Shown: piece by piece, positions 1-64,000 of the stretch
How the letters are laid out: each line of letters begins with the position of its first letter
Numbering within the stretch: the stretch's first letter is position 1
Source of the DNA: a virus
Length of the DNA stretch: 64,000 nucleotides
Reading direction: 5' to 3' (one strand)
IMG/VR virus record: IMGVR_UViG_3300025941_000015
Coordinates: 1 to 64,000 of that record
Program-made: the position numbers and the translations under genes
Notes under the pieces: generated by a model
Databases searched by the model: none
Seen by the model: the letters and a program-made list of their open reading frames with translations, nothing else
Told to the model about the DNA's origin: nothing

Positions 1-2
1 CA

Positions 3-1283
3 CCGCTGTTCACCGTCACGGCGACGAGCCCCGGCGTCTGGGGCAACAACCTCCGCCTGGTGACCTACACGCGTGACGCCACCAACAAGCGCTTCGATGT
101 CGCCCTGTTCCGAGTCCCGACCGGCACGACCTTCGACCCGGCCAAGCGCAACACCGAGTATCTCGTCGATCAATGGATCGACGTCACGCTCAACCCATCG
201 TCGTCTCGCTACCTGTACTCCATCGCGAATGCCCCGAGTGCGACGGGCTCGCAACTCGTCACCTTCGCCGGGCAGAGCTACAACCCGGCCACCCCGGCCG
301 TGCAGCCGATGCCGAGCACCGTGGTCGGCGGCAACAGCTTCGGTGTGTCGCCGGGGACTCCCGGTGTGGATGGCATCTACACCACCCCGTACACAGAGTC
401 CACGGCATACGCCGCGGCGCTGGCGTCGTACGAGACCTTCAACGGGCCGTTCATCCTCAACCTCCCCGGCGTCACCACGCCAGGGACCATCAAGGACGCC
501 ATCACCACGGCGGCGGCTCGGGGCGACATGTTCGTGGTCGTTGACACCGCTGCAGGGCTCACCCCGGCAGCGGCGCTCACGTTCCTCAACACCGACCTCA
601 ACCTCAGTGCGCTCGGTGGGAACGTGGCATCGTTTGCAGCGGTCTACTACCCGCACGTGCACATGCCAGCCATCGGCAGCGGCATCCCCGGCCGCACGGT
701 GCTGCGTCCTCCGGGCGGTGCGCTCGCCGGGCTCATGATGTCGACCGACGTCACCGTCGGCCCGTGGAAGGCTCCGGCCGGTCTGACGGCGAGCATCGCT
801 GGAGCAGTTGCTCCAGAGCGCCTCCTCACCGCTGCTGACCTGACGTCACTCAACAACAACCACATCAACGCCATCCGCTCCATCCGGGGCGCTGGCATCG
901 TGGTCATGGGTGCACGTACGACGAAGAAGTCGGGCCTCGATCGCTACGTGAACGTGCGCCGCACGGTCATGGAGATCACCGAGACCCTCAAGGCTTCGAC
1001 GCAGTTCGCCATCTTCGAGAACAACGATGAACGGCTCTGGGGTCGTGTGGCGGCGGTGTGCTCGCGCTACCTCGGCACGGTCTGGCAGGCAGGTGGTCTG
1101 CGAGGCAACGGTCCCGGCGAGGCGTTCTACGTCAAGTGCGACGGGTCGAACAACACCCCTGCCACCATCGAGCAGGGGGCAGTCAACGTCGAGGTCGGCA
1201 TCGCTCCACTCACACCTGCCGAGTTCGTGATCATCAGTATCGGCCAATACGACGGTGGTGCCGAAGCCACCGTCCGAATCTGA
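3..1283 (+). CDS. contractile tail sheath protein (5'-truncated by window)
   Basis: Frame is open from position 3 (ATSPGVWGNNL). Sheath motifs FAAVYYP, GPWKAPAG, GART, RYVNVRR, FENND, AFYVKCD, VGIAP..PAEF. Confidence 0.95.
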   Translation, partial: PLFTVTATSPGVWGNNLRLVTYTRDATNKRFDVALFRVPTGTTFDPAKRNTEYLVDQWIDVTLNPSSSRYLYSIANAPSATGSQLVTFAGQSYNPATPAVQPMPSTVVGGNSFGVSPGTPGVDGIYTTPYTESTAYAAALASYETFNGPFILNLPGVTTPGTIKDAITTAAARGDMFVVVDTAAGLTPAAALTFLNTDLNLSALGGNVASFAAVYYPHVHMPAIGSGIPGRTVLRPPGGALAGLMMSTDVTVGPWKAPAGLTASIAGAVAPERLLTAADLTSLNNNHINAIRSIRGAGIVVMGARTTKKSGLDRYVNVRRTVMEITETLKASTQFAIFENNDERLWGRVAAVCSRYLGTVWQAGGLRGNGPGEAFYVKCDGSNNTPATIEQGAVNVEVGIAPLTPAEFVIISIGQYDGGAEATVRI

Positions 1284-1293
1284 GGAGGCTTCA

Positions 1294-1911
1294 ATGCCCA
1301 GTGACAATGCACCCATCAGGGCAACAAAGCCCTCGCAGCGTGACCCGTTGCGTAACTTCCGATTCAAGGTCGACTTCGTCGGCGGCCCCGACAGGATCAC
1401 GGCGCCCTTCGCCTCGATGGGCTTCATGTCCGTTGCTGGCCTCGGCATCCAGACCGACATGATCCCGTACCGCGAGGGCGGCGACAACACCATCACGAGG
1501 AAGATGCCCGGACAGAGTGACGTGAGCCCGCTCACGCTCGTGTCCGGTGTGTTCTCCGGTGTGAACAAGAACGCCCAGATGGAGTGGTTCAAGAACATCT
1601 TCGCTGTGCAGTGGGGCTCCGGCAACGCTGCATGGGACGAGGACTTCCGCTGCGACCTCGTCATCCGCGTGCTGAACCACCCGATCACCAAGGGGAAGAC
1701 CTTGGCGACGGACTCCGGCAGTGGGGGCATGAACTCCAACAACAACGCCGGGGCTGCGTTCAAGGTGTACAACTGCTGGCCGGGAGCGATCGTCTTCAAC
1801 GACCTCAACGCTGGTGACAACTCGATCCTGGTCACGAACATGACCGTCCACCACGAAGGGTTCGACGCCTACTTCGGGGACGAGGCCAAGCCCACCAACA
1901 TCGGCGTCTAG
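1294..1911 (+). CDS. tail tube protein (T4 gp19-like)
   Basis: DPLRNFRFKV, IPYREGG, KMPG, VYNCWP, DLNA motifs; GGAGG RBS before ATG 1294; follows sheath. Confidence 0.92.
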   Translation: MPSDNAPIRATKPSQRDPLRNFRFKVDFVGGPDRITAPFASMGFMSVAGLGIQTDMIPYREGGDNTITRKMPGQSDVSPLTLVSGVFSGVNKNAQMEWFKNIFAVQWGSGNAAWDEDFRCDLVIRVLNHPITKGKTLATDSGSGGMNSNNNAGAAFKVYNCWPGAIVFNDLNAGDNSILVTNMTVHHEGFDAYFGDEAKPTNIGV

Positions 1912-1922
1912 GGAGCACACCA

Positions 1923-2765
1923 ATGGAGAAAGTACTGGAGGACTCGCTGTTCGATACAGCGACTATGGAGGACGCCGTTGCATCGTTCGCGGCTGCATCG
2001 GAACCGGACATCCCGCAGATCGAATCGCCCGCCCCCGGCCACCTCATGCTCATGTGGGGTATCGCCGGGGAGGACGAGGAGCGTCAGCTTCGAGCTGAGG
2101 TGCGGGAGCTGAACGGGGCTGACGAAGAAGCCATGGCTCGGTTGAAGGAAGGGTCGCCGAGCTACTACACCGATCTTGTCGACCTCGTACTCAAGCGGGC
2201 CGTCGAGAGCGTCGGTGACACCAAGGTCACGATCGTCAACAGTGCGCTCGTACTCGGTGACCTCCTGGTCGCTGATCGCGAGCTGCTGTTCAAGGAGATC
2301 ATCCTCGCCACCTTCGGTATCGAGAGGGAGTACGAGGGCATCTCCTGTCCGACGTGCCAGGCGGCCAACGACATCACTGTTGACGTCGAGGGTCTCATCG
2401 AGGTGAAGCCTCTCGCAGGAGAGCCCGTCACCAAGGTCACACTCAGAGACAAGACGGTTGTGGCTCTGCACTACCCACTCGGCAAGGATCAGAAGTTCGT
2501 GTACGACACGAACGAAGAGCTGTCCCCTGCTGGCTACAACACCCGCATGATCGCTCGCTGCATCGACACCGTTGACGGTGGCCCGCTGCGAGAGACCATG
2601 GCTACCAGCTATGCGCTCGAACTCGGCATGGCCGACAGGCGCAAGATCGTTACCGCTCTCGCTGGCGGTCCCTCTGTGAAGTTCAAGGAGGTTGAAGTGC
2701 CTTGCACCGAGTGCGGAGAAGCGATTCCGTTCGCATTCGGTTGGGCCGACCTTCTATGGGTTTGA
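1923..2765 (+). CDS. tail assembly chaperone / baseplate-hub assembly protein with CxxC pairs
   Basis: VRELNGADEE, DRELL..I..ATFG, CPTC and CTEC; lies between tube and tape measure. Confidence 0.75.
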   Translation: MEKVLEDSLFDTATMEDAVASFAAASEPDIPQIESPAPGHLMLMWGIAGEDEERQLRAEVRELNGADEEAMARLKEGSPSYYTDLVDLVLKRAVESVGDTKVTIVNSALVLGDLLVADRELLFKEIILATFGIEREYEGISCPTCQAANDITVDVEGLIEVKPLAGEPVTKVTLRDKTVVALHYPLGKDQKFVYDTNEELSPAGYNTRMIARCIDTVDGGPLRETMATSYALELGMADRRKIVTALAGGPSVKFKEVEVPCTECGEAIPFAFGWADLLWV

Positions 2766-2934
2766 TCAGCAATCTCTCTATAGCGAGTTCCACATCCTGA
2801 CAACGGCGTACCAATGGGCATTGATCGATGTGAAATCACTACCGGTTCGTGAACGTAGGTACTGGATCAAGATGGTTCAGTGGAAGTTGGAGAGGCAACG
2901 ATGGCAGAGTCAGACATCGCAGGGGGGAATGTAA
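2761..2934 (+). CDS. GpE'/DUF6760-like chaperone extension (probably reached by frameshift)
   Basis: LYSEFHILTTAYQWALIDVKSLPVRERRYW resembles short chaperone extensions; no good own start immediately upstream. Confidence 0.6.
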   Translation, partial: FDQQSLYSEFHILTTAYQWALIDVKSLPVRERRYWIKMVQWKLERQRWQSQTSQGGM

Positions 2935-5900
2935 ACGCTGGGCCGAGCGCCGTCTCCAACAGGAGCGGTAGCAGCGCTGGCGGCAAGGTGCGCACTGCTG
3001 TTGCGGCTCGACTCGGTGCCAAGGTCACCTCTGACGGTGTAGACGCCCTCAAGCGCAAGTTCGATGGCCTCCTCGGGACGCTCCGCAAGGTGCGCACCGA
3101 GATGCAGGCCATCAACAACGGTGGCAACGCTGCTGGCACAGGCGCCGGGGGCTCCACGAACAACAACGGTGGTATCTCCAACGGGGGCATGTCGCCGGAG
3201 GGGTTCACTTCGGCCAAGGCCGGTGGGTTCGCCTTCGCTGCCACGGCCGCCTTCGCTGGCGTCAACATGGCCAACGACCGCTTCGCCCGCAACGTGCAGC
3301 AGTCGGTCGGGATCTCTGCCAGAGACTCGTTGATGTCGAGCCGCTTCGGGTTCGACTACCGCTCGGCCGAGACCCAACGGTTCAACTACTCCGGCCAGTT
3401 CGGCGGGGGTCGCGAGCAACAGCTCCAGGCTCAGCAGATCGGGTTCGGCTACGGCCAGAACCAGCAGGGCACCTTGAACTTCATGCAGCAGATGGGCAAC
3501 GTCGTTCAGGCGTCCGGCGGCACGCTGAACATCGCTCAGGCTGCAGCCTCGGCCTCCTCGTTCCAAGACCCCCTCACCATGCGGCGCGCCCAGGCCATGG
3601 GCATCCCGATGGGACGTATCGGCGGTCAGGTGCAGAACCCACTGCAGACGGCCATGGGGTACCTGAAGGACTTCGAGGAGACCAGGGGGATGAAGCTCAA
3701 CGCCGTTGACTTCACCAACCTGCAGAGTCGTGGCAACGGCATGCGGATCGGCATGCAACGCCGTTACGGGCTCGACGACGCAGCCATCGATCAGGTCATG
3801 CAGGCCGGTCAGCAGAACCTCAACTTCAGGAACAGGACTGGGGGGAAACGGGACATCAACTTCGCCAACCCCAATGACTTGGAGAAGATCGACCTGGGCC
3901 GCGATCGCCTCGGTCTGCAGTCGCAGGCTCTGTCCACCGTTGTGGGAAGGAGGGATGCGAACTTCTTCGCCAAGCAGGAAGATGCGATGGTCGACAAGAT
4001 GGGCGTCGACATGAAGATGCAGGAGACCCTGGGCGATCTTGAGGACACGTTCAGTGGGCTCCTCGGGACGCTGCACCGGTTCGAGCAGGGGATCAAGCTG
4101 GTCACCTCCGCCCTCGGTGGCTTCATGATGTTGAAGGGTGCCACCGGCATGCTCGGTGGTGGCGGTGGTGGTGGAGTGGCGGGAGCGGCAGAAGCGGCAG
4201 AGGCTGCAGTCGGTAAGACAGCCGCACCCCCAGGAGTAGCCCAAGCCGCTGGAGGCATGGGCACCGCCGCCCGCGTTGGTTTGGGTGCTGCTGGTGCGGC
4301 GATCGCCTTCAACGGTGTAATGCAAGCCTCCCAGGGTGGTGGTGCGAACGCCGCCATGGGCGTCGCACAGACGGCCGCTGGCGGGGCCATGATCGGTATG
4401 GCCATCGGCGGGCCGTGGGGTGCTGCCATAGGTGGCGCTGGTGGGGCGGTGGTCGGTGGTGCATCATCGATGTACGCGGTGGCGAAGGGGAAGGACAGCG
4501 ACTCCGTCCAGAAGGGCCGCTACGAAGCAGCGGGCATGAAGGACAAGGATCTCATCGCCTCGCTCAAGGCTTACACAGCGAACGGGAAGCGGCTCATCAG
4601 GGCTGACGGACACGGCGCTGGGCCGAAGGAGCGCGGACGGTTCGACGTATGGGCGGCACGTCGTGGCTCGCTGTACGCCGCCATGATGAGCGAGGCCAAC
4701 ACGGCCGGGCTCCTGCAGCTCGAAACGGATGAGGCGGGCGAACTCGGCGAACTCATCAACTTCTTCTCCTCGACCAAGACGTCCGACGACAGCGCCTTCA
4801 ACGACAATGCAGAGAAGGCGGTGAAGTACGCAGACATGGTCAAGGCGAAGGACCGGAAGCTGTACGAGCGGTTCTTCGGCAAGGTACCCGGCCCGTTCTC
4901 CGACGCACCTGTCAATACCGGTGAATACCAGTCGCTGCTCATGACGTCTCAGCAGGTCACCAGCGGCCTCATCGGTGGTGGTTCCGGCGACCCGGTAGGA
5001 GATGAGCGGGCCAAGAGTGGTGGTGCTCCGAAGAAGGGTGTCGGCCCCGGCAACCAGTCGTGGGACAAGCTCGACAACCGGATGAAGGAGCGCATTCAGA
5101 AGCTCATGGCGGCATCGGGCGGCAAGGTCTGGGTCGGCCAGGGGTGGCGCGACCCGGAGGAGCAGAAGCGTGAGTTCCTCAAGCGGTACTACCAGTCGCC
5201 CGACGGTGACCGCACGTGGCAGGGCAAGAAGTGGAAGAAGCGCCCCGGTGTCGCCCCGCTCGCCTCACCCGGCCGCTCGAACCACGAGATCGGTCTGGCC
5301 GCCGACCTCCAGGGTGACATGGAGTGGCTGCAGCAGAACGCTGGCAAGTTCGGCCTCAAGACCTTTGCGACGGTCAACAACGAACCATGGCACGTGCAGC
5401 TCACCGAGTTGCAGAACGGGTTCATCGGAGCCGGGCAGAGTGACTCGTCTCCCGACAGCCCGGCCGATACAGCAGCACCAGTAGGCGACGGAGGCAGTGG
5501 TGGTGGCGGCGGTGGTCTCAACCTTGGTACCGACTCGGGCACGGGCTTCAGCATCAACGCCATCATCGCTGCCGGAGGGAAGGGCTGGAGGGGAGTAGCC
5601 GCATCGACCACTGCTGGGCAGGTGGGTGGGGGCGTCGCCCAGTACACCGGGGGCGTGCTCACTGCCGAGCAGGTTGCGAAGATGGCATACGAGGCTGGCT
5701 TCCGGGGCCAGGCTCTCGTCGACGTGGTGGCCATTGCCGGGCGCGAGAGTCACTACGACCCGTCGGCCCACAACCCCAACCGCAAGACCGGTGACAACTC
5801 GTTCGGGCTGATGCAGATCAACATGATCGACAAGCTCGGGCCCGCTCGCCTGCGGCAGTTCGGCCTCACGTCGAACGAGCAGCTCCTCGATCCGATGACG

Positions 5901-6236
5901 AACCTGCGGGCCGCCTTCAGCATGTACCAGTCGAGTGGCGGCACGCTCAGCGCATGGGGCGCTTACAAGGGCAAGAGCAACACCTACAACACCGACCTCA
6001 AGGCGGCGGCTGCCGCTGTTGCTGCTGCTGGGATCACGGGTGACCCGGTGGACAGCGCCATGCGCCCCCCGTTCGGGAGCACCAGCTCGAAGAGCGGCGG
6101 CGTCACCATCACGTTCGGCGACATCCACATCCAGTCGAGTGGCAACGTTGCGGTCGACGCCGACGCATTCATCAGGGCCATCGCACCGCGGCTCGAAGAG
6201 GCTGCCGGTGTGTTCGTCAAGAGGACAACGGGATAA
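2901..6236 (+). CDS. tape measure protein with M15 (VanY-like) peptidase and lytic transglycosylase domains
   Basis: Long Ala/Gly-rich helical protein; GWR..EQ, PGRSNHEIGLAAD, EPWH; RESHYDP..GDNSFGLMQIN. Confidence 0.9.
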   Translation: MAESDIAGGNVNAGPSAVSNRSGSSAGGKVRTAVAARLGAKVTSDGVDALKRKFDGLLGTLRKVRTEMQAINNGGNAAGTGAGGSTNNNGGISNGGMSPEGFTSAKAGGFAFAATAAFAGVNMANDRFARNVQQSVGISARDSLMSSRFGFDYRSAETQRFNYSGQFGGGREQQLQAQQIGFGYGQNQQGTLNFMQQMGNVVQASGGTLNIAQAAASASSFQDPLTMRRAQAMGIPMGRIGGQVQNPLQTAMGYLKDFEETRGMKLNAVDFTNLQSRGNGMRIGMQRRYGLDDAAIDQVMQAGQQNLNFRNRTGGKRDINFANPNDLEKIDLGRDRLGLQSQALSTVVGRRDANFFAKQEDAMVDKMGVDMKMQETLGDLEDTFSGLLGTLHRFEQGIKLVTSALGGFMMLKGATGMLGGGGGGGVAGAAEAAEAAVGKTAAPPGVAQAAGGMGTAARVGLGAAGAAIAFNGVMQASQGGGANAAMGVAQTAAGGAMIGMAIGGPWGAAIGGAGGAVVGGASSMYAVAKGKDSDSVQKGRYEAAGMKDKDLIASLKAYTANGKRLIRADGHGAGPKERGRFDVWAARRGSLYAAMMSEANTAGLLQLETDEAGELGELINFFSSTKTSDDSAFNDNAEKAVKYADMVKAKDRKLYERFFGKVPGPFSDAPVNTGEYQSLLMTSQQVTSGLIGGGSGDPVGDERAKSGGAPKKGVGPGNQSWDKLDNRMKERIQKLMAASGGKVWVGQGWRDPEEQKREFLKRYYQSPDGDRTWQGKKWKKRPGVAPLASPGRSNHEIGLAADLQGDMEWLQQNAGKFGLKTFATVNNEPWHVQLTELQNGFIGAGQSDSSPDSPADTAAPVGDGGSGGGGGGLNLGTDSGTGFSINAIIAAGGKGWRGVAASTTAGQVGGGVAQYTGGVLTAEQVAKMAYEAGFRGQALVDVVAIAGRESHYDPSAHNPNRKTGDNSFGLMQINMIDKLGPARLRQFGLTSNEQLLDPMTNLRAAFSMYQSSGGTLSAWGAYKGKSNTYNTDLKAAAAAVAAAGITGDPVDSAMRPPFGSTSSKSGGVTITFGDIHIQSSGNVAVDADAFIRAIAPRLEEAAGVFVKRTTG

Positions 6237-6239
6237 CAG

Positions 6240-7124
6240 ATGCCATCAACACCAGAAGTCGAGAACCACAACGCCGGGGCCGCTGACCGCTACCCCAACC
6301 GGCATTCGTATGCCATGTCCGGCTTCTCGGCGCGAGGAACGCCGGGGAACAAGCTCAGGCGCGCCGTCCTCTACTCAGCGAAGAAGACGTCGTCAGAGGG
6401 AGCCCAGAGCGGTATCTTCGGCCCGAGCCCCGGCTCCGCTCCGTACCTCAAGCAGTCGTCGGAGATCATCACGACGTTGAGCAAGCCGTTCCAGTTCAAC
6501 CCACCAACAATGCTCTTGGGCATCAACGTGGCGCCCACCGACCCGGAGGAGGCGGAGCTTGAGGGCGGTACCGCAGCCCAAGCGGGGGGCTACATCGGCA
6601 CGGCCGGAACCTCGGTCGAGATGCTCTTCGAGCGCAGCATCGAAGTGCAGAGCATGTCCGGTGAGTACGCACGGCTCGGGGTGGCCAAGGATGTCCTCGA
6701 CGTCATCGCCGTGCTGCGGGGTGATGCAACGCTGTTGGAAGCCAGCGACGACAAGTCGCTCCGAGAGTTCACCCACATGCTGACCGACCTCGTGGGCAAC
6801 GCCTCCAAAGTCCTCATGGCGTACCGGGCGGCCATCGTCTACTCGCAAGACCTCGTCCTGTATGGGCTCGTCACGAACATGAACATCCGGTTCCTCCAGT
6901 TCAACCACGACCTCATCCCAACCATGGGCTACGTGGACTTGACGTTCGACATCCACAACGCCACCAACACGGCGGGGATGATGAGCCAGGCGGTCGGCGC
7001 CACCGCCGCTGGCACCACCACCACCACCGGTACCACCACCACCGGAGCGGCGACGTCCCGCACCACCACCACCGGTTGGGGCAACAGAAACCACAACCCA
7101 GATCAGCTCCTCGGGGCGCGATGA
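6240..7124 (+). CDS. tail tube initiator / baseplate protein
   Basis: FQFNP motif and F..DLIP at the C-terminus; position after tape measure. Confidence 0.65.
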   Translation: MPSTPEVENHNAGAADRYPNRHSYAMSGFSARGTPGNKLRRAVLYSAKKTSSEGAQSGIFGPSPGSAPYLKQSSEIITTLSKPFQFNPPTMLLGINVAPTDPEEAELEGGTAAQAGGYIGTAGTSVEMLFERSIEVQSMSGEYARLGVAKDVLDVIAVLRGDATLLEASDDKSLREFTHMLTDLVGNASKVLMAYRAAIVYSQDLVLYGLVTNMNIRFLQFNHDLIPTMGYVDLTFDIHNATNTAGMMSQAVGATAAGTTTTTGTTTTGAATSRTTTTGWGNRNHNPDQLLGAR

Positions 7125-7390
7125 GCCGGTACGCAGACACTCCGAGAACGTGGGTACCTCACCCGGACAAGGGCTGGCTGCGTGTCACCTTCCGCGGCCC
7201 CAACCACTGGCAGAACCAGCCGTACTCCAACTATCAGGTCAGCAGTGCCGACGACATGCTCTCCCTGGCGTACCGCAACTACGGTGACGCCACGATGTAC
7301 TGGGGCATCGCTGAGATGAACCCAGGGGTGCTCTGCCCGGACGATCTCAAGGCGGGCGAAGTGCTGCAGTTGCCTGCTGGGCCTCGGTAG
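7121..7390 (+). CDS. LysM / tail-X-like baseplate protein
   Basis: YQV..DDMLSLAYRNYGDATMYWGIAEMNP..DLKAGEVLQLP. Confidence 0.85.
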   Translation: MSRYADTPRTWVPHPDKGWLRVTFRGPNHWQNQPYSNYQVSSADDMLSLAYRNYGDATMYWGIAEMNPGVLCPDDLKAGEVLQLPAGPR

Positions 7391-8403
7391 TGCTCCCCAC
7401 CCTCGACGTCTACGGGGACGGGCTCGTGAGCCGCTTCTCGGTCGACAGCCTCACGGCCTCGTCGGAGGAAGGGAAGCACGACCAGTTCTCTGCCTACATC
7501 GCCCAGGGGAGACCGGTCCACAGCATGCAGGGTTGGCCCTGCACACTCACGTGGGGTTCCGGTCTGGCCACCCAGTCGATGATCGGATACGTCGACACCG
7601 TCAGCGAGATGACCGGCGACGACGCCCTCTCGGGGTGGGCCGTGATCGGTCTCGGGGCGACGTCGAAGATGCGCAGCGGCCAGGCCCGCTCGTTCCGCAG
7701 GAGCACCCCGTTCCTCATCGCCAGCAACATCGTGCTGCCCTATCGCATGGGCGTGATGGTGGATCAGTACATCTACCCTCTCGACGCATTCATGCAGACC
7801 TCGGAGAGCGACTGGGCGGCGCTCGGCAGGCTGGCCGAGTCCATCGGCATGTCACTCATCGCAGACGGCACCACGGCCATGCTGGTCGACGTACGGCGCG
7901 CCATCGGCCGCGCTGCCCTGCGACCCATCAAGCACATCTGGGAGCCGGACAGCTTCATCAGGTTGGACACTCCGTCGCCGGTCGGCTTCGACACCTACGA
8001 GTTCACCGGCATCGATCGGATGGGCAGCAGCTTCTCTGTGCGAGGCGGCCCGGTGGGTGGAGTGAAGCGTCACCCTGGTGAGAACTTCTCCTCCCTGGAA
8101 GAGGCGCGCAGTGCAGCTCGACGGTGGGAGGATCGCCAGCGCTTCATGAAGCGTGCCATGGCCTCGTTCTCCGGCAAGGTGTCGGTCAAGGCTGGTGAAG
8201 TCTTGATGGTCGAGGGCGAGACGTGGTACGTAGCGGGGGTGCGCCACACGATCGCCCTCGGTTCGCAGAAGCAGCAGGTTCAGATCGAGCTGCACCAGAC
8301 GGCGGAGAAGCGCCCGTCCTCGGCGTATGTCCCTCCTCCGCCGACCTCGGTGCAACGTAACGGTGTGTGGGTCAGCGCCCAGTCGTATGCGGTGGCACTA
8401 TGA
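7390..8403 (+). CDS. baseplate hub (gp27/GpD-like)
   Basis: Q..ESDW..L.RLA..IG and WYVAGVRHTI motifs; synteny. Confidence 0.8.
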   Translation: MLPTLDVYGDGLVSRFSVDSLTASSEEGKHDQFSAYIAQGRPVHSMQGWPCTLTWGSGLATQSMIGYVDTVSEMTGDDALSGWAVIGLGATSKMRSGQARSFRRSTPFLIASNIVLPYRMGVMVDQYIYPLDAFMQTSESDWAALGRLAESIGMSLIADGTTAMLVDVRRAIGRAALRPIKHIWEPDSFIRLDTPSPVGFDTYEFTGIDRMGSSFSVRGGPVGGVKRHPGENFSSLEEARSAARRWEDRQRFMKRAMASFSGKVSVKAGEVLMVEGETWYVAGVRHTIALGSQKQQVQIELHQTAEKRPSSAYVPPPPTSVQRNGVWVSAQSYAVAL

Positions 8404-11400
8404 ACGGTGACTCCAACCTGTACATCGCTCGTGTCCTGTCGTTCGACCCGACCACGAAGGACACGCAGCTCCTCATCCCGCAGCTCCAGGGCACCTCCCC
8501 GATCGGGGCGCAGGCGTACATCAACAGGTATGAAGAGCTGGCTGAGATCCCTGACCTCATTGCCGGTGAGCGCGTGCTCGTCTTCTTCGATGGTGGCGAC
8601 ACGAACAGCCAGGCGTACTGGATGGTGGTCTACGCAGGCATCGAGGGGCCGCCCGGTCCTCCTGGGCCTGCTGGTGAGCAGGGAGCTGGCGGCGGTGAGA
8701 TTGGTGACCACGTCAACCAGCCTGACCCTCATACCCAGTACCAGCTTGAGTCGGCGATGGTCGACTACTACACCAAGATTGAAGCGGAGGCTGCGTTCAT
8801 CTCACCCGCTGAACAGACAGCGCTTCTTGGTGACTACTACAACAAGACTGAAGTCGACAACACCTTCCTCAACTACCTGAGCAAGGCAGGCGGCACGATG
8901 TCCGGGTACATCACGCTGCACGCCAGTCCGACACTGCCAACGCACCCGGCGACGAAGATCTACGTCGACAACCACATCAACTCCGCCGACCCGCACCCGT
9001 CGATCCAGATCGCCCTCGGTGGGCAGACCACCGGCAACTACGTCGCCTCGATCCAGGGCACACTCAACCAAGTCAACGTCTCGGGCTCCGGGTCCGAGAC
9101 GGCGGCCGTCACCCTGTCGCTGCCACAGAGCATCGACACGGGCGCCACACCGACGTTCAAGAGTCTGACCCTCACACAGGCGCCCGGCCTGCCACCGTTC
9201 ACGATCTCCAGCAACACCAGGGTGCCCAACCTCAACGCATCGCAGTTGGAAGGCAAGGACTCGAACTTCCTCCTCGCCTGGGAGAACTTCATCAACAAGC
9301 CAGACCCCACCGTGACGGTCTCCGTCACCGGGGCGCTTACCGGCTCGGGTAGCACGGTCTGGACTGACATGGCTGGCAACCTTGTTGTCACTGTCCCCAC
9401 GACCCTCTCCACGGGCTCGGGCTCGGGGCTGAACGCCGACCTCCTCGACGGCCTCGACGCCACGTACTTCCTCAACTCGGGCAACCAGAACGCAGGCACC
9501 CTCCCAGCAGCGCGGTTGAGTGGGGCGTACACCATCAACGTCACTGGTGCGCTCACCGGCAACGCCTCGACCGCCACGACTCTCCAGACCTCGCGCAACA
9601 TCGCAGGCAAGCCGTTCAACGGCTCTGCCGACGTCACCCTCTCCTCCCTGACCGCTGGCACCGGCATCACGCCAGCGGGGAGCTACAACGGCTCTGCTGC
9701 CGTCACGATCAACGTCGACAGCACCTCGCTCAACACGGCCAGCAAGATCGTCGCACGCGACGCCTCGGGCGGCTTCGCTGCCGGAGCCATCACTGCCACC
9801 GGCCTCAGCTCTCCGGCAATCACGCTCTCCCTGGCCGACGGGGGCGCCGCCCCCATGACGGTGACGAGCCGAGTGAAGGTCACCAACCTCAACGCCGACC
9901 TCCTTGACGGCAACGACTCTGTGTACTTCGCCAAGCAGGCCGAGATCGAGGCGCTGCTCGGCGACCTGATGTACGTGGGTCTGTACAACGCTGCTGGCTA
10001 CAACCAAGTCACTGGTGTACCCAAGCCCGCTCCCATCTGGAGCGGTGGTTCCACCACCTACCGCCACGGCATGTACTGGGTGGCCTCGTCGGTCGGCACG
10101 CTCAACTTTGTTGACTCCGACCTGTCCGGTCGCTACGACGTTGACGATGACACAGTCACGGTGGCCAACGGTGACTGGATCGTCGCGATCAAGAACCCGA
10201 TCTACGGCCCCCCGACCACGGGTCAGGATCTCACGCTGGCGCAGGTCATCTTCCAGTTCATCCCGTTCTCGGCCGAGGCGTTCGTCAACCTGAAGATCAC
10301 CGAGCACGCCAACCAGACAGACCCCCATCCTCTTGCCGGGTACCTCAAGAAGGTTGCCACCGATAGCTGGTACGCACTGATCGACCACGAGCATGACGAG
10401 GAGATCGCTGAGTACATCGTCCAGCACACCGAGCGCACCGTCTACGACATCATTGAGTTCTCGGCCGTTGCTCCCACGGGAGGAGCCGAGTTCGGAACAC
10501 TCACTCTCAAGCTCGCCACCGCTGAGCACAACTTCTACCGGGGTTCTGGGGTCTCGATCTCGTTCCCGATCAACACGTACCCGGTGTACAACGGGATGGC
10601 GACGGTACAGACCGTTGCGGGCAGCACCATCACGGTCAACACCAAGGGACCGACCCGAGCCACGACGCCCGGTCCGATCGTTGGCTCGACGTTCGCTGCC
10701 AAGCTCACCGCCGAGCCCCACCCCGACTACCTTCTTATCACCACGGCAGAGCAGGTCTACTCCAAGGCTGACCACAACCACGCCATCGAGATCGCTGCTG
10801 CGGTCGCGCTGCACGCCACGCCGAACACCGACCCTCACCCCGAGTACTTCAACACCTCACGAGCCGACCTCCGCTTCGAGAAGCTGGGGGAGGTCAACAA
10901 GCACATCGGTGACCAGACAGCACACAGCAACCTCTACTACACCAAGGCTCAGTCAGACAGCAAGTACTCGCCATCGGCGATGCTGGCCGACCACTTGGTA
11001 CACCCCGATCCACACCCGCAGTACCTGCTGCAGGATGAGGCTGACGCTCTCTTCTCGAACGAGGGTCACAACCACAATGACCTCTACTACGGGAAGACCC
11101 AAGTCGTTGATCTCATCGCTGCGGCTACCCCGAAGAACATCCTGGCGACTGACGGCGCTTCCTCGGCTCGGATCTTCCTCGGCAACATCACGCCCGCCGA
11201 CCCGAGGCCGGGCGACCTCTGGGTGCAGAGCGACAACGTCTCCCTGCAGCCTCCCGTGCCGCCGGTAGCGCTGACCGGCATCGCTCTGTCAGACACGTCG
11301 ATTCGGCTGACGTGGAACGCATGGCCTGCTTCAACGACTGTGCAGTCAGTCACTGTTCAGATGTCTCCGACAGGGGCCGTTGGCTCGTACGTCACCCTCA

Positions 11401-13520
11401 CCCCTCCTCCCGGCCTCAACGCCGTCTCCTACGACGTCACCGGTCTTGCTGAGGACGTTCACTACTGGTTCCGGGTGACCGCTGTGAACTCTGTCTCGAA
11501 CCCCGTGGTGGAGAACAGGAACTGGGGCTACGTCGACCTGTTCACTCAGAACCTGACTCCCCCCGTCCCAGCCGGTGTGGCTATCTCCGCCAATCCGCCC
11601 ATCTCCCCAACGACGTTCCGACTGTCGTGGTCTCAGCCTGCGGGGTGGGTCGACCCTGGAGCGGCGGGCGCCCGATACGAAGTTGCAATCACCGGCACGA
11701 CCCCGCTTGGCCTCGTCCCGGCAGGCAATGTTGTCGGCACCACCGGGTTCTACGACTTCACCGGCCTCGTCGAGGTGACCGCCTACCAGCCCAAGGTTCG
11801 GTCGGTGGATCGCAGCGGCCTGCGCTCTGACTGGGTGTCGGTCAACGCCTCGACGACCAACGCTCCTCCGCCCGTGCCGGGTGCCATCTCCATCACCACG
11901 AACTCGACGACGGCTCCGCAGGTGACCGGGACATGGTCGAAGTACGCCGGGACCATCCCCGACTTCGCCTACTACGAGGTGCAGCTCCTGACCGGCACGA
12001 CCGTGCTCGCCACCACGAACACTACTGCTCTGACATGGACAGCGCCCGAGACGTCCTTCGGCACAGCAGTCACGATGAAGGTCCGCACGGTGGACGTGAC
12101 CGGAGGGGCTGGCGGGGTGAGCGCCTTCGTCCAGTCTGCTGCGGTCACGACGAAGGCTGCTGTCACCGTCACCCCCACCTCCACCGGAGGTAGCCCGAAC
12201 GACCAGATGACCATCACGTGGCCGACGGTCACGGGTCTCGACTTCTTCTCTGGCTACGAGGTCATCCTCTATCGTGCGGGTGCCGTAGCCGAGGTGGCTG
12301 ACGTTGCCGCCAACGTCACGTCGAGGAGTTGGAGCAACCTCTCGTGGGGTGTCTCGTACACCGCCACGGTGCGCGTCAAGAGGTCTGCAGGCACGGCACC
12401 CGCCGCTGGTCCGCAGGCCACAGCGAGAGTCATGCTCGTCGACCCGCGGCCCAGCATCAATGCGGGGGGCTCGGGCCAGACCGTCAGTGGAACCGTCTAC
12501 GCACCCACGATGCCTTCGACAGGCTCCCCCAACATGGCTGTTGAACTCTGGTACCGAGGTGGCAACCATATTGCGACGCAGTACCTCGGAGCGGGCACAG
12601 CGAACTATGCCTGGGGTGGTCTTCCATGGGGCACCGGCTACTCGACGCGAGCCATCACCACCAGAGCCGACGGGTACCAGTGGGGCTCGTGGTCGGACTG
12701 GGCGCAGGCCGACACCGGTCCGGTCCCCGACACGACGCCACCGGCTCTGCCGACCGGCCTCAATTGCAACGTGGCGAACGCTTACGGGCAGTGGTATGCG
12801 TGGCTGAACTGGCCGGGTGACGCTGCCGGGTGTCACATCGACAGGCTCTGGAGTGGAGAGGGGTACTGGGTCAACATCTATGCCGGGGGGCCAGCGAGTG
12901 GGGTCTATCTCGGTACGGGTTCCGCCGGTCAGAGCATGCAGTTCCGCGCTCGATCGCACGACGCCGCAGGCAACTGGTCCGGCTACCAATACTCGAACAC
13001 CTACACACTGACTGCGTCGCCCACCGCGGTCGCCTGCATCAACACCGACTGCTGGCGCCCGACCAACGGCGGTGAGTACTTCTTTGATGGTACGAAGCGC
13101 CCGATCCAGGGCTACTACACCAACCCATCATGGAATGCCGTCGGCATGTGGTACTACGGCGACAACATCCGCAACGCTTGTGTGGGTAAGCAAGTGACGG
13201 GCATCCGTGTGCTCATTATCAGGTACAACGGTGGAGGCAACAGCGGTGCTGAGACCATCAACCTGCTGTTGCACAACGACGCTTACGATCCGGGTCGAGT
13301 TACCGGCTGGGGGTCTCCGAACGGTTACTCCGCCTGGGTAGCGGGCGGCTTGGGGTGGGGCCAGAACTTGTGGTCGTGGATCCCCGACTACGGTGCCTTC
13401 TTCAACGGAGGTGCCAGGGGCATCTGCACGTACACAGGTGGCGGCAAGCCTTACGTGATCTATGAATCGGTGGATGCGAACGGATATCAGGGACTAGTAG
13501 AGGTGTACCACTATGGCTAA
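8400..13520 (+). CDS. baseplate spike OB-fold fused to long tail fibre with FN3 repeats and C-terminal receptor-binding domain
   Basis: N-terminal GERVLVFFDGGD..YW; short collagen stretch; DPHxQY and NADLLDG repeats; several FN3-like repeats. Confidence 0.8.
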   Translation: MNGDSNLYIARVLSFDPTTKDTQLLIPQLQGTSPIGAQAYINRYEELAEIPDLIAGERVLVFFDGGDTNSQAYWMVVYAGIEGPPGPPGPAGEQGAGGGEIGDHVNQPDPHTQYQLESAMVDYYTKIEAEAAFISPAEQTALLGDYYNKTEVDNTFLNYLSKAGGTMSGYITLHASPTLPTHPATKIYVDNHINSADPHPSIQIALGGQTTGNYVASIQGTLNQVNVSGSGSETAAVTLSLPQSIDTGATPTFKSLTLTQAPGLPPFTISSNTRVPNLNASQLEGKDSNFLLAWENFINKPDPTVTVSVTGALTGSGSTVWTDMAGNLVVTVPTTLSTGSGSGLNADLLDGLDATYFLNSGNQNAGTLPAARLSGAYTINVTGALTGNASTATTLQTSRNIAGKPFNGSADVTLSSLTAGTGITPAGSYNGSAAVTINVDSTSLNTASKIVARDASGGFAAGAITATGLSSPAITLSLADGGAAPMTVTSRVKVTNLNADLLDGNDSVYFAKQAEIEALLGDLMYVGLYNAAGYNQVTGVPKPAPIWSGGSTTYRHGMYWVASSVGTLNFVDSDLSGRYDVDDDTVTVANGDWIVAIKNPIYGPPTTGQDLTLAQVIFQFIPFSAEAFVNLKITEHANQTDPHPLAGYLKKVATDSWYALIDHEHDEEIAEYIVQHTERTVYDIIEFSAVAPTGGAEFGTLTLKLATAEHNFYRGSGVSISFPINTYPVYNGMATVQTVAGSTITVNTKGPTRATTPGPIVGSTFAAKLTAEPHPDYLLITTAEQVYSKADHNHAIEIAAAVALHATPNTDPHPEYFNTSRADLRFEKLGEVNKHIGDQTAHSNLYYTKAQSDSKYSPSAMLADHLVHPDPHPQYLLQDEADALFSNEGHNHNDLYYGKTQVVDLIAAATPKNILATDGASSARIFLGNITPADPRPGDLWVQSDNVSLQPPVPPVALTGIALSDTSIRLTWNAWPASTTVQSVTVQMSPTGAVGSYVTLTPPPGLNAVSYDVTGLAEDVHYWFRVTAVNSVSNPVVENRNWGYVDLFTQNLTPPVPAGVAISANPPISPTTFRLSWSQPAGWVDPGAAGARYEVAITGTTPLGLVPAGNVVGTTGFYDFTGLVEVTAYQPKVRSVDRSGLRSDWVSVNASTTNAPPPVPGAISITTNSTTAPQVTGTWSKYAGTIPDFAYYEVQLLTGTTVLATTNTTALTWTAPETSFGTAVTMKVRTVDVTGGAGGVSAFVQSAAVTTKAAVTVTPTSTGGSPNDQMTITWPTVTGLDFFSGYEVILYRAGAVAEVADVAANVTSRSWSNLSWGVSYTATVRVKRSAGTAPAAGPQATARVMLVDPRPSINAGGSGQTVSGTVYAPTMPSTGSPNMAVELWYRGGNHIATQYLGAGTANYAWGGLPWGTGYSTRAITTRADGYQWGSWSDWAQADTGPVPDTTPPALPTGLNCNVANAYGQWYAWLNWPGDAAGCHIDRLWSGEGYWVNIYAGGPASGVYLGTGSAGQSMQFRARSHDAAGNWSGYQYSNTYTLTASPTAVACINTDCWRPTNGGEYFFDGTKRPIQGYYTNPSWNAVGMWYYGDNIRNACVGKQVTGIRVLIIRYNGGGNSGAETINLLLHNDAYDPGRVTGWGSPNGYSAWVAGGLGWGQNLWSWIPDYGAFFNGGARGICTYTGGGKPYVIYESVDANGYQGLVEVYHYG

Positions 13521-15363
13521 TCAGAAGATCTTGAGGTACGGCACCGCCGGTCAGTGGATGATCGTGATGGACGGCGATCGCGGGATCGCACCGGGCGGCT
13601 TCAACAGACAGATCCTCACCAAGGTGAGCGGCACTGACTACGACGCTCAGTGGCGCGACCCTGCTGGCTTCACCTTCACACAGGGTGCAGCACCGACGCT
13701 CGGGCTCGACGGGACATCGGCTCTCGTCACTGGGCAGACGTGGTTCGACACAACGACCGGCAACGGCTACGTCCGAGTCGCCACTTCGTGGGTGCAGTTC
13801 GCCTGGGGAGACTCCGAATCCCGGTACGTGAACGCCGTCGGCGACACGATGAACGGGCAACTCGTCATCAACGGTGGCGGCGGCGAGACACTGGAGCTGA
13901 AGCCCGGCACCTCCGACCACGTCTACATCGAGTTCTTCGCTCGCACCGCCACCCCGGCGTCCCGGTCGGGGTACTTCGGGTATCCCGCTGCTGGCACCAA
14001 CAACCTCACGCTCGCCAACTCACTGCCCGGTGACATCGTGCTGAGCCCGAGCACCGGGCGCGTGCAGGTCAACGCCGATCCGACAGCAGCGTTGCACGTC
14101 GCCACGAAGCAGTACGTCGACGCTACTGATGTGCTGAAGCTCACCAAGTCTGGTGACACCATGTCCGGCATTCTCACGATGAATGCCAACATCAACATGG
14201 GTACGGGTCGGAAGATCGACTTCACCGACGAACTGGGCATGAAGGTCGACCTGTACGGCGGCTCGTACTGGCTCGGCATCGCGAGCGGAACCCTGCAGTA
14301 CGCCTCGGGCGGCGTCCACCAGTTCTATGGGCAGGTCAACGTGGACAGCCACTTCTCGGCCGCAGGATCGGTGTACGCCAACAGCGGCCGCGTGCGCATG
14401 GGAGCCTGGCAGTCTGCGCCGTACGCAGCCGGGTGGGGTGGGTTGGTGGGAAGCCGTGGCTACATCCTCATCGACTACTCCGACGGCAGCGGCGGCAACA
14501 TGCACGTGCGCGGCAACAACAACCTGTACGTCGGCGGCGGCAGCGCCGATGACATCTACTTCACTGGCACGGGGATCAGAAGCGTCAACCCCCACTATCA
14601 CAGTTCAGCCATATATGGGGATTCTTCCTGCGTCATCGCAGGCGACGGTTCGTTCGGTGGCAAGACAGGCATCGGTAGCTGGGCCAGTGACGGTAACTAC
14701 TGCTGCGTCTGGGGTCACTACGGCTACCACCTGATGGGCAAGGGAGGTGTAGATGGAGCGGTCCACACCAGAGGTAACAACGCCGGGTGGAACCACTACA
14801 TCGGAGCGGGTTCGTACATCCAGTTGGAGCAGTGGACGATTGCGGCCCTGGGTGGTGGCTCGGGCGGCACCGTTGTGCAGAAGCTCGATGGTGTTCTTGC
14901 GAACGCTGCGTCCCGCCGCATCTTGAAGGAGCAGATCGAGCCGCTGCCGGAGAAGGTCGATGCCGGTGCTGTCATCGACGCTCTGGAGCCAGTGACGTTC
15001 ATCTGGCGGAAGAGGGATGACGTAATGAGTCAGTTCTATGCGATGCAACGGTCGCACATGGATCAGCCTCATGACGGAGAGTACGGCCCGATCTGTATAC
15101 CCGAAGAGGTGGCTGCGGCTGTGCCCTACTACGACGACGACGCCGCAGAGGTGTGGCGTAAGGCCGACCTACGTATCGGTCTCATCGCCGACGACGTTGC
15201 TGTTGTGCGCCCCGAGTTGGCGAACTGGGAGTGGGAGAAGGACGCTGACGGGAAGAACACAGATGAACTGATTCCAGGCAGTTGGAACGAACAGGCGATG
15301 ATCTCTGTGCTGATCCAGGGAGTGAAGGATCTCCGAGCCAGGGTCGCAGCGTTGGAGGCTTGA
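13513..15363 (+). CDS. tail fibre with C-terminal S74 intramolecular chaperone
   Basis: GDTM repeats, ATKQYVD, SRRILKEQIEPL, IGLIADDV..PEL, terminal coiled coil. Confidence 0.88.
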   Translation: MANQKILRYGTAGQWMIVMDGDRGIAPGGFNRQILTKVSGTDYDAQWRDPAGFTFTQGAAPTLGLDGTSALVTGQTWFDTTTGNGYVRVATSWVQFAWGDSESRYVNAVGDTMNGQLVINGGGGETLELKPGTSDHVYIEFFARTATPASRSGYFGYPAAGTNNLTLANSLPGDIVLSPSTGRVQVNADPTAALHVATKQYVDATDVLKLTKSGDTMSGILTMNANINMGTGRKIDFTDELGMKVDLYGGSYWLGIASGTLQYASGGVHQFYGQVNVDSHFSAAGSVYANSGRVRMGAWQSAPYAAGWGGLVGSRGYILIDYSDGSGGNMHVRGNNNLYVGGGSADDIYFTGTGIRSVNPHYHSSAIYGDSSCVIAGDGSFGGKTGIGSWASDGNYCCVWGHYGYHLMGKGGVDGAVHTRGNNAGWNHYIGAGSYIQLEQWTIAALGGGSGGTVVQKLDGVLANAASRRILKEQIEPLPEKVDAGAVIDALEPVTFIWRKRDDVMSQFYAMQRSHMDQPHDGEYGPICIPEEVAAAVPYYDDDAAEVWRKADLRIGLIADDVAVVRPELANWEWEKDADGKNTDELIPGSWNEQAMISVLIQGVKDLRARVAALEA

Positions 15364-15401
15364 CGTCACTCGAAGTGAAGTGAGTACGATCGCACACACC
15401 T

Positions 15402-15677
15402 ATGGAACCCACCACACCACCACTACCACCACAGCCGCCCGCCACCAACGGCATCAACGGGGCGTCCCCCGAAGAGATGATGAAGGTGCTCATCCGACAG
15501 CACCGGGTCATCAACAGCCTCAAGGAACAGCTCGCCAATGTGCTGCTCGGTCTCGCCGAGACGCAGGCCACGGTGGATGAGCTGCGCGAGGATCTCGGTG
15601 CCGCTCAGACAGAGCTGGAGATGAACCAGTTGTCGTCGACGTCGCCAGCGCCGGGGCGCCCTCTGCCTGCCGAGTAG
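15402..15677 (+). CDS. small coiled-coil protein (possible fibre chaperone)
   Basis: Heptad-like helix directly downstream of the fibre. Confidence 0.6.
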   Translation: MEPTTPPLPPQPPATNGINGASPEEMMKVLIRQHRVINSLKEQLANVLLGLAETQATVDELREDLGAAQTELEMNQLSSTSPAPGRPLPAE

Positions 15678-15700
15678 CGTTGGGGGGAACCCCCGCTACT
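15673..15700 (+). terminator. stem-loop, putative terminator
   Basis: AGTAGCG..GGGG-GGAA-CCCC..CGCTACT at the stop of 15402-15677. Confidence 0.5.
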
Positions 15701-15713
15701 GAGAGGTGAGCGC

Positions 15714-15842
15714 GTGACTGCAGAGATCCCAGGCGACGACGTCCCCGAGATCGGTGATGATCTGAGCGACCGCCGGGAGTGGCTCGATCACCCCGACCAC
15801 GTCGACATCGAGGCCCTCTTCCCCGACGAGGAGCCAGCATGA
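15714..15842 (+). CDS. small acidic hypothetical protein (42 aa)
   Basis: GTG after GAGGTG RBS; ATGA overlap with the endolysin start. Confidence 0.55.
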   Translation: MTAEIPGDDVPEIGDDLSDRREWLDHPDHVDIEALFPDEEPA

Positions 15843-16660
15843 GCGTGGCGCCTGACGTCCCCATCTTCCCGTACGGCTACTCGCGACCGTACGACGGCGG
15901 CCCGCAGGGCATGGGCGTCATGCTCACGTGGGAGGAGATGCTGATCAAGAAGACCGTCAACCACCTCCATCCCGAGGTGCAGCGACGGCTCCATGCGCTC
16001 ATCCACACGGCATACGAACTGGGCATCCCGCTCGGTGTCGGGACTGGTTGGCGAGTTCAGCCAGACCCGCCACCGGCCGGGTTCGCCAAGCCGGGCAACT
16101 CGTGGCACGAGTCGTGCCCGACCAACCCGCAGAGCCGGACGGCCCTGGCCATCGACATGGTGCCGAACGTGTCGTGGAACTGGATGGAGGAGCACTGCGG
16201 GAGCTTCGGCTTCCGCACGTTCCGCAACGTGAACAGGGAGCCGTGGCACATCCAGCCGACGGAGATCAGTGCGTCGCGCCGGTACGCCACATCACTCCCC
16301 GCTCTGTACACCTGGGATCTGCCGGACCTCCCCAACGTCACGCCACCACCTCCCGTGGAGCCGCCACCCGTCGTCGTCGTCACACCACCATCAACAGGAG
16401 TGTTCACCGTGCAGGGATACCGCAAGACCGTCAAGCAGGGCAGCAACGGCAAGATGGCCAAGATGTGCCAGCAGCAGATCAACCTGCTCTCGGGTCAGGG
16501 TGTGGTCGAGGACGGCGACTTCGGCCCGCAGTCCGTCAATGCGTTGAAGAACATCCAGTCCCTCTTCGGGCTCACGGCTGACGGCATCTGCGGCGCCCAG
16601 ACGTGGCAGGCACTGGAGAACGGCATCAAGGCGCAGGCCGACTCAGGGGACTGGGACTGA
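15839..16660 (+). CDS. endolysin: M15 peptidase + peptidoglycan-binding domain
   Basis: GTGWR, PGNSWHE, AID, EPWH; Pro-rich linker; DGDFGPQS and LTADGICGAQTW. Confidence 0.9.
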   Translation: MSVAPDVPIFPYGYSRPYDGGPQGMGVMLTWEEMLIKKTVNHLHPEVQRRLHALIHTAYELGIPLGVGTGWRVQPDPPPAGFAKPGNSWHESCPTNPQSRTALAIDMVPNVSWNWMEEHCGSFGFRTFRNVNREPWHIQPTEISASRRYATSLPALYTWDLPDLPNVTPPPPVEPPPVVVVTPPSTGVFTVQGYRKTVKQGSNGKMAKMCQQQINLLSGQGVVEDGDFGPQSVNALKNIQSLFGLTADGICGAQTWQALENGIKAQADSGDWD

Positions 16661-16926
16661 TGACCGACACCACGCCTGTCAAGCGCCCGGTGAGGGCGCT
16701 GTGGGAGCGCGAGCCGGTGCGAGTGGTGAACGCTGTGTTCACTCTCGTGGCCGCCATCAACGCAGTGCTCCTCGGAGCTGGTGTATACGATGGTGCAGTA
16801 GCGGGCATCATCACTGGGGTAATTGCTGCCTTGGCGGCGTTCGTCAACGAGCTGTTCACCCGAGCAGAGGTCGTGCCCCTCAAGCCGCTGAACGATCTTG
16901 CTGCAGCGGAAGGACCGCCGGTATGA
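16660..16926 (+). CDS. holin-like membrane protein
   Basis: REPV motif, two TM segments, R..V.P end; follows endolysin. Confidence 0.7.
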   Translation: MTDTTPVKRPVRALWEREPVRVVNAVFTLVAAINAVLLGAGVYDGAVAGIITGVIAALAAFVNELFTRAEVVPLKPLNDLAAAEGPPV

Positions 16927-16929
16927 ACG

Positions 16930-17205
16930 ATGTTCAAGGGGCGCTCCGTCATCGAGATCATGGTGTTGTCGTTCACGGTCGTCGTGGGCTTCATCATCGT
17001 CTTCATGGGGGTCACCATTGCCATCGTCAAGATCACGCACCCCGACGTCGACACCGACCGAGCGACCGACGCGCTCTTCTCGGCCATCACCCTCATCCTC
17101 GGCGCTCTGCTCGGGATGCTCACCGTCAAGGGGTCAGCCAGGACCGAGCTGGACAAGCGGCCTGACGAACCCGAACCTCACGACATAACGGAGCGTGTCG
17201 ATTGA
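16930..17205 (+). CDS. two-TM membrane protein (lysis cassette)
   Basis: Two hydrophobic helices and a charged C-tail. Confidence 0.7.
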
Positions 17206-17774
17206 ACCCGCTCATCTTCCTCTCGATCTGCAGCGCCATCTCCGGCTCGATGGTGGGCGCTGCGACGGTCGTCACGGAAGATGAAGCCACAGCACCAACC
17301 ACCACGATCAGCACCCCGTCGACAACCGTTGAGGTCGTGACGATCGTCGGACCAGCAGGCCCTCCGGGGCAACCCGGCCCCGCCGGAGAGAGAGGAGCAG
17401 ATGGATCAACAATCACGGGGCCTGCTGGCCCGCCCGGAGTGGCTGGGCCTGCTGGCCCTGCTGGCCCTGCTGGGAGCCCTGGGCCTGCTGGGAGTCCGGG
17501 TCGCACAGGCGATCAGGGCGTACCGGGAATCGGAATCACAGGACCGCCAGGCCCCGCCGGTCCGCCTGGTGAGTCCATCCAGGGAGAGCCGGGCGCCACG
17601 GGCAGTCAGGGACCGCCTGGAGAGCCAGGGGCTGTGGGACCAGCAGGCAGTGACGGACTACCTGGCCCGATCTGCGCACCCGGCTTTCACATCGAAGTCG
17701 TCTCCGTCCACCAACGGCAACCAGTAGACCAAGACCTGGAGATCCAGGTCTGCAGCGCTGATGTGCAGCCCTGA
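17202..17774 (+). CDS. collagen-like (Gly-X-Y) protein with N-terminal hydrophobic segment
   Basis: Long GPAGPPG repeats; two C-terminal Cys. Confidence 0.8.
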
Positions 17775-17793
17775 CGGAGCGTACGATTAGGTC

Positions 17794-18261
17794 ATGCCTG
17801 TTCTCGGACCATTGGTTGTCGGCTCCTACTGGCCTGTCGGAGACGTCTACTCCATGACGCCGAAGTGGCGCGAGAGCCACACCGACACCGACAACACGGC
17901 CCGGCCTCAGGATGAGGTCAACAGGCTGGAGATCGTCTGCGACTACGGGGAGAGCGAGAACTCGTTCTCCATCACGATGGTGGATCTGACCGATCCGAAG
18001 AACCCTGTCCCGCCGTTGGAGATCCCCAACATCTACGCCCGTCTCTCCCGGTCGGAGGGGTGGATCGAGTCGCAGCCGCTCACACCGACGTTCATCACGT
18101 CGGGGGGAGTGTGGACCGGGGAGATCAAGTTCGATGTGACCGGGTTCAAGCAGTGGATCGGCACCTACCGCATCGTGGACATCACGATCGATGCTGAGTT
18201 CCCTTCGGACGCACCCGAGCGGGTCCGGGCTGGCTACGGCACGCTGGTGCTCAGGGACTGA
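17794..18261 (+). CDS. hypothetical protein (possibly virion-associated)
   Basis: Codon usage; TACGAT 6 nt before ATG. Confidence 0.7.
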   Translation: MPVLGPLVVGSYWPVGDVYSMTPKWRESHTDTDNTARPQDEVNRLEIVCDYGESENSFSITMVDLTDPKNPVPPLEIPNIYARLSRSEGWIESQPLTPTFITSGGVWTGEIKFDVTGFKQWIGTYRIVDITIDAEFPSDAPERVRAGYGTLVLRD

Positions 18262-18275
18262 ACTACCGTTGGGTC

Positions 18276-18449
18276 ATGAGCACGCGAGTCCTCGGACCAC
18301 AGTGGAAGGTGCCGCAGCCCTCGTACTTCCAGCCGAAGCTCACCCAGGAAGACGACTGGTCGATCATGCAGCGGCAGCAGTACCAGAACCGGCCAGGGCC
18401 GAAGAGGCATCCCGCAGCTCCCAGCAATGAGGTCGACTGGCCCGCATAG
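18276..18449 (+). CDS. small hypothetical protein (57 aa, N-terminal LGPQW)
   Basis: Translated by eye; TACCGT 6 nt before ATG. Confidence 0.55.
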   Translation: MSTRVLGPQWKVPQPSYFQPKLTQEDDWSIMQRQQYQNRPGPKRHPAAPSNEVDWPA

Positions 18450-18524
18450 GCGCAGGCCGGGGCGTCTCGACCCCCAGTAGTAGCGTGGTGCTCGTCACCT
18501 CTCAGCACCTGCGAAAGGGTTGCG

Positions 18525-18848
18525 ATGCCGTTCACTGACTCTGCCCGCAAGCAGTTCCCGTCGATCGTTCCGACGAACCCCACCACACCAACGATCCCGA
18601 TCCACCTGCAGGGCATCGTCGATGCGGTCGAGGCTCGGGTGGTGCTGCGAGCAGCGGACTGGGGCTACGCCAACACCTTCCTTGCTCCCTTCCAAGACGG
18701 GATGATGATCTACGTCGAGGACATCGATGAGCTGCACCTCCGGGTGGCTGGGGTCTTCAAGAAGATCTACCCGACCAACTACACCGGCACTGGCGTCCCT
18801 GCCAGCGCTCTGGGTGCCGACGGGGATCTGTACTTCCAGACCGCATGA
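18525..18848 (+). CDS. minor tail protein
   Basis: GMMIYVED and C-terminal GTGVP..LGADGDLYFQ typical of tail proteins. Confidence 0.75.
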   Translation: MPFTDSARKQFPSIVPTNPTTPTIPIHLQGIVDAVEARVVLRAADWGYANTFLAPFQDGMMIYVEDIDELHLRVAGVFKKIYPTNYTGTGVPASALGADGDLYFQTA

Positions 18849-20464
18849 GCAAGGAACTGCGCGCCGTACGTGAGGGAGCGACCCGCTCCATCGGCGCGCC
18901 GTACACCAAGATCGGTGGCGTCTGGACGCTCGCCACAAAGGTGTACAAGAAGGAGGCAGGGGCCTGGGTGGAGTGGTGGCCGCTTCGGCCCCTGCCCCCT
19001 ACAGACCTCGCACTGACGTTCTCGTACGTGAACGATCGGATCGAGCTGAACCTCACGTGGAAGGGACCGACGACGGGCACGCTGGCGGCGAGCTACGACG
19101 TCACGATCGCCATCCCCGGCAGGGCGACGATCTCCTTCAACACGACGTCATTGACGTATCACCCGGCCTTGGCCTTCCAGGCGTACGCCGGGCAGCCCGC
19201 CACGGCCACCGTCCTGTGTCGGTCCGACGCTGGCAAGCCCGGCTACTCATCGGCCTCGGTGGTCGCTCAGGTGCCACAGCTCCCTCCGCCTCCGGCACCG
19301 ACGAGCGTGGCACTCTCCCTGGCGAACCGCGCTGCGTCGCTGTCGTGGGCACACGTCGGCGGCAACCGGCTGTCGTCCTTCGAGCTGCTCACGTCGTACC
19401 AGTCGAGCACACAGGGCTCTACGGCCGCCTCAGGCGACCGCTCGGCGAACGTGACGTTCTGGTCGACAGCCTCCGTCCCAGGCGATCCTGGCGGCGCTGT
19501 GGGCTCGCTGGTGCGTGCTCTGGGCCCTGGCGGTGTCAGCGACTGGGCGAGCGCCACCGGGGTGACGATCCCCAACATCCCCAACCCTCCCCCGCCGCCC
19601 GTGATCCAGGTGCCGGGCGCTGCGACCGTCACGAACCACCGCTTCTACCTCGGGCAGTTGTACTGCGAGTACTCGTGCTCGAACGCCGACGCCGCCAACG
19701 TGTGGTGGCAGCGCAACGAAGAGGCTTGGGTGTACATGGGATCGTTCGCTCCGAGCCGAGCGTTCGCTGTGCCCGGCTCCGAAGGGTGGGCCCGTGACCA
19801 GATCACCCGGTACCGGATCATCGTGCAGGGGACCAACTCGGGAGGCGCAGGCACGGCCGTCGGCGGTCAGTACTGCATCAAGATCCCGAACCCCTACAAC
19901 ATGTACCCGGTCGACACGATCGCCGTCCGTCACAACGCTCGGTACAACGACGGGCTCATGCGCCAGGGTGGCAGCTACAACGAGTTCGACTACCGGAGCC
20001 CCATCATCCAGTGGAAGAGCTACGCCGTCTACGGTGACCACATCACAACGGCCATGAACCGCAACGGCATCGGCTACGACCTCACGGTGACCCAGGCTCA
20101 GATCCTCCTGCGTCGCAAGGACACGGGCGGCTCGGGCGGGGGCGTGCGCCCCAAGCTCTGGTACCACCGGCACGTCAACCCTGGTGATGTGCCGATGGCC
20201 ATCGTCCCGGCGTTGGAAGCGCCGCACGACCTCGAACCGTTCAACCGCAACGAGGGCAAGTGGCAGAACCTGAACCTGGACTACGCACGGTGGATGGTGT
20301 CGGCCGACCCCAACGCCACTCGGGGCGTGGCCATCTACCACCAGAACTTCGTGCTCAACAAGGCTCTTGGTGAAGTGAGCAACGAGTACCTCATGATGTA
20401 CGGCCACGGGTACGACATCTTCGGTATGCCGTTGTGGACTATCCAGCTCACCCACGACGCATGA
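18845..20464 (+). CDS. minor tail / receptor-binding protein with FN3-like domains
   Basis: PYTKIGGVW..VYKKEAGAW N-terminus; FN3-like repeats; C-terminal domain similar to that of 8400-13520. Confidence 0.8.
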   Translation: MSKELRAVREGATRSIGAPYTKIGGVWTLATKVYKKEAGAWVEWWPLRPLPPTDLALTFSYVNDRIELNLTWKGPTTGTLAASYDVTIAIPGRATISFNTTSLTYHPALAFQAYAGQPATATVLCRSDAGKPGYSSASVVAQVPQLPPPPAPTSVALSLANRAASLSWAHVGGNRLSSFELLTSYQSSTQGSTAASGDRSANVTFWSTASVPGDPGGAVGSLVRALGPGGVSDWASATGVTIPNIPNPPPPPVIQVPGAATVTNHRFYLGQLYCEYSCSNADAANVWWQRNEEAWVYMGSFAPSRAFAVPGSEGWARDQITRYRIIVQGTNSGGAGTAVGGQYCIKIPNPYNMYPVDTIAVRHNARYNDGLMRQGGSYNEFDYRSPIIQWKSYAVYGDHITTAMNRNGIGYDLTVTQAQILLRRKDTGGSGGGVRPKLWYHRHVNPGDVPMAIVPALEAPHDLEPFNRNEGKWQNLNLDYARWMVSADPNATRGVAIYHQNFVLNKALGEVSNEYLMMYGHGYDIFGMPLWTIQLTHDA

Positions 20465-20859
20465 CCATGCAGACTCTTCGCATCCCCCTCCAGCTCGACA
20501 GTCGTCGACGGCTCGCTGTGGCCTCCGACGGCGCCGACGTCATGCGCGCACAGATCCTCGACATGCTGGTCACGGCTCGTGGCGAGCGTGTCTTCCGCCC
20601 CACCTACGGAGCGGGCGTGCCGGAGATGCTCTTCGGCAACATCGATCCGGTGATCTTCAAGATCAAAGAGAAGGACATCCAGAGCTTCCTCTCCAGTCGG
20701 CTGGTGGCCGGTGCCATCGAGCGCGTGATCCTCGCTCAGAAGGACGGTGAGGAGAGCACGCTCATCGTCTCTGTGCTGTTCTCCCTCCTGCCTGGTGGCG
20801 AGGTGTTCACCGTGTCCCAGACATTCACCGGTCTTGCAACAGAGGAGTCGTTCCCGTGA
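20461..20859 (+). CDS. baseplate wedge gp25/GpW
   Basis: T..GERVFRPTYG motif. Confidence 0.92.
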   Translation: MTMQTLRIPLQLDSRRRLAVASDGADVMRAQILDMLVTARGERVFRPTYGAGVPEMLFGNIDPVIFKIKEKDIQSFLSSRLVAGAIERVILAQKDGEESTLIVSVLFSLLPGGEVFTVSQTFTGLATEESFP

Positions 20860-22313
20860 CAGGCATCATCGCTCAGTTCAACTACACAGCTCGTGACTTC
20901 GATGCCATCAGAGAGGAGCTGCGGCTCCTCTTGAAGAAGGAGATCCCCGAGTGGGTCGACACGCCTTCCTCGTTCGAGGGCGTGATCATGGACATGTACG
21001 CCTACGTCGGCGACATCCTCAACTTCTATGTGGACAGGCTCGGCTCGGAGGCGTACCTCCAGACGGCCGTGCGACGCGAGTCGCTGCTCAACATCGCCTA
21101 CATGTTCGGCTACGTCCCCGCCCCGCAGACCGCTGCCACCGGCAACGTGACCTTCACCAAGGTGGTGGGGCTCGGCGACGTCATCGTGCCAGCGGGCACG
21201 CAGGTCTACGCCCAGCTCGAAGGCTTCGACCCCATCGTGTACGAGACCACGATCGACCGGGTCATCACGGGCGCCACCGCTGACATCGTTGTTGTCGAGG
21301 GGATCACCGTCAAGGAGGAGCTGCTCGGTCTGTCGAGCGGGCTCGCCTCGCAGTACTTCACCCTGTACAACGACTCTGTCATCAAAGACAGCGTGCGTGT
21401 ATACACCCGCGACGGTGACGTCTCGGCGAACACCGGCACCCCGTCTCTCGTCGAGTGGACGTTCACCGAGCGCATCATCGACGGTGCGTTCTACGACCGG
21501 GCCTTCTCTCTGTTCACCGATGCCGACGGCTACACCTACGTGCAGTTCGGCGACGGTGTGAGCGGGGCCATCCCGTCCACGGGCGTCGAGGTGGTGGCGA
21601 CGTACCGCTTCGGTCAGGGTGTGGCTGGCAACGTCGGTCCGGGTGCTGTGCGCTCGCTCGTGTCGGGTGGCGACCTCACCGGCCGCATCCAGTCGGTGAG
21701 CAATGCACTCGGGCTGCAGGGTGGAGCTGACGCTGAGTCCATCGAGTCGATGCGCACGTCGATCCCGAAGAGCATCCGGGCAGTCGAGCGCGCCGTCACC
21801 CTGGAGGACTTCGCCAGCCTCACGATGCGGGTCGGTGGCGTGGCCAAGGCTTCGACCAACCCGGCCTCCAGCGTGACGAGCGTGCAGGTGGCGATGGCGC
21901 CGGTCGGTGGCGGCAGCCCGACACCCACGCTGGTGTCCGACGTCGAGACCTACCTCTCCGTGCGCAAGATGGTGGGCGTCGACGTCGTGGTGGTCAACCC
22001 GGTGTACGTGCCGATCAACATCACCGTGCTCATCACAGTGGATGAGCGCTACCGCAACATCGACGTGCACGATGCCGTCGAGGCTGCCATCAGGAAGATG
22101 TTCAGCTTCGACTACGTGAGCTTCGCTCAGCGCATCACCAAGTCGAGCGTCTTCCGCAACACCGTTGACATCGAGGGTGTGATCTACGTCGAGATCACCA
22201 CGTTCAACCGTGACGGTGCGGGAGCGGACAACGACTTCATCCTGGCCTACAACGAGCTGGCCTCGATGGGTGCGCTCATCGTCACCGCCACAGGAGGCAT
22301 CTCTCCCTCATGA
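20856..22313 (+). CDS. baseplate J / gp6-like wedge
   Basis: NYTARDF, YVGDILNFYVDR..EAYLQTA, FGDGVSGAIP, GGADAES, RAVTLEDF. Confidence 0.93.
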   Translation: MTGIIAQFNYTARDFDAIREELRLLLKKEIPEWVDTPSSFEGVIMDMYAYVGDILNFYVDRLGSEAYLQTAVRRESLLNIAYMFGYVPAPQTAATGNVTFTKVVGLGDVIVPAGTQVYAQLEGFDPIVYETTIDRVITGATADIVVVEGITVKEELLGLSSGLASQYFTLYNDSVIKDSVRVYTRDGDVSANTGTPSLVEWTFTERIIDGAFYDRAFSLFTDADGYTYVQFGDGVSGAIPSTGVEVVATYRFGQGVAGNVGPGAVRSLVSGGDLTGRIQSVSNALGLQGGADAESIESMRTSIPKSIRAVERAVTLEDFASLTMRVGGVAKASTNPASSVTSVQVAMAPVGGGSPTPTLVSDVETYLSVRKMVGVDVVVVNPVYVPINITVLITVDERYRNIDVHDAVEAAIRKMFSFDYVSFAQRITKSSVFRNTVDIEGVIYVEITTFNRDGAGADNDFILAYNELASMGALIVTATGGISPS

Positions 22314-24529
22314 CCCTGACCACTCGCCCGGCTACCGGTGGCACTGGGCTGCGCTCCACTGATGGGGGCCTGCGCTCCGGCGGCGTGTACTTCCCACCGG
22401 ACTCGGTGGCGCTCGACAACATCCTCGTAGCGGAGCTGGAGTCCCACGACACGGTGCTCGTGTCGTTCAACAAGGCCCGTGTGCCAGTGCACCCGACGGC
22501 CGGTGCGTACCTGGAGCTGACGCTCACGAAGAACCCGCTCGGTGTGCCGGTGACCAACCTCGACGGGCTGCTGCTCTCGCGCTACGACACCACCGCCGTC
22601 ACCGGGTGGCAGACCTACCGTGACAGCCCCGTCGCTCCGGGCACGTGGGCGCACTACGGGCTGTTTGCCAAGTACAGCTTCGGTGGCTCCCTGGAATGGG
22701 TCTTGGTGGACTCGGCAGAGGTGCTCATGCCCGTGCCGTTCTCGTACCAGGAGCGTCTCTTCAACCTGCTGCCCATGTGGTACCAGGAGGCTGACGACCA
22801 GACGTCCGACCACCTCGTGCAACGGCTCTTCGATGCCCTGGGGTTCGAGGTGGACATCACCCGCACGTGGGTCGAGACGCTCGGTCACATCTGGGATCCA
22901 GCCAAGATCCCAGCACGCCTGCTGCGCTACATGAGCGAGGTCATGGGCACGCCGTACGAGTCGTCGGTCGGTGACCCTCGCGTGCGCAAGCTGATGGCCA
23001 ACCTCGTGTACCTCCGCAAGATCAAGGGCACGAAGGAGTCGATCGAGGGCTACCTCACGGCGCTGTCCGGCTACCGGATCCTCGCACACCAGAGCCCCAA
23101 CCTCATCTCCAGTGTGGATGCAGGGGAGTTCAGGATGGGGACCGGTGGCTGGACCGCCGGAGCCAACACCGCCTTGTCGAGGTTGAGCATCGTTGCAGGC
23201 AACGCTCCACCTCCACCTCAGGGTGTGCTGCACATCGAGCGGACGGGCTCGACCGGCGCAGCCGTGGCCACGCTCGGCGGCACGACGAACACCACTCGCA
23301 TCCACATCGTCGATGGCACGGGCCGCCAGCTCGCCGTGTCGTTCAACGCTCGCACCACGCTCAGCTCGTTCAACGCCACCGTGGGCCTCAACTTCTATGA
23401 CCTCGACGGTGGGTTCATCTCCACCGTCAGCTCCGTTGGGCTGGGCTGCACCACAACCTTCACCCGGAGGTTGACGGCGTGGCTCGCTGTCCCCAACAAC
23501 GCTGAGTACGTGACCATCACCATCACCACGGGGTCGATCACCGCCACCACCGCACTGGAGATCGGGCAGGTCATGCTCGTCGACATCAGGTACCGCCCCG
23601 AGGGCATGCCGGGCTCGACCAACGTCGTGCCGTTCAGCCAGGCGGGGTCAGCCACCTACGCAGGCGTCGACTTCTACGACTCGCCGCGCTCGGTGTGGCT
23701 CAACGTCTACCCGCAGCGCACCAACTTCGCTGTCAACTCCGACTTCACCCTCAACAACCTCCCGACAGGTGGGTGGTCGGTGATGGACGCAGCGACGTAC
23801 GGGGCGATGCCGTTCGCCTACGCCACGTACACCGCCGTTGGCACGGGCGAGGTCGACTACGCCGACATCCCCAAGGGGTTCAACTCGATCACACCGACGT
23901 GGACGGTCACCTTCGATACGTCCAACAGCAGGCTTGCGCTCAACAGCTCGCCCGGTGCTCCCTGGGTGGGGCAGGTGCGCTCGATGGCGTGGCCGGTGCG
24001 CCCCGGTCTGGCCTACAGCGCTGGTGTGGAGATGTCATCGAGCATCGCAGGGTCCAAGGCGATGCTCCGCATCCAGTGGATGACCATCAACAACAGCTTG
24101 AACCCTCTGCTCGACGCCAACGGCATTCCGATGGTGACGCAGGGCCCGTCCTACAACCTCGTTGTCGGGTCCAACGTACGAGTCGAGATACGCAACGCCA
24201 TTGCACCACCGGGAGCAGGCTACGGCCGCCTCGTGGTCGAGTCGCTCGGTACTGCACAGCACGTGTCGTACATGCAGCGCGCCCTCATCGAGGACACGGC
24301 TGTGCCGGGTGGCTACTTCAACGGTGGTGTCAAGGACGGAGCGCCTGGCGACTTCGGCTACACCGGCACGACGAGGCAGACACCGTCGGTGTACTACATG
24401 AACTACAAGGCCATTCTGGGCAGCGGCTCGAACCGACTCCTCACTGCGAGCAAGGAGATGCTCCCGCTGCATGTGAACGAGCCCCGCATCATCTCTGCGT
24501 ACCAGGGCCTCTACACGGAGCTTGCCTGA
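22310..24529 (+). CDS. baseplate/tail protein (tail I-like) with carbohydrate-binding-like domains
   Basis: LFNLLP..Y, L..F..GF, KGT..I; follows baseplate J. Confidence 0.75.
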   Translation: MTLTTRPATGGTGLRSTDGGLRSGGVYFPPDSVALDNILVAELESHDTVLVSFNKARVPVHPTAGAYLELTLTKNPLGVPVTNLDGLLLSRYDTTAVTGWQTYRDSPVAPGTWAHYGLFAKYSFGGSLEWVLVDSAEVLMPVPFSYQERLFNLLPMWYQEADDQTSDHLVQRLFDALGFEVDITRTWVETLGHIWDPAKIPARLLRYMSEVMGTPYESSVGDPRVRKLMANLVYLRKIKGTKESIEGYLTALSGYRILAHQSPNLISSVDAGEFRMGTGGWTAGANTALSRLSIVAGNAPPPPQGVLHIERTGSTGAAVATLGGTTNTTRIHIVDGTGRQLAVSFNARTTLSSFNATVGLNFYDLDGGFISTVSSVGLGCTTTFTRRLTAWLAVPNNAEYVTITITTGSITATTALEIGQVMLVDIRYRPEGMPGSTNVVPFSQAGSATYAGVDFYDSPRSVWLNVYPQRTNFAVNSDFTLNNLPTGGWSVMDAATYGAMPFAYATYTAVGTGEVDYADIPKGFNSITPTWTVTFDTSNSRLALNSSPGAPWVGQVRSMAWPVRPGLAYSAGVEMSSSIAGSKAMLRIQWMTINNSLNPLLDANGIPMVTQGPSYNLVVGSNVRVEIRNAIAPPGAGYGRLVVESLGTAQHVSYMQRALIEDTAVPGGYFNGGVKDGAPGDFGYTGTTRQTPSVYYMNYKAILGSGSNRLLTASKEMLPLHVNEPRIISAYQGLYTELA

Positions 24530-24560
24530 ACACAGTTGCGGGGGGTAGGGTGGCGCCCCC

Positions 24561-24851
24561 ATGAGTACCACCACCATCACTCTGGCTGCAGCAGGGTTCC
24601 TCTTCCTCACGAGCATCAAGTTCATCGCCGGTGCCATCGGCGAGGAGATGATGAAGAACCTCGACCTCACCGCTGACATCGAGCTGGCCATCGCTGTTGT
24701 AGCCACACCCCTTGTCATGCTTGCAACAGGTATGTCGTACAGCGAGGCGCAGATCGGCACAGCAGCAGCGTTCTTCATCTCTACTGCCTGGTCTGCAATC
24801 GCAGTGTTCCGTACCAAGACGCTGTTGCAGATGACGCACGGCATCAGATGA
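24561..24851 (+). CDS. small membrane protein
   Basis: Three hydrophobic segments. Confidence 0.6.
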   Translation: MSTTTITLAAAGFLFLTSIKFIAGAIGEEMMKNLDLTADIELAIAVVATPLVMLATGMSYSEAQIGTAAAFFISTAWSAIAVFRTKTLLQMTHGIR

Positions 24852-25825
24852 GTACCTTCGTTGTACTCGGCGATGCGGACGCAGCACCACGGCTCGTCAC
24901 AGCAACGCTGAATGACTTCCTCGACACACATCTTGAAGTGACACCTGACGACGACTTCGTCATAGTCATTGCAGTTCGCAACCCGCCCCGCCCTGCCATC
25001 AAGCACGTCATCGAGTGGTGCCAGAAGGCTGGCATCTACTACACCATCGTTGCATCCAGCGACAGGGTGAAGATGCCGGAGGGCGTAGCGGAGTTCACAG
25101 TCGACAGCCAGTTCCTCGTGAAGGCTGTTGAGGACGGGTACGTCTTCGGGAGAGACGCTGCTATTGTGCTCGCTCTCGTCGGGGCGGAAGACCCGACTGT
25201 CGACGTCACTCGTGCTCTGGCACGGGCCGCCGACTCACACATGGTGATACGTGACCTCACTGAGGGAGCCATCACCTACATCAAGTTCCATGGAGACACC
25301 GTGGACATCCCCACCATTGAGGAGAACAACATGGCTGACGAAGCCGAAGAGCTGACACTGGAAGAACTGGTCTCACTGGCCGCCGAGGGTGACGAGGAGG
25401 CTGATGCGGCGCTGCGCGAAGCATGTGCCGAGTTCGACATCGATCCCGACGAGTACGCCACGTGGGAAGAGGTCGGCGAGCTGCTCGAAGCAGCGATGTC
25501 CGAGGAGCCCGAAGAGGAGGCCGAGGAAGAGGCCGAGCCCGAGCCGGAAGAGCCCACCGAACCTGCCGATGGCTGGACCGCAGCGGCGTTGAAGAACCTC
25601 ACCCTCAAAGAGGTGCGTGACATCGCCAACGCAGCCGGGATCGAGGGAGCCAAGACGGCGCCCCGCCCCGACCTCGTGAAGGCACTCATCGCTGGTACGG
25701 GTGACGAGCCCGCCAAGGCGACGAAGGCTGCGAAGGCGAAGCCGAAGCCCGCCGAGGGGACCGACGACGTCAGGGCTCTCGCTTCGGCGATCCTCGACGA
25801 ACTGGTCGCACGCCTGTCGGCATGA
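24848..25825 (+). CDS. acidic protein with Rho-N/HeH-like C-terminal domain
   Basis: Glu-rich core; LKNLTLKEVRDIA..GI..R.DLV.AL. Confidence 0.6.
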   Translation: MSTFVVLGDADAAPRLVTATLNDFLDTHLEVTPDDDFVIVIAVRNPPRPAIKHVIEWCQKAGIYYTIVASSDRVKMPEGVAEFTVDSQFLVKAVEDGYVFGRDAAIVLALVGAEDPTVDVTRALARAADSHMVIRDLTEGAITYIKFHGDTVDIPTIEENNMADEAEELTLEELVSLAAEGDEEADAALREACAEFDIDPDEYATWEEVGELLEAAMSEEPEEEAEEEAEPEPEEPTEPADGWTAAALKNLTLKEVRDIANAAGIEGAKTAPRPDLVKALIAGTGDEPAKATKAAKAKPKPAEGTDDVRALASAILDELVARLSA

Positions 25826-26238
25826 GCGACTGGCCCGAGTCAGGGGCCGGGGTACGGAGTGAGCCGGGGCGTGCGCAGCGCTCCGGCTCTCGCCGTTCTC
25901 ACGACATGTACACCTTCTGGCTCGACACGATGGAGCCGGTCACCCGTGGGCGCGCCGTCATGATCTTCGTCGACCGGCCACGGTTCCACGCCAACCTCAA
26001 GACGATCCGCAAGCAGCTCGCTGGCGGTGACGACGTCGACATGAAGCCGATCAACGATCGCATCCGGGCTGGCATGAAGGCGTACGCCGCCGCCATCAGG
26101 GCCGGGCACGTCGACATCGACGGCAAGCCTGCCTGGCCCATCTTCATGAGGATGTGGCCGAAGTACGTCACCAGCGCCACCAGGGCGGCCGCTACGGAGG
26201 ATGAGATTGCTTCTGGGAAGAGGCGGTGGGACGAGTAG
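25822..26238 (+). CDS. hypothetical protein
   Basis: ATGA overlap; true start may be 25906. Confidence 0.6.
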   Translation: MSDWPESGAGVRSEPGRAQRSGSRRSHDMYTFWLDTMEPVTRGRAVMIFVDRPRFHANLKTIRKQLAGGDDVDMKPINDRIRAGMKAYAAAIRAGHVDIDGKPAWPIFMRMWPKYVTSATRAAATEDEIASGKRRWDE

Positions 26239-26257
26239 AGTCGCTCTCCGTGAACGC

Positions 26258-26291
26258 GAAGGAGGGGCCCCACCATCGAGGCCCCTCCTTC
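26258..26291. terminator. 12-bp perfect stem-loop
   Basis: GAAGGAGGGGCC-N10-GGCCCCTCCTTC. Confidence 0.6.
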
Positions 26292-26312
26292 AAGATCCCC
26301 TACCAAGAGACC

Positions 26313-26412
26313 GCTAGCAAAGGAATCCCTCCGAAGAAAGGAACGAGCCCGATGAGCACTCGAAGTCTCATAACAAAGAACGTTGCAACTAACCGGAGGA
26401 ACCCTTGCTAGC
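26313..26412 (+). promoter_or_regulatory. structured leader sequestering the RBS and TTG start of the wHTH gene
   Basis: GCTAGCAA (26313) pairs with TTGCTAGC (26405); CCTCCG (26328) pairs with CGGAGG (26394). Confidence 0.55.
26352..26411 (+). CDS. putative 19-aa leader peptide MSTRSLITKNVATNRRNPC
   Basis: AAAGGA upstream; ORF overlaps the TTG start of the next gene and stops 1 nt after it. Confidence 0.4.
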   Translation: MSTRSLITKNVATNRRNPC

Positions 26413-27130
26413 AACGCAGATCCTAATCCCTGAGCGGTGGCTCGTACAACCTGCAGTGGTCTCAATGCAAGCGCTGCAGGAACCGACGCGCAAGCTGCGG
26501 CTGAGCCTCATCGCTGAGCGGGCGGCGTTGTCTGCCTTCGCTGCCCTTCGCTTCTGTGACAAGCCGATGATGGTCGATCTGTCGATGAATCCACCCAGTG
26601 ACATGGGGATGAGGATTCTCCGGCACATCCTGGTCTCAGGAGACCGCCGCTACTGGTCGTGGACGGCCACGAAGAAGGAAGCCCGCGGCAAGGTGCGCTC
26701 GTCACTCATGTGGGAGCTGCGGACTTCGAGCGGGAACATCAGCACCTCCCTGGGACCGCTGCTCGAAGACGGGGTGCTGGAGATCACGAAGAGGGCGAAC
26801 GGGAACGAGACCGTTGCCTTCACGCCGTTGGGCAAGATGCTCTTCGCCGAGCTGCAGTGGCGTTGGTTCCTGCTGGAAGCTGACCCCGAGTTCCTGCAGC
26901 CGCTGGCCGACAGCTACGGGTGGCAGGAGATCTCCATCCAGGTGGACAAGCGGATCTCTTTCAATGGGGCGGACCCCACCCGTAAGGTCGAGGTCATCGC
27001 TGCGATACGGGAGATTCCCCTGGTCACAGAGCTGTTGACCTCTACACCACAGAGGTCGCAACGACGTTCACACCTCTATGAGGTAGAGAAAGTTCCTCTA
27101 CGTGGTAGAGGTGTTATCTCTACCTCCTAG
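26405..27130 (+). CDS. winged-HTH DNA-binding protein, putative replication initiator
   Basis: MarR-like LRTSSGNISTSLGPLLEDGVL..FTPLG; GGAGG RBS 5 nt before TTG; iteron-like repeats at its 3' end; upstream of DnaC/DnaB/primase. Confidence 0.6.
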   Translation: MLATQILIPERWLVQPAVVSMQALQEPTRKLRLSLIAERAALSAFAALRFCDKPMMVDLSMNPPSDMGMRILRHILVSGDRRYWSWTATKKEARGKVRSSLMWELRTSSGNISTSLGPLLEDGVLEITKRANGNETVAFTPLGKMLFAELQWRWFLLEADPEFLQPLADSYGWQEISIQVDKRISFNGADPTRKVEVIAAIREIPLVTELLTSTPQRSQRRSHLYEVEKVPLRGRGVISTS

Positions 27131-27260
27131 AGGTGTCCACCACCTCAAACCCTTATGCCGTAAGGGTTTCCCGACCACCTAAGTGTTCAGTATAGAACTA
27201 CGAAGTACCTCAATCTCTATCAGACTTCGTCAGATATCGATAGATGTACTTCTTCAAGAA
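27037..27260. repeat. putative replication origin: four CTCTA-N5-TAGAG palindromes, hairpin and AT-rich tract
   Basis: Copies at 27040 (one mismatch), 27074, 27096, 27118; AAACCCTTA-N5-TAAGGGTTT at 27147-27169; AT-rich to about 27260. Confidence 0.65.
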
Positions 27261-27303
27261 GGATCTTGTACGTGCGCCTGCGGCGCACGAAGGGGAAGAA
27301 ACC

Positions 27304-27969
27304 ATGGATGTATCAACAGCGTTCAGCAGGAGGCAGACCCTCCGCTCCGAGCAGAACTACCGGACCAATCTCAAGGTCGATGCGCTCGACTACGAGGCGA
27401 TGACCGCCTTTGCAGTGAACGACGGTGTGCCCCCGGCACTCGCCGGACTGACCAAGAGCGCCTACAAGGACAGCGAGGAGTACTCAGTCATCGGCATGGC
27501 CATCGAGGCGATGGAGACGATCGAGATGTCCGACGGCCTGTGGGTCGTGGCCCAGTCAGCGAAGGCTGCCGGTGGTGTGGCGTCAGCCATCTACACCGGG
27601 GCGCTCCGGCGAGGGCTGGCAGCGAAGTGGTTCGGCTTCCCCGAGCTGAGCACAGCGTTCACCGACCGGGTGTCGATGTCCGCTCGTGCCGAGGAGTGGG
27701 AGCAGGGGCAGATGGCCGACTGGCTGTGGGAGCTGGACTCCATGCGGTTCTGCTACGACCTCCTCGTCATCCACGGGGTGACCGACACACTGCTCACCGA
27801 CTTCGTGGCCAAGGAGCTGTACAGCCTGCTGGCCATCCGCTACGGCCGCGGTCTCTTCACCGTGGTGACGTCGAGGGTGGGTGGTCTCGGCGAGGACACC
27901 GCAGCGCGCAACTCACTGCGCCTGATGATGGAAGAGGCGTACGCCCTCTACCGCATCGGCGGCCGCTGA
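27304..27969 (+). CDS. DnaC/IstB-like helicase loader with degenerate Walker motifs
   Basis: YDLLVIHGV, LYSLL..RY..GLFTVVTS; no GKT. Confidence 0.65.
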   Translation: MDVSTAFSRRQTLRSEQNYRTNLKVDALDYEAMTAFAVNDGVPPALAGLTKSAYKDSEEYSVIGMAIEAMETIEMSDGLWVVAQSAKAAGGVASAIYTGALRRGLAAKWFGFPELSTAFTDRVSMSARAEEWEQGQMADWLWELDSMRFCYDLLVIHGVTDTLLTDFVAKELYSLLAIRYGRGLFTVVTSRVGGLGEDTAARNSLRLMMEEAYALYRIGGR

Positions 27970-28418
27970 TGGAAGGCAACGACCTCGGCTCGTACTGGAG
28001 CCAGAAGATGGTGGTCATCGCCGAGCCAACGCTGTTCATCCCACCGCCCGACTCGTACCGCATCTCACTGGGCAGGCACCGCTACGGGAAGAAGGACGCA
28101 GCCGCCGCCGAGTTCGAGCTGAACCGTGAGATGGTCAGCTTCATCGTGGGCATGGGCCGCACCCGCAACGTGCCCACTGAGATCTGGACGTTCATCACCG
28201 ATGAGGACATCGTCGAGGAGCTGGCCCGACGGCTGGAGCAGGTGGCTGGCAACACCATCGTCGGGTGGGAGATCTGGGATGACGAGCGCGACGCCGTCCT
28301 GAACCTCCGGGTCGACGCCTCGATCCACACGGTCTATGACGCCGAGGCCGAGCGCGTCGAGACCCTCTGGGGCATGCGTGGTCATCGTGTGCAGCGTGGG
28401 AAAGCACCGACGTCATGA
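27969..28418 (+). CDS. hypothetical protein (MEGND start) of the replication module
   Basis: TGATG overlap; codon usage. Confidence 0.7.
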   Translation: MEGNDLGSYWSQKMVVIAEPTLFIPPPDSYRISLGRHRYGKKDAAAAEFELNREMVSFIVGMGRTRNVPTEIWTFITDEDIVEELARRLEQVAGNTIVGWEIWDDERDAVLNLRVDASIHTVYDAEAERVETLWGMRGHRVQRGKAPTS

Positions 28419-29698
28419 GAAGGCTGAACGCAGAGCAGTTGCTCATCAGTCGCATCCTCGTTGACGCTGACCTCATCACCCCGAACGATGCCAACCTCCA
28501 CGCACGGTTCTTCGGCAGCCCTGGTGCGGCCGACGCCTGGATCTGGATCAACCAGTACCGCACCGAGTACGGACAGGTGCCGACGGCCGAGGCGTTCCTG
28601 CGCAAGCACAGCGGGTACCAGCTCGACCTCTCACCGGACGAGCCGATGGGTGCGCTCATCGACGAGGTCTTCGCTGGGTACAAGCGGCGCCTCGTATCGG
28701 AGGGTCTGCAAGCAGCAGTGCAGGGGTTCTCCGACACCAGCGACGCCGACGCTGCGATGGCCGTCATGCAGGGTGTCATGTCGACGGTGGCCACCGACCT
28801 GTCGCGATCAGAGATCCAGGTCTCGGTGGACATCATTGGCAAGCTCGTTGTGAAGTACGTGAACGCAGAGGAGAACCACATGCCCGGCATCCCAACGGGG
28901 TTCAGCATGATCGATGAAGCACTCGGTGGTCTGCAGGACGAGCAGCTCGTCACCATCGTTGGTCTACCGAAGAGGATGAAGTCGTCCTACCTCCTGGCCA
29001 TGGCGATGTCCGCCGAGCGCAACGGCTACCGGGCTGGTGTCGTCAGCTTCGAGATGTCCAACACCGAGCAGCAGGCGCGGTACCTGTCACTCGGTGCTGG
29101 AGTCGGCTTGACGCGCATGCAGCGTGGTGAGCTGACCGAGGCGGAAGTGAACCGCCTCTACGAGTTCGAGGCCATGGTCACCGAGACCGACGGCTGGGGC
29201 AGCCTCGTCTTCATCCACGATGTGGGTGGCGCCGACACCGTCGAGGGTCTCGTGGCGAAGCAGGAGCAGCACGGCTTCGACGTCCTGTTCGTCGACGGTC
29301 TGTACCTCATGACCGACTCGCTGGGTGAGCCGAAGGGGTCGAGCCAGGCGCTGACCAACATCACAAGAGGAGTGAAGCGCTTCGCACAGGTGGCCAAGAT
29401 CCCCATCGTCTGCACGACACAGGCGTTGCACAGCCGCACCACCAAGGCACGTGGCGTGGAGATGGAGTCGATCGGCTACACCTCGTCGTTCGCTCAGGAC
29501 TCCGACGTGCTCATCGGCATCGACCGCCCCGACATGCAGCTCCCCGTGGCCAAGCTCAAGGTCATTGCAGCCCGCAACGCCATGGGCATGGAGTGCGAGG
29601 TGTCGATCGACTACACCAAGGGTGTCATCTCCGACCATGGTCCGGTGTCGCCCGAGCTGACAGCGGCGTTGAGGTACGGAGGGGATGACGATGATTGA
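28415..29698 (+). CDS. dnaB: replicative DNA helicase
   Basis: GIPTGF..D..GGL, SFEMS, LFVDGLYLM, IGYTSSFAQDSD. Confidence 0.93.
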   Translation: MRRLNAEQLLISRILVDADLITPNDANLHARFFGSPGAADAWIWINQYRTEYGQVPTAEAFLRKHSGYQLDLSPDEPMGALIDEVFAGYKRRLVSEGLQAAVQGFSDTSDADAAMAVMQGVMSTVATDLSRSEIQVSVDIIGKLVVKYVNAEENHMPGIPTGFSMIDEALGGLQDEQLVTIVGLPKRMKSSYLLAMAMSAERNGYRAGVVSFEMSNTEQQARYLSLGAGVGLTRMQRGELTEAEVNRLYEFEAMVTETDGWGSLVFIHDVGGADTVEGLVAKQEQHGFDVLFVDGLYLMTDSLGEPKGSSQALTNITRGVKRFAQVAKIPIVCTTQALHSRTTKARGVEMESIGYTSSFAQDSDVLIGIDRPDMQLPVAKLKVIAARNAMGMECEVSIDYTKGVISDHGPVSPELTAALRYGGDDDD

Positions 29699-30659
29699 GG
29701 AGATCCTCCGAGAGCTGGGTGTGCGGGTCACGTCCGTATCCGGTGACGAGATCCAGGGGTACTGCCCCGTGCACGCTCTCGTCGAGGGCACCGACCAGTC
29801 GAAGCCGAAGTGGTACATCAACGCTGAGTCGGGCGCATGGATCTGCTTCACGTGTGGGCAGCGCGGCTCGCTCCCCCACCTCGTCGAGGCTCTCGGTGGT
29901 GACACCGACACGATCGAGAAGCTCAAGCTCTCGGCTGCGCTCTCGATCACACAACGGTGGCACGAGGACGACGAAGGCACGGTCATCGACAAGGACGAGC
30001 CGGTCGTCGACCCCGACCTCTTCGATGCCAACCCCCCGCCTCCAGTCAGGATGCTCGACCTCAAGGACGTTGACCCGGCGGTGGCCGAGCGCTACAACGT
30101 GCGGTGGGATGCCAAGGGCAAGTGCTTCATGCTCCCGATCTACTCCGCCGACAACCGACTGCTCGGCTGGCAGGAGAAGAGCAAGGGCTACTTCATGAAC
30201 GTGCCCAAGCGTGTGCACAAGGCCGAGTCCCTGTTCGGATGGCACACGTACAGAGAAGGTGCGCTCATCGTTGTTGAGTCACCACTCGACGCTCTACGCT
30301 TCGCCTCCCATGGGTACGCCGCCGTCGCCACGTACGGTTCCTTCATCAGCGAGCTGCAGGCGCTGCTCATCACACGCGCCGACCAAGCTATCCTCGCCTT
30401 CGACAACGACGATGCAGGAGACCACGCCATGGATCAGGCAGCGGTCTTCCTACGTGAGTGGGACACGAACGCATCGTTCCGGTTCTTCAACTACCCACCG
30501 GGTACACGGGGCAGTGACCCCGGAGAGCTGCCCGTCACTGCGCTACACAGCGGCGTTGCGCACGCCACGCCATGGTTCACACACAGCAAGAAGGAGCAAG
30601 ACAATGGGAACACCAAGCCACGACGTCCGCCTCGCCGGACCGTACGCAGTCTCTGGTGA
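29685..30659 (+). CDS. dnaG: DNA primase (Zn-binding + TOPRIM)
   Basis: CPVH..CFTC, VVESPLD, AFDNDDAG. Confidence 0.9.
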   Translation: MTMIEEILRELGVRVTSVSGDEIQGYCPVHALVEGTDQSKPKWYINAESGAWICFTCGQRGSLPHLVEALGGDTDTIEKLKLSAALSITQRWHEDDEGTVIDKDEPVVDPDLFDANPPPPVRMLDLKDVDPAVAERYNVRWDAKGKCFMLPIYSADNRLLGWQEKSKGYFMNVPKRVHKAESLFGWHTYREGALIVVESPLDALRFASHGYAAVATYGSFISELQALLITRADQAILAFDNDDAGDHAMDQAAVFLREWDTNASFRFFNYPPGTRGSDPGELPVTALHSGVAHATPWFTHSKKEQDNGNTKPRRPPRRTVRSLW

Positions 30660-30665
30660 TCGGTC

Positions 30666-31210
30666 ATGAGGATCGGACTCACCGGGTACGCCGAGTCAGG
30701 CAAGGACGAGGTGGCTGATCAGCTCGTCGAAGAGTTCGGCTTCGTCAAGGTCAACATGAGTGATGCGATCGACAGGTACCTGCTCATCCTGAACCCCATC
30801 GTCAGCAAGTCCGGCACGAACTACGCCACCATCCGAAGGGCGTACAGCTACGTTGACGCCAAGCGCATCCCCGAGGTCCGTCGCCTGCTGCAGTGTCTCG
30901 GCACTGAGGTCGGTCGTGCCATCGACCCGGACGTGTGGGTGAAGGAGCTGGAGAAGGAGGCGTCGAAGCACGAGCACGTCGTCACCACAGGCATCCGCTA
31001 CGCCAATGAGGTCACTCCGGGGATGACCCTCATCAAAGTTGACCGCCCCGGCTACGGCCCACTCAACTCACACTCGACGGAGGACTTGAGGCGGTCTTCG
31101 AGATGGCCTACAACGTCATCCACAACACCCGTGATCTGGATGGGCTGCGGGTCACGACCCGGACCATGGCTCTGGCTCTCGGGCTGCACCCCCTGGAGAC
31201 AGCACGGTGA
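30666..31210 (+). CDS. deoxynucleoside monophosphate kinase (frameshift at about 31086)
   Basis: IGLTGYAESGKD, VRRLLQ.LGTEVGR, RY.NE, HSTE; expected C-terminus (VIHN..DL..L) is in the -1 frame. Confidence 0.85.
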
Positions 31211-31214
31211 AACC

Positions 31215-31397
31215 ATGCCAGCGATCCGCTGGTTGAAGCGACCGCGTCCTGTGCTCTACCACTACGCTTGTGACAAGTGCAGGATGACTCATAGCAACTA
31301 CGTTGCACCTGACCTCTCGTCCGTCTGGCACGTCTGCAGGTACAAGACCAAGATGGGCAAGGACATGAAAGCAGAGAGGCAGATGATCCTCCAGTGA
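31215..31397 (+). CDS. small Cys/His protein
   Basis: YACDKC..WHVC; separate ATG after the kinase. Confidence 0.55.
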   Translation: MPAIRWLKRPRPVLYHYACDKCRMTHSNYVAPDLSSVWHVCRYKTKMGKDMKAERQMILQ

Positions 31398-32953
31398 TCA
31401 GAGACCTCACACTCAAGCCGTTCCAAGAGGAGGCCCTCGACCTCCTGGTCGGTCGCGGCAGCGCTCTGCTCGCACTGACCATGGGGTTGGGCAAGACGGT
31501 CACGACGATCGCTGCCATCGAAGACCTGGCCGACAACGGTGCGCTGACCACGGGCCTGATCATCGTGCCCAACTCGTTGAAGTACCAGTGGCAGCGTGAG
31601 ATCCTGCGCTTCACCGGACAGCGTGCGCTCGTCATCGACGGCCCGAAGCCGAAGCGGGAGAAGCTGTACTCGTACGCCTTCCGCCACCGCTACGTCGTCA
31701 CGAACTACGACTCCATCGTCAACGACTGGAACGTGGTGCGAGACCTGCCGCTCGACTACATCGTGTGCGACGAGGCGACGGCGATCAAGACGTTCAAGAC
31801 CAAGCGCTCGAAGCGGATCAAGTTCCTGGGCAAGCGTGTGCCGATCCGCATCGCCCTCACCGGCCAGCCGATCGAGAACAGACCCGAGGAGCTGTTCAGC
31901 ATCATGGAGTTCGTCGACGCCGAGGTGCTCGGTGACTTCGCCAAGTTCGATCGCACCTTCATCGTGCGCAACCACTGGGGCAGGCCGACCCGCTACCGCA
32001 ACCTCCCGCTGCTGCACGAGGCCATGGCCGACGTCATGTACCGGAAGAGCCGGAAGGATGTCGCCGACCAGTTCCCCCGCATCAACACCGCTGTCATCCC
32101 GTTCTACCTCAGCGATGTTGAGGCGACGATGTACGAGCGCGTGCGCGACTACGTCCTGAACCTCTTGCTCGACGCCACGGCACAGTTCGGTGCCAGCTTC
32201 AACCTCGCTGCGCACTACGGCGCCGACCACGACCCGGCCAGCGAGCAGATGAAGGGCGACATCATGGCTGGGGTCATGCTCCTGCGGCAGATCTCCGACG
32301 ACGCCAACCTCGTGCTGCAGTCGGCAGCCAACTACGACACGGGCAGGGGCACCGGCTCGAAGCTGGCACACGAGCTGGTCGCACAGGGATGGTTCGACAA
32401 CGTCCCCGACGTCTCGTCGAAGCGTGCCATGTTCTTCGAGTTCATCGAGGAGGTGCTGGCCGAGGACTGCGACTCGAAGGTCGTCGGCTTCTCCACGTTC
32501 AAGGGCATGCTGCGATCGCTCGCCCTCGACACGGCGCCACTCACCAAGAGCACGGCGTTGACCGGCGACATGAACGCCAGGGACAGGGACACATCGATCC
32601 AGCAGTTCAAGACCGACAAGGCCACCCGTCTGTTCCTGTCGAGCGACGCTGGCGGGTACGGCATCGACCTGCCCAACGCCAACCACCTCGTGTCGCTCGA
32701 CCTGCCCTGGTCGACGGGCAGCTACGAGCAGCGCGAGGCCCGCATCATCCGCATCAGCTCCGAGTTCGAGCAGGTGTTCATCACCATGCTGCTGGCGCAG
32801 GGGACGATCGACATGCGCATGCACGAGATGATCGAGGAGAAGGGTGGCGTCGCCGACGCCTGGCTCGACGGCAGCGTCGACGCCAAGGGTGGGTTCGAGC
32901 TGAACCTGGGCAGCCTGACTGACTTCCTGGCCACAGCGAAGTTGCGTCCGTAA
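31394..32953 (+). CDS. SNF2-family helicase
   Basis: MGLGKT, CDEAT, LTGQPIEN, AGGYGIDL, QREARI.R. Confidence 0.93.
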   Translation: MIRDLTLKPFQEEALDLLVGRGSALLALTMGLGKTVTTIAAIEDLADNGALTTGLIIVPNSLKYQWQREILRFTGQRALVIDGPKPKREKLYSYAFRHRYVVTNYDSIVNDWNVVRDLPLDYIVCDEATAIKTFKTKRSKRIKFLGKRVPIRIALTGQPIENRPEELFSIMEFVDAEVLGDFAKFDRTFIVRNHWGRPTRYRNLPLLHEAMADVMYRKSRKDVADQFPRINTAVIPFYLSDVEATMYERVRDYVLNLLLDATAQFGASFNLAAHYGADHDPASEQMKGDIMAGVMLLRQISDDANLVLQSAANYDTGRGTGSKLAHELVAQGWFDNVPDVSSKRAMFFEFIEEVLAEDCDSKVVGFSTFKGMLRSLALDTAPLTKSTALTGDMNARDRDTSIQQFKTDKATRLFLSSDAGGYGIDLPNANHLVSLDLPWSTGSYEQREARIIRISSEFEQVFITMLLAQGTIDMRMHEMIEEKGGVADAWLDGSVDAKGGFELNLGSLTDFLATAKLRP

Positions 32954-32970
32954 TCGATAGTTGCTACTGT
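32942..32970 (+). promoter_or_regulatory. putative SigA-like promoter
   Basis: TTGCGT-17-TACTGT, 9 nt before ATG 32980. Confidence 0.4.
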
Positions 32971-32979
32971 TGCGACCTC

Positions 32980-33405
32980 ATGGCTGTCAAGAAGCTCGCA
33001 CGGGGCATCAACAAGACCAACTTCCCGCAGTACCTACAGCGGTTCCTCCAGGCCAAGGCCATGGCCAACGAGGCGACGCAGCGGTCCAACGACCAGCGCG
33101 ATCAGCTCATGGCCTTCGTCGAGAAGCACGGCATCGAGGACGAGAAGGGGCACGTGCGTGTCGAGGCTCCCGGCATCGGCTTCGCCAAGCGCGAGCGCAA
33201 GGTGTCCGACGTCTTCGACGCCGAGTTCGCCGAGGAGTATCTCAAGAAGACCAAGCTCTGGCTCAAGGCCACCGAGACCATCACGGTCATCGACGAGGAC
33301 AAGCTGCTCGCCCTGATCTACGACGGGACCATCCCCGAGGAGGTCGGTGAGCTGATGTACACCAAGAAGATCTCATACGCATTCCGCGTGGAGGAAGAGA
33401 AGTGA
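32980..33405 (+). CDS. Gam/gp157-like hypothetical protein
   Basis: Coiled N-terminus, G..D.KG, IDEDKL..Y.F pattern. Confidence 0.55.
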   Translation: MAVKKLARGINKTNFPQYLQRFLQAKAMANEATQRSNDQRDQLMAFVEKHGIEDEKGHVRVEAPGIGFAKRERKVSDVFDAEFAEEYLKKTKLWLKATETITVIDEDKLLALIYDGTIPEEVGELMYTKKISYAFRVEEEK

Positions 33406-33433
33406 AGACCACCCCTACCAAGAAGGAGGCTTG

Positions 33434-33769
33434 ATGCCTTACGGACTATCAATCGACCTCGACGCCATCAAGTGTGTGGACATGGGTCACCACTGGATCG
33501 AGACGTTCTACGGACGGTGTCCGTCCGGCAAGTTGAAGGGCACGCCGATGCGTGCGGCTGTCTGTGTCACCTGTGGCTCGGGCAAGATCGACCACCTGTC
33601 GTGGAGCGGCAAGGTCACCGGCACCGACCGCGACACCGACGAGGTGTACATCACCAACGCCCGACTGCTGGGGGACCACCACCAACGACGCATGGCGTTG
33701 CGGCAGGCGAAGAACGAACGCATGAAGAAGGAAGGCGACAAGGGAGCACTCAATGGGCAAGATGACTGA
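33434..33769 (+). CDS. Zn-binding hypothetical protein
   Basis: C..GHHW..CVTC; AAGGAGG RBS. Confidence 0.65.
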   Translation: MPYGLSIDLDAIKCVDMGHHWIETFYGRCPSGKLKGTPMRAAVCVTCGSGKIDHLSWSGKVTGTDRDTDEVYITNARLLGDHHQRRMALRQAKNERMKKEGDKGALNGQDD

Positions 33770-34112
33770 TGAAGCCAAAGAGAACATGATCATGGGGCAG
33801 AAGGCGATGCGCGCCGTCGAGGCGTACCTCGTCTACATCAACCAGTACAAGACGCGTGGTCGTCCGATGAGTCAGGCTGCGCTCAGCGGCAAGATCATTG
33901 AAGAGACCAACCTGGCCAAGAAGGTCATCCTGATCGCCCAGATGCACGAGGCAATTCGACGTGCCGAGTGGGCCCAGAAGGAGGCTGAGCTGAAACAGGA
34001 GTTCCTCAAATACGCACCCTGGTTCTCTGAGCAGCACGGCGTGACGTACCCGGCCTGGCGTGAGATCGGTGTGTCAGCCTCCGTGCTGGCCGAGGCGGGG
34101 ATCACCGGGTGA
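33753..34112 (+). CDS. hypothetical protein resembling a conserved Acidimicrobiia protein
   Basis: MTDE.K..RAV..YL..RGR and F..A..FS..G.TY.AWRE.GV...VL..AGI; family link is from memory. Confidence 0.65.
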   Translation: MGKMTDEAKENMIMGQKAMRAVEAYLVYINQYKTRGRPMSQAALSGKIIEETNLAKKVILIAQMHEAIRRAEWAQKEAELKQEFLKYAPWFSEQHGVTYPAWREIGVSASVLAEAGITG

Positions 34113-34276
34113 CCGATGTGCACTACCTGCAGCGGCCGCGGCTTGTGCACCAGCTCGTCAGTCGGTCGGGCAAGGAGTACACGGCCAGGTGTGGGGTAGT
34201 GACCGAGGACGTCGGTGACGTGACCGGATGGCATCAGTTCATCACGTGTGAGGAGTGTCTGAACCATGAGCGATGA
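34109..34276 (+). CDS. small Zn-finger-like protein
   Basis: VH..CG..ITCEEC; overlaps both neighbours. Confidence 0.5.
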   Translation: MTDVHYLQRPRLVHQLVSRSGKEYTARCGVVTEDVGDVTGWHQFITCEECLNHER

Positions 34277-34721
34277 ACTAGACCGTGCCCTGGCCGACCT
34301 GCCGGGCTTCAACTTCCCCAGTGGTGTGAAGCCACGCCGCACGTCCGCAGCTACCAAGGCGCGGGTCGAGCCCGTGGCCGACGACTGGGATGCCAACCCG
34401 ACCATCAAGAAGCTCAAGGGTGTCGACACAGAGTTCTTCACCATCGGCAACCTCGCCGCTGCACTGGGCAACAAGCCGGTCACCGTGCGCTCGTGGGAGC
34501 GCAAGGGCTGGCTGCCCCTGAGCCGGTTCCGCACACCCGCCCCGTCTACCCACCCCATCGAGGGGAAGAAGCCCATGGGTAAGCGGCTGTACACCAGGGC
34601 TCAGATCGAGGCGGTCGTCAAGGCTGCTCGCGATGCAGGCGTGCTCGACCCGTCAGTGCCCCGGCCGAACTGGCCGAAGTTCACCAGGCAGGTTGTCGAT
34701 GCCTGGAAGTTGAACACGTAG
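34266..34721 (+). CDS. MerR-like HTH DNA-binding protein
   Basis: FTIGNLAAALGNKPVTVRSWERKGWLP..GKRLYT. Confidence 0.85.
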   Translation: MSDELDRALADLPGFNFPSGVKPRRTSAATKARVEPVADDWDANPTIKKLKGVDTEFFTIGNLAAALGNKPVTVRSWERKGWLPLSRFRTPAPSTHPIEGKKPMGKRLYTRAQIEAVVKAARDAGVLDPSVPRPNWPKFTRQVVDAWKLNT

Positions 34722-34757
34722 ACTCACCAGTCCCCACCACACAGGAGATCACACACA

Positions 34758-35528
34758 ATGGTTCTGAAACTGGCCAAGAAGACCCCGGTCACGGCCGCCC
34801 CGGCGAAGAAGGTTGCGGCGAAGAAGGTGGCGCCGAAGAAGCTCGCACCTCGTCGCGTCGACGACGACGAGGCACCGACACCGAAGAAGAAGAAGGCTGC
34901 TGCCGCCGCTCCACCCACCGGCTCCCGCAAGGGTGTTGTCACCTCCGGGTGGGACGGTGCCAAGGGCATGGGTGGCAGCGGTGACTTCATCAAGGCGCTC
35001 GACTTCAAGAACGAGGCCGACCGTCTCGGCGACACGCTCTACTTCGTCGGCAAGTTCATCGACGACGAGCCGTACGCCAACGTCAAGATCCACTGGACCG
35101 ACCGCAAGGGCAAGCGCTCGTTCGTGTGCATCGGTGACGACTGCCCGCTGTGCGACATCGGTGCGGACGTGAAGACCGAGATGCGATTCAACTTCGCTGT
35201 GTTCACCGAGGATGCACCGAAGCTGCGCTCGTGGGCAGCGGGCTGGAAGATCTTCAAGAAGATCGAGCAGTACTCCATCGCCCCGCTCACCAAGCCGCTG
35301 TCGAAGCGGTACTACCTCGCGACACGCACCGGCAAGACCTTCAACGAGATCGCCTACGACCTGCAGAAGGTCACCGCCGATGAGATCGGCGAGGGCTACC
35401 CCGACATCTACGTCCCCACTGCTGAGGAGATCGCCGAGCTTGGTGGGTACACCCTCGACGATGTCGTCAAGGAGTACTCGACGATGGAAGAGCTGGAAGA
35501 AGTCGCAGCCGAGATCGTCGAAGGGTGA
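34758..35528 (+). CDS. single-stranded DNA-binding protein (gp32-like) with PAKK-rich N-terminus
   Basis: HW..SFVC..CPLC, acidic C-terminus; directly before PolA. Confidence 0.7.
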   Translation: MVLKLAKKTPVTAAPAKKVAAKKVAPKKLAPRRVDDDEAPTPKKKKAAAAAPPTGSRKGVVTSGWDGAKGMGGSGDFIKALDFKNEADRLGDTLYFVGKFIDDEPYANVKIHWTDRKGKRSFVCIGDDCPLCDIGADVKTEMRFNFAVFTEDAPKLRSWAAGWKIFKKIEQYSIAPLTKPLSKRYYLATRTGKTFNEIAYDLQKVTADEIGEGYPDIYVPTAEEIAELGGYTLDDVVKEYSTMEELEEVAAEIVEG

Positions 35529-37639
35529 TCATCACTGGCGAGCGCCAGCTCCGACAGCTCGTCAAGGAGTACCAGCAGCACGACGCTCTGGTCTTCGATC
35601 TGGAGACCATGTACGTGGCGACGGAGGAGGAGCAGGCGGAGAGCGATCGCATCCACGAGCGCCCGCAGCACCAGTGGTCAGCAGACGAGAAGGCGTGGAT
35701 CAACGTCTTCGATCTCAAGGCCACCGACCCGCACATCAACACCACCATCTGGTTCGGGATGGCCACGGCAGGACGCAGCGATGCCATCGCCGTGGGCCAC
35801 CCGAAGGGTGAGCTGATCGAGCCCGCCCACAAGATCAAGACGACTGCCGCCGACTACTACGGCGTCGGGGATGACCGTGCGTATACACCGACGGGCAGGC
35901 TCTCCTCGCGTGCGATGGAGGTGCTCGTGCCCGCACGGTTCGAGCCCCCGCCACCGCAGCTCACACTGGAGCAGGCGTGCGAGATCCTCCGCCCGCTGTT
36001 CTTCGACGAGGGCCGGAGGATCGTCAACCAGAACCTCAAGTTCGACATCAAGTCTCTTGTGCGTGCCTACGACGGGGAGTTCATCCCCGGTCCGTACGGC
36101 GACACGATCGTGGCGCAGCACACGGTGGATGAGAACGCCTTCATGTCCCTCAACCTGGGTGCCATGGTCGAGCGGCACTTCGGCCACAGCTACGACAAGC
36201 TGGGCTCGAAGGGCGTGCACAACTTCTCCTTCAACGCAGCGGCGCGGTACGCCGAGCAGGATGCGAAGTTCACCTGGCTGCTGTGGAAGCGCTACGAACG
36301 GATCCTCAAGCGCGAGGGCCTGTTCGACCTGTTCGAGTTCAAGATGCAGGTCATGGAGATGCTGATGCGGAAGGAGTGGGCCGGGGCCTACGTCGACAGC
36401 AAGGCCATGGAGATCACGCGCCAGACGTACGAGAAGCGCAAGCGCGACACGGTCGCCCGGCTGCTGTCCGAGCACTCGGTGCCCCCGACCTTCAACCCCG
36501 ACAGCACGCTGCACAAGGCCGACCTGCTGTTCACGAGGCTCAAGGCACCAGTGTTGAAGAGGACGGGCACGGGCAAGGCGTCGGTCGATGCTGAGACCCT
36601 GGAGAAGGTCGCCCAGATGCCAGGCGAGGCGGGGCAGGCAGCGCAGACGCTGCTCGACTACGCCGAGGTCTCGAAGGTCATCGGCACGTACTTCGTGGGC
36701 ATGGGTGCCAAGCTCGACGGCGCTGGCTTCCTGCACCCCGACTTCACACAGCATGCTGCCGACACCGGGCGCCTCGCATGTCGCACCCCGAACCTCCACA
36801 ACATCCCACGTGAGTCCGACATGCGCGACATGTTCACGGCACCGAAGGGGTACGTCGTGGTCGGCGCTGACTACGACCAGATCGAGCTGCGGTTCATCTG
36901 TGCCGAGTCGCAGGACACCACGATGCAGGAGGTGTTCCTCTCCGGGGAGGACGTCCATGCCACGACCGCTGCGCTCGTACTCAACAAGCCCCTCGACGAG
37001 GTGACCAAAGACGAGCGCTCGAACTTCGGCAAGATGCCGAACTTCCTCATCGGCTACGGCGGCACGGCCTTCCTCCTCGCAGCCAAGACGGGCATCACCG
37101 TGGACGAGGCCGACGCTGTGTTCAAGGCGTACTTCTCCCGCTTCTCGCGCATCAACCCGTGGAAGGAAGAGGTCATCGCCGAGGCTGTCGCTCGCGCCAC
37201 GTGGAAGGACGGCAACCTCATCGTCCCGCCGTACGTCACCACGATGATGGGCCAGCGCCGTCGACTGCCCGACCTCCTCCGCAAGACGAACAGGAACATG
37301 AGCAAGGAGGAGTGGCGGGAGACGATGAAGCTGCGGTCGCGTGCCGAGCGTCAGGCCGTCAACGCTGTGACCCAGGGGTCTGCTGCGGAGACGTTGCAGA
37401 TCGCCATGCTCGACATCGATCGCTACTGCCGGGAGCGCAAGTTCCCGATGCGCCTCGCCATCAACATCCACGACGAGGTGGTTGCGTACTGCAAGGAGAG
37501 CCACGCCGAGGAGGGTCAGCTCATCGTCGAATCCCTCATGGGTGATGTGGTCAACCCCTTCACGGGCGAGCCACCTTTACGTGACTTCGTGCCGCTGATA
37601 GCGTCCGGCTATATCGCTGATCGCTGGCGTAAGGTCTAG
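35525..37639 (+). CDS. polA: family A DNA polymerase with 3'-5' exonuclease
   Basis: DLET, NLKFD, YAEQD, TGRL..PNLHNIP, ADYDQIELR, K..NF..YG (F762 type), QGSAAE, IHDE. Confidence 0.96.
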   Translation: MIITGERQLRQLVKEYQQHDALVFDLETMYVATEEEQAESDRIHERPQHQWSADEKAWINVFDLKATDPHINTTIWFGMATAGRSDAIAVGHPKGELIEPAHKIKTTAADYYGVGDDRAYTPTGRLSSRAMEVLVPARFEPPPPQLTLEQACEILRPLFFDEGRRIVNQNLKFDIKSLVRAYDGEFIPGPYGDTIVAQHTVDENAFMSLNLGAMVERHFGHSYDKLGSKGVHNFSFNAAARYAEQDAKFTWLLWKRYERILKREGLFDLFEFKMQVMEMLMRKEWAGAYVDSKAMEITRQTYEKRKRDTVARLLSEHSVPPTFNPDSTLHKADLLFTRLKAPVLKRTGTGKASVDAETLEKVAQMPGEAGQAAQTLLDYAEVSKVIGTYFVGMGAKLDGAGFLHPDFTQHAADTGRLACRTPNLHNIPRESDMRDMFTAPKGYVVVGADYDQIELRFICAESQDTTMQEVFLSGEDVHATTAALVLNKPLDEVTKDERSNFGKMPNFLIGYGGTAFLLAAKTGITVDEADAVFKAYFSRFSRINPWKEEVIAEAVARATWKDGNLIVPPYVTTMMGQRRRLPDLLRKTNRNMSKEEWRETMKLRSRAERQAVNAVTQGSAAETLQIAMLDIDRYCRERKFPMRLAINIHDEVVAYCKESHAEEGQLIVESLMGDVVNPFTGEPPLRDFVPLIASGYIADRWRKV

Positions 37640-37672
37640 GGTCGTGATGTCTGTTCAGCGACTGGGAGAGCC

Positions 37673-37993
37673 GTGACCATCGTTGCTGATCTACACACCA
37701 AGAAGCGCTTCCTGCAGCGTGCGTTCTTCCCACTGGGAACGGAGGTGTGCTCCGAGATAGGACTAGTACCGCCGTCCGAGGAGGTCGCCGAGTCCGAGCA
37801 GAACCAGGCGTACACCGAGATGGGCCACGCCGCCCAGCTCTACCTCCCGTACATCTCCAAGCGGATCCAGTGGTACCTGCAGGGTGTCGAGGGCCTCGCA
37901 GCATCGGGCCTGCCGGTGGAGGAGAAGACGTTGGGTGAGAACCTGCTGTCGTTCACACTGGCGATGATGGTCGATGAAGGGAGAATGTCGTGA
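37673..37993 (+). CDS. hypothetical protein
   Basis: GGGAG RBS; codon usage. Confidence 0.6.
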   Translation: MTIVADLHTKKRFLQRAFFPLGTEVCSEIGLVPPSEEVAESEQNQAYTEMGHAAQLYLPYISKRIQWYLQGVEGLAASGLPVEEKTLGENLLSFTLAMMVDEGRMS

Positions 37994-38424
37994 CTGACAA
38001 CGCAGCTTGGTTCGCCGCACGCATGGCGCGAGAGGCTGGCACGGCTCAGCAGTACGTGCCACCGCAGCAGCTACCGCCCGTGGCACCACCGCAACAGGTG
38101 TACCCACAGCAGCAGCAGTATCCACAGCAGCAGTACCAGCAGCCCGCACCCCAACCCATCTCCGAGCAGGCTGTGATCCAGGCCGCTCGTGATGGACAGA
38201 TCACTGCGTTCCAGGTGTTCGACTACGTGGCGCAGAAGGGTGGCGGCAAGGGTGCGAGGACTGAGCGCGACCTCTGCCCCGAGTGCGGGAGCAACCACTA
38301 CTTCCAGCGCAAGGCGGCCAGCAAGATGGGGATGCCGCCCGCCCCCTACTGCCACTCGTGTGGCTACAACGGTATGTACGAGCAGTTCGGCACCGGGGAA
38401 GTCCCGGTAACACCAGAAGGATGA
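37990..38424 (+). CDS. Gln/Pro-rich Zn-ribbon protein
   Basis: CPECGSNHY..CHSCGY; before RecA. Confidence 0.7.
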   Translation: MTDNAAWFAARMAREAGTAQQYVPPQQLPPVAPPQQVYPQQQQYPQQQYQQPAPQPISEQAVIQAARDGQITAFQVFDYVAQKGGGKGARTERDLCPECGSNHYFQRKAASKMGMPPAPYCHSCGYNGMYEQFGTGEVPVTPEG

Positions 38425-38425
38425 G

Positions 38426-39544
38426 ATGACAACACGGAGCACGCTCGCCCAGATCAGGCGAGACATTGAGAAGAAGTACGGACCGGACGCACTCATCAAC
38501 GGAGCAGAGTTGAAGAACCGTGTCATCCAACGCATCACCACAGGCTCGTTGAGCCTCGACGTGATGCTGGGTGGTGGCTGGCCCGTCAATCACTTCAACG
38601 AGATCGTCGGTGAGTTCTCCAGCGGTAAGACATCGCTGGTGTACAAGACCATTGCTGCCAACCAGGCGCTCGACCCCAAGTGGTTCGTCGTGTGGGTGGC
38701 GAGCGAGCCGTTCGTTGCTGAGTGGGCCGAGGCTGCCGGGTGTGACCTGTCTCGCTTCGAGATCATCGACGACAACGTCATCGAGTCTGCGTTCACCATG
38801 CTGTTGATGTTCGTCGAGAACCATGCGTGCGACTGCGTTGTGATCGATTCGCTGCCAGCCATGCTCCCGTCGGACGAGAACGACAACGGTCTGGACAACT
38901 GGCAGGTGGGGCTGGCTGCCCGGCTCAACAACAAGTTCTTCCGAGTGGCAGGCTCCAAGGTCAAGCGCTCGATGACCGGTGACGAGCGCGCCTGCACCTT
39001 CCTCGTCGTGAACCAGTTCCGAGAGAAGATCGGTGTGACCCACGGTGACAACCGCACGACGCCCGGCGGCAGGGGCAAGGACTTCGCCTACTTCACCAAG
39101 ACCGAGGTGCGTCGCAAGGAGTGGCTGGAGGTCGACAAGGAGCGTGTCGGTGTCCGTATCGCTGCCCGCACGGTGAAGAACAAGAGCGCCCCGCCGCAGC
39201 GTGGTGCCGAGGTCAACTTCTACTTCGCCGATGCACCTGGCTTCCCGGCAGGATCGTTCGACGTCGCCGATGACCTCGTCGGCACGGCTGTGTACACCGA
39301 CGTCATCCACCGCATCGACGGCGGCACGACGTACTGGTTCGACGACCAGAAGCTGGGCGTAGGTCTGGCGAAGACCTTGGCCCTGGTGCGTGAGGATCTC
39401 GACCTCCAACGTGCGATCCGCGAGCGAACCCTCAAGGTCACGGCAACCTCATACGCACCGGACATCGACCTCACCGTGGCCGAGCAGATCGTTCCTGAAC
39501 CCCCGCCTCGCAAGCTCAAGCTGGCAGCGAAGAATGCCTCGTGA
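38426..39544 (+). CDS. recA: RecA/UvsX recombinase
   Basis: TGSLSLD..LGGG.P, GEFSSGKT, VIDS, NQ.R.KIG, TTPGG, VKNK.APP. Confidence 0.95.
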   Translation: MTTRSTLAQIRRDIEKKYGPDALINGAELKNRVIQRITTGSLSLDVMLGGGWPVNHFNEIVGEFSSGKTSLVYKTIAANQALDPKWFVVWVASEPFVAEWAEAAGCDLSRFEIIDDNVIESAFTMLLMFVENHACDCVVIDSLPAMLPSDENDNGLDNWQVGLAARLNNKFFRVAGSKVKRSMTGDERACTFLVVNQFREKIGVTHGDNRTTPGGRGKDFAYFTKTEVRRKEWLEVDKERVGVRIAARTVKNKSAPPQRGAEVNFYFADAPGFPAGSFDVADDLVGTAVYTDVIHRIDGGTTYWFDDQKLGVGLAKTLALVREDLDLQRAIRERTLKVTATSYAPDIDLTVAEQIVPEPPPRKLKLAAKNAS

Positions 39545-39851
39545 CACCAAGCTCAAGAGGAGCCTGGCGCAGGAGAAGCGCACCGCCGGTCAGTACAACG
39601 GTGCACGGGTGCCGATGTCCGGCGCCACGTGGCACTCGAAGAACGACGTGCGCACCGACGACCTGCTGATCGAGAACAAGCGCACCGACAACGTGTCGAG
39701 CATCACCATCAAGGCCAAGGATCTTGAAGAGCTGGACCGACACGCATGTCAGGAGGGTCGGCAGGGGATTCTGCAGTTCGACCTCAACGGACGGGAGTAC
39801 GTCATACTCCGCAGCGGGTTTGCGCGGGAGCTTCTCGGGCTGGATGGGTAG
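39534..39851 (+). CDS. PD-(D/E)xK endonuclease / Holliday junction resolvase
   Basis: QE.R.A..G..SG..KNDV..LIENK.T. Confidence 0.75.
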   Translation: MPRDTKLKRSLAQEKRTAGQYNGARVPMSGATWHSKNDVRTDDLLIENKRTDNVSSITIKAKDLEELDRHACQEGRQGILQFDLNGREYVILRSGFARELLGLDG

Positions 39852-39853
39852 CT

Positions 39854-40234
39854 GTGTCGGTGTCGATCGAGGTCACTGCCATCTATGTGCGGGTGGTGCA
39901 GCGACCCCCCGTCGACCTCCGACACTGGCGCTACTTCTTCCAGGCCGAGGAGGACCGAGCGGCACAGGACGCATGGATGACCTACGGCAAGTGCTACGGC
40001 AAGGGTCACCTCAACGAGGTGTTCAACCCGCCCGTCGATGACGACGAGGAGAACCCCAGCAAGACGGCCCGCATCATCACCATTGAGGCGAAGAAGTACT
40101 GCAACGGTACTGTGGACGGCATGCGCTGCTCAGTGCGGGCGCAGTGCCTGGCGTACGCAATCGAGAACCAGATCAACTACGGAGTATGGGGTGGCAAGAC
40201 AGTGAGAGAACGACGACGACGAGCGGGAGCGTGA
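39854..40234 (+). CDS. whiB: WhiB-family transcription factor
   Basis: W..C..F..AKKYC..CSVRAQCL.YA..GVWGG..ERR. Confidence 0.9.
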   Translation: MSVSIEVTAIYVRVVQRPPVDLRHWRYFFQAEEDRAAQDAWMTYGKCYGKGHLNEVFNPPVDDDEENPSKTARIITIEAKKYCNGTVDGMRCSVRAQCLAYAIENQINYGVWGGKTVRERRRRAGA

Positions 40235-41223
40235 TCTCGAACCGGGCCAAGGTCGCAGCGGCTGCAGCCAAGCGGCGCGACAAGATCGCCTCGCTCAAGA
40301 CACAGACCTCCAGTGGCTGGGTCAAGGACAGGGTCACCAAGAAGGGGCACCCTCTCATCGAGGAGCTGCGGCAGTACATGATCGACGCCGTCGACACGCG
40401 CAACAAGCCGAGGGACACCGAGCACATCCACCCGTCGGAGATCTCGAAGTCGGACTGGTGCCCACGGCAGACCTACTACCGCATCAGCGGTGTGCCCCAC
40501 GACAAGGGGTACGAGGCGGGCAGGTTGTACTGGCGCCTCGCCTCCATCTACGAAGAGGGCCACGAGATCCACCACAAGCACCAGACCTGCTTCTGGGAGA
40601 TGGGCACGCTCGAAGGGGCGTGGTCGTGCATGCGCTGCGAGCACTACTGGTGGGCCGTCGCCCCGGCGGTGTGTCCCGAGTGTGCGTCGTGGCACATCGA
40701 GTACCGCGAGGTGCCGATCGTCAACGAGGTGGCCCACATCATCGGGCACACCGACGGGCTGCACAACGAGCACGGTGTGCGTCGCAACCTGGAGATGAAG
40801 TCGGTCGGCGTGCGCTCCATCGAGATCGAGATCCCCGGCGTGTACCTCCGGTGGAAGGAGTCCGGCGGCACGCTCGAAGGACTCTGGGGTCAGATCAAGA
40901 TCCCCTTCCCCTCGCACCAGCGACAGGTGCAGATCTACATGGACACGCTCAACCTCATGGGCTACGAGGTCAACGAGACTGTGTTCATCTACGAGTTCAA
41001 GGCGAACCAGGATCTCAAGGGGTTCACGGTGAAGTACGACCCGGTGAAGGCGGGCAAGCTCATCGCTCGTGCCGAGGCCGTCGTCGCTGCACGTGATACA
41101 GGTATCCCACCGGAGCGCCCCGACGCACTGACGGTGACGAGCAAGACGTGTAAGGAATGTCCATGGAGAACAGAATGCTGGAGCATCGATGCCGTACAAG
41201 TTGGTCAGACACAAGAAGCGTGA
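40231..41223 (+). CDS. Cas4-like PD-(D/E)xK exonuclease with Zn-ribbon insertion
   Basis: HPS..CPRQ.YY, GHTDG, EMKS, Q.QIYM, C..CPW..CW. Confidence 0.85.
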   Translation: MISNRAKVAAAAAKRRDKIASLKTQTSSGWVKDRVTKKGHPLIEELRQYMIDAVDTRNKPRDTEHIHPSEISKSDWCPRQTYYRISGVPHDKGYEAGRLYWRLASIYEEGHEIHHKHQTCFWEMGTLEGAWSCMRCEHYWWAVAPAVCPECASWHIEYREVPIVNEVAHIIGHTDGLHNEHGVRRNLEMKSVGVRSIEIEIPGVYLRWKESGGTLEGLWGQIKIPFPSHQRQVQIYMDTLNLMGYEVNETVFIYEFKANQDLKGFTVKYDPVKAGKLIARAEAVVAARDTGIPPERPDALTVTSKTCKECPWRTECWSIDAVQVGQTQEA

Positions 41224-41446
41224 GCAGTCTGAGCGGGAGAAGCGTGCGCATGCGTGGGCCAGGTCACTCGGCTTCACCGACGAGGAGCGACACGAGCTGG
41301 CGCGCATGCTGCCGACGATCGAGGAGCATCACGACGGCTCGTGGAAGCTGCTCACCGAGGAACAGTTCCATGACATGCTCACGATGTTCGAGGGCTACGT
41401 CTGGATCACACACATGATGCAGGAGAGAGATGACCAAGTCGGGTGA
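41189..41446 (+). CDS. hypothetical protein
   Basis: LG.TDEERH.LA..SWK.L pattern; overlaps neighbours. Confidence 0.6.
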   Translation: MPYKLVRHKKREQSEREKRAHAWARSLGFTDEERHELARMLPTIEEHHDGSWKLLTEEQFHDMLTMFEGYVWITHMMQERDDQVG

Positions 41447-41789
41447 CGCTGGACGTGACGGCGAGAACAAGGTGCGCGACTACCTCATCCAGCGTGGCTA
41501 CAACTACGCCAAGCGCATCAGGTTGAAGGGCTCCAGTGACGAGGGCGACGTGGTGCTGGGCGACCGCTACCCCGTCGCCGTCGAGGTGAAGGCCGGGCAG
41601 GGAGGTGCCAAGGTCATCTGGTCAGCCGGGCGTGAGCTGCTCGACGAGATCGCCAACTCCAATGCGGAGACCGGCTTCTGTGTCATCAAGAAGCCCCGCT
41701 GTGCTGACGTCGGTCAGTGGATGGTGTGCATCCCGATGAAGGAGTACGTCGACCAGCAGCTCTCGGTCATGTACCCGCCAGGCCGTTGA
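41430..41789 (+). CDS. Hjc-like Holliday junction resolvase
   Basis: G..GE..V..YL..R..G..DEGD..VEVK. Confidence 0.8.
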   Translation: MTKSGDAGRDGENKVRDYLIQRGYNYAKRIRLKGSSDEGDVVLGDRYPVAVEVKAGQGGAKVIWSAGRELLDEIANSNAETGFCVIKKPRCADVGQWMVCIPMKEYVDQQLSVMYPPGR

Positions 41790-41802
41790 GTAGTCTTGCC
41801 AC

Positions 41803-42072
41803 ATGCTCATTGCAGCCATCCGGTTCATCCCCGAGCGCGAGGGTGCGACCGCCGACGGGTGGCAGGCCAGCATCGGTGACGAGCAGGCTCAGCCAACGAT
41901 CACCTACTACGCCACGCTCACCCTGGCACAGGCAGCGGTGAAGGCGGCGTTCCAGGCTGACACCGCCGTCGACGGCTACTTCCTGACGGCTGCGCAGGCC
42001 AGCGTGCTCACCACCAACAACGCTGCCGTCACCTCAGCGAAGAACGCCCTGCGCGCCGCCGACGGGTTGTAG
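41803..42072 (+). CDS. hypothetical protein
   Basis: TAGTCT 6 nt before ATG; codon usage. Confidence 0.6.
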   Translation: MLIAAIRFIPEREGATADGWQASIGDEQAQPTITYYATLTLAQAAVKAAFQADTAVDGYFLTAAQASVLTTNNAAVTSAKNALRAADGL

Positions 42073-42074
42073 CC

Positions 42075-42515
42075 ATGGTGAAGCTGGGGTCTCAGTTCGA
42101 CTACTACACAGCGGCAGAGGACAACCCGTACCTGGAGGAGCACCTCGACGCCGTCACCACCCTGGCCCACGGCACTCACGAGGATCCATGGGCGGAGAAC
42201 GCCTACGGCGAAGAGCTTCCGGCGACGCGCACACACGTCGACCCGTGGCACGTCAACGCCATGGGTGGGCACACCATGCAGCGGATCGACCGTGCCAGGG
42301 AGGGCTACCGAAGCAACCCTGAGAAGATCCCGCCAGTCGTGTTGGTGCAGCGAGGTACGTGGGATCAGGATGACCCGAGGGCAGGCCACCCCAAGTACGA
42401 GGTGGCTGACGGACACCACCGGACGAAGGCCGCCCGAGCCAACGGGATGTCCGCTCTCCACGCCATCGTGGTGAAGAGCCCCCACGACTACGAGCTGGAG
42501 CTGCCGTCGTACTGA
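42075..42515 (+). CDS. ParB/Srx-like N-terminal domain protein
   Basis: IPPVVLV..YEVADGHHR..AA..G...L.AIV. Confidence 0.75.
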   Translation: MVKLGSQFDYYTAAEDNPYLEEHLDAVTTLAHGTHEDPWAENAYGEELPATRTHVDPWHVNAMGGHTMQRIDRAREGYRSNPEKIPPVVLVQRGTWDQDDPRAGHPKYEVADGHHRTKAARANGMSALHAIVVKSPHDYELELPSY

Positions 42516-42581
42516 GGCGTAGGCCCGGCCCGACAGGGGGTGGGCACTACCCTCGTGATAGGAGCCAACCAGGGAGCACAC

Positions 42582-42905
42582 ATGTCCGCACTAGCCGAGG
42601 TCGTCACGGTGACCACCAATCAGGAGGCGGCCATCAAGGTTGCAGCCCGGAGCGACGCCAAGGCTCTCGCCAAGACGATCGCCGGGGCGCTCGCCGACTC
42701 CTCGAAGGTGCAGGTGCGTGCGATCGGGGCAGGCTCTGTGAACCAGGCCATGAAGGCCATCGCCATCGCCCGAGGGTACGTTGCACAGCGTGGTCACGAC
42801 CTCGTCTGTCGGCCTGGCTTCGAGACCACATCGGACATCAATCGCCCCGGCACCTCAGGATCCAACGAGCTGTCGGTGCTGGTGCTGTTTCTGACAGTCG
42901 AGTAG
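42582..42905 (+). CDS. spoVS: SpoVS-family protein
   Basis: KVA..S..LA..IA..RAIGAGSVNQAMKAIAIARGYVA.RG.DL.CRPGF. Confidence 0.9.
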   Translation: MSALAEVVTVTTNQEAAIKVAARSDAKALAKTIAGALADSSKVQVRAIGAGSVNQAMKAIAIARGYVAQRGHDLVCRPGFETTSDINRPGTSGSNELSVLVLFLTVE

Positions 42906-42914
42906 GAGGACGAC

Positions 42915-43310
42915 GTGGGAAGGGACGACGAACAAGACCTGGGGCTTCAGCAGATCCGAGAGGATCTGGACGCTCGCATCCAAGCGGAGCGCTATGGCGG
43001 TGGTGGGATGCCAGCGCCCTACCATCCGGTCGCTCCGCCTCCGGCAGCTCAGGCAGAGGGCCCGCGTGTCCGAGCATCCATGGGCTACGCCGGAGCACTC
43101 GGCGGGGCCAACTCCTACATGGAGATGCTCGTGCAACGCCGTGACTCTCAGGCAGCGCAGCGCATCCCCCGGTCGGCCAACTCGTGGTCGGCTGAGAACA
43201 AGCGACCCGGCTCATGGATGTCCGGTGTCGGCAGCATCTCCCCGGTCGGCACCGGCCGCCAGTACGCCAGCGGCATAGGCCGCCCGCTCATCCAACAGAG
43301 GGACAGTTGA
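42915..43310 (+). CDS. hypothetical protein
   Basis: AGGAGG RBS. Confidence 0.6.
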   Translation: MGRDDEQDLGLQQIREDLDARIQAERYGGGGMPAPYHPVAPPPAAQAEGPRVRASMGYAGALGGANSYMEMLVQRRDSQAAQRIPRSANSWSAENKRPGSWMSGVGSISPVGTGRQYASGIGRPLIQQRDS

Positions 43311-43311
43311 C

Positions 43312-43734
43312 ATGACGATCAAGATGAACAAGCGCTATGCGCAGACCTCTCACTACGTCCCGACGCAGGCGACACCGTGGGCGATCGAGAGCCTGAACCG
43401 CGACGCCAACGCCGAGCACACCGAGGGCATGCTGTCGGCCCACGCCGTGCGTACCCAGGAGGCAGTGGAGAACCAGCACCACGCTCCCGGTGGAGCATCG
43501 GGCATGGAGCATGCTGCGGGCCGCCTGAAGACAGCGGGCTACATCAGCGCCATCAATGACTCCACTGGCCGCGACGCCTTCGGCTTCGACACCCACCCTC
43601 TGCCCGAGGTCACCAACCATGGTGGCGGCATCGTCGCCCGCTCGCCCGAGCGCGACGCCGAGCTGCACCTGAAGAACCCCGGCCTGATGGATCGCTGGCT
43701 CCAGCAGGGCAGCCGATCAGATGGAGGGCACTGA
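43312..43734 (+). CDS. hypothetical protein
   Basis: GAGGGA RBS; codon usage. Confidence 0.6.
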   Translation: MTIKMNKRYAQTSHYVPTQATPWAIESLNRDANAEHTEGMLSAHAVRTQEAVENQHHAPGGASGMEHAAGRLKTAGYISAINDSTGRDAFGFDTHPLPEVTNHGGGIVARSPERDAELHLKNPGLMDRWLQQGSRSDGGH

Positions 43735-43916
43735 TGAGCACCGGTATCACCAACCCCAACCAGTTCAGTGCGCACTGGCGCAACGCCGAGACGGGTGAGA
43801 TGGAGCCCGTGTCCGACGAGGTGTACGCGACCAACCGAGCGGCGTTGAAGCAGAAGAACCAGCAGGCCGAGGCGTGGTCGCAGCTCCGAGGCGACCGGTA
43901 CTTCAAGCAGGGCTGA
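43734..43916 (+). CDS. small hypothetical protein
   Basis: TGATG overlap and GGAGG RBS. Confidence 0.6.
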   Translation: MSTGITNPNQFSAHWRNAETGEMEPVSDEVYATNRAALKQKNQQAEAWSQLRGDRYFKQG

Positions 43917-43917
43917 C

Positions 43918-44412
43918 ATGCAGCAGAGCTTCAATCACACGCAGGATCTGCAGGGCATGGCGACGGGGCTCAGCCCGCGCTCTGGTCCTGAACCCCTGAT
44001 TCGTGATGCGATGGAAGCGGCGCGCCTCGCCTGGCGACACACGCCCGAGGCCGACTACCCCGACGGGTACCTGGGCACGACGACGGCTCGACGTGAGGAC
44101 AAGCTCGCCAACGCCGTCTGGCGCAACAAGAAGTCGTACGACCGTGGCGCACACAAGGGCGAGCGCCTCGACATGTCGGACTACCTCTGGCCGGACGTGT
44201 TCAACCTGGAGACAGGTCTCAGGATGGAAGCGGCTGGCTCAAAGTTCACCTCCGTTGCCTACGCCCAGGAACCTGTCGTACTCACGAACGACGGGCGCCC
44301 CGGTCCTCGCGACGTGGCGGGCATGATGGGTCAGCCCAACACGGGTGTGCCGGTGATGCCCGACCCGCAGCGCATCGGTCAGCTCCAGAGGATGAGGCCG
44401 ACCTGGCGGTGA
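43918..44412 (+). CDS. conserved actinophage hypothetical protein
   Basis: YPDGYLGT..RREDKL..SY.RG.HKGER..DY.WP. Confidence 0.7.
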   Translation: MQQSFNHTQDLQGMATGLSPRSGPEPLIRDAMEAARLAWRHTPEADYPDGYLGTTTARREDKLANAVWRNKKSYDRGAHKGERLDMSDYLWPDVFNLETGLRMEAAGSKFTSVAYAQEPVVLTNDGRPGPRDVAGMMGQPNTGVPVMPDPQRIGQLQRMRPTWR

Positions 44413-44433
44413 CGCCACGTCTAGCATTGACCC

Positions 44434-44793
44434 ATGCCAGCACCAGTCAACGCCGATCGTGCGAACGACCTGCTGCCGCAGTACTACTCGAAGCCGGGAC
44501 AGCTCCGGCAGGAGTACGCAGTGGACTCTGTGCTCCGGCTCGCCACGGTGCCGGGTGAGATCATCGCCCAGCAGCGCCCCCCGGTCCCGCAGTTCCTCTT
44601 CCCTGAGAAGTACGGGTACCGGCAAGACCCGCTGACGATCATCGACGTGCTCTCCACCGATCGCTGGGCACCACAGCAGCGCTCGTGGGTGTCGGGGGCA
44701 CCGAGCCTTGGCAACCCTCGTGTCGAAGAGGTCGACGGTGCCGAGGGATCGTTCGGTCCCAACACCCTCACGGGCATGACCTACCAGCAGTGA
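44434..44793 (+). CDS. hypothetical protein
   Basis: TAGCAT 6 nt before ATG. Confidence 0.65.
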   Translation: MPAPVNADRANDLLPQYYSKPGQLRQEYAVDSVLRLATVPGEIIAQQRPPVPQFLFPEKYGYRQDPLTIIDVLSTDRWAPQQRSWVSGAPSLGNPRVEEVDGAEGSFGPNTLTGMTYQQ

Positions 44794-44821
44794 CGACTAC
44801 CATGGACGCAGGAGGTTCACA

Positions 44822-45058
44822 ATGACGATGCGCACCAACCGCAGCATGAACGAAGACCTGAGGCGAGGTGCCGTCGACGGCAAGCTCCGCTTCCTGCGGC
44901 CGAATGCTGGTGGCCCGGCCGACGAGACGCACGCTCTGCAGCGCTCCGGCGAGCTGCATACCGAGAACTACGGCTCGATGGGCATCAGCCAGTTCCAGAC
45001 CGACCTCATCCAGCAGAACGTGGCGACCTCTCCGGCGCCCTTCATCGGGGGTCAGTGA
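44822..45058 (+). CDS. hypothetical protein
   Basis: AGGAGG RBS; RSMNEDLRRGA.DGK. Confidence 0.65.
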   Translation: MTMRTNRSMNEDLRRGAVDGKLRFLRPNAGGPADETHALQRSGELHTENYGSMGISQFQTDLIQQNVATSPAPFIGGQ

Positions 45059-45270
45059 TGGGTTGCGAGAACTACGACTACCTGCCACCGGGCGAGCACA
45101 TGCGGGTCGCTCCTGAACCCACAGATGACCCGACGACCTGGCCGGGCTCGTACGTGACTCGTGAGCCGTACCCCGATGACATCCCGCAGCGCATCAAGGA
45201 GCTGCACGAGTACTGGGAGCCGACCGTCGGCGTCCAGTGGTACCAGCTCCCTCGCGGCACAGCACGATGA
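45058..45270 (+). CDS. hypothetical protein
   Basis: TGATG overlap. Confidence 0.55.
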   Translation: MGCENYDYLPPGEHMRVAPEPTDDPTTWPGSYVTREPYPDDIPQRIKELHEYWEPTVGVQWYQLPRGTAR

Positions 45271-45327
45271 GCGCAGCCCCGTTGAGGGGCTAGCGTCGAA
45301 CACCCGGAGAACCCAAGGAGCACAACG

Positions 45328-45843
45328 ATGTCGATCCCACTGCACGAGCTGTCGAACCGCAAGGCGCTGCGCATCGCCTACTGCTACCAGTGCAAGACCA
45401 TGACGAAGGTCGAGCCCTACGAGGGTCCACCCGAGTACGACCAGCACCTGCAGTATTGGATCGACCAGCACCTCCACGGCAAGACGCCTGACGACGCTCG
45501 CGGCATGGTGTTCGTCAAGGACGCCTCGCAGTTCGATCATTCCGGTGTGGCCGGAGACGCCATCGAGGAGCAGATGATCGAGGAGGTCCGAGCCGAGCTG
45601 GCCGAGGCCAACCTGGAGGTCTACGCCATGCGCGACGGCCTCAAGTACGACGCCGTCGTCTGCCACCGCAAGCACGGTCAGCCGTCGTGGCCCGGCAAGC
45701 TCTGTGGCGACTACCAGGCCGACCAGAAGCGCGTGGGCCGCAACGACGTGCCCGAGCAGTACCAGCAGTACCTGTGCACCTATTGCCCGTACGAGGAGAC
45801 CGTGCGAGTGCAGAAGCGTTGGCAGGCCGGACAGTACAAGTAG
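45328..45843 (+). CDS. Cys-rich conserved hypothetical protein
   Basis: CYQC, C..H..P..C.DY..K..YLC.YCP; AAGGAG RBS. Confidence 0.7.
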   Translation: MSIPLHELSNRKALRIAYCYQCKTMTKVEPYEGPPEYDQHLQYWIDQHLHGKTPDDARGMVFVKDASQFDHSGVAGDAIEEQMIEEVRAELAEANLEVYAMRDGLKYDAVVCHRKHGQPSWPGKLCGDYQADQKRVGRNDVPEQYQQYLCTYCPYEETVRVQKRWQAGQYK

Positions 45844-45846
45844 CTC

Positions 45847-46305
45847 ATGCGCCTCCTCATCGTCGAGGCTCCGGGCGTCCTGTACCCCTACGATCAGCAG
45901 CCACCCAACGCTGACCCGATCTACAGCGGCCTGCGCTTCGTGCGGGCGCTCACCGAGGGCTACGGCGTGTCGGTGCTCATCGTGGGGCAGCTCTCCGCCG
46001 TCGACCCCGACATGCAGCTCAAGGAGTGGCTCAGGATCTACGACGTCCAGCACGCTTGGATCCTGACCGGTGACGGCTCGAAGCCCGACAGGGAGTTCTG
46101 GGAGACAGACGTGCTGACGTACATAGGCAAACTGCGCGGAACACCGACCATGGCTGTCGTCCCTCATACTCCAACCGCAACGATGCTCGCCCGGCGCAGT
46201 GTCCCGGTCCTGCGCTTCCTCCCGCCCGTCGGCAAGGTTCCTGACTGGGGCCCGACCAACTCGTCGTGGGCCTCGAAGCAGCCCGTGGAAGAGGCGGTCT
46301 CGTGA
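45847..46305 (+). CDS. HAD-fold-like hypothetical protein
   Basis: hhh..GVL N-terminus lacking catalytic Asp; weak resemblance only. Confidence 0.5.
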   Translation: MRLLIVEAPGVLYPYDQQPPNADPIYSGLRFVRALTEGYGVSVLIVGQLSAVDPDMQLKEWLRIYDVQHAWILTGDGSKPDREFWETDVLTYIGKLRGTPTMAVVPHTPTATMLARRSVPVLRFLPPVGKVPDWGPTNSSWASKQPVEEAVS

Positions 46306-47606
46306 GGGTCTGGTTGAGCGGTGGTGAGGTGCCGAAGCACCGTGACCTGTTCGGCCGTGCCGGTGCCGAGAAGATCGCCATCAACCTCTCCAGCGTCGTC
46401 AAGGACCGCGCTGGCGGTCTGGGTGATCTCGACACCCTGCTCCCGTACGCCAAGCTGTTCTACACGTCCCAGAGCGACCTCGAACCGAGCGCCTACGACG
46501 ACGTCCTGAACCGCTACATGACCGATGACAGCCTTGTGCTGGGTATCGAGTCACCGTTGGCCATGGGAGCGGGCCTGTACGTCCCTGAGTGGCACGGCGG
46601 CGACGTTGACGAGCTACTCGACCTCGCCGTCGAGTACGGCCGTGTGGCGGTGTCTGAGGGGGTGCTGGCGACAGAATCGTTGATGAAGCCGATCGCCGTC
46701 TTCCACGCCCGGAACCCTCATGTGGCCATCTTCGCCACCACCTCGAAGACGAAGCTGATCGCCCCGAAGATCGCCACCGACATCCTCGTGTCCGGCTGGC
46801 TGTCGGCGCAGAAGCACCGTGAGCTGCAGGTGTGGGACGGCGCCAAGGTGGCCCGGTTCCCCCGCTCGACGCGCAACAACCAGATCGAGGCGCACCGTGC
46901 CCAGATCATCAACCTGGGGTGCGACCCCGAGCTGATCGCCGAGGGCGACGTTCCAGAGTCGATGAAGCTGGCCGTGGTCTCGTGGCTGCAGTACGAGAAG
47001 GTAGTTGCTACCGGGCAGGTCATCGACCTGTCGTTACACCGTCCGGGGGGTGCCATAGATGTTGCTACTGACACCCGGCAAGCTCGCAAGCGCGACGACC
47101 TCGTGATGCTGCCCGTACTGCGCCCTCCCACCGAGGACGTTCCTGAACCCCGACCTGAGTCCAGCTCGATGCGCCAGTGCAACGTCTGCTCGCTCTCGGC
47201 CGTCTGTCCGAAGTACGAGCGCGACGCCCTGTGCGGCTTCGCCATCCCCGTGACCCTCCGCACGAAGACCGAGCTGTCATCGATGTTGGCCACCCTGCTG
47301 GAGATCCAGAGCCAGCGCGCACTCATGGCCAAGTTCGAGGAAGACCTGATGTCGCAAGGCGCATCGTCCGAGGCGAGTGCCGAGCTGGAGCGCTTCTTCC
47401 GCCTCGCCGAGTCGGCCAAGAGGATCTCCGAGGACCGCCAGACGTTGACCGTCGTTGCCACCGCCACCGGCTCCGGCGAGGGCCCGCTGTCGTCCCTGTT
47501 CGGCTCCCGAGTGGGTGAGCTGAGCCAGGGTCTCCGCAACCCGATTCAGTCCGAGGACATCATCGATGCTGCAGAGATCATCGACGCTCCGTTGGGCGAT
47601 TCGTAG
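46302..47606 (+). CDS. conserved protein: degenerate TGT/DpdA-like N-domain + 4-Cys C-domain
   Basis: VP.WHG..L..Y..VAV, SGWLS; CNVC.L..CP..C. The fold assignment is tentative. Confidence 0.5.
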   Translation: MRVWLSGGEVPKHRDLFGRAGAEKIAINLSSVVKDRAGGLGDLDTLLPYAKLFYTSQSDLEPSAYDDVLNRYMTDDSLVLGIESPLAMGAGLYVPEWHGGDVDELLDLAVEYGRVAVSEGVLATESLMKPIAVFHARNPHVAIFATTSKTKLIAPKIATDILVSGWLSAQKHRELQVWDGAKVARFPRSTRNNQIEAHRAQIINLGCDPELIAEGDVPESMKLAVVSWLQYEKVVATGQVIDLSLHRPGGAIDVATDTRQARKRDDLVMLPVLRPPTEDVPEPRPESSSMRQCNVCSLSAVCPKYERDALCGFAIPVTLRTKTELSSMLATLLEIQSQRALMAKFEEDLMSQGASSEASAELERFFRLAESAKRISEDRQTLTVVATATGSGEGPLSSLFGSRVGELSQGLRNPIQSEDIIDAAEIIDAPLGDS

Positions 47607-47665
47607 CAACTACGGTTGGGTACTCCGGCACCAATCCAGTGACATGTTCCGAGGAGGGACCAGCA

Positions 47666-48028
47666 ATGAGCGATACCGACATCGAAGATCCGCACGTCGA
47701 GGCGTGGGAGAACCGTCAGGAAGACCCGGCGTTCTCCGACGGCACCGTTGCCACTCCCGGCACCGAGTACCCGGTCGAGCCCGGCCCCGGCCCGGTAGAC
47801 GAGGAGGGCAATCCCGTCGACCCCAACGCTCCCGCCCGTGAGCCCGAGGCTCTCGGCCGCGGCAAGGCCGCCGACGACGACGATGATGACGACGGCTTCG
47901 ACCCCGCCGACTACTCCGTCGAAGAGGTGAACGCCTACGTCGACGCCAACCCGGAGTACGCATCCGAGATCGCCTCTCTGGAGGCCGGAGGGAAGAACCG
48001 CAAGGGCGTCCTCGACCACATCGGTTGA
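47666..48028 (+). CDS. acidic hypothetical protein
   Basis: GAGGAGG RBS; FDP.DYSVEEV..E..GKNRKG.L. Confidence 0.7.
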   Translation: MSDTDIEDPHVEAWENRQEDPAFSDGTVATPGTEYPVEPGPGPVDEEGNPVDPNAPAREPEALGRGKAADDDDDDDGFDPADYSVEEVNAYVDANPEYASEIASLEAGGKNRKGVLDHIG

Positions 48029-48054
48029 CCAACAACGCTGTGAGGCGATACCCT
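48025..48054 (+). promoter_or_regulatory. putative promoter, diverged relative of the array motif
   Basis: TTGACC-18-TACCCT with CAACAACGCTG in the spacer. Confidence 0.4.
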
Positions 48055-48101
48055 CACGGCGGCAACAGCGACGGGTGCCTTGACAGTCCACCCGGTCCAC
48101 G

Positions 48102-48137
48102 CAGCGCCCTCTCCCTTCTCGGGGATAGAGGGCGCTG
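48102..48137. terminator. stem-loop upstream of the methyltransferase
   Basis: CAGCGCCCTCT..AGAGGGCGCTG. Confidence 0.5.
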
Positions 48138-48172
48138 TGTCGCGAAGAACCCACTACCAGGAGAACGAAGAC

Positions 48173-48865
48173 ATGGCGAACAAGACCAAGGGCTCATGGC
48201 CCGCCGACACCCCGCGGGACATATGTTCGATGACGTGGTGGCCGAGCAACGCCGAGATGATGTACGACCTCGTGCGCATCGGCTACGTCGATCCCAACCG
48301 CAAGATCGTCGACCTCACCTACGGGCGCGGCACGTGGTGGACGATGCTCCGAGCCGAGGGCCACAAGCTGCGTCACCTCGTCGAGCACGACGTGTCGATC
48401 GACGGCGTCGACTTCCGCGACCCGCTGCCCGAGCGCGCAGGGTCGGCGCACACCGTCACCTTCGATCCTCCCTACGTCTCGACCGGCGGCCGGACCACCT
48501 CGACCATCCCCGAGTTCAACGGCCGCTACGGCGTGATGTACGCAGAGCGCACACCCGAGCTGAACCAGGAGCTGCTGATCAACCCCGGCATCCTGAACGC
48601 GAAACGGATCCTGAACCCCGACGGCAAGCTCATCGTCAAGGCCACGAACTACATCAGCTCGAACACCTACAAGCAGGCCGCCCGGTGGTCGATCGAGTAC
48701 GCCGAGTCGATCGGCCTGGAGCTGCGCGACCAGTGGTTCACCGCCGGTCACGTCCGAGCCCAGCCCGGCGGTCGCAAGGTCAACCACGCCCGCAACAACT
48801 GGAGCGTGGCGCTCGTCTTTCAGCCCGGCAAGACGATGCGGAAGCGGCCCGCCAAGAAGGCGTGA
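48173..48865 (+). CDS. amino-DNA methyltransferase (N6-A/N4-C)
   Basis: VDLTYGRG SAM-binding motif, DFR.PL, FDPPY, RIL.PDG.LIVK. Confidence 0.85.
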   Translation: MANKTKGSWPADTPRDICSMTWWPSNAEMMYDLVRIGYVDPNRKIVDLTYGRGTWWTMLRAEGHKLRHLVEHDVSIDGVDFRDPLPERAGSAHTVTFDPPYVSTGGRTTSTIPEFNGRYGVMYAERTPELNQELLINPGILNAKRILNPDGKLIVKATNYISSNTYKQAARWSIEYAESIGLELRDQWFTAGHVRAQPGGRKVNHARNNWSVALVFQPGKTMRKRPAKKA

Positions 48866-49002
48866 CCGTGGACCGAGGTGGCGCCGTGCATCGGGCACTC
48901 GCTGTTGCTCCCAGGAGCGGCCCACTGCCCCGGCACCCGGCAGAGGCAAGCCGAGCAGACGGGGCACCAGTGCCCGTCGTACATGTCCTCACAGCGCTTC
49001 AC
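48820..49002 (-). CDS. small Cys-rich protein (possible only minus-strand gene)
   Basis: CPVC..CLC..CPMHG; TAGTGT 6 nt before GTG on the minus strand. Confidence 0.45.
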   Translation of the reverse strand: MKRCEDMYDGHWCPVCSACLCRVPGQWAAPGSNSECPMHGATSVHGHAFLAGRFRIVLPG

Positions 49003-49028
49003 GGGAGCACACTACCGTTGTGTACAGC

Positions 49029-49070
49029 AGGTTGCTTTCCACAACGTTGTTGTGTACAGTGGTGTCCATG
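49029..49070 (+). promoter_or_regulatory. cassette promoter P1 (variant)
   Basis: TTGCTT-17-TACAGT-7-ATG. Confidence 0.65.
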
Positions 49071-49358
49071 AGCAAATACGACACCATCGAGATCGACGTC
49101 TGCAGCGACTGCCTGAACTGGATCGCCAACGGCACCCTCCCCGACGACGGGGAGCGCGACGAAGTCAACGCCAACAGCTTCGACGCCATCACCACGGCCC
49201 CCGGCATCGACGAGGGCTACGACGTCGTGCCCGGTTCCGGCGACGACGAGGGGCACTTCTCCCACCAGCCGTGCGACGCCTGCCGCCGCCCGTTCGGTGG
49301 CCAGCGCTACAAGGCCACCATGATCTCCCCGATCCCCAACGACAGAGAGGAAGCCTGA
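49068..49358 (+). CDS. Cys-containing hypothetical protein
   Basis: CSDC..IANG..FS..PCDAC; leaderless ATG. Confidence 0.75.
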   Translation: MSKYDTIEIDVCSDCLNWIANGTLPDDGERDEVNANSFDAITTAPGIDEGYDVVPGSGDDEGHFSHQPCDACRRPFGGQRYKATMISPIPNDREEA

Positions 49359-49359
49359 C

Positions 49360-49638
49360 ATGGGCCAGATGAGTGCAGAAGAGATGGCCGCCGCCGTCGG
49401 CGAGCACGAGACCACGATGCGCATGGCGCTGACCTGGCACCTCACGAGCAACCACTTCCCCCCGGTCCACACGATGTTCGTGGACGCAGCGATGGAAGCG
49501 ATTCAGCTCGCTGCGGACGAGGACTTCGACTACGTCATCCATCTCCCCAACGACAAGGATCTGACGGTCACCGAGATCGTCGACGAGCTGCACCTGTGGC
49601 CGTTTGTCGACAACGCTCTTGGGGCAGACTTCGACTGA
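49360..49638 (+). CDS. conserved phage hypothetical protein
   Basis: L.WHL.SNH.PP. Confidence 0.75.
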   Translation: MGQMSAEEMAAAVGEHETTMRMALTWHLTSNHFPPVHTMFVDAAMEAIQLAADEDFDYVIHLPNDKDLTVTEIVDELHLWPFVDNALGADFD

Positions 49639-49808
49639 TGTCAACGGTTGACCGAGTCCTCAGCGTCTTCGCCACGCCCGACTGCCCTGACTGTCAAGGC
49701 AAGGGAGTGGTGATGGGGCGGGTCTGGCAGAACGGTCGGGCTTGGGTCAAGGACAACGACCGGATCTGCAACTGTGTTCCGAGGATCACGGTGAGCCAGC
49801 GAAACTAG
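49638..49808 (+). CDS. small Zn-finger protein
   Basis: CPDCQGKG..CNC; TGATG overlap. Confidence 0.6.
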   Translation: MSTVDRVLSVFATPDCPDCQGKGVVMGRVWQNGRAWVKDNDRICNCVPRITVSQRN

Positions 49809-49921
49809 ACCTTGGCGCTCCACCCTGGTAGGGGTCATTCAGTACGAGAGTGGCATCTCGGAAATGGGAGCGCTACATGCCACCGGAGGAGCGTCGGGTT
49901 TCGGCCCGGCGCTCTTTCGCG

Positions 49922-49965
49922 TCCTGAACCCCTATGTTCAGAAACCGATCCTGAACCCCTGTGTT
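49922..49965. repeat. 17-bp direct repeat pair in non-coding gap
   Basis: TCCTGAACCCCT(A/G)TGTT at 49922 and 49949. Confidence 0.7.
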
Positions 49966-50090
49966 TCGATTCCCGTTTCACACGGGTACAACGTGTGCTG
50001 CGGCGGGCCCCTCGCAGCATCCCGAGCGGCCCGCCGACCAAGCCCCCTCCCCCTCCGCAACGATGTTGCGATCGTGTGACGATGGGCACC

Positions 50091-50132
50091 GAGGTTGGAA
50101 CAGCGTTGTGGACCGTGTACTCTGGCCACATG
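50091..50132 (+). promoter_or_regulatory. cassette promoter P2
   Basis: TTGGAA-17-TACTCT-6-ATG. Confidence 0.8.
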
Positions 50133-50480
50133 ACACGAACCAAGCCAACCCACACACCGTCCTCGATCTACTCCGAGCCCAACCCCATGGAGCGCCTGCT
50201 CCGCCGTGCGACGTACGACCTGCGCAACGCTCAGCTCACGCTCGACGGCATCGACAAGGACATCCTCCGGCTGCGCAAGCTGGCCCGGCACTACGCCGAG
50301 GAGGGCAACCACAGCGCCAAGCGGAGCGCCAACGACCATGCCGATCGGCGGGTGCTCGAACAGCGCAAGAAGACCGTTGAGCGCGACGCCCTCCAGCAGG
50401 AGCTGGAAGTGCTCAAGGTGCTCGTGGCGAACCACGAGTACTGGGTACCGCAGCCCCGCTTCTGGGAGCAGCAGTCATGA
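50130..50480 (+). CDS. coiled-coil hypothetical protein
   Basis: Leaderless ATG after P2. Confidence 0.7.
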   Translation: MTRTKPTHTPSSIYSEPNPMERLLRRATYDLRNAQLTLDGIDKDILRLRKLARHYAEEGNHSAKRSANDHADRRVLEQRKKTVERDALQQELEVLKVLVANHEYWVPQPRFWEQQS

Positions 50481-50665
50481 CCACCTACACCGCCGTGAGG
50501 GTGTCCCTCACCGCCTTCGCCGTCATGGACGGCAACGACATCGTCGCTGTGTGCGAGAACATGGCGACCGCCCGCAAGGTCTACGACGAGACGACCGAGA
50601 TCTACGCCTCGATCCCCCGTCGGTTCAAGATCATCAAGGTTCCCTACATCAAGGACGAAGCATGA
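50477..50665 (+). CDS. hypothetical protein
   Basis: ATGA overlaps. Confidence 0.65.
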   Translation: MTTYTAVRVSLTAFAVMDGNDIVAVCENMATARKVYDETTEIYASIPRRFKIIKVPYIKDEA

Positions 50666-50982
50666 CCACCACCTCCGACACCCTCCTCCTGCTCGACAAG
50701 GCCACGGCGTACTGGTACGCCTGCGGCTACAACGACCACCGCGATGGGGACATCGCCCCGTACTGCGATCCGCACGCGTTCGCTGAGCACTGGATCGCTC
50801 TGTGCGCCCGGCCCTCTCGCCCCAGCATGCAGGACGCTTTCCAGCAGTTCGCATTCGGGGTGAAGTGCACCCGGTGCCACGGCAACGAGGTCATCACCGT
50901 CGGTGCCGACCGCCCGGACTACTGGGGCAACTACGACACCGAGGAGATCCCCTGCCCGGAGTGCCAGGGAGAGGTGGAGTGA
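50662..50982 (+). CDS. Zn-finger protein
   Basis: CTRCHG..CPECQG. Confidence 0.7.
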   Translation: MTTTSDTLLLLDKATAYWYACGYNDHRDGDIAPYCDPHAFAEHWIALCARPSRPSMQDAFQQFAFGVKCTRCHGNEVITVGADRPDYWGNYDTEEIPCPECQGEVE

Positions 50983-51173
50983 TGGACACGATCGACTACA
51001 ACGCCATGCAGGAAGCTGCCATGCACATCATCAGCGCCCAGCGCTCGCTGCCCATCATCCACACCGTCACCATCACCCTCGACGGGGCGACCGGCGGCGC
51101 CCTGGTCACCATCGAGGGATTCACCTCCGATGAGCTGGACGAAACACTCACCCTCGAAAGGACCGTCCGATGA
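50982..51173 (+). CDS. hypothetical protein
   Basis: TGATG overlap, GGAG RBS. Confidence 0.6.
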   Translation: MDTIDYNAMQEAAMHIISAQRSLPIIHTVTITLDGATGGALVTIEGFTSDELDETLTLERTVR

Positions 51174-51670
51174 CCACCCTCCCCGACCTCGACAACGACA
51201 CGTTGAAGTACACGTTCAGGAAGCAAGACCCCACGTCGTACAAGATCGTGTACAACATCTGGCGCTCGATCAACGGCCGCCCCGAGCAGAAGATCGGCAC
51301 CGTCGTCAAGACCCGCGATGGCGACTGGAGCCAGTCGGCGCACTGGGTGGCTGAGAGCAGCGACGGCGAACACCGGGGCAGTGGCGACACTCGACAGAGT
51401 GCCGTGCGCTCGCTGGAGAACCGGCTGCAAGGGCCGGAGTACACCGAGCGGAAGCTCCAGGCGTACCGCGACCAGCTTGCCGCCGAGGGCGCCAAGGCGG
51501 CCGCAGCCAAGGCGGCGGACGAGGATCTGATCGACGCCCTCATGGCCCGCTGGCCAGCGATCGCCGAGCGGTTGCTCCCGCTCCGCGAGAACGCCGGTCG
51601 CTTCACCAGCTACGCCGTCACCACTCAGCAGGTCATCGACATGCTCAACGCTCTGGAGACTTCACGATGA
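51170..51670 (+). CDS. hypothetical protein
   Basis: ATGA overlap, AAGGA RBS. Confidence 0.7.
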   Translation: MTTLPDLDNDTLKYTFRKQDPTSYKIVYNIWRSINGRPEQKIGTVVKTRDGDWSQSAHWVAESSDGEHRGSGDTRQSAVRSLENRLQGPEYTERKLQAYRDQLAAEGAKAAAAKAADEDLIDALMARWPAIAERLLPLRENAGRFTSYAVTTQQVIDMLNALETSR

Positions 51671-51723
51671 ATCTGACATCCGAGGTTGGCAACAGCGTTG
51701 CGGACGTGTACTCTGTTCACATG
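51669..51723 (+). promoter_or_regulatory. cassette promoter P3
   Basis: GAATC..TTGGCA-17-TACTCT-6-ATG. Confidence 0.8.
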
Positions 51724-52095
51724 ACCCCAACCACCATCTTCCAGTCCCTCTGGGACGCCCCGCTCTCCGCTCGTGGCTTCATGAGCATCTCGACCCACGA
51801 CGAGGTCACCTTCAACGGCCTGCAGCACGGCGAGCTGTCGATCATCGGCCTGCGCAACGTGGCGGGCCTGGGCACCACGCTCACGATCCACGAGAAGGGC
51901 AGCACGCACTGGACGGGCCGGGGCATGAAGCCCTCCTACAACGGCGCCTCGATCATCACGATCCTCATCTCGGACGACCTCTGGGCGGGCGGCACCTCGC
52001 GTCGCTACATCGAGCTGTCCCGTGCGATCTCCGCCTCGACCAGCGTCACCGAGCGCGACTCGCTCAACGCCCTCCACGTCGGGATGCTGCGATGA
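51721..52095 (+). CDS. hypothetical protein
   Basis: Leaderless ATG after P3. Confidence 0.7.
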   Translation: MTPTTIFQSLWDAPLSARGFMSISTHDEVTFNGLQHGELSIIGLRNVAGLGTTLTIHEKGSTHWTGRGMKPSYNGASIITILISDDLWAGGTSRRYIELSRAISASTSVTERDSLNALHVGMLR

Positions 52096-52283
52096 GCCCC
52101 GAGCTGACCAACGCCCTGGTCGCTGCACACCGCTCTGCGCAGCTCGCTGCCAGCAACGCTCGTGAAGCCCTGAGCTACGCACAGACGGCCCTCAGGAAGG
52201 CCCAGGAGGCCGCTGACGAGGCGGACCTCGCCGCTGCGCACATCGCCGGTGCCTTCAAGATCGTTGAGCAGGACGCACGATGA
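52092..52283 (+). CDS. small Ala-rich coiled-coil protein
   Basis: ATGA overlaps. Confidence 0.6.
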   Translation: MSPELTNALVAAHRSAQLAASNAREALSYAQTALRKAQEAADEADLAAAHIAGAFKIVEQDAR

Positions 52284-52537
52284 GCGCCCGCCCGAAGCTC
52301 GTGCCCGGCCACACGTACCGGTTCACGTTCACGCCGACCGAGGCGCTCATCGCTGCGAGGCCGTACAACGTGACCCCCTACACCACCACCGTGACCATCA
52401 GCACGACGCCCGGTGGCGTGCACACGCCCAAGTCGGTCACGATGTGGGCGAACCGCTGGTGCACCCGTGGCCGGTACACGGTCGAGATCGTCGAATTGGT
52501 CGAGGAATCTGCCTCCGAGGTTGTAACGGCGTTGTGA
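52280..52537 (+). CDS. hypothetical protein
   Basis: ATGA overlap; stop lies inside P4. Confidence 0.6.
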   Translation: MSARPKLVPGHTYRFTFTPTEALIAARPYNVTPYTTTVTISTTPGGVHTPKSVTMWANRWCTRGRYTVEIVELVEESASEVVTAL

Positions 52538-52558
52538 GCCGTGTATCTTGATCACATG
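52505..52558 (+). promoter_or_regulatory. cassette promoter P4
   Basis: GAATC..TTGTAA-17-TATCTT-6-ATG. Confidence 0.8.
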
Positions 52559-52897
52559 ACCGCAACCACCACCACCGCACCCGCCACCTACGCCAAGGCC
52601 GCCGCCGTCGCCGAGCAGATCACGCTCGCCGAACTGGCCGAACTGCTCGCCGCCGACGACAACCCGGACGTCTACCCCGGCAAGGGCAAGCGCAAGCAGA
52701 TCGCCATGAACGCCCGCCTGCGGGTGAACACGCTCGACACGGGCGCCACCCGCGGCTGGGTCGGCTACGACCGCTGCACCTTCGGCACCGGCTACACGAC
52801 CTTCGACGGCGTCACGGTCGGCTACCGCTACGACCGGCCCGTGTTCCGCTTCGAGCGCCACGGCGTCCGCATCGTGCAGGTCGTGGTCCCGTCATGA
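52556..52897 (+). CDS. hypothetical protein
   Basis: Leaderless MTATTTT start. Confidence 0.7.
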   Translation: MTATTTTAPATYAKAAAVAEQITLAELAELLAADDNPDVYPGKGKRKQIAMNARLRVNTLDTGATRGWVGYDRCTFGTGYTTFDGVTVGYRYDRPVFRFERHGVRIVQVVVPS

Positions 52898-53076
52898 GCA
52901 GCAAGAGCACGGCCGCCCGTCGGGCATCGCAGGCCCGGTCGAACTACGCCGCCATGAAGCGGGCGTCCGACCAGGGCAAGAAGCAACTGGCGTGCCCCCA
53001 CGAGGTCGTCAACCCCGTTGAGGGGTTCGAGGGCATGATCCAGTGCGCCGCCTGTGGCGCCTACGGACCTTTCTGA
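52894..53076 (+). CDS. small Zn-binding protein
   Basis: CPH..CAACG. Confidence 0.65.
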   Translation: MSSKSTAARRASQARSNYAAMKRASDQGKKQLACPHEVVNPVEGFEGMIQCAACGAYGPF

Positions 53077-53077
53077 G

Positions 53078-53131
53078 GAATCACCTCATCGACGTTGCAA
53101 CGACGTTGAAACGGTGTACACTGGCCACATG
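53078..53131 (+). promoter_or_regulatory. cassette promoter P5
   Basis: GAATC..TTGCAA-16-TACACT-6-ATG. Confidence 0.8.
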
Positions 53132-53458
53132 ACAAACACCACCATCACCTCCGCCTGGAACTGCAACGACACGACCAGGACCGCCTCCGTCCTCACGGCC
53201 GAGCAGGCCGCTGCTGCGGGCATCCTGCTCGCCGACGACGACGAGTTCGTCATGAACCTCCGCTCCTGGGACGTCGACGCCCCGTTCTTCATCATCGGCC
53301 GCTTCACCGGCCGCACGCGTCGCATGTGGCAGGAGACGTGCCGCACGATCGAGACCTTCGATGTCGAGACCGTCGCCATCGAGGACGACCGCGACGGGAC
53401 GTTCGCCATCTGGGGCGTCAGCGGCGCACGGCGCAAGGGCACCTGGGCCTGCCGCTGA
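53129..53458 (+). CDS. hypothetical protein
   Basis: Leaderless MTNTT start. Confidence 0.7.
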   Translation: MTNTTITSAWNCNDTTRTASVLTAEQAAAAGILLADDDEFVMNLRSWDVDAPFFIIGRFTGRTRRMWQETCRTIETFDVETVAIEDDRDGTFAIWGVSGARRKGTWACR

Positions 53459-53466
53459 TCTGCGCA

Positions 53467-53532
53467 GGTCGCTCCGGGCGGGGCGACCGTGCGCGTGCCG
53501 GGGAGACGGGTAGACGGGACCGTCTCCCCGGC
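53467..53532. terminator. tandem GC-rich hairpins
   Basis: GGTCGCTC/GGGCGACC and GCCGGGGAGACGG/CCGTCTCCCCGGC. Confidence 0.55.
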
Positions 53533-53548
53533 GACAACATCGTACGAA

Positions 53549-53602
53549 GAATCCTCCCTCTGACGTTGGAACAGCGTTGAAGACGTGTACACTGATCACA
53601 TG
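53549..53602 (+). promoter_or_regulatory. cassette promoter P6
   Basis: GAATC..TTGGAA-16-TACACT-6-ATG. Confidence 0.8.
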
Positions 53603-53902
53603 ACCGCAACCACACTCTCCACCACATTCGGCCCCGTCAAGACGGGCTCGACCGCCGCCTTCATCGCTGTTGTCAAGGCCGAGCGCCTGTGCCGCATCGG
53701 CACGACGTCCGTCGAGGGCACCAAGGTGCTCTGGCGTGCCGAGACCAGCCAAGCGCTGGAGACGCGCCTGCGCCGGGCTGGCCTGGGCCGCTCGTCCGAG
53801 TCCGGCCTGTGGTTCATGCGTGGCCGCTCCTCGTTCGCCGAGGGCGCCATCGTCCCCGGCGAGCTGATCGCCACGGTCGAGATCGTCGAGGTGGCCAAGT
53901 GA
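53600..53902 (+). CDS. hypothetical protein
   Basis: Leaderless MTATT start. Confidence 0.7.
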   Translation: MTATTLSTTFGPVKTGSTAAFIAVVKAERLCRIGTTSVEGTKVLWRAETSQALETRLRRAGLGRSSESGLWFMRGRSSFAEGAIVPGELIATVEIVEVAK

Positions 53903-54093
53903 GCCGCCGCATCTTCCCCACGTTCGAGGCGTTCGTCCAGTACCACCCGATGTACCTCCAGAACCGGTACGGCGGCAAGTGCTTCGAGTGCGGGCAGTTC
54001 GTCCCACAGTTCAAGGGCAGCGTGGTCAAGGTGCACGGGAAGCACCGCATCGCCCACCTCCCGGTCGAGGGCCATTGCGAGGGTGCGAAGTGA
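53899..54093 (+). CDS. small Zn-binding protein
   Basis: NRYGGKCFECG..H..C; GTGA overlap. Confidence 0.65.
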   Translation: MSRRIFPTFEAFVQYHPMYLQNRYGGKCFECGQFVPQFKGSVVKVHGKHRIAHLPVEGHCEGAK

Positions 54094-54146
54094 TTCTTCC
54101 ACACCGAGGTTGCAATGCCGTTGAAGACGTGTACACTGACCACATG
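54092..54146 (+). promoter_or_regulatory. cassette promoter P7
   Basis: GATTC..TTGCAA-16-TACACT-6-ATG. Confidence 0.8.
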
Positions 54147-54908
54147 ACAAACACCACCACCAACACCGCCCCGAACGCCCACCAAGCCGAAGTCGACGGC
54201 CGCATCGCCGAGGCGAGCGTCGCCTACGCCAAGGCCGCCCAGAACGCCGCCTGGTGGGAGAAGCACACCACGTCCGCCTACGACGGCGAAGCCAAGCTCG
54301 CCGAGGCCGTCGCCAAGCGCGACGACACCCTGGCCGCCCTCTCCGCGGTCGAGGCCGAGTTCGAGGGCTGGAGCCGCTTCTTCCTCGTGCAGGCCAGCAA
54401 CGGCCACATCCACAAGAGCCTGTGGTGCTCGACGTGCTTCCCCACGACGCAGTACGCCTGGCTCCCGGCCCTGTCCGGCCTGACCGAGGCCGAGGCCGTC
54501 GCCGAGTACGGCGGCATCCTCTGCTCGATCTGCTTCCCCTCCGCCCCGGTCGAGTGGACGACGGGCACGAACAAGAAGGACGCCGAGCGCAAGGCCGCTG
54601 AGGCCGCCTTGAAGGCGATCGCCAAGACGCCCGAGGGCAAGGCCGTCATCCGCAAGCGCGACCTCGTGCGCAGCCACCAGTACGCGATCGACTCGTTCGA
54701 CCGCACGATCGCACGGCCCGCCGAGACGATCGCATTCGCCGCCAGCCGGGGCATCACGGTCACGCTCGACGACGAGCGCGTCGCCAAGGAAGTGCAGTGG
54801 GCCAACGAGGCCCAGGCCAAGCGCGAGCCCGTCGTCAAGAAGCTGGCCAAGGCCCAGGCGCAGCTCGACGTCGCCGAGGCGGCGCTGAACGCCGCTCTGG
54901 GGATCTGA
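54144..54908 (+). CDS. conserved actinophage Zn-binding protein
   Basis: GWSRFFLV..GHIH..CSTC..WLP.LSG..LCSICFPSAP. Confidence 0.8.
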   Translation: MTNTTTNTAPNAHQAEVDGRIAEASVAYAKAAQNAAWWEKHTTSAYDGEAKLAEAVAKRDDTLAALSAVEAEFEGWSRFFLVQASNGHIHKSLWCSTCFPTTQYAWLPALSGLTEAEAVAEYGGILCSICFPSAPVEWTTGTNKKDAERKAAEAALKAIAKTPEGKAVIRKRDLVRSHQYAIDSFDRTIARPAETIAFAASRGITVTLDDERVAKEVQWANEAQAKREPVVKKLAKAQAQLDVAEAALNAALGI

Positions 54909-54912
54909 TCAG

Positions 54913-54966
54913 GAATCACCTCCACGACGTTGCAACGGCGTTGTGGAGGTGTACACTGATCACATG
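54913..54966 (+). promoter_or_regulatory. cassette promoter P8
   Basis: GAATC..TTGCAA-16-TACACT-6-ATG. Confidence 0.8.
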
Positions 54967-55188
54967 ACTGCAACCACCACCTCCGTTTCCACCCTCGCCG
55001 CAGGCGCCGTCATGGGCGCCGCGGCCCGCTGCTTCGCCGTTGGCGACACGGGCCCCAAGAAGGGCCACCGCATCATCGCTGAGATGCGCGGCGAGCGCGT
55101 CGGAGCCGAGGCCGAATGGTTCGCCCTGTGCGGCGTGCTCGCGCTCGTCCGCTTCGTCAAGGTCTCGGGCATCACTGAGATCTTCTGA
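54964..55188 (+). CDS. hypothetical protein
   Basis: Single-gene cassette between P8 and P9. Confidence 0.7.
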   Translation: MTATTTSVSTLAAGAVMGAAARCFAVGDTGPKKGHRIIAEMRGERVGAEAEWFALCGVLALVRFVKVSGITEIF

Positions 55189-55189
55189 G

Positions 55190-55243
55190 GAATCACCGTC
55201 GCAACGTTGCAACAGCGTTGCGACGGTGTACACTGTTCACATG
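55190..55243 (+). promoter_or_regulatory. cassette promoter P9
   Basis: GAATC..TTGCAA-16-TACACT-6-ATG. Confidence 0.8.
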
Positions 55244-55501
55244 ACACAAACCACCACCATCGCATCCGCCTCCGCCTACGACACCCCGCACTGGCTGCGC
55301 AACGCCGGGCTCGACGTCGAGGGCACGCACGAGGCATTCGTCGTGCTGTTCGACGACCTCGACCAGGCGCTCGCCTGCGTCAAGCTGGCCAGCGCCCAGG
55401 CGTTCGCCGCCTACGTGCGCCAGGGCGGCAACGCCCGCAACAAGCGTGCGTTCAGCGCCCAGTTCGCAGCCGTGACCAAGGCCCTCCGGGCCGCAGCCTG
55501 A
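55241..55501 (+). CDS. hypothetical protein
   Basis: Leaderless MTQTTT start. Confidence 0.7.
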   Translation: MTQTTTIASASAYDTPHWLRNAGLDVEGTHEAFVVLFDDLDQALACVKLASAQAFAAYVRQGGNARNKRAFSAQFAAVTKALRAAA

Positions 55502-55534
55502 CCAACCACCACCAAGGAGAGAACCCCCACCACC

Positions 55535-55801
55535 ATGAGCGCAGCTCGATACACCGTCATCGGAGCGTGGCACGACCACGACTCCACGTACTTCCCCTTC
55601 ATCGTCCAGGCCGCCGACCTCTTCGACAACCGCTCGAAGCAGCTCTACAGCAACGGCGCCATGCGCGTCGTCTTCGACGGCAAGCCCGCCGTGCGCGGCA
55701 AGGGCGGCACAACGCCCTTCAAGGGCGAGACCGCCTGGGCGCACGCTGAGAGCCTCGCACGCTCCCTGCAGGTCTCTGAGCGCTACGTGAGGACCGTCTG
55801 A
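55535..55801 (+). CDS. hypothetical protein
   Basis: AAGGAG RBS; FKGETAW..AE motif. Confidence 0.7.
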   Translation: MSAARYTVIGAWHDHDSTYFPFIVQAADLFDNRSKQLYSNGAMRVVFDGKPAVRGKGGTTPFKGETAWAHAESLARSLQVSERYVRTV

Positions 55802-56082
55802 TGGCGCGCCTCCCGCTCGCCGAGCGCCTCGCCATGGTGCTCAACAGCCTGCCGAGCTACGCCGAGGTCGACGTCGTGTGCGTGCCCTACGAGGGTGCGC
55901 GCACCAACGAGTTCCGGCTGATGGCCCGAGACTTCCCCACGTACGACATCGAGCTGTCCCGCCGGTTCACGAACCTCACGACCGGCACCGAGTGGTTCGT
56001 CAAAGCTGAATCGCTCGCAGCGTTCGGCGTAGTCTCGGTGGAGATCCACCTCGACGACGTCAAGAACTGGAGCATCCAATGA
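55801..56082 (+). CDS. hypothetical protein
   Basis: TGATG overlap. Confidence 0.65.
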   Translation: MARLPLAERLAMVLNSLPSYAEVDVVCVPYEGARTNEFRLMARDFPTYDIELSRRFTNLTTGTEWFVKAESLAAFGVVSVEIHLDDVKNWSIQ

Positions 56083-56324
56083 GCAAAGGTCACGGCTTCC
56101 CCAGCGAGATGATCCACACGCACGCCTTCGAGCTGCAGGCACACCGCAAGAGCACCGCAGGACGGGCCCTGGTGCCGCTCACGCTGTTGAAGAGCAACGA
56201 CCGGGCGGAAGTCGAGGCGGAGCACGCACGGCGCTCTGAGGTCAATTCACAGCTCCGCAACCCCAGCCGCCTCATCATCGTTGAGAACAAGCGGTGGCGA
56301 GATGATGGAGTTTCTGGCCCCTGA
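56079..56324 (+). CDS. hypothetical protein
   Basis: ATGA overlap; stop abuts P10. Confidence 0.6.
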   Translation: MSKGHGFPSEMIHTHAFELQAHRKSTAGRALVPLTLLKSNDRAEVEAEHARRSEVNSQLRNPSRLIIVENKRWRDDGVSGP

Positions 56325-56364
56325 GGTTGGAACAGCGTTGTGCGTCGTGTATCTTGATCACATG
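56323..56364 (+). promoter_or_regulatory. cassette promoter P10
   Basis: TTGGAA-17-TATCTT-6-ATG; 33 bp identical to P4. Confidence 0.8.
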
Positions 56365-56592
56365 ACCGCAACCACCACCTTCAAGATCACCGTCCCCGTC
56401 GCCCACGTCTGGGCCTCCGGCGCCATGCGCGGCACGGGCGTCCGCATCGTCGAGATCGTCGAGGAGGCCACCATCCTGGGCGGCTGCCGGGCGATCGACG
56501 CCGCCGTCGCCCAGTGCAAGCACCCCCTCGCCGACGCCTCGCCCGAGATCGAGCCCAACCCCGCCCTCATGGGCTGGGCGCTGGGAGCGTGA
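56362..56592 (+). CDS. hypothetical protein
   Basis: Leaderless MTATTT start. Confidence 0.7.
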   Translation: MTATTTFKITVPVAHVWASGAMRGTGVRIVEIVEEATILGGCRAIDAAVAQCKHPLADASPEIEPNPALMGWALGA

Positions 56593-56807
56593 GCGCCGTG
56601 ACGACCCGTCGCCTCTGCCCCGGCCTCTACGAGGTCTCCACGCCCCAGGGCGTGTTCACGATCGACCGCATCACGAACGAGTACGGCGGCTCGACGTACA
56701 CCGAGTGGTTCATCACGTGGCCAGGCGAGCGGAGCCCCGACGCCATCGGCATCACGCTGCGAGACGCCAAGATGATTGTGGCGGCAGAGGTTGGAACAGC
56801 GTTGTGA
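56589..56807 (+). CDS. hypothetical protein
   Basis: GTGA overlap; R..PGLY..W..TLRDAK; stop inside P11. Confidence 0.65.
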   Translation: MSAVTTRRLCPGLYEVSTPQGVFTIDRITNEYGGSTYTEWFITWPGERSPDAIGITLRDAKMIVAAEVGTAL

Positions 56808-56827
56808 GCGTGTACACTGACCACATG
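56787..56827 (+). promoter_or_regulatory. cassette promoter P11
   Basis: TTGGAA-16-TACACT-6-ATG. Confidence 0.8.
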
Positions 56828-57142
56828 ACAACGACCATGAGCTGCGACACCTGCTACGACACGAAGACCATCGACCAGGGCGGGCGCGAGATCCCCTGCC
56901 CGGACTGTGTCTTCCGGTATCACCCGTCGAGCGTGACGATCGAGACCAACCCGGACTACGACCCCAAGTCGACCTCGATGTTCAACGTCCGGTACATCAT
57001 CCGCGACCGCTCGATGGGCAACTTCATCTACGGGAAGGCCCGCAACATGGACGACGCCATCCGCATCCAGCGCAAGCGCCAGGGCGTGATCAAGGCGGCG
57101 CTCACCCGCCGGGCGAACAAGGCTGCGAGGGCCGCCAAGTGA
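56825..57142 (+). CDS. Zn-finger hypothetical protein
   Basis: CDTC..CPDC; leaderless. Confidence 0.7.
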   Translation: MTTTMSCDTCYDTKTIDQGGREIPCPDCVFRYHPSSVTIETNPDYDPKSTSMFNVRYIIRDRSMGNFIYGKARNMDDAIRIQRKRQGVIKAALTRRANKAARAAK

Positions 57143-57303
57143 GCACGCTCATCCACTACGGCAAGCCGCGCACGCGGTCGTTCCCGACCGACGTCGACAT
57201 CTGGCTCCCCGAGGGCGCCATCGTCCTCCACACCGAGCGCCATCGCGCTGCCACGGTCATCACGTACCTCGTGCCGAGCGGGCGCACGTCGAGGCCCATC
57301 TGA
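57139..57303 (+). CDS. small hypothetical protein
   Basis: GTGA overlap; stop at the TGAGGAATC of P12. Confidence 0.55.
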   Translation: MSTLIHYGKPRTRSFPTDVDIWLPEGAIVLHTERHRAATVITYLVPSGRTSRPI

Positions 57304-57304
57304 G

Positions 57305-57358
57305 GAATCTCACAACGGCGTTGCAAGAGCGTTGTGACCGTGTACACTGGTCACCATG
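57305..57358 (+). promoter_or_regulatory. cassette promoter P12
   Basis: GAATC..CAACGGCGTTGCAA-16-TACACT-7-ATG. Confidence 0.8.
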
Positions 57359-57478
57359 ACAGGCAACCAAGACCACGACCAAGACCGCCGCTTCCCGGCC
57401 ATGACCGCCACCCGCTACGGCAGCAACCACGACTGGTGCTACCGGGGCGACAACACCAAGTACAAGAACAAGAAGTGA
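57356..57478 (+). CDS. 40-aa leaderless peptide
   Basis: ATG at P12, open to TGA 57476. Confidence 0.5.
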   Translation: MTGNQDHDQDRRFPAMTATRYGSNHDWCYRGDNTKYKNKK

Positions 57479-57545
57479 GCCCCAGCGGCCACTGTCACAC
57501 CCCCCAGTCACACTGAATCCCCTACCCAACGAAACCAGGAGAACC

Positions 57546-57929
57546 ATGACCACCACCATCAGCAACCCCGAGGTCCGCTCGACCGACCTCCTCGTGCACG
57601 AGCTGCTCGTGCAGCTCCGGGCCGCCGAGCGCGCCGAGGAGCGCGCCGACGCCATCAAGGCCGAGCTGGTCGAGCGCCTGGGCGACGGCGGCAAGGTTGA
57701 GACCCACGAGGCGAAGATCGCCATCGTGGCCAACAAGACCCAGGTCGTCGACATCGACGCCCTGCAGACCGTCGCCTCGAAGGGCTTCTTCTACAAGGTC
57801 ACCAAGCGGGTCGTCGACAACACCGCCTTCAAGGCGTTCCTCGCCCTGGAGCAGGTGCCCCAGGACGTGCTCGACATCGTGACCACGAAGGTCAGCAAGC
57901 CCGCCGTCCGAGTCACGATCAAGAAGTGA
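57546..57929 (+). CDS. Gam/gp157-like hypothetical protein
   Basis: AGGAG RBS; coiled N-terminus, VD...F..V..P.VRVT. Confidence 0.6.
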   Translation: MTTTISNPEVRSTDLLVHELLVQLRAAERAEERADAIKAELVERLGDGGKVETHEAKIAIVANKTQVVDIDALQTVASKGFFYKVTKRVVDNTAFKAFLALEQVPQDVLDIVTTKVSKPAVRVTIKK

Positions 57930-58093
57930 TCCTCGACGACGGCCACCAGCACCACGTCGAGATCGAGCGTGAGAACCTCCCGCCCCGCTCGTGGTACCCA
58001 CGCTGCGACTGCGGCTGGGAGGGGTTCGGCCAGGCGTCTCGACGTGACGCTGAGGACGACGGCGACGGCCACGTCCTCAGCTTCACCCGCTGA
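57926..58093 (+). CDS. small Zn-finger protein
   Basis: H..CDCGW..H; GTGA overlap. Confidence 0.6.
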   Translation: MILDDGHQHHVEIERENLPPRSWYPRCDCGWEGFGQASRRDAEDDGDGHVLSFTR

Positions 58094-58175
58094 TCGCCCG
58101 TCGACGTGAGGCCGGTCAGGTAGGTGGCGCCACTGACGACCGGCCACAGCGCCCGGTAAAGCCGGATCGGGTTGG

Positions 58176-58208
58176 GAGCGCCCTCTGCACACCGCAGGGG
58201 GCGCTCTC
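58176..58208. terminator. GC-rich hairpin upstream of ParB-like gene
   Basis: GAGCGCCCTCTGC-ACACC-GCAGGGGGCGCTC. Confidence 0.55.
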
Positions 58209-58223
58209 GCGTACGCTGGAGCC

Positions 58224-58991
58224 ATGGAGTCTCGATCGAGGAGCCGGGCGCCGTCGGGCGCCGACCCGCACCTCGCTGCGCGCCTGGGGCGCCAGCAGGA
58301 GAACCGTGATCGCATCATCGGTGCGGGCGCCGGTCGCGAGCGCGTGCTGGGCAATCGAGCTGCGCTCTTCGAGGCCGGTGAGATCGACTTCGACCCGCAC
58401 ACGCTGTCGATGGAGTCGCTGGGCATCCGCAACGTCGAGCGCGACGTGCTGCACAACCGTGTCGAGAACAAGGTGCCGTACGGGCCGCACGATGCGTCGG
58501 TGTTCCGCAAGGCTGGTGAGGTGCGAGAGGTGCCCCTGACGGGCCCTGACGCCGTCACAACGATGCAGAGCCACGTGAGCCCCGCACGTGTCGCTGAGAT
58601 CGTCAGAGACCCGCACAGCGGCTCTGATCCACGCTTCCGAGGCACGCCTGCAGCCGAGATGCCACTGGTCGTCGAGCACATGACGCGCCACCCGGAGACG
58701 GGCGCCTGGGGCCGCACGAACGTGGTCTACAACGGCAACCACCGCATCGTCGCGGCCCTGCAGCAGGGGCAGACCTCGATCCCCGCTCGTGTCATCACGA
58801 GGGAGCAGCGCGAGTCTGCGTCCGACGTGTTCCGGCGAGACAGGACGCGCTTCAAGGACTCACGAGAGCAGCGCCTCGATGTCGGCAGCACCCGCCTGGT
58901 GATGGGCGATCCCACGATCAAGAGGGGCATGGGCGCTGGCATCTGGGACGAGGTCGCCAAGCAGGACATCGAGAACTACGGGAATACCTAG
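58224..58991 (+). CDS. ParB/Srx-like domain protein
   Basis: TMQSHV, MPLVV..VVYNGNHRIVAALQQG...IPARV. Confidence 0.7.
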   Translation: MESRSRSRAPSGADPHLAARLGRQQENRDRIIGAGAGRERVLGNRAALFEAGEIDFDPHTLSMESLGIRNVERDVLHNRVENKVPYGPHDASVFRKAGEVREVPLTGPDAVTTMQSHVSPARVAEIVRDPHSGSDPRFRGTPAAEMPLVVEHMTRHPETGAWGRTNVVYNGNHRIVAALQQGQTSIPARVITREQRESASDVFRRDRTRFKDSREQRLDVGSTRLVMGDPTIKRGMGAGIWDEVAKQDIENYGNT

Positions 58992-58996
58992 CCCGG

Positions 58997-59037
58997 CAGG
59001 TTGCAACTGCGTTGTGGTCGTGTACACTGGCCACATG
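58997..59037 (+). promoter_or_regulatory. cassette promoter P13
   Basis: TTGCAA-16-TACACT-6-ATG. Confidence 0.8.
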
Positions 59038-59403
59038 ACCTACCACACCACCACCCCCGCCAACTACACCCCCGTCCTTGGCTCCGTTGTCCCCGGACCC
59101 TGGAACTCGAAGTACGCCGTCTCGGAGCACACGCTCGCCGTGAACCTCGCCAGCACCGCTGCGATCGAGGACGACGACCACACGGTCGTCCGGGCGATCG
59201 ACGACGCCGTCGCCGTGTTCGAGGACGACGACCTCATCAACGACGGCTCGATCCGAGGCTTCTGGGCCTGGGTCTGGAGCGGGCTCGACCGCGGCACGCA
59301 GCGTGACGTCGCCAAGCGCGCCGAGGCGCTCCTCGAAGCGCACCGCGCTGGCGGGTACGGCAGCAAGGCCGACCTCTTCGAGATGTTCGACGGCCAGCGG
59401 TGA
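59035..59403 (+). CDS. hypothetical protein
   Basis: Leaderless MTYHTTT start. Confidence 0.7.
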   Translation: MTYHTTTPANYTPVLGSVVPGPWNSKYAVSEHTLAVNLASTAAIEDDDHTVVRAIDDAVAVFEDDDLINDGSIRGFWAWVWSGLDRGTQRDVAKRAEALLEAHRAGGYGSKADLFEMFDGQR

Positions 59404-59564
59404 GCGCGCTCACTGGCAAGGCGCTCGTCGAGCACCGCCGGGACCGCCTCGCCGACCTCGTCGAGATGCGGGCCCGGCAGGCCGCCGAGCTGGCCGAGAC
59501 CGATGAGGCGATCGCCGAGTGCATCGCCTCGATCCTCGACGCAGCCTCCGAGGAGCTGTCATGA
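59400..59564 (+). CDS. small coiled-coil protein
   Basis: GTGA and ATGA overlaps. Confidence 0.55.
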   Translation: MSALTGKALVEHRRDRLADLVEMRARQAAELAETDEAIAECIASILDAASEELS

Positions 59565-60196
59565 ACCAGAGTCACGAGGATTGGCTCAACGCCGCCGGAG
59601 ACCCGGCCGCCACGCACGCCCTGATCAACCAGGCGGGCTCGTACGAGAACGGCCCGCACCAGCTCCCCCACACCACGCTGATCGCCGGGCTGATGTACGG
59701 GGCAGGCGCCCTCTACGTGCCGAAGGGCCGTGCGCAGTTGTGGTACGCCCTCGTCGTCCCGCTGTTCATCGCCGGGTGCCACTTCCTCCGCGACGGGGGC
59801 CGCACCCCGGCCTCTGAGTCATCGTGGTGGTGGTACGGCGAGTTCCACCAGACCCCGCTCTCGCTGTTCTTCTTCGCCCTGTCGATCGCCAGCGTGTTCC
59901 TGCTGAACGCCGAGGTGAACCGGCACAAGCGTGCCCGGTACTACGCCGCGGCCGCTGCCGCTCAGCTCGACGCAGACACCGCCTGGATCGCTCAGGGCGG
60001 GCGCACGGTCGTCGAGGCGACGGTTCGCTCTCACAACGACGTTGAGCCCTCACAGGGCCACACAGCGCCTCTCCCGACGTTGTGGCTGCCGAGCAGCCCC
60101 GAGCGCCGGGTGCGCCGTGGCGGCACGACGCTCAACGGCACACCGATCAAGGATCGCCGATCGGTCAACCCCGAGACACTCTTCGACGAGTACTGA
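59561..60196 (+). CDS. membrane protein (3 TM)
   Basis: GAGGAG RBS; hydrophobic segments. Confidence 0.7.
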   Translation: MNQSHEDWLNAAGDPAATHALINQAGSYENGPHQLPHTTLIAGLMYGAGALYVPKGRAQLWYALVVPLFIAGCHFLRDGGRTPASESSWWWYGEFHQTPLSLFFFALSIASVFLLNAEVNRHKRARYYAAAAAAQLDADTAWIAQGGRTVVEATVRSHNDVEPSQGHTAPLPTLWLPSSPERRVRRGGTTLNGTPIKDRRSVNPETLFDEY

Positions 60197-60203
60197 CAAC
60201 CCA

Positions 60204-60240
60204 TGGTTGCAACAGCGTTGTGACCGTGTACACTGCACAC
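60204..60240 (+). promoter_or_regulatory. cassette promoter P14 (leadered)
   Basis: TTGCAA-16-TACACT, then CA-rich leader with GGAG before ATG 60269. Confidence 0.8.
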
Positions 60241-60268
60241 CGACCCCTACCCACTGGAGAACGCCACC

Positions 60269-61000
60269 ATGGCACGAATCAACACCGTCAAGAGCGCGCA
60301 GCAGCGCTACCGCACCGTCCCCGTCCTCGACGAGGCGGGCCAGCCCAAGAGCACCCCGGTGCTCCGCAAGGACGGCACGCCCAAGACCACCAAGACCGGC
60401 CGGGCCATCACCCGCCGGGTGACGGTCGCCGACAAGACCCAGCCGCTGCCCAACCACACGTGCGGCAAGTGCGGTGTGGAGATCGAGGTCGGCCACCCGT
60501 ACCGCTGGGTGCAGATCAAGAGCGGCCCGTACGGCGGACGCACGATGTACCGCTGCATGAGCTGCCCCTCGTGGCGCCAGTCCGAGCTGACCAGCTCGAA
60601 GATGGCGGGCATCTACGCCGCCCAGGAGCACCTGAGCGACATCATCGACAGCCTGGAGACGGTCGACGATCTCACCGACGCAGCGCAGACGTTCGCCGAT
60701 GCCGTCCGCGAGGTCGGCGAGGAGTACCGCGAGTCGCAGTCCAACATGGTCGACGGCTTCGGCCACGACACCTCGATGAGCGACGAGCTGGGCGAGAAGG
60801 CCGACATGCTCGACGACTGGGCGAACGACATCGAGTACCTCGACTTCGAGGACTTCGACGAGGAGCCGCCCGAGGAGGACGACTTCGAGGATGAGGACGC
60901 CTTCGAGACCGCCAAGGAGGACTGGAACGCGAACGCTGACGCCCACTGGGAAGACCAGCGCGCCGTCCTCATCGACGCATCGGACGAGTGCCCGCTCTGA
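60269..61000 (+). CDS. Zn-finger + acidic coiled-coil protein
   Basis: CGKCG..I..G..Y.W..CMSC..LTSS; very acidic C-half. Confidence 0.75.
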   Translation: MARINTVKSAQQRYRTVPVLDEAGQPKSTPVLRKDGTPKTTKTGRAITRRVTVADKTQPLPNHTCGKCGVEIEVGHPYRWVQIKSGPYGGRTMYRCMSCPSWRQSELTSSKMAGIYAAQEHLSDIIDSLETVDDLTDAAQTFADAVREVGEEYRESQSNMVDGFGHDTSMSDELGEKADMLDDWANDIEYLDFEDFDEEPPEEDDFEDEDAFETAKEDWNANADAHWEDQRAVLIDASDECPL

Positions 61001-61260
61001 TGCGCAAGCGGGCCGTGCTCGAACACATCGGCAAGTACGTCGAGATCGAGCACGGCCCGTTCCGGCCCCGCAGCCTGGCCATCGTGCTGGGCTACGGGTA
61101 CCGGCAGCGCCACGGTCGCGGCTCGCCGCTCGAAGAAGACTGGACGTCGCGCTCAGGCGGCAGCCAGGTCGCCGTGGCCATGCGCCACGAGGACGGCTCG
61201 TGGACCCCCGAGGCCGTCCATCTGATTTCAATCCACCGATGCTCCGAGGAGGAGTCATGA
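61000..61260 (+). CDS. hypothetical protein
   Basis: TGATG overlap. Confidence 0.6.
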   Translation: MRKRAVLEHIGKYVEIEHGPFRPRSLAIVLGYGYRQRHGRGSPLEEDWTSRSGGSQVAVAMRHEDGSWTPEAVHLISIHRCSEEES

Positions 61261-61619
61261 ACCGAGATGCCCCCATTCTGCGACTGGTCACACCGGCCGT
61301 CGATCACGCTGTTGACGTCGTCATGCACAACGCTGACCCCGAGCGCTTCCACCGCCAGCACGGCGTGCCGTGCGAGCTGTGCCCCGAGCCCGAGACCGAG
61401 CTGCAGAAGGAGATCGCTCGCAAGATCGATGAGCTGATGGGTGACACCGAGATGGCCCCGTGGCAACGCAAGCTGGCCAGCGAGGTGCTCGCCGCACAGA
61501 TGGCGCCTGACAGCATCGAGATGTCCGACGCACTGCAGACCTACCTCGACGACCGCAGCCTGATGGCTGACCCCGGCGAGATCGAGGACGACGAAGATGA
61601 CGAAGAGATTGACGAGTGA
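61257..61619 (+). CDS. acidic hypothetical protein
   Basis: GAGGAG RBS; CELC; stop abuts P15. Confidence 0.65.
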   Translation: MNRDAPILRLVTPAVDHAVDVVMHNADPERFHRQHGVPCELCPEPETELQKEIARKIDELMGDTEMAPWQRKLASEVLAAQMAPDSIEMSDALQTYLDDRSLMADPGEIEDDEDDEEIDE

Positions 61620-61658
61620 GGTTGCAACGGCGTTGCGACCGTGTACACTGATCACATG
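61618..61658 (+). promoter_or_regulatory. cassette promoter P15
   Basis: TTGCAA-16-TACACT-6-ATG. Confidence 0.8.
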
Positions 61659-62369
61659 ACCAACGCCACCGCAACCCCCCGCCAGTTCGACTTCATCGCC
61701 AAGCTCGTTGACGAGCGCAAGGCCACCTGCGGCGTCACCGACGTCGCCGCCTTCATGCAGGTGCTCGCCGACCAGCGCCTCACCAAGACCGGCGCCAGCG
61801 CCCTCATCGACAACCTGCTCTCGCAGAAGCCGGACGCCAAGGTCGCCCCGGCCCCGGTCGCAGGCGCCACCCCGGCCCAGCCCGCGGTGCGCCCCAACCG
61901 CTTCGACGCCAAGTGCGACCGCTGCGGCAAGAACGTGCCCGCGGGCACCGGCACGCTCAACGGTGGCCCTGGCCGCTGGATCGTCGCCCACGTCGAGGGT
62001 GGCTGCCCGGTCGACCTGCAGGTCGAGCTGAACCAGCTCCTCGCCGAGATCCCCAAGGGCTACTACGCCATCCCGTTCATCGGCCTCGACGCCGCCCGCA
62101 ACGACCTCACCTTCCTCGCCGTCGGCACGAAGGACAACGGCGACCGCACGCTGCGCCACGTGGTCGGTGGCCACGGCGAGCTGGACGGCATGAGCATCGA
62201 GTGGTGCCGCCGGGCCGTCGCCGGGCTCAACGCCACGAGCCTCGAAGTGGCAGCCGCCACCTACGGCCAGGAGTACTCCCACTGCGGACGCTGCGGCCGG
62301 TCGCTGACCGACGACGCCAGCCGTGCCCGCGGCATCGGCCCGGAGTGCGCCACCAAGCTCTGGAGCTGA
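61656..62369 (+). CDS. DUF6011-domain protein
   Basis: AT.RQ..FI..L..AS.LID.L N-terminus; CGRCGRSLTD..SRARGIGPECA. Confidence 0.85.
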   Translation: MTNATATPRQFDFIAKLVDERKATCGVTDVAAFMQVLADQRLTKTGASALIDNLLSQKPDAKVAPAPVAGATPAQPAVRPNRFDAKCDRCGKNVPAGTGTLNGGPGRWIVAHVEGGCPVDLQVELNQLLAEIPKGYYAIPFIGLDAARNDLTFLAVGTKDNGDRTLRHVVGGHGELDGMSIEWCRRAVAGLNATSLEVAAATYGQEYSHCGRCGRSLTDDASRARGIGPECATKLWS

Positions 62370-62375
62370 CCACGG

Positions 62376-62418
62376 CAACGGGGTTGCGATTGGCGCAACC
62401 CCGTGTACACTGACCACA
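62376..62418 (+). promoter_or_regulatory. cassette promoter P16 (leadered, hairpin variant)
   Basis: TTGCGA-16-TACACT inside an 11-bp inverted repeat. Confidence 0.7.
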
Positions 62419-62459
62419 CCCTTCCCCTACCAATGACAACCACCAAGGAGACCACCAAC

Positions 62460-63170
62460 ATGAACACCGACACCACGATCCTCGTCTCGAAGATCGAGAA
62501 GCTCTGGCGCAAGGCCAACAGCGCGGGCTCGACCCCGGCCGAGCGTGACACGTTCGAGGCCAAGGCCCTGAGCCTCATGGAAGAGAACCGCATCACGATG
62601 GCGATGCTGGAGATCGACGACCAGGACATCCTGGGCGACTACGAGTACGGCGACATCTCGGGCCGCTACGCCCGGCCCGTGCTGGCCATCTTGACCGCCG
62701 TGGCCCACGCCTACGACTGCAAGGTCTGGTGGCGCGACTTCGGCTCGACGAAGCAGGTCTGGCTGTTCGGCTTCAAGAGCGACTGCGAGCGCACCAAGCT
62801 GCTCGCCCGCATGCTCATCGCCGATGCGCAGGCGCAAGCCACGTCCGAGTCGGGCTACTCGCCCGGCGAGACGTTCTCGTTGCGCCACAGCTTCCTCCAC
62901 GGCTTCTCGTCGGCGATCGCCATGCGTCTCCGCGAGGCCGCCGTCATGGCCAACAAGGCGTTCGACCAGGAGGCCGCCAAGGGCTCCGCCCTGGTGCTCG
63001 TGGCCCGCCGTGAGCAGATGCACGTGGAGTACTCGAAGAAGCGCCTGCGCAGCGCCAGCCCGAGCTACGCCCGTCGGGGCGGCGCCCGTGGCCGCGGCGT
63101 CGAGGCGGGCAACAACGCCCGTCTCTCGACGCAGGGGCAGGTCGTCAACCGCAAGGCGCTCGCATCATGA
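62460..63170 (+). CDS. DUF2786-domain protein
   Basis: KIEKL.RKA...T.AE..F..KA..LM; FG..SD; SFL.GF..I..RL; AAGGAG RBS. Confidence 0.85.
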   Translation: MNTDTTILVSKIEKLWRKANSAGSTPAERDTFEAKALSLMEENRITMAMLEIDDQDILGDYEYGDISGRYARPVLAILTAVAHAYDCKVWWRDFGSTKQVWLFGFKSDCERTKLLARMLIADAQAQATSESGYSPGETFSLRHSFLHGFSSAIAMRLREAAVMANKAFDQEAAKGSALVLVARREQMHVEYSKKRLRSASPSYARRGGARGRGVEAGNNARLSTQGQVVNRKALAS

Positions 63171-63673
63171 GCAGCGACCCCGACAAGGACACGGTGTACG
63201 CCGCTGAGGCGCTCGCCTTCCTGGGCACGCCCCTCGCAGACCGCCAGCAGGAGTCGAGCATCGTGGAGGGCTACCACACGATGCTCGACGCCCCCTGGTG
63301 GAAGTGGGGCACCATCGAGATCCGCCAGGCACGCGCCGACATGGTGCGCGCAGGCGGGTACGCCAGCCTGTTCGGCATCAGCACGAGCGCTGGCCGCGTG
63401 GAGCGCTACACGATCAGCCACGAGCTGGCTCACATGGTGGTCAAGCGCCAGGGCATCTGTGATCGACACGGGCCCCAGTTCCGCACGGCGCACCTGTACA
63501 CCGTCGGTGCCGGGTTCGGCCGCCAGTACGCAGACCTCCTCGCTCAGGCGTACGAGGACTACAACCTCCCGGTGTTCCTCACGCCGGGTGGGCTGGGCAT
63601 CCCCCCGGTGCCCACGATCAACATCGATGCTCTCAGCATCGCAGCAGCCCCTCGGGGCGGATGGAGAAGGTAA
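63167..63673 (+). CDS. TIGR04338-like HEXXH metallohydrolase
   Basis: VYAAE, HELAH, HGPQF; follows DUF2786. Confidence 0.85.
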   Translation: MSSDPDKDTVYAAEALAFLGTPLADRQQESSIVEGYHTMLDAPWWKWGTIEIRQARADMVRAGGYASLFGISTSAGRVERYTISHELAHMVVKRQGICDRHGPQFRTAHLYTVGAGFGRQYADLLAQAYEDYNLPVFLTPGGLGIPPVPTINIDALSIAAAPRGGWRR

Positions 63674-63864
63674 TGATGGTTCACACAACGGACATCGCAG
63701 GCATCCGCGACATCGCTCAGCACTTCGGTGTGAAGCCCAACGTCGTCAGCAACTGGTCAGCTCGCTACAGCGACTTCCCCGCGCCGATCGCAGAGGTGGC
63801 TGCTGGCCGCCTGTGGGATCTGCAGGAGGTCGTCGAGTGGTACAACGATCGCTGGGCATCGTGA
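63673..63864 (+). CDS. small excisionase/AlpA/BldC-like HTH protein
   Basis: G..DIA..GV...VSNW..R..DFPAP..GRLWD..V.EW. Confidence 0.8.
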   Translation: MMVHTTDIAGIRDIAQHFGVKPNVVSNWSARYSDFPAPIAEVAAGRLWDLQEVVEWYNDRWAS

Positions 63865-64000
63865 TCCAGAGTCTGGAGCGCGTCGCACACGACGAGGCGT
63901 ACCACGTCGCGAGGCGCTCGAAGCACGGCGACTTGAAGCAGATCACGCGCAGCACGGGTGACCTCGACGAGGCACGAGCGTGGTGCCACGACGCTGACAC
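63861..64000 (+). CDS. hypothetical protein (3'-truncated)
   Basis: GTGA overlap; open to window end. Confidence 0.5.
   Translation, partial: MIQSLERVAHDEAYHVARRSKHGDLKQITRSTGDLDEARAWCHDAD

Follow-up and report, generated by a model that had tools for sequence, protein, structure and literature searches.

A putative translational-control leader, with a candidate antisense RNA, ahead of the replication module of an uncultured actinobacterial-type phage

In plasmid R1 (IncFII), whose tap-repA region operates together with CopA, a short leader ORF extends over the start of the gene behind it, and that gene depends on the leader for its translation, as outlined in PMC8053102. The RepR leader peptide of the IncI2 plasmids has 19 residues and overlaps the repA start, and an antisense RNA arises from the leader region, according to the outline in the same source (PMC8053102, citing Blomberg et al. 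1992). In the repY-repZ pairs of IncI-alpha and IncB plasmids (ColIb-P9, pMU720), a ribosome-binding site locked in a stem is opened by translation of the leader, and re-initiation takes place at the overlapping stop and start codons (PMC8053102, refs 49-51 therein). The phage locus described here resembles R1 tap-repA and IncI2 repR-repA in that an upstream open reading frame (uORF) of 19 codons overlaps the start of the next gene, and it resembles repY-repZ in that the main ribosome-binding site lies in a stem and the uORF ends just past the main start codon, with translation of the uORF as the putative means of opening. In the plasmids, repZ is activated by a pseudoknot that the loop of an upstream hairpin forms with sequence beside the RBS. 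Unlike the R1 and IncI2 systems, the phage locus encodes as its downstream protein a generic MarR-like winged helix and no recognisable Rep, its antisense RNA is a prediction, its uORF and occluded start are lineage-specific, and the element itself is a 105-kb genome without partition or integration genes.

Phages provide further points of comparison. In P22 (sar RNA) and in P1/P7 (c4-icd-ant), a small antisense RNA is made opposite the start of a regulatory gene, with control in P1 acting by way of a coupled upstream ORF. The RNA predicted here would likewise face the start region of a regulatory gene; unlike sar and c4, which belong to the immunity regions of temperate enterobacterial phages, it has a target that heads a replication module, and the genome gives no sign of lysogeny. 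In the MS2 coat-replicase region and in the lambda N leader, a long-range helix hides a start until upstream translation or processing opens it. The start region here is also hidden by a long-range helix; the upstream frame is a full gene in MS2 and the opening is by RNase III in lambda, whereas the present phage has the 19-codon uORF. By analogy, the phage leader would work like a known type of control and be at most one further example of it.

The locus and the start of the winged-helix gene

The window, the whole stretch of DNA analysed here, comprises the first 64 kb of a 105,626-base IMG/VR virus record that is rated complete by CheckV. The phage genome has a G+C content of about 63%, and nearly every gene lies on the plus strand. 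Searches for relatives returned none in IMG/VR (by protein, alignment or conserved 24-mer), none in GTDB genomes (by 22-mer or alignment) and none among GenBank phages (by DNA or protein), and no family came near its threshold in an Rfam search. For the helicase, the closest cultured relatives come from Streptomyces phages of ~113 kb, at 30% identity; the phage is uncultured, of actinobacterial type, and belongs to a lineage without close cultured relatives. The element under study occupies a 166-nt gap (26239-26404) that is opened by the TAG stop codon of the upstream gene (Table 1). The module to the right of the gap comprises the 241-aa ORF, one further gene of unknown function, a DnaB-type helicase and a Toprim primase.

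Table 1. Coordinates of the features in and around the gap, and arms of the closing helix
Feature	Position	Strand	Description
Upstream gene, 138 aa	25822..26238	+	From the ORF list; no family match in Pfam/PHROG scans
Palindromic hairpin	26258..26291		Perfect, 12 bp, G+C-rich, 10-nt loop
Invariant tail	26292..26312		21 nt; conservation ends abruptly after the tail
5' arm of long stem	26313..26333	+	GCTAGCAA (outer helix, 26313-26320), GG, CCTCCG (anti-SD, 26328-26333)
Terminator-like hairpin	26326..26342	-	7 bp (2 G-U), then T-rich tail; weak; from the terminator scan
uORF with its SD	26337..26411	+	AAAGGA 26337-26342; ATG 26352; 19 codons; TAG 26409-26411
Octamer GTTGCAAC	26382..26389		Just 5' of the SD
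3' arm of long stem	26394..26412	+	SD CGGAGG (26394-26399), CC, TTGCTAGC (26405-26412), including TTG 26405-26407
Gene for the 241-aa protein	26405..27130	+	MarR/ArsR-like winged-helix core; heads the module that includes DnaB helicase and primase
Promoter-like site	26420..26449	-	TTGTAC (26449-26444), 18 nt, TAGGAT (26425-26420); codons 6-16 of the winged-helix gene
Closing helix, window			5' arm GCTAGCAA; 3' arm TTGCTAGC
Closing helix, L003			5' arm GGTTG; 3' arm CAACC
Closing helix, L005			5' arm GGTTA; 3' arm TAACC
Closing helix, L006			5' arm GGTTAC; 3' arm GTAACC
Closing helix, L002			5' arm GGCA; 3' arm TGCC

The preliminary description of this DNA had placed the start of the winged-helix gene at the TTG that stands five bases past GGAGG, and this assignment is borne out. 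The 20 residues N-terminal to Met21 are conserved as protein in an alignment of 13 homologues, the differences between the window and the related locus L002 within this stretch are synonymous, and the reading frame is closed upstream by TAA 26390. The start is therefore TTG 26405; the alternative, ATG 26465, which would have overturned the preliminary description, is ruled out by the conserved N-terminal residues and the upstream stop codon. The homologues are all metagenomic, the closest being P0002 (77%), and P0004, P0008, P0009 and P0012 are encoded on long contigs.

An AlphaFold model built from the homologue alignment (pLDDT 84.5) contains a winged helix at residues ~62-148 that resembles numerous domains of MarR, ArsR, ROK and CRP type (VIA Z 7.3-9.6, rmsd 2-3 Å). 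Foldseek gave MarR-family matches at E ~0.02, and the Atlas leads agree. The winged-helix core that had been read from the DNA is thus supported at the level of the predicted fold. The further claim that the protein is a replication initiator gained no support, as a generic winged helix is all that was recognised and no Pfam or PHROG family matched the 241-aa protein at E<=0.01; its position before DnaB and the primase is the sole hint that suggests a role in replication. At the 3' end of the gene (27095-27111) lies a palindrome, CCTCTACGTGGTAGAGG, which is a candidate binding site for the winged-helix protein.

The occluded start and the upstream reading frame

The fold, the sequence features and the energetics given below are computed; we infer the coupling, the transcript ends and the antisense RNA. 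The motifs named in the preliminary description (CCTCCG, CGGAGG, GCTAGCAA, TTGCTAGC, AAAGGA, the 19-codon ORF and the 12-bp hairpin) were all found where it had placed them, and its long nested stem was recovered, together with the 12-bp hairpin, as the minimum-energy RNA fold of 26239-26480 (z -3.5). In the stem, GCUAGCAA pairs with UUGCUAGC, GG with CC, and CCUCCG with CGGAGG.

The opening cost of a start was taken as the free energy required to make positions -12 to +3 single-stranded. For the SD and TTG of the winged-helix gene it is 16.4 kcal/mol, as compared with 7.0±1.7 in dinucleotide shuffles of the upstream leader, and the real value was reached by none of 300 shuffles, which indicates that the stem and the occlusion are real and unlikely to be an effect of composition. 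When the 5' arm was removed, the opening cost of the main start fell from 16.4 to 2.9 kcal/mol. Among 140 start regions of the genome, for which gene starts were called crudely (mean 8.7, sd 3.8), TTG 26405 ranks fourth in occlusion, three other start regions being occluded as strongly. The start codon is spanned by TTGCTAGCAA, a 10-bp perfect palindrome, and for this reason GCTAGCAA is a direct as well as an inverted repeat. No sigma-70 or early-type promoter was found on the plus strand of the gap. The terminator-like hairpin on the minus strand is, taken alone, at chance level, because shuffles yield 1.9±1.3 such sites per 2 kb.

The uORF is preceded by its AAAGGA at a distance of 9 nt, and its stop codon lies 2 nt beyond the main TTG. 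Shuffles produce an SD-bearing uORF with its end a few bases at most from the main start in 2.1% of cases. The uORF start region opens at 8.8 kcal/mol, approximately the genome mean. By hand count, the GC3 of the uORF is ~0.53, which means that it is not codon-adapted. The small hairpins that had been noted at its start (CGAG/CTCG and ATGAG/CTCAT, 4-5 bp) are present, but they occur at chance level. Because the uORF reads through the entire 3' arm, the architecture fits the leader-peptide coupling that had been proposed.

The leader in related loci

The relatives were obtained from one metagenome scan, which yielded eight loci with proteins 48-63% identical, seven of them with upstream DNA; counts over eight loci below refer to the window plus these seven relatives (L002, L003, L004, L005, L006, L008 and L009). 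The 12-bp hairpin, which is the sole perfect hairpin of at least 12 bp within the first 50 kb, is paired in all eight loci, with one compensatory change from G-C to A-U in L005 and L009. Apart from that pair, neither the hairpin nor the 21-nt tail varies, and this extends to L004, L005 and L009, which are more diverged. The stem is followed by no U-tract, the adjoining sequence being AAGAUCCCC on the plus strand and GCGUUCAC on the minus strand, and the hairpin is not among the entries of the terminator scan. Hairpins lacking the U-tract are discussed as terminators in actinobacteria, and a terminator role is, therefore, possible despite the missing tract; we regard the hairpin as a candidate two-way terminator or stabiliser of an RNA 3' end. 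The tail folds solely as minus-strand RNA, and weakly (8 bp, of which 3 are G-U; -7.1 kcal/mol, z -1.9). The conserved block is unique in the genome, which rules it out as a repeated promoter motif. Separately, a 12-nt sequence equal to part of the tail, CCCCTACCAAGA, occurs at 33412-33423, directly 5' of the AGGAGG of the gene that starts at 33431/33434. Pairing of this copy with the putative antisense RNA is conceivable, although chance alone would yield one such match.

A sharp mosaic junction at 26312/26313 emerged from comparison with the soil-metagenome contigs L003, L006 and L008. To the left of 26312 (at least from 24.9 to 26.3 kb), and including the upstream gene, the DNA is 95-100% identical to that of the three contigs, whereas to the right, in the replication module, the identity is 50-80%. 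The pattern suggests that modules were recently exchanged at this point between genes. Conservation of the block by itself is only partly valid as a sign of function, given that in three loci the identity of 95-100% extends over the entire left flank.

Past the tail, the leaders are 42 to 101 nt long and unalignable. In the comparison with related genomes that the preliminary description had proposed, RNAalifold predicted no consensus pair across the leaders. None of the seven relatives has the anti-SD helix or the strong occlusion, and their start regions open at 3.3-8.6 kcal/mol. Sequestration of the ribosome-binding site and start codon accordingly stands for this genome (16.4 kcal/mol) but not for its relatives. 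On a MAFFT alignment, the window stem is 53.8% paired as against 47.0±2.4 in shuffles. Regarding the uORF, a homologous ATG is found in L002 only; L004 carries a different ORF of 28 codons, in the equal relative frame and with a GTGA overlap at its end, and none is present in the upstream DNA of L003, L005, L006 and L008. The coupling thus fits the architecture in the window, but its uORF is shared with L002 alone and, loosely, with L004. Since they are not kept in the relatives, all three elements (anti-SD helix, strong occlusion and leader peptide) count as lineage-specific.

An alignment-free test identified a helix that closes the leader, in which the first ~10 bases past the tail can pair with bases that lie on the start codon or immediately behind it. 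This closing helix is significant in the window (-15.9 kcal/mol) and in L003, L005 and L006 (p<=0.003 against shuffled arms), and marginal in L002, L004, L008 and L009 (p 0.08-0.11). The arms change in sequence between lineages (Table 1), and such changes look like covariation.

The minus-strand site and the interpretation of the leader

The phage's own promoters consist of TTGNNN, a spacer of 16-18 nt and TANNNT, followed by 6-9 nt to a leaderless ATG. A loose form of this pattern occurs 27 times on the plus strand, nearly always before a gene, versus 3 times on the minus strand of the whole 105.6-kb genome; no phage sigma factor was found in the genome. On the plus strand, TTGNNN-N17-18-TANNNT sites at 24522, 30271 and 32942, each with an ATG 9 nt downstream (24561, 30310 and 32980), look like internal leaderless promoters, and if the first is truly a promoter, genes 24561-26238 would constitute a separate unit that terminates at the 26258 hairpin. 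Outside the window, a divergent promoter-like pair at ~69,799 (minus) and 69,837 (plus) has the common prefix CAACGACGTTGTG, the former being one of the genome's three minus-strand promoter-like sites.

The minus-strand site within the winged-helix gene takes the form TTG(T/G)AC-N18-TA(G/T)(G/T)AT and lies at codons 6-16 in 8/8 loci. Its predicted transcription start is at ~26413, directed leftwards over the start codon, the SD and the uORF. The site depends on a Leu-CTA codon (1.3% of Leu codons) and a Gln-CAA codon (12% of Gln codons), which supply the first T of the -10 element (TANNNT) and the TTG of the -35 element, respectively. Only 3 of 76 conserved-residue columns have an invariant rare codon, and two of the three are this CTA and CAA, while the synonymous sites next to them vary freely. 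The genome contains no tRNA and thus no phage tRNAs for rare codons. The GC3 of codons 2-21 is 0.55, versus 0.81±0.13 genome-wide; rare A/U-ending codons after a start can instead be selected for an open start region. Because no conserved ORF follows the site on the minus strand, the predicted product would be non-coding; an ORF from TTG 26414 on that strand was ruled out, not being conserved in the relatives. The predicted antisense RNA would be ~155 nt long here; it would pair with the TTG, the SD and all of the uORF and extend into the 12-bp hairpin. A PWM of the early promoters rates the site poorly (-4.4, rank 1016 of 211,164), and its -35 element is weak, with 3-4 of 6 positions matching. 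The idea of antisense control, which was part of the preliminary description, thus receives some support from the occurrence of the site in all the loci, but the poor PWM score speaks against it.

We think it quite possible, though short of probable, that expression of the winged-helix gene is tuned at the RNA level by an occluding leader and uORF coupling, to which a cis-antisense RNA may add repression in every lineage. The 166-nt gap would then be the leader by which the module's first gene is regulated, and in it the conserved hairpin would end the upstream transcription unit and be followed by the invariant tail and a fast-evolving leader. The first 21 nt of that leader would pair with the SD and TTG, so that ribosomes could not load directly. 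A ribosome translating the uORF, whose start in the enclosed loop would be ordinarily accessible, would open the 3' arm completely, stop 2 nt beyond the TTG and re-initiate, the result being low, coupled expression. Across the leaders of the relatives, the short closing helix alone would have been retained, its sequence differing by lineage, and the codon 6-16 site, present in all of them, would direct a non-coding antisense RNA of ~100-170 nt that covers the start codon, SD and leader and ends at the hairpin. Taken in this way, the element is a plausible, partly lineage-specific translational control of a known kind.

Alternatively, a cis-antisense RNA might by itself be the conserved regulator, blocking the start region or triggering cleavage and ending at the two-way hairpin; the mRNA stem and the uORF would then be by-products, with the stem as the mirror image of one at the 5' end of the antisense RNA. 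Only three parts are indeed common to 8/8 loci, namely the promoter-like site, the 12-bp hairpin and the tail; the closing helix begins where the antisense RNA is predicted to start and is no less stable on the minus strand, and the invariant tail folds on that strand only. We nevertheless consider this alternative unlikely, because the site has weak similarity to the phage's proven promoter class, the strand preference of the helices is not significant after control for composition, and the occlusion is too strong for chance, while the placement of the uORF is left unexplained.

Another scenario, which we judge similarly improbable, is that the leader has no dedicated function and is a fast-evolving spacer at a recombination junction, the complementarity and the short ORF being accidents that were found by looking. 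The sharp boundary at 26312/26313, the leaders of 42 to 101 nt whose structure is absent in relatives, and the three other genome starts that are equally occluded would all be expected of such a spacer; the failure of all 300 shuffles to reach the observed occlusion, the recurrence of the closing helix with changed sequences and the position-specific invariance of the rare codons would not.

The leader might also contain DNA operators, namely TTGCTAGCAA, the copy of GCTAGCAA 92 bp upstream and GTTGCAAC, bound by the winged-helix protein or by a regulator of the early promoters. Palindromes close to the genes that encode them are the usual targets of MarR-like proteins, which favours such operators here. 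The tetranucleotide CTAG is ~16-fold depleted in the genome (21 observed vs 345 expected), and GCTAGC occurs only five times, yet both arms of the stem carry this palindrome, accounting for two of the five GCTAGC and two of the 21 CTAG sites. The octamer GTTGCAAC is here in its seventh genome copy, and the other six are confined to early leaderless promoters at 53-62 kb, of which they form the -35/operator part. The copy in the leader is followed by no -10 element on either strand, and the octamer is absent from the relatives. Quite low probability attaches to the operators, in our view, because the relatives have no equivalent palindromes at these positions and because the complementarity of CCTCCG with CGGAGG and of GG with CC would be superfluous; in addition, CTAG is depleted mainly via codon usage, which makes its non-coding copies less surprising. 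Several relatives have a GCTAGC just past the upstream stop codon and an ACTAGT in the leader.

A more ambitious proposal, which we offer as a speculation with only a slender chance of being right, is that a virulent actinobacterial-type phage sets the dose of an origin-binding winged-helix protein by a countertranscript, running from the codon 6-16 promoter to the two-way hairpin, together with leader-peptide coupling. If true, a plasmid-like circuit with a constitutive countertranscript would amount to sensing of genome copies during lytic replication.

The plasmid-type copy-number circuit of the preliminary description, with a leader peptide and a countertranscript acting on a replication initiator in an extrachromosomal or carrier state, is very improbable: its layout parallels R1 tap-repA and IncI2 repR-repA and a candidate antisense promoter exists, but the protein matches no Rep family and is a generic winged helix, the uORF and the occlusion are not conserved, the helicase is nearest, among cultured relatives, to those of Streptomyces phages (30% identity), and searches of the genome for a tyrosine or serine integrase, ParA and ParB were all negative, which gives no sign of episomal maintenance and leaves copy-number-like control and a carrier state unsupported.

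Because the fold recurs only in part among the relatives, the locus looks like a case of ordinary fine-tuning at the level of one gene, with possible help from an antisense RNA, rather than like plasmid-style copy control. It provides no evidence of plasmid life and does not change how such controls are understood to work. As a point of method, invariant rare codons at critical promoter positions can reveal an antisense promoter inside a coding region. If real, the arrangement would illustrate in detail how the lead gene of a replication module is controlled post-transcriptionally in an uncultured phage lineage.

Follow-up and report, generated by a model that had tools for sequence, protein, structure and literature searches.

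The window analysed here (64,000 nt) belongs to the record of an uncultured, actinobacteria-linked soil phage, which is 105,626 bp long and rated 100% complete. It contains an array of about 40 small co-oriented genes in 16 units (49068..63864, plus strand), each unit headed by a copy of one repeat. In homology searches, the array proteins matched solely actinobacteriophage proteins. The repeat consists, in order, of a -35 box (TTGCAA or TTGGAA), a 16-17-nt spacer containing GCGTTG, the sequence GTG-TACACT, 6 nt and an ATG, which occupies the expected transcription start in 16 of 18 copies. Conservation exceeds the two hexamers, including also GCGTTG in the spacer, GTG ahead of the -10 box and CAC ahead of the ATG; the columns conserved best are those of the -35 and -10 boxes and the constant interval up to the ATG.

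A profile derived from the copies and searched against all 105,626 bp of the record found 18 copies within 49,024-65,014, all on the plus strand, and nothing comparable outside 49.0-65.0 kb. Sixteen matches had E <= 5e-12, while P16 scored 6e-7 and P1 0.014; copies 17 and 18, with their -10 boxes at 64589 and 64994, lie beyond the end of the window. All 16 positions given in the preliminary description hold the element, their co-orientation is confirmed, and the genome-wide motif search proposed there adds only the two distal copies. A strict pattern of the element gave 7 matches against 0.00 in shuffles. Moreover, a family-independent grammar (TTGNNN, 16-18 nt, TANNNT, 6-7 nt, ATG or GTG, ORF of at least 40 aa) found 16 forward sites, 15 of them inside the array, and none on the reverse strand, with a Markov null mean of 0.17. 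Neither an 11-mer screen nor a generic leaderless-promoter scan revealed a second repeat family of this kind.

The elements and their units

P1 (49024..49070) is a degenerate copy, recovered by the grammar scan as well as the profile (TTGCTT, 17 nt, TACAGT, 7 nt, ATG 49068). It is separated from P2 by a non-coding gap of 320 bp (49809..50129) that holds two tandem TCCTGAACCCC words and one CAAC-N3-GTTG (50058). P2 (50085..50132), a profile match, has its leaderless ATG at 50130 and a unit of five genes extending to 51670. The profile likewise identified P3 (51666..51723; upstream stop in ATGAATC, ATG 51721), with a 3-gene unit, and P4 (52502..52558), a GAGGAATC module with the stop of the upstream gene (52537) in its spacer, ATG 52556 and a 2-gene unit. 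Three further profile matches begin with TGAGGAATC: P5 (53074..53131, ATG 53129), P9 (55186..55243, ATG 55241) and P12 (57301..57358, ATG 57356), with units of one, four and four genes. P6 (53546..53602, ATG 53600) heads two genes. P7 (54099..54146, ATG 54144) heads a 254-aa phrog_2433 gene that is kept in the sister clade, and P8 (54910..54966, ATG 54964) a 74-aa gene. P10 (56316..56364, ATG 56362) and P11 (56784..56827, ATG 56825) are followed, after P12, by P13 (58992..59037, ATG 59035; 3-gene unit), P14 (60200..60271), which has a 34-nt leader with GGAG before ATG 60269, and P15 (61617..61658, ATG 61656; profile), in front of a DUF6011 gene. The last copy in the window, P16 (62374..62435; profile), combines a hairpin with TTGCGA, 16 nt, TACACT, a 21-nt CA-rich leader and ATG 62433; its unit has six genes, a DUF2786/DUF7168 gene being the first. 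A possible degenerate nineteenth copy (58190..58226, plus strand) has a hairpin, GCG-TACGCT, 6 nt and ATG 58224, with an unconvincing -35 box.

As first described, the ATG stands 6-7 nt past the -10 box in 14 of the 16 copies in the window, P14 (34 nt) and P16 (21 nt) being the exceptions. It also holds that stop codons lie inside or against the element (TGAGGAATC at 53074, 55186 and 57301; ORF ends at 52537, 56324, 56807 and 61619), the stop of the preceding gene often falling within cTGAGGAATC or TGAGGTTG. Units contain one to six genes, slightly more than the one to four originally counted. The 45 array proteins (median 92 aa) are mutually unrelated, one weak pair excepted, in agreement with the earlier reading. 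Most later genes of a unit overlap the stop before them or are served by a Shine-Dalgarno of their own. Apart from the DUF6011 and DUF2786/DUF7168 genes, an SNF2 helicase and a 67-aa helix-turn-helix protein, the cargo is almost entirely of unknown function, and its third-codon-position excess is modest (0.093 vs 0.062 and 0.056). The cargo might serve host takeover or anti-defence, as first proposed, and the array would be expressed early.

5' ends, hairpins and palindromes

The 5' ends of the leaderless genes have properties of their own. A Shine-Dalgarno-like word precedes 1 of 16 leaderless starts but 13 of 27 internal starts, the C+A share of codons 2-8 is 0.85 against 0.62, and the first 40 nt fold at -1.7 against -9.8 kcal/mol. 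The start codon is followed by a G-poor ACC/ACA run of about seven codons, which we call the "MTTT" tag, giving N-termini such as MTATTT. Only 1 of 57 threonine codons in the tag is ACG, compared with 38% in the genome as a whole, and the tag bases are 8% G, which points to selection at the RNA rather than the protein level. The tag is part of the repeat rather than of the cargo gene: the cargo core of P11 (CDTCYD...) carries MTTTMS-, MTSTFT-, MS- or VS- depending on the relative, thus a differing tag or none, and at one site an identical promoter with MT(N/H)TTTPK stands ahead of different cargo. In mycobacteria and Streptomyces, leaderless genes make up 20-25% of the total, and CA repeats downstream of the start codon enhance leaderless translation (PMC9031893).

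The hexamers match the E. coli consensus at only 8 of 12 positions, and a consensus scan consequently calls no copy. They do fit the looser actinobacterial pattern TTGnnn / TAnnnT, and TTG as well as the T, A and final T of the -10 box are among the conserved bases, canonically spaced. The promoter with leaderless start proposed earlier is supported, at the level of sequence, by this exact geometry, the lack of a Shine-Dalgarno, the unstructured CA-rich 5' ends and the equal architecture of the sister clade; the elements are predicted to act as promoters and to start transcription on the ATG.

Strong hairpins occur in just 3-5 of 18 copies. P8 has arms of 10-11 bp with the -35 box in the loop (54920..54948), P9 the same geometry with different arms (55197..55225), and the P16 hairpin (62378..62404; 11 bp, 5-nt loop) ends at the -10 box, all on the plus strand. 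The P8 arms covary with the P9 arms and with those of the orthologue in contig L041: 10 pairs are 100% paired across four distinct sequences, and three pairs have changed on both sides. Folding is better on the sense than on the antisense strand (12 G-U against 2 A-C), and fixed-register covariation over all copies is weak (2.45 vs 2.12 pairs). Another GC-rich hairpin without a T tract, in the spacer between P5 and P6 (approximately 53500..53529, plus strand), could mark the end of a unit; no T-tract terminators were found on the plus strand.

The palindrome CAAC-N3-GTTG is present in 30 copies genome-wide, where 2.4 are expected (about 12-fold), and at the N3 spacing only. It overlaps the -35 box and spacer of the repeat, GCGTTG completing the palindrome with the -35 box. 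This enrichment and overlap support the operator claimed in the preliminary description. In the complete sister genome (G002) the palindrome is also enriched (20 copies vs 2.5 expected), but the exact form is present in just two array promoters of the sister clade, so that the operator is a plausible though not a fixed part of the architecture. One site outside the array (31295..31305) lies 100 nt ahead of a helicase gene, others in the window start at 3698, 6727, 9377, 10103, 22157 and 24154, and many are deep within structural genes. Five form a cluster in a non-coding stretch. A minus-strand gene near this cluster has a weak homologue (38% over 47 aa, E 4e-7) in the equivalent place of the sister genome, and no recognisable DNA-binding domain. 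The 67-aa helix-turn-helix DNA-binding protein of the P16 unit (63661..63864, plus strand) is a candidate regulator.

Rearrangement of units in relatives and sister genomes

The alignment with related genomes suggested earlier was made with 16 related soil contigs, which are short metagenome pieces and, having been found via the motif itself, a biased sample. Cassette order is not kept among them: units are deleted, re-headed, inserted or moved, and some breakpoints fall inside the element. The P6 unit is absent from two independent contigs (L018, L047), the 74-aa gene of P8 is missing from L018 with the crossover within GTGTACACTG, and in L041 the P10 unit is swapped for a P4-like unit, a relocation of P4 into the P10 position. 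In the P13 unit, two contigs (L019, L048) contain an additional cassette of promoter, tag and gene at 59545/59555, whose cargo differs. A duplicated end in L034 is possibly an assembly artefact. Several junctions have the repeat on both sides and switch within the shared -10 core, over 11 bp (P8/P9) or 13 bp (P16/P15), at points that differ from one another.

Not all junctions behave in this way. Nine of 23 are at plain gene boundaries without repeat (L042, L016, L035 and parts of L041), and repeats take about 40% of the breakpoints while about 40% of gene boundaries carry one. Consequently, repeats are not over-represented among junction boundaries. In the 111-kb G002, the replication genes are colinear (17 of 17) and the tail block largely so, with one outlier attributed to a repeated domain, whereas the nine shared array genes follow the rank order 4,3,9,8,7,1,5,6,2. 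Further translocations within the sister clade are confined to the array. That clade (SNF2 52-55% identical) has the same architecture in another sequence dialect, which suggests that copies are kept alike within a genome or co-evolve with a lineage-specific factor. The crossovers in the -10 core and the scrambling limited to the array argue for the repeat as a recombination joint, as had been proposed, but not as the sole joint.

Interpretation and relation to known systems

We consider it likely that the repeats are compact portable heads from which a lytic actinobacteriophage-like virus expresses its accessory genes. The head would be recognised by host RNA polymerase carrying the principal sigma factor (SigA/HrdB-type), and given the -35/-10 spacing and an ATG 6 nt past the -10 box, the transcript should begin on the A of the ATG. 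The G-poor tag would keep this 5' end unstructured for leaderless initiation by 70S ribosomes, while later genes of a unit would rely on stop/start coupling or their own Shine-Dalgarno. In a few copies the -35 box lies in the loop of a covarying hairpin, an arrangement that probably damps read-through from the upstream unit, and a palindrome-binding protein probably switches all copies together. Since the heads are 45-60 bp long, near-identical and co-oriented, homologous recombination between them could delete, re-head, insert and move units, in the manner of the PeSL elements of T4-type phages.

The repeats might instead be regulatory only, the flux and scrambling reflecting general illegitimate recombination that strikes them merely because they are located at gene boundaries, as in all phage mosaics. 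The plain-boundary junctions and the proportional use of repeats speak for this; we think it unlikely, as two-sided junctions switch inside the shared core, scrambling affects only the block with the repeats and leaves equally old modules colinear, identical heads precede different cargo at one site, and each clade has its own repeat dialect. Reading by a factor is a somewhat slimmer prospect: a phage activator or modified polymerase would recognise GCGTTG and GTG in middle-class promoters, and the unmodified polymerase would not use them at the start of infection. The conservation beyond the hexamers, the poor match to the E. coli consensus and the clade-specific dialect around the -10 box would suit it, yet the conserved bases are those most important for recognition by the sigma-70 family, the searches of the record found no phage sigma region 4 and no T7-type RNA polymerase (the control of the latter search being uninformative), and a second repeat family is lacking in both scans.

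The palindromes could alternatively be immunity-type repressor operators of a temperate or plasmid-like phage, the array then being silenced in a carrier state rather than forming a lytic early regulon. Their dispersal, the non-coding cluster of five beside the minus-strand gene, and their resemblance to cluster A stoperators and cluster O 17-bp repeats recall such a system. Without a tyrosine or serine integrase among the genes found, with no DNA-binding domain discernible in the minus-strand gene and with many sites in structural genes, we hold it to be improbable. It is very doubtful that the main function lies in the RNA, as terminator, processing or stability hairpins between units with incidental promoter-like hexamers: the strand bias and compensatory pairs would agree, but strong hairpins are confined to a minority of copies and do not need the best-conserved columns. 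As for the integron-like array of the preliminary description, co-oriented small unrelated genes separated by a repeat with inverted repeats do evoke one. The analogy fails, and we give it almost no credence, because neither integrase family was found in a record rated 100% complete, each unit has its own promoter instead of a shared one, and crossover points vary within the repeat.

The host-takeover module of Bacillus phage SPO1 and the T4 early promoters resemble the array in crowding many strong host-sigma promoters ahead of small early genes; their mRNAs have leaders with a strong ribosome binding site, unlike those predicted for the array, and, PeSLs excepted, those promoters are not known as shuffling joints. 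Leaderless SigA-type promoters are known in actinobacteria and their phages (PL1, PR2 and PL2 of cluster O mycobacteriophages; PMC4351075, PMC9031893). They share with the array a TANNNT 6-7 nt ahead of a start codon whose first base is +1, and the host range fits, but the known cases are single and dissimilar, whereas here 18 near-identical copies in 16 kb share a coding tag. The cluster O palindrome and the cluster A stoperators are likewise short and dispersed in more than 20 copies within and between genes, with a 3-bp centre. The former (TGTTCGG-N3-CCGAACA, 17 bp, >30 copies; PMC4351075) differs in sequence from ours, which has shorter arms (4-5 bp) and, in this clade, forms one unit with the -35 box and spacer of a family of promoters; cluster A stoperators, as mentioned in PMC3203893, are asymmetric and orientation-dependent. 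The start-associated sequence (SAS) of cluster K mycobacteriophages, GGGATAGGAGCCC, resembles an RBS, is 13 bp long and lies 3-7 bp ahead of the ATG. Like our repeat, SAS/ESAS is co-oriented and adjoins the ATG of non-structural actinophage genes, sometimes with the upstream stop, but SAS lacks promoter hexamers while the array lacks any RBS, and the ESAS inverted repeats do not covary, unlike the hairpin arms of P8 and P9 (PMC3203893).

The closest known system is the PeSL (promoter-early stem-loop), a regulatory cassette that is mobile in T4-type phages (Arbiol et al. 2010, PMC2839356; Comeau et al. 2014, PMC4122927). Both have a host-type promoter, predicted to be early in the array, with a stem-loop in some copies here, both cluster among small genes without known function, and in both the motif borders insertions, deletions and replacements that distinguish relatives, crossovers falling within it. 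The array differs in its actinobacterial host lineage and non-T4-like phage, in starts without Shine-Dalgarno and a transcript predicted to begin on the ATG, in a repeat that extends into the ORF as a G-poor threonine tag, in an optional stem-loop without T tract that overlaps the promoter and encloses the -35 box in its loop, and in a built-in operator-like palindrome. In summary, the array can be read as a predicted leaderless counterpart of the T4-type promoter cassettes, by which an actinobacteriophage-like virus would express and exchange its accessory genes.

Repeated heads and their predicted expression signals

All 16 copies of the repeat listed in the preliminary description are real. 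A profile search of the whole record recovered 18 copies (heads, numbered from P1), all on the + strand within 49,024-65,014: 16 copies with E <= 5e-12, P16 with 6e-7 and the degenerate P1 with 0.014. The next-best match, at 70397, is partial (E 0.019). Two copies lie past the window end, and the final one heads a 509-aa SNF2 helicase. The consensus, built from 48-50 unique copies of this genome and its relatives, starts with an optional GA-GAAT module, followed after 9-12 nt by cgAgGTTGcAAcaGCGTTGtG, 2-3 variable nt, GTGTACACTG, two nt, CACATG and finally aCc..caCCaccacc. A family-independent grammar (TTGNNN, 16-18 nt, TANNNT, 6-7 nt, ATG or GTG, then an ORF) gave 16 forward sites, 15 of them in the array, and 0 reverse sites, against a null mean of 0.17. 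The array contains 45 genes with a median of 92 aa, mostly without family match, and an atlas look-up of two conserved cargo proteins (those carried behind a head) returned viral hypothetical clusters only. The feature is real and highly non-random, and its architecture is conserved across a phage family. An element closing all three reading frames was considered and dropped, as 0/18 copies do so. At window 58190-58226 we also observed a strong hairpin followed by GCG-TACGCT, 6 nt and the ATG of gene 58224-58991, which looks like a decayed 19th copy without -35 box.

TTGCAA or TTGGAA, a gap of 16-17 nt and TACACT are present in 17-18 copies. Against the E. coli consensus these hexamers agree in only 8 of 12 positions; a simple E. 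coli-consensus promoter scan calls none of the copies. The conserved hexamer bases are those weighing most in sigma-70-family recognition. The -10 hexamer lies 6 nt (7 nt twice) before the ATG in 16/18 copies, and by this spacing the preferred start base would be the A of the ATG, with C before it. The exceptions are P14, with a 34-nt leader and GGAG, and P16, with a 21-nt CA-rich leader. The ORFs opened by the leaderless starts have a GC3 of 0.86-0.97. We compared the 16 leaderless starts with 27 internal starts of the same block. A Shine-Dalgarno-like word precedes 1/16 leaderless and 13/27 internal starts, C+A content in codons 2-8 is 0.85 versus 0.62, the folding energy of the first 40 nt is -1.7 versus -9.8 kcal/mol, and Thr occupies codon 2 in 14/16 versus 5/27. 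Thus, the promoter and leaderless reading is well supported by sequence features, while early timing and the function of the cargo are what we infer. Elsewhere, a leadered promoter-like site (TTGCGC, 18 nt, TAGAGT, then AAGGAG and ATG) was observed at L072:10150-10310, a stretch of the same record past the window (genome 74150-74310), in front of a gene for a 139-aa protein without family matches.

In mycobacteria and Streptomyces, 20-25% of the genes have leaderless mRNAs (PMC9031893). CA repeats right behind the start codon enhance leaderless translation, according to the passage of that source citing Martin-Farmer and Janssen 1999 (PMC9031893). Directly after their ATG the heads carry a coding tag, a run of Thr codons which are ACC or ACA, ACG being 1/57 versus 38% of Thr codons genome-wide; G makes up just 8% of tag bases. 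Since the tag avoids ACG and is G-poor, the constraint is expected to act on RNA and not on protein. The tag is part of the repeat and not of the cargo, judging by the homologues of the P11 cargo. The core of this protein begins CDTCYDTKTID, and its N-terminus is MTTTMS- in the window and MTSTFT- in the related contigs L027 and L028. It starts with MS- in L040, where a 63-aa gene is inserted between promoter and cargo, and with VS- in L041, where it is a coupled second gene. Also in L041, a P8-type head is joined in frame to the leader of the gene-55535 homologue. At site 59545/59555 an additional head with MT(N/H)TTTPK is present in L019 as well as in L048, followed by two different genes. 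An MTT(T) start was also observed in five genes not directly behind a leaderless promoter (50477, 50662, 51170, 57546 and 62433); they may be former heads minus the promoter, or may have been pushed downstream by insertion as in L040.

Strong hairpins, at -26 to -28 kcal/mol over 45 nt, are found in P8, P9 and P16, and the -35 box falls in their loop or close to it. P5, P12, P14 and P15 have stems of 8-9 bp, and the other copies have none. A general hairpin common to all copies was rejected: it is confined to a sub-family, and the all-copy test is weak. The P8/P9 family has a helix of 10 pairs. Four distinct sequences keep it 100% paired, and three of the pairs differ among them at both positions; slid controls are 30-59% paired without two-sided changes. 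Sense folding is stronger than antisense folding (-13.6 versus -10.1 kcal/mol), and G-U outnumber A-C pairs 12 to 2. These features suggest that the hairpins act at the level of RNA, with statistics that are inflated since the copies are related. No T tract follows any of the hairpins, and no T-tract terminators were found; the hairpins may attenuate read-through.

The -35 box together with the spacer GCGTTG forms the palindrome CAAC-N3-GTTG, exact in 10/18 copies and with 7/8 bases in the others. The palindrome occurs 30 times genome-wide against 2.4 expected, while spacings other than 3 give 0-5. Seventeen palindromes lie outside the array, mostly inside genes. Five are clustered at L072:5719-6687 (genome 69719-70687), in or near a 340-bp non-coding stretch, and next to this cluster lie an HNH endonuclease gene on the minus strand (69941-70378) and, at 70397, a partial copy resembling the promoter. 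G002, the complete sister record, has 20 palindromes against 2.5 expected, with N3 spacing only; six of them, of the form CAACG-N-CGTTG, fall in a 1.3-kb cluster (39249-40546). A minus-strand gene near the cluster (genome 68624-68980), without recognisable domain, has a weak homologue in G002 (38% over 47 aa, E 4e-7) whose position corresponds. Just 2 of the G002 palindromes fall in its promoter array; consequently, the palindrome system is family-wide, and its fusion to promoters specific to the clade of the window. Among the products of unit P16 is an HTH DNA-binding protein of 67 aa (63661-63864; phrog_597, E 1.5e-8). A role of the palindrome as operator is plausible from its sequence and distribution.

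Rearrangement of the array among relatives

Scanning metagenome contigs with the -10/start word yielded 16 related soil and rhizosphere contigs, of 75-99% identity, with 43 further copies. Compared with the window they show 23 junctions, of which 14 touch a repeat and 9 are at plain gene boundaries. L018 is without the P8 gene, and its switch from P8 to P9 context falls within the common GGTGTACACTG. The P6 unit is missing from both L018 and L047, which come from different samples, and in L041 the P10 unit is replaced by a P4-like unit. In L034 the P16 hairpin is joined to the P15 gene within a 13-bp shared core; a terminal duplication in this contig is uncertain. Insertions in L040, L019 and L048 lie right behind, or arrived along with, a head. 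At plain boundaries, gene 52092-52283 is lost in L042 and gene 57926-58093 in L016 and L041. K-mer chimeras of the assembly are unlikely at the P8/P9 and P16/P15 junctions, since the cores (11 and 13 bp) are shorter than typical assembler k-mers. The proposal that the repeat acts as a recombination joint is supported, but repeats are not the only joints. Switches do take place inside shared cores of 11-13 bp. With 9/23 junctions at plain boundaries, the boundaries that carry a repeat, 40% of all gene boundaries, are used roughly as often as this share predicts.

SNF2 homologues led to a sister clade in IMG/VR at 52-55% identity (L075-L080, including the complete 111,140-bp G002); further SNF2 relatives at 62-73% sit on 12-71-kb contigs, those at 71-73% on contigs of 12-26 kb. 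The sister clade uses the same architecture in another sequence dialect: tGAGAcGTTG(C/T)AC, CGTTGAACG and CTGCTAYNNT, followed after 6-7 nt by ATG or GTG and ACCACCACC. G002 contains 12 forward matches to the generic grammar, nine of them within 21.9-32.1 kb, and 0 reverse matches. In a protein-level synteny comparison of the two complete genomes, 17/17 replication genes are colinear. The tail and 74-83-kb blocks are largely colinear, with a sole out-of-order match in the tail block (15779) that we attribute to a repeated domain, and the head block is mostly colinear with two genes out of order. The nine shared array genes, all on one strand, follow the rank order 4,3,9,8,7,1,5,6,2 (Kendall's tau about -0.22). 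Within the sister clade there are more translocations, again only in the array. Shuffling had been proposed with gene order in related genomes as the preset test, and related genomes do differ in array order, both in the scrambled array relative to G002 and in the array-confined translocations of the sister clade.

The recombination reading is well supported by these sequence comparisons. An integron-like array, as first suggested, is not what we find: searches of the whole record for the integrase domains PF00589 and PF00239 gave nothing (in control genomes they were positive in 14/14 and 12/14, respectively), and each unit has its own promoter. In this the array differs from an integron, as its cassettes are not promoterless and there is no single common promoter. 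The phage encodes a UvsX/RecA-like recombinase and no integron-type one, so homologous exchange would be the economical mechanism. We propose that heads may exchange by homologous recombination.

The virus and its lineage

The record of 105,626 bp is rated 100% complete by CheckV, has a GC content of 64% and carries almost every gene on the + strand. Tail genes occupy 1-25 kb, and the replication module 26-48 kb (a DnaB-like helicase, a helicase, PolA, the UvsX-like recombinase and a queuine-transferase-like gene). The virus has no close cultured phage. Its PolA shares 29% identity with Streptomyces phages of the BRock group, and its SNF2 helicase 32% with phages of Arthrobacter. Array proteins with any match hit only phages of Mycobacterium, Microbacterium, Arthrobacter, Gordonia, Rhodococcus and Streptomyces. 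As these three sets of matches point to actinophages, the host is likely actinobacterial. Streptomyces phage Alone3, the best cultured PolA match, was rejected as a relative, being an unrelated, tRNA-rich myovirus. No cultured phage matched the array by megablast, exact-motif scans returned a single unrelated match in IMG/VR and chance singletons only in reference genomes, and a single-protein locus search with PolA found nothing. In the record, sigma region 4 was not found, nor was a T7-type RNA polymerase, by a search whose control was uninformative; there are no tRNA genes, and no RNA family of Rfam matched.

Some further observations concern the genome as a whole. Bases 81-206 recur as the final 126 nt of the 105,626-bp record, and joining the two ends yields an ORF that spans them. 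IMG/VR lists the record as linear, but it probably represents an assembly that is circular or permuted, with ragged overlap. The 11-mer TCCTGAACCCC has seven exact copies, all on the + strand (window 30787, 39493, 43986, 47141, 48609, 49922 and 49949). Five are within replication-module genes and two are in tandem in the non-coding gap 49809-50129; allowing one mismatch, the + strand has 16 copies and the - strand 4. Several 11-mers, such as GCAAGAAGATC and CAAGCGCATCA, recur 5-6 times at ~4000-6200 of L073, another stretch of the record past the window (genome 88.0-90.2 kb). This recurrence probably reflects a protein with internal repeats; the + strand gene filter gave no ORFs there.

Relation to known systems and meaning

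Of the known systems, PeSL of T4-type phages is the closest by comparison of features. PeSL is a repeated stop-codon-to-start-codon composite of an early sigma-70 promoter and a stem-loop (PMC2839356, PMC4122927). PeSLs sit in hyperplastic regions and mediate indels and mini-circles (PMC2839356, PMC4122927). Similarly, the present motif is repeated and holds a predicted sigma-70-type promoter, it is concentrated in a block of small genes of mostly no family (49-65 kb), and indels or replacements among relatives are bounded by it, with the crossover inside. Unlike PeSL, the present element ends with the start codon, yet without Shine-Dalgarno (1/16 copies), and is predicted to begin its message on the ATG. 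It also carries a coding tag and an operator-like palindrome, its hairpin is optional and overlaps the promoter, and its carrier is of an actinophage-like lineage and not a T4-type myovirus.

The element also resembles actinobacterial leaderless SigA promoters, in that TANNNT lies 6-7 nt before the start codon of an ORF in 16/18 copies. Precedents exist in cluster O mycobacteriophages, where leaderless SigA promoters occur singly and a palindrome with a 3-bp centre is dispersed (PMC4351075); the palindrome described here is likewise a short inverted repeat with a fixed 3-bp centre and tens of copies genome-wide. SAS/ESAS of cluster K mycobacteriophages is an asymmetric word of 13 bp that contains an RBS and lies 3-7 bp ahead of the ATG (PMC3203893). 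In contrast, no AGGAG-type word precedes the leaderless starts, and the motif differs.

It is tempting, if somewhat against the odds, to propose the following picture. These uncultured soil actinophages of ~105-111 kb would use self-contained heads providing a stop, an operator, a promoter, a start and an enhancer tag that becomes the N-terminus of the cargo. Recombination between heads, possibly via excised circles, would permanently reshuffle one block while the rest stays colinear. A family-wide CAAC-N3-GTTG regulator, comparable to a KorB-like global repressor, would have captured the promoter family in this clade.

The 18 natural copies, with about 50 from relatives, represent a predicted minimal signal for leaderless expression, in which the downstream enhancer is defined. 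This set is useful for studying how 70S ribosomes initiate on leaderless messages, and it can supply compact expression parts for work in Streptomyces or mycobacteria. The array is a clear case of one scrambled genome block beside colinear neighbours, and how repeats contribute when accessory phage genes are gained or lost becomes directly testable in existing soil metagenomes. In the literature covered, promoter-cassette shuffling is so far described only for T4-type phages of Gram-negative hosts. Our results would extend it to high-GC actinobacterial phages, in an RBS-less form.
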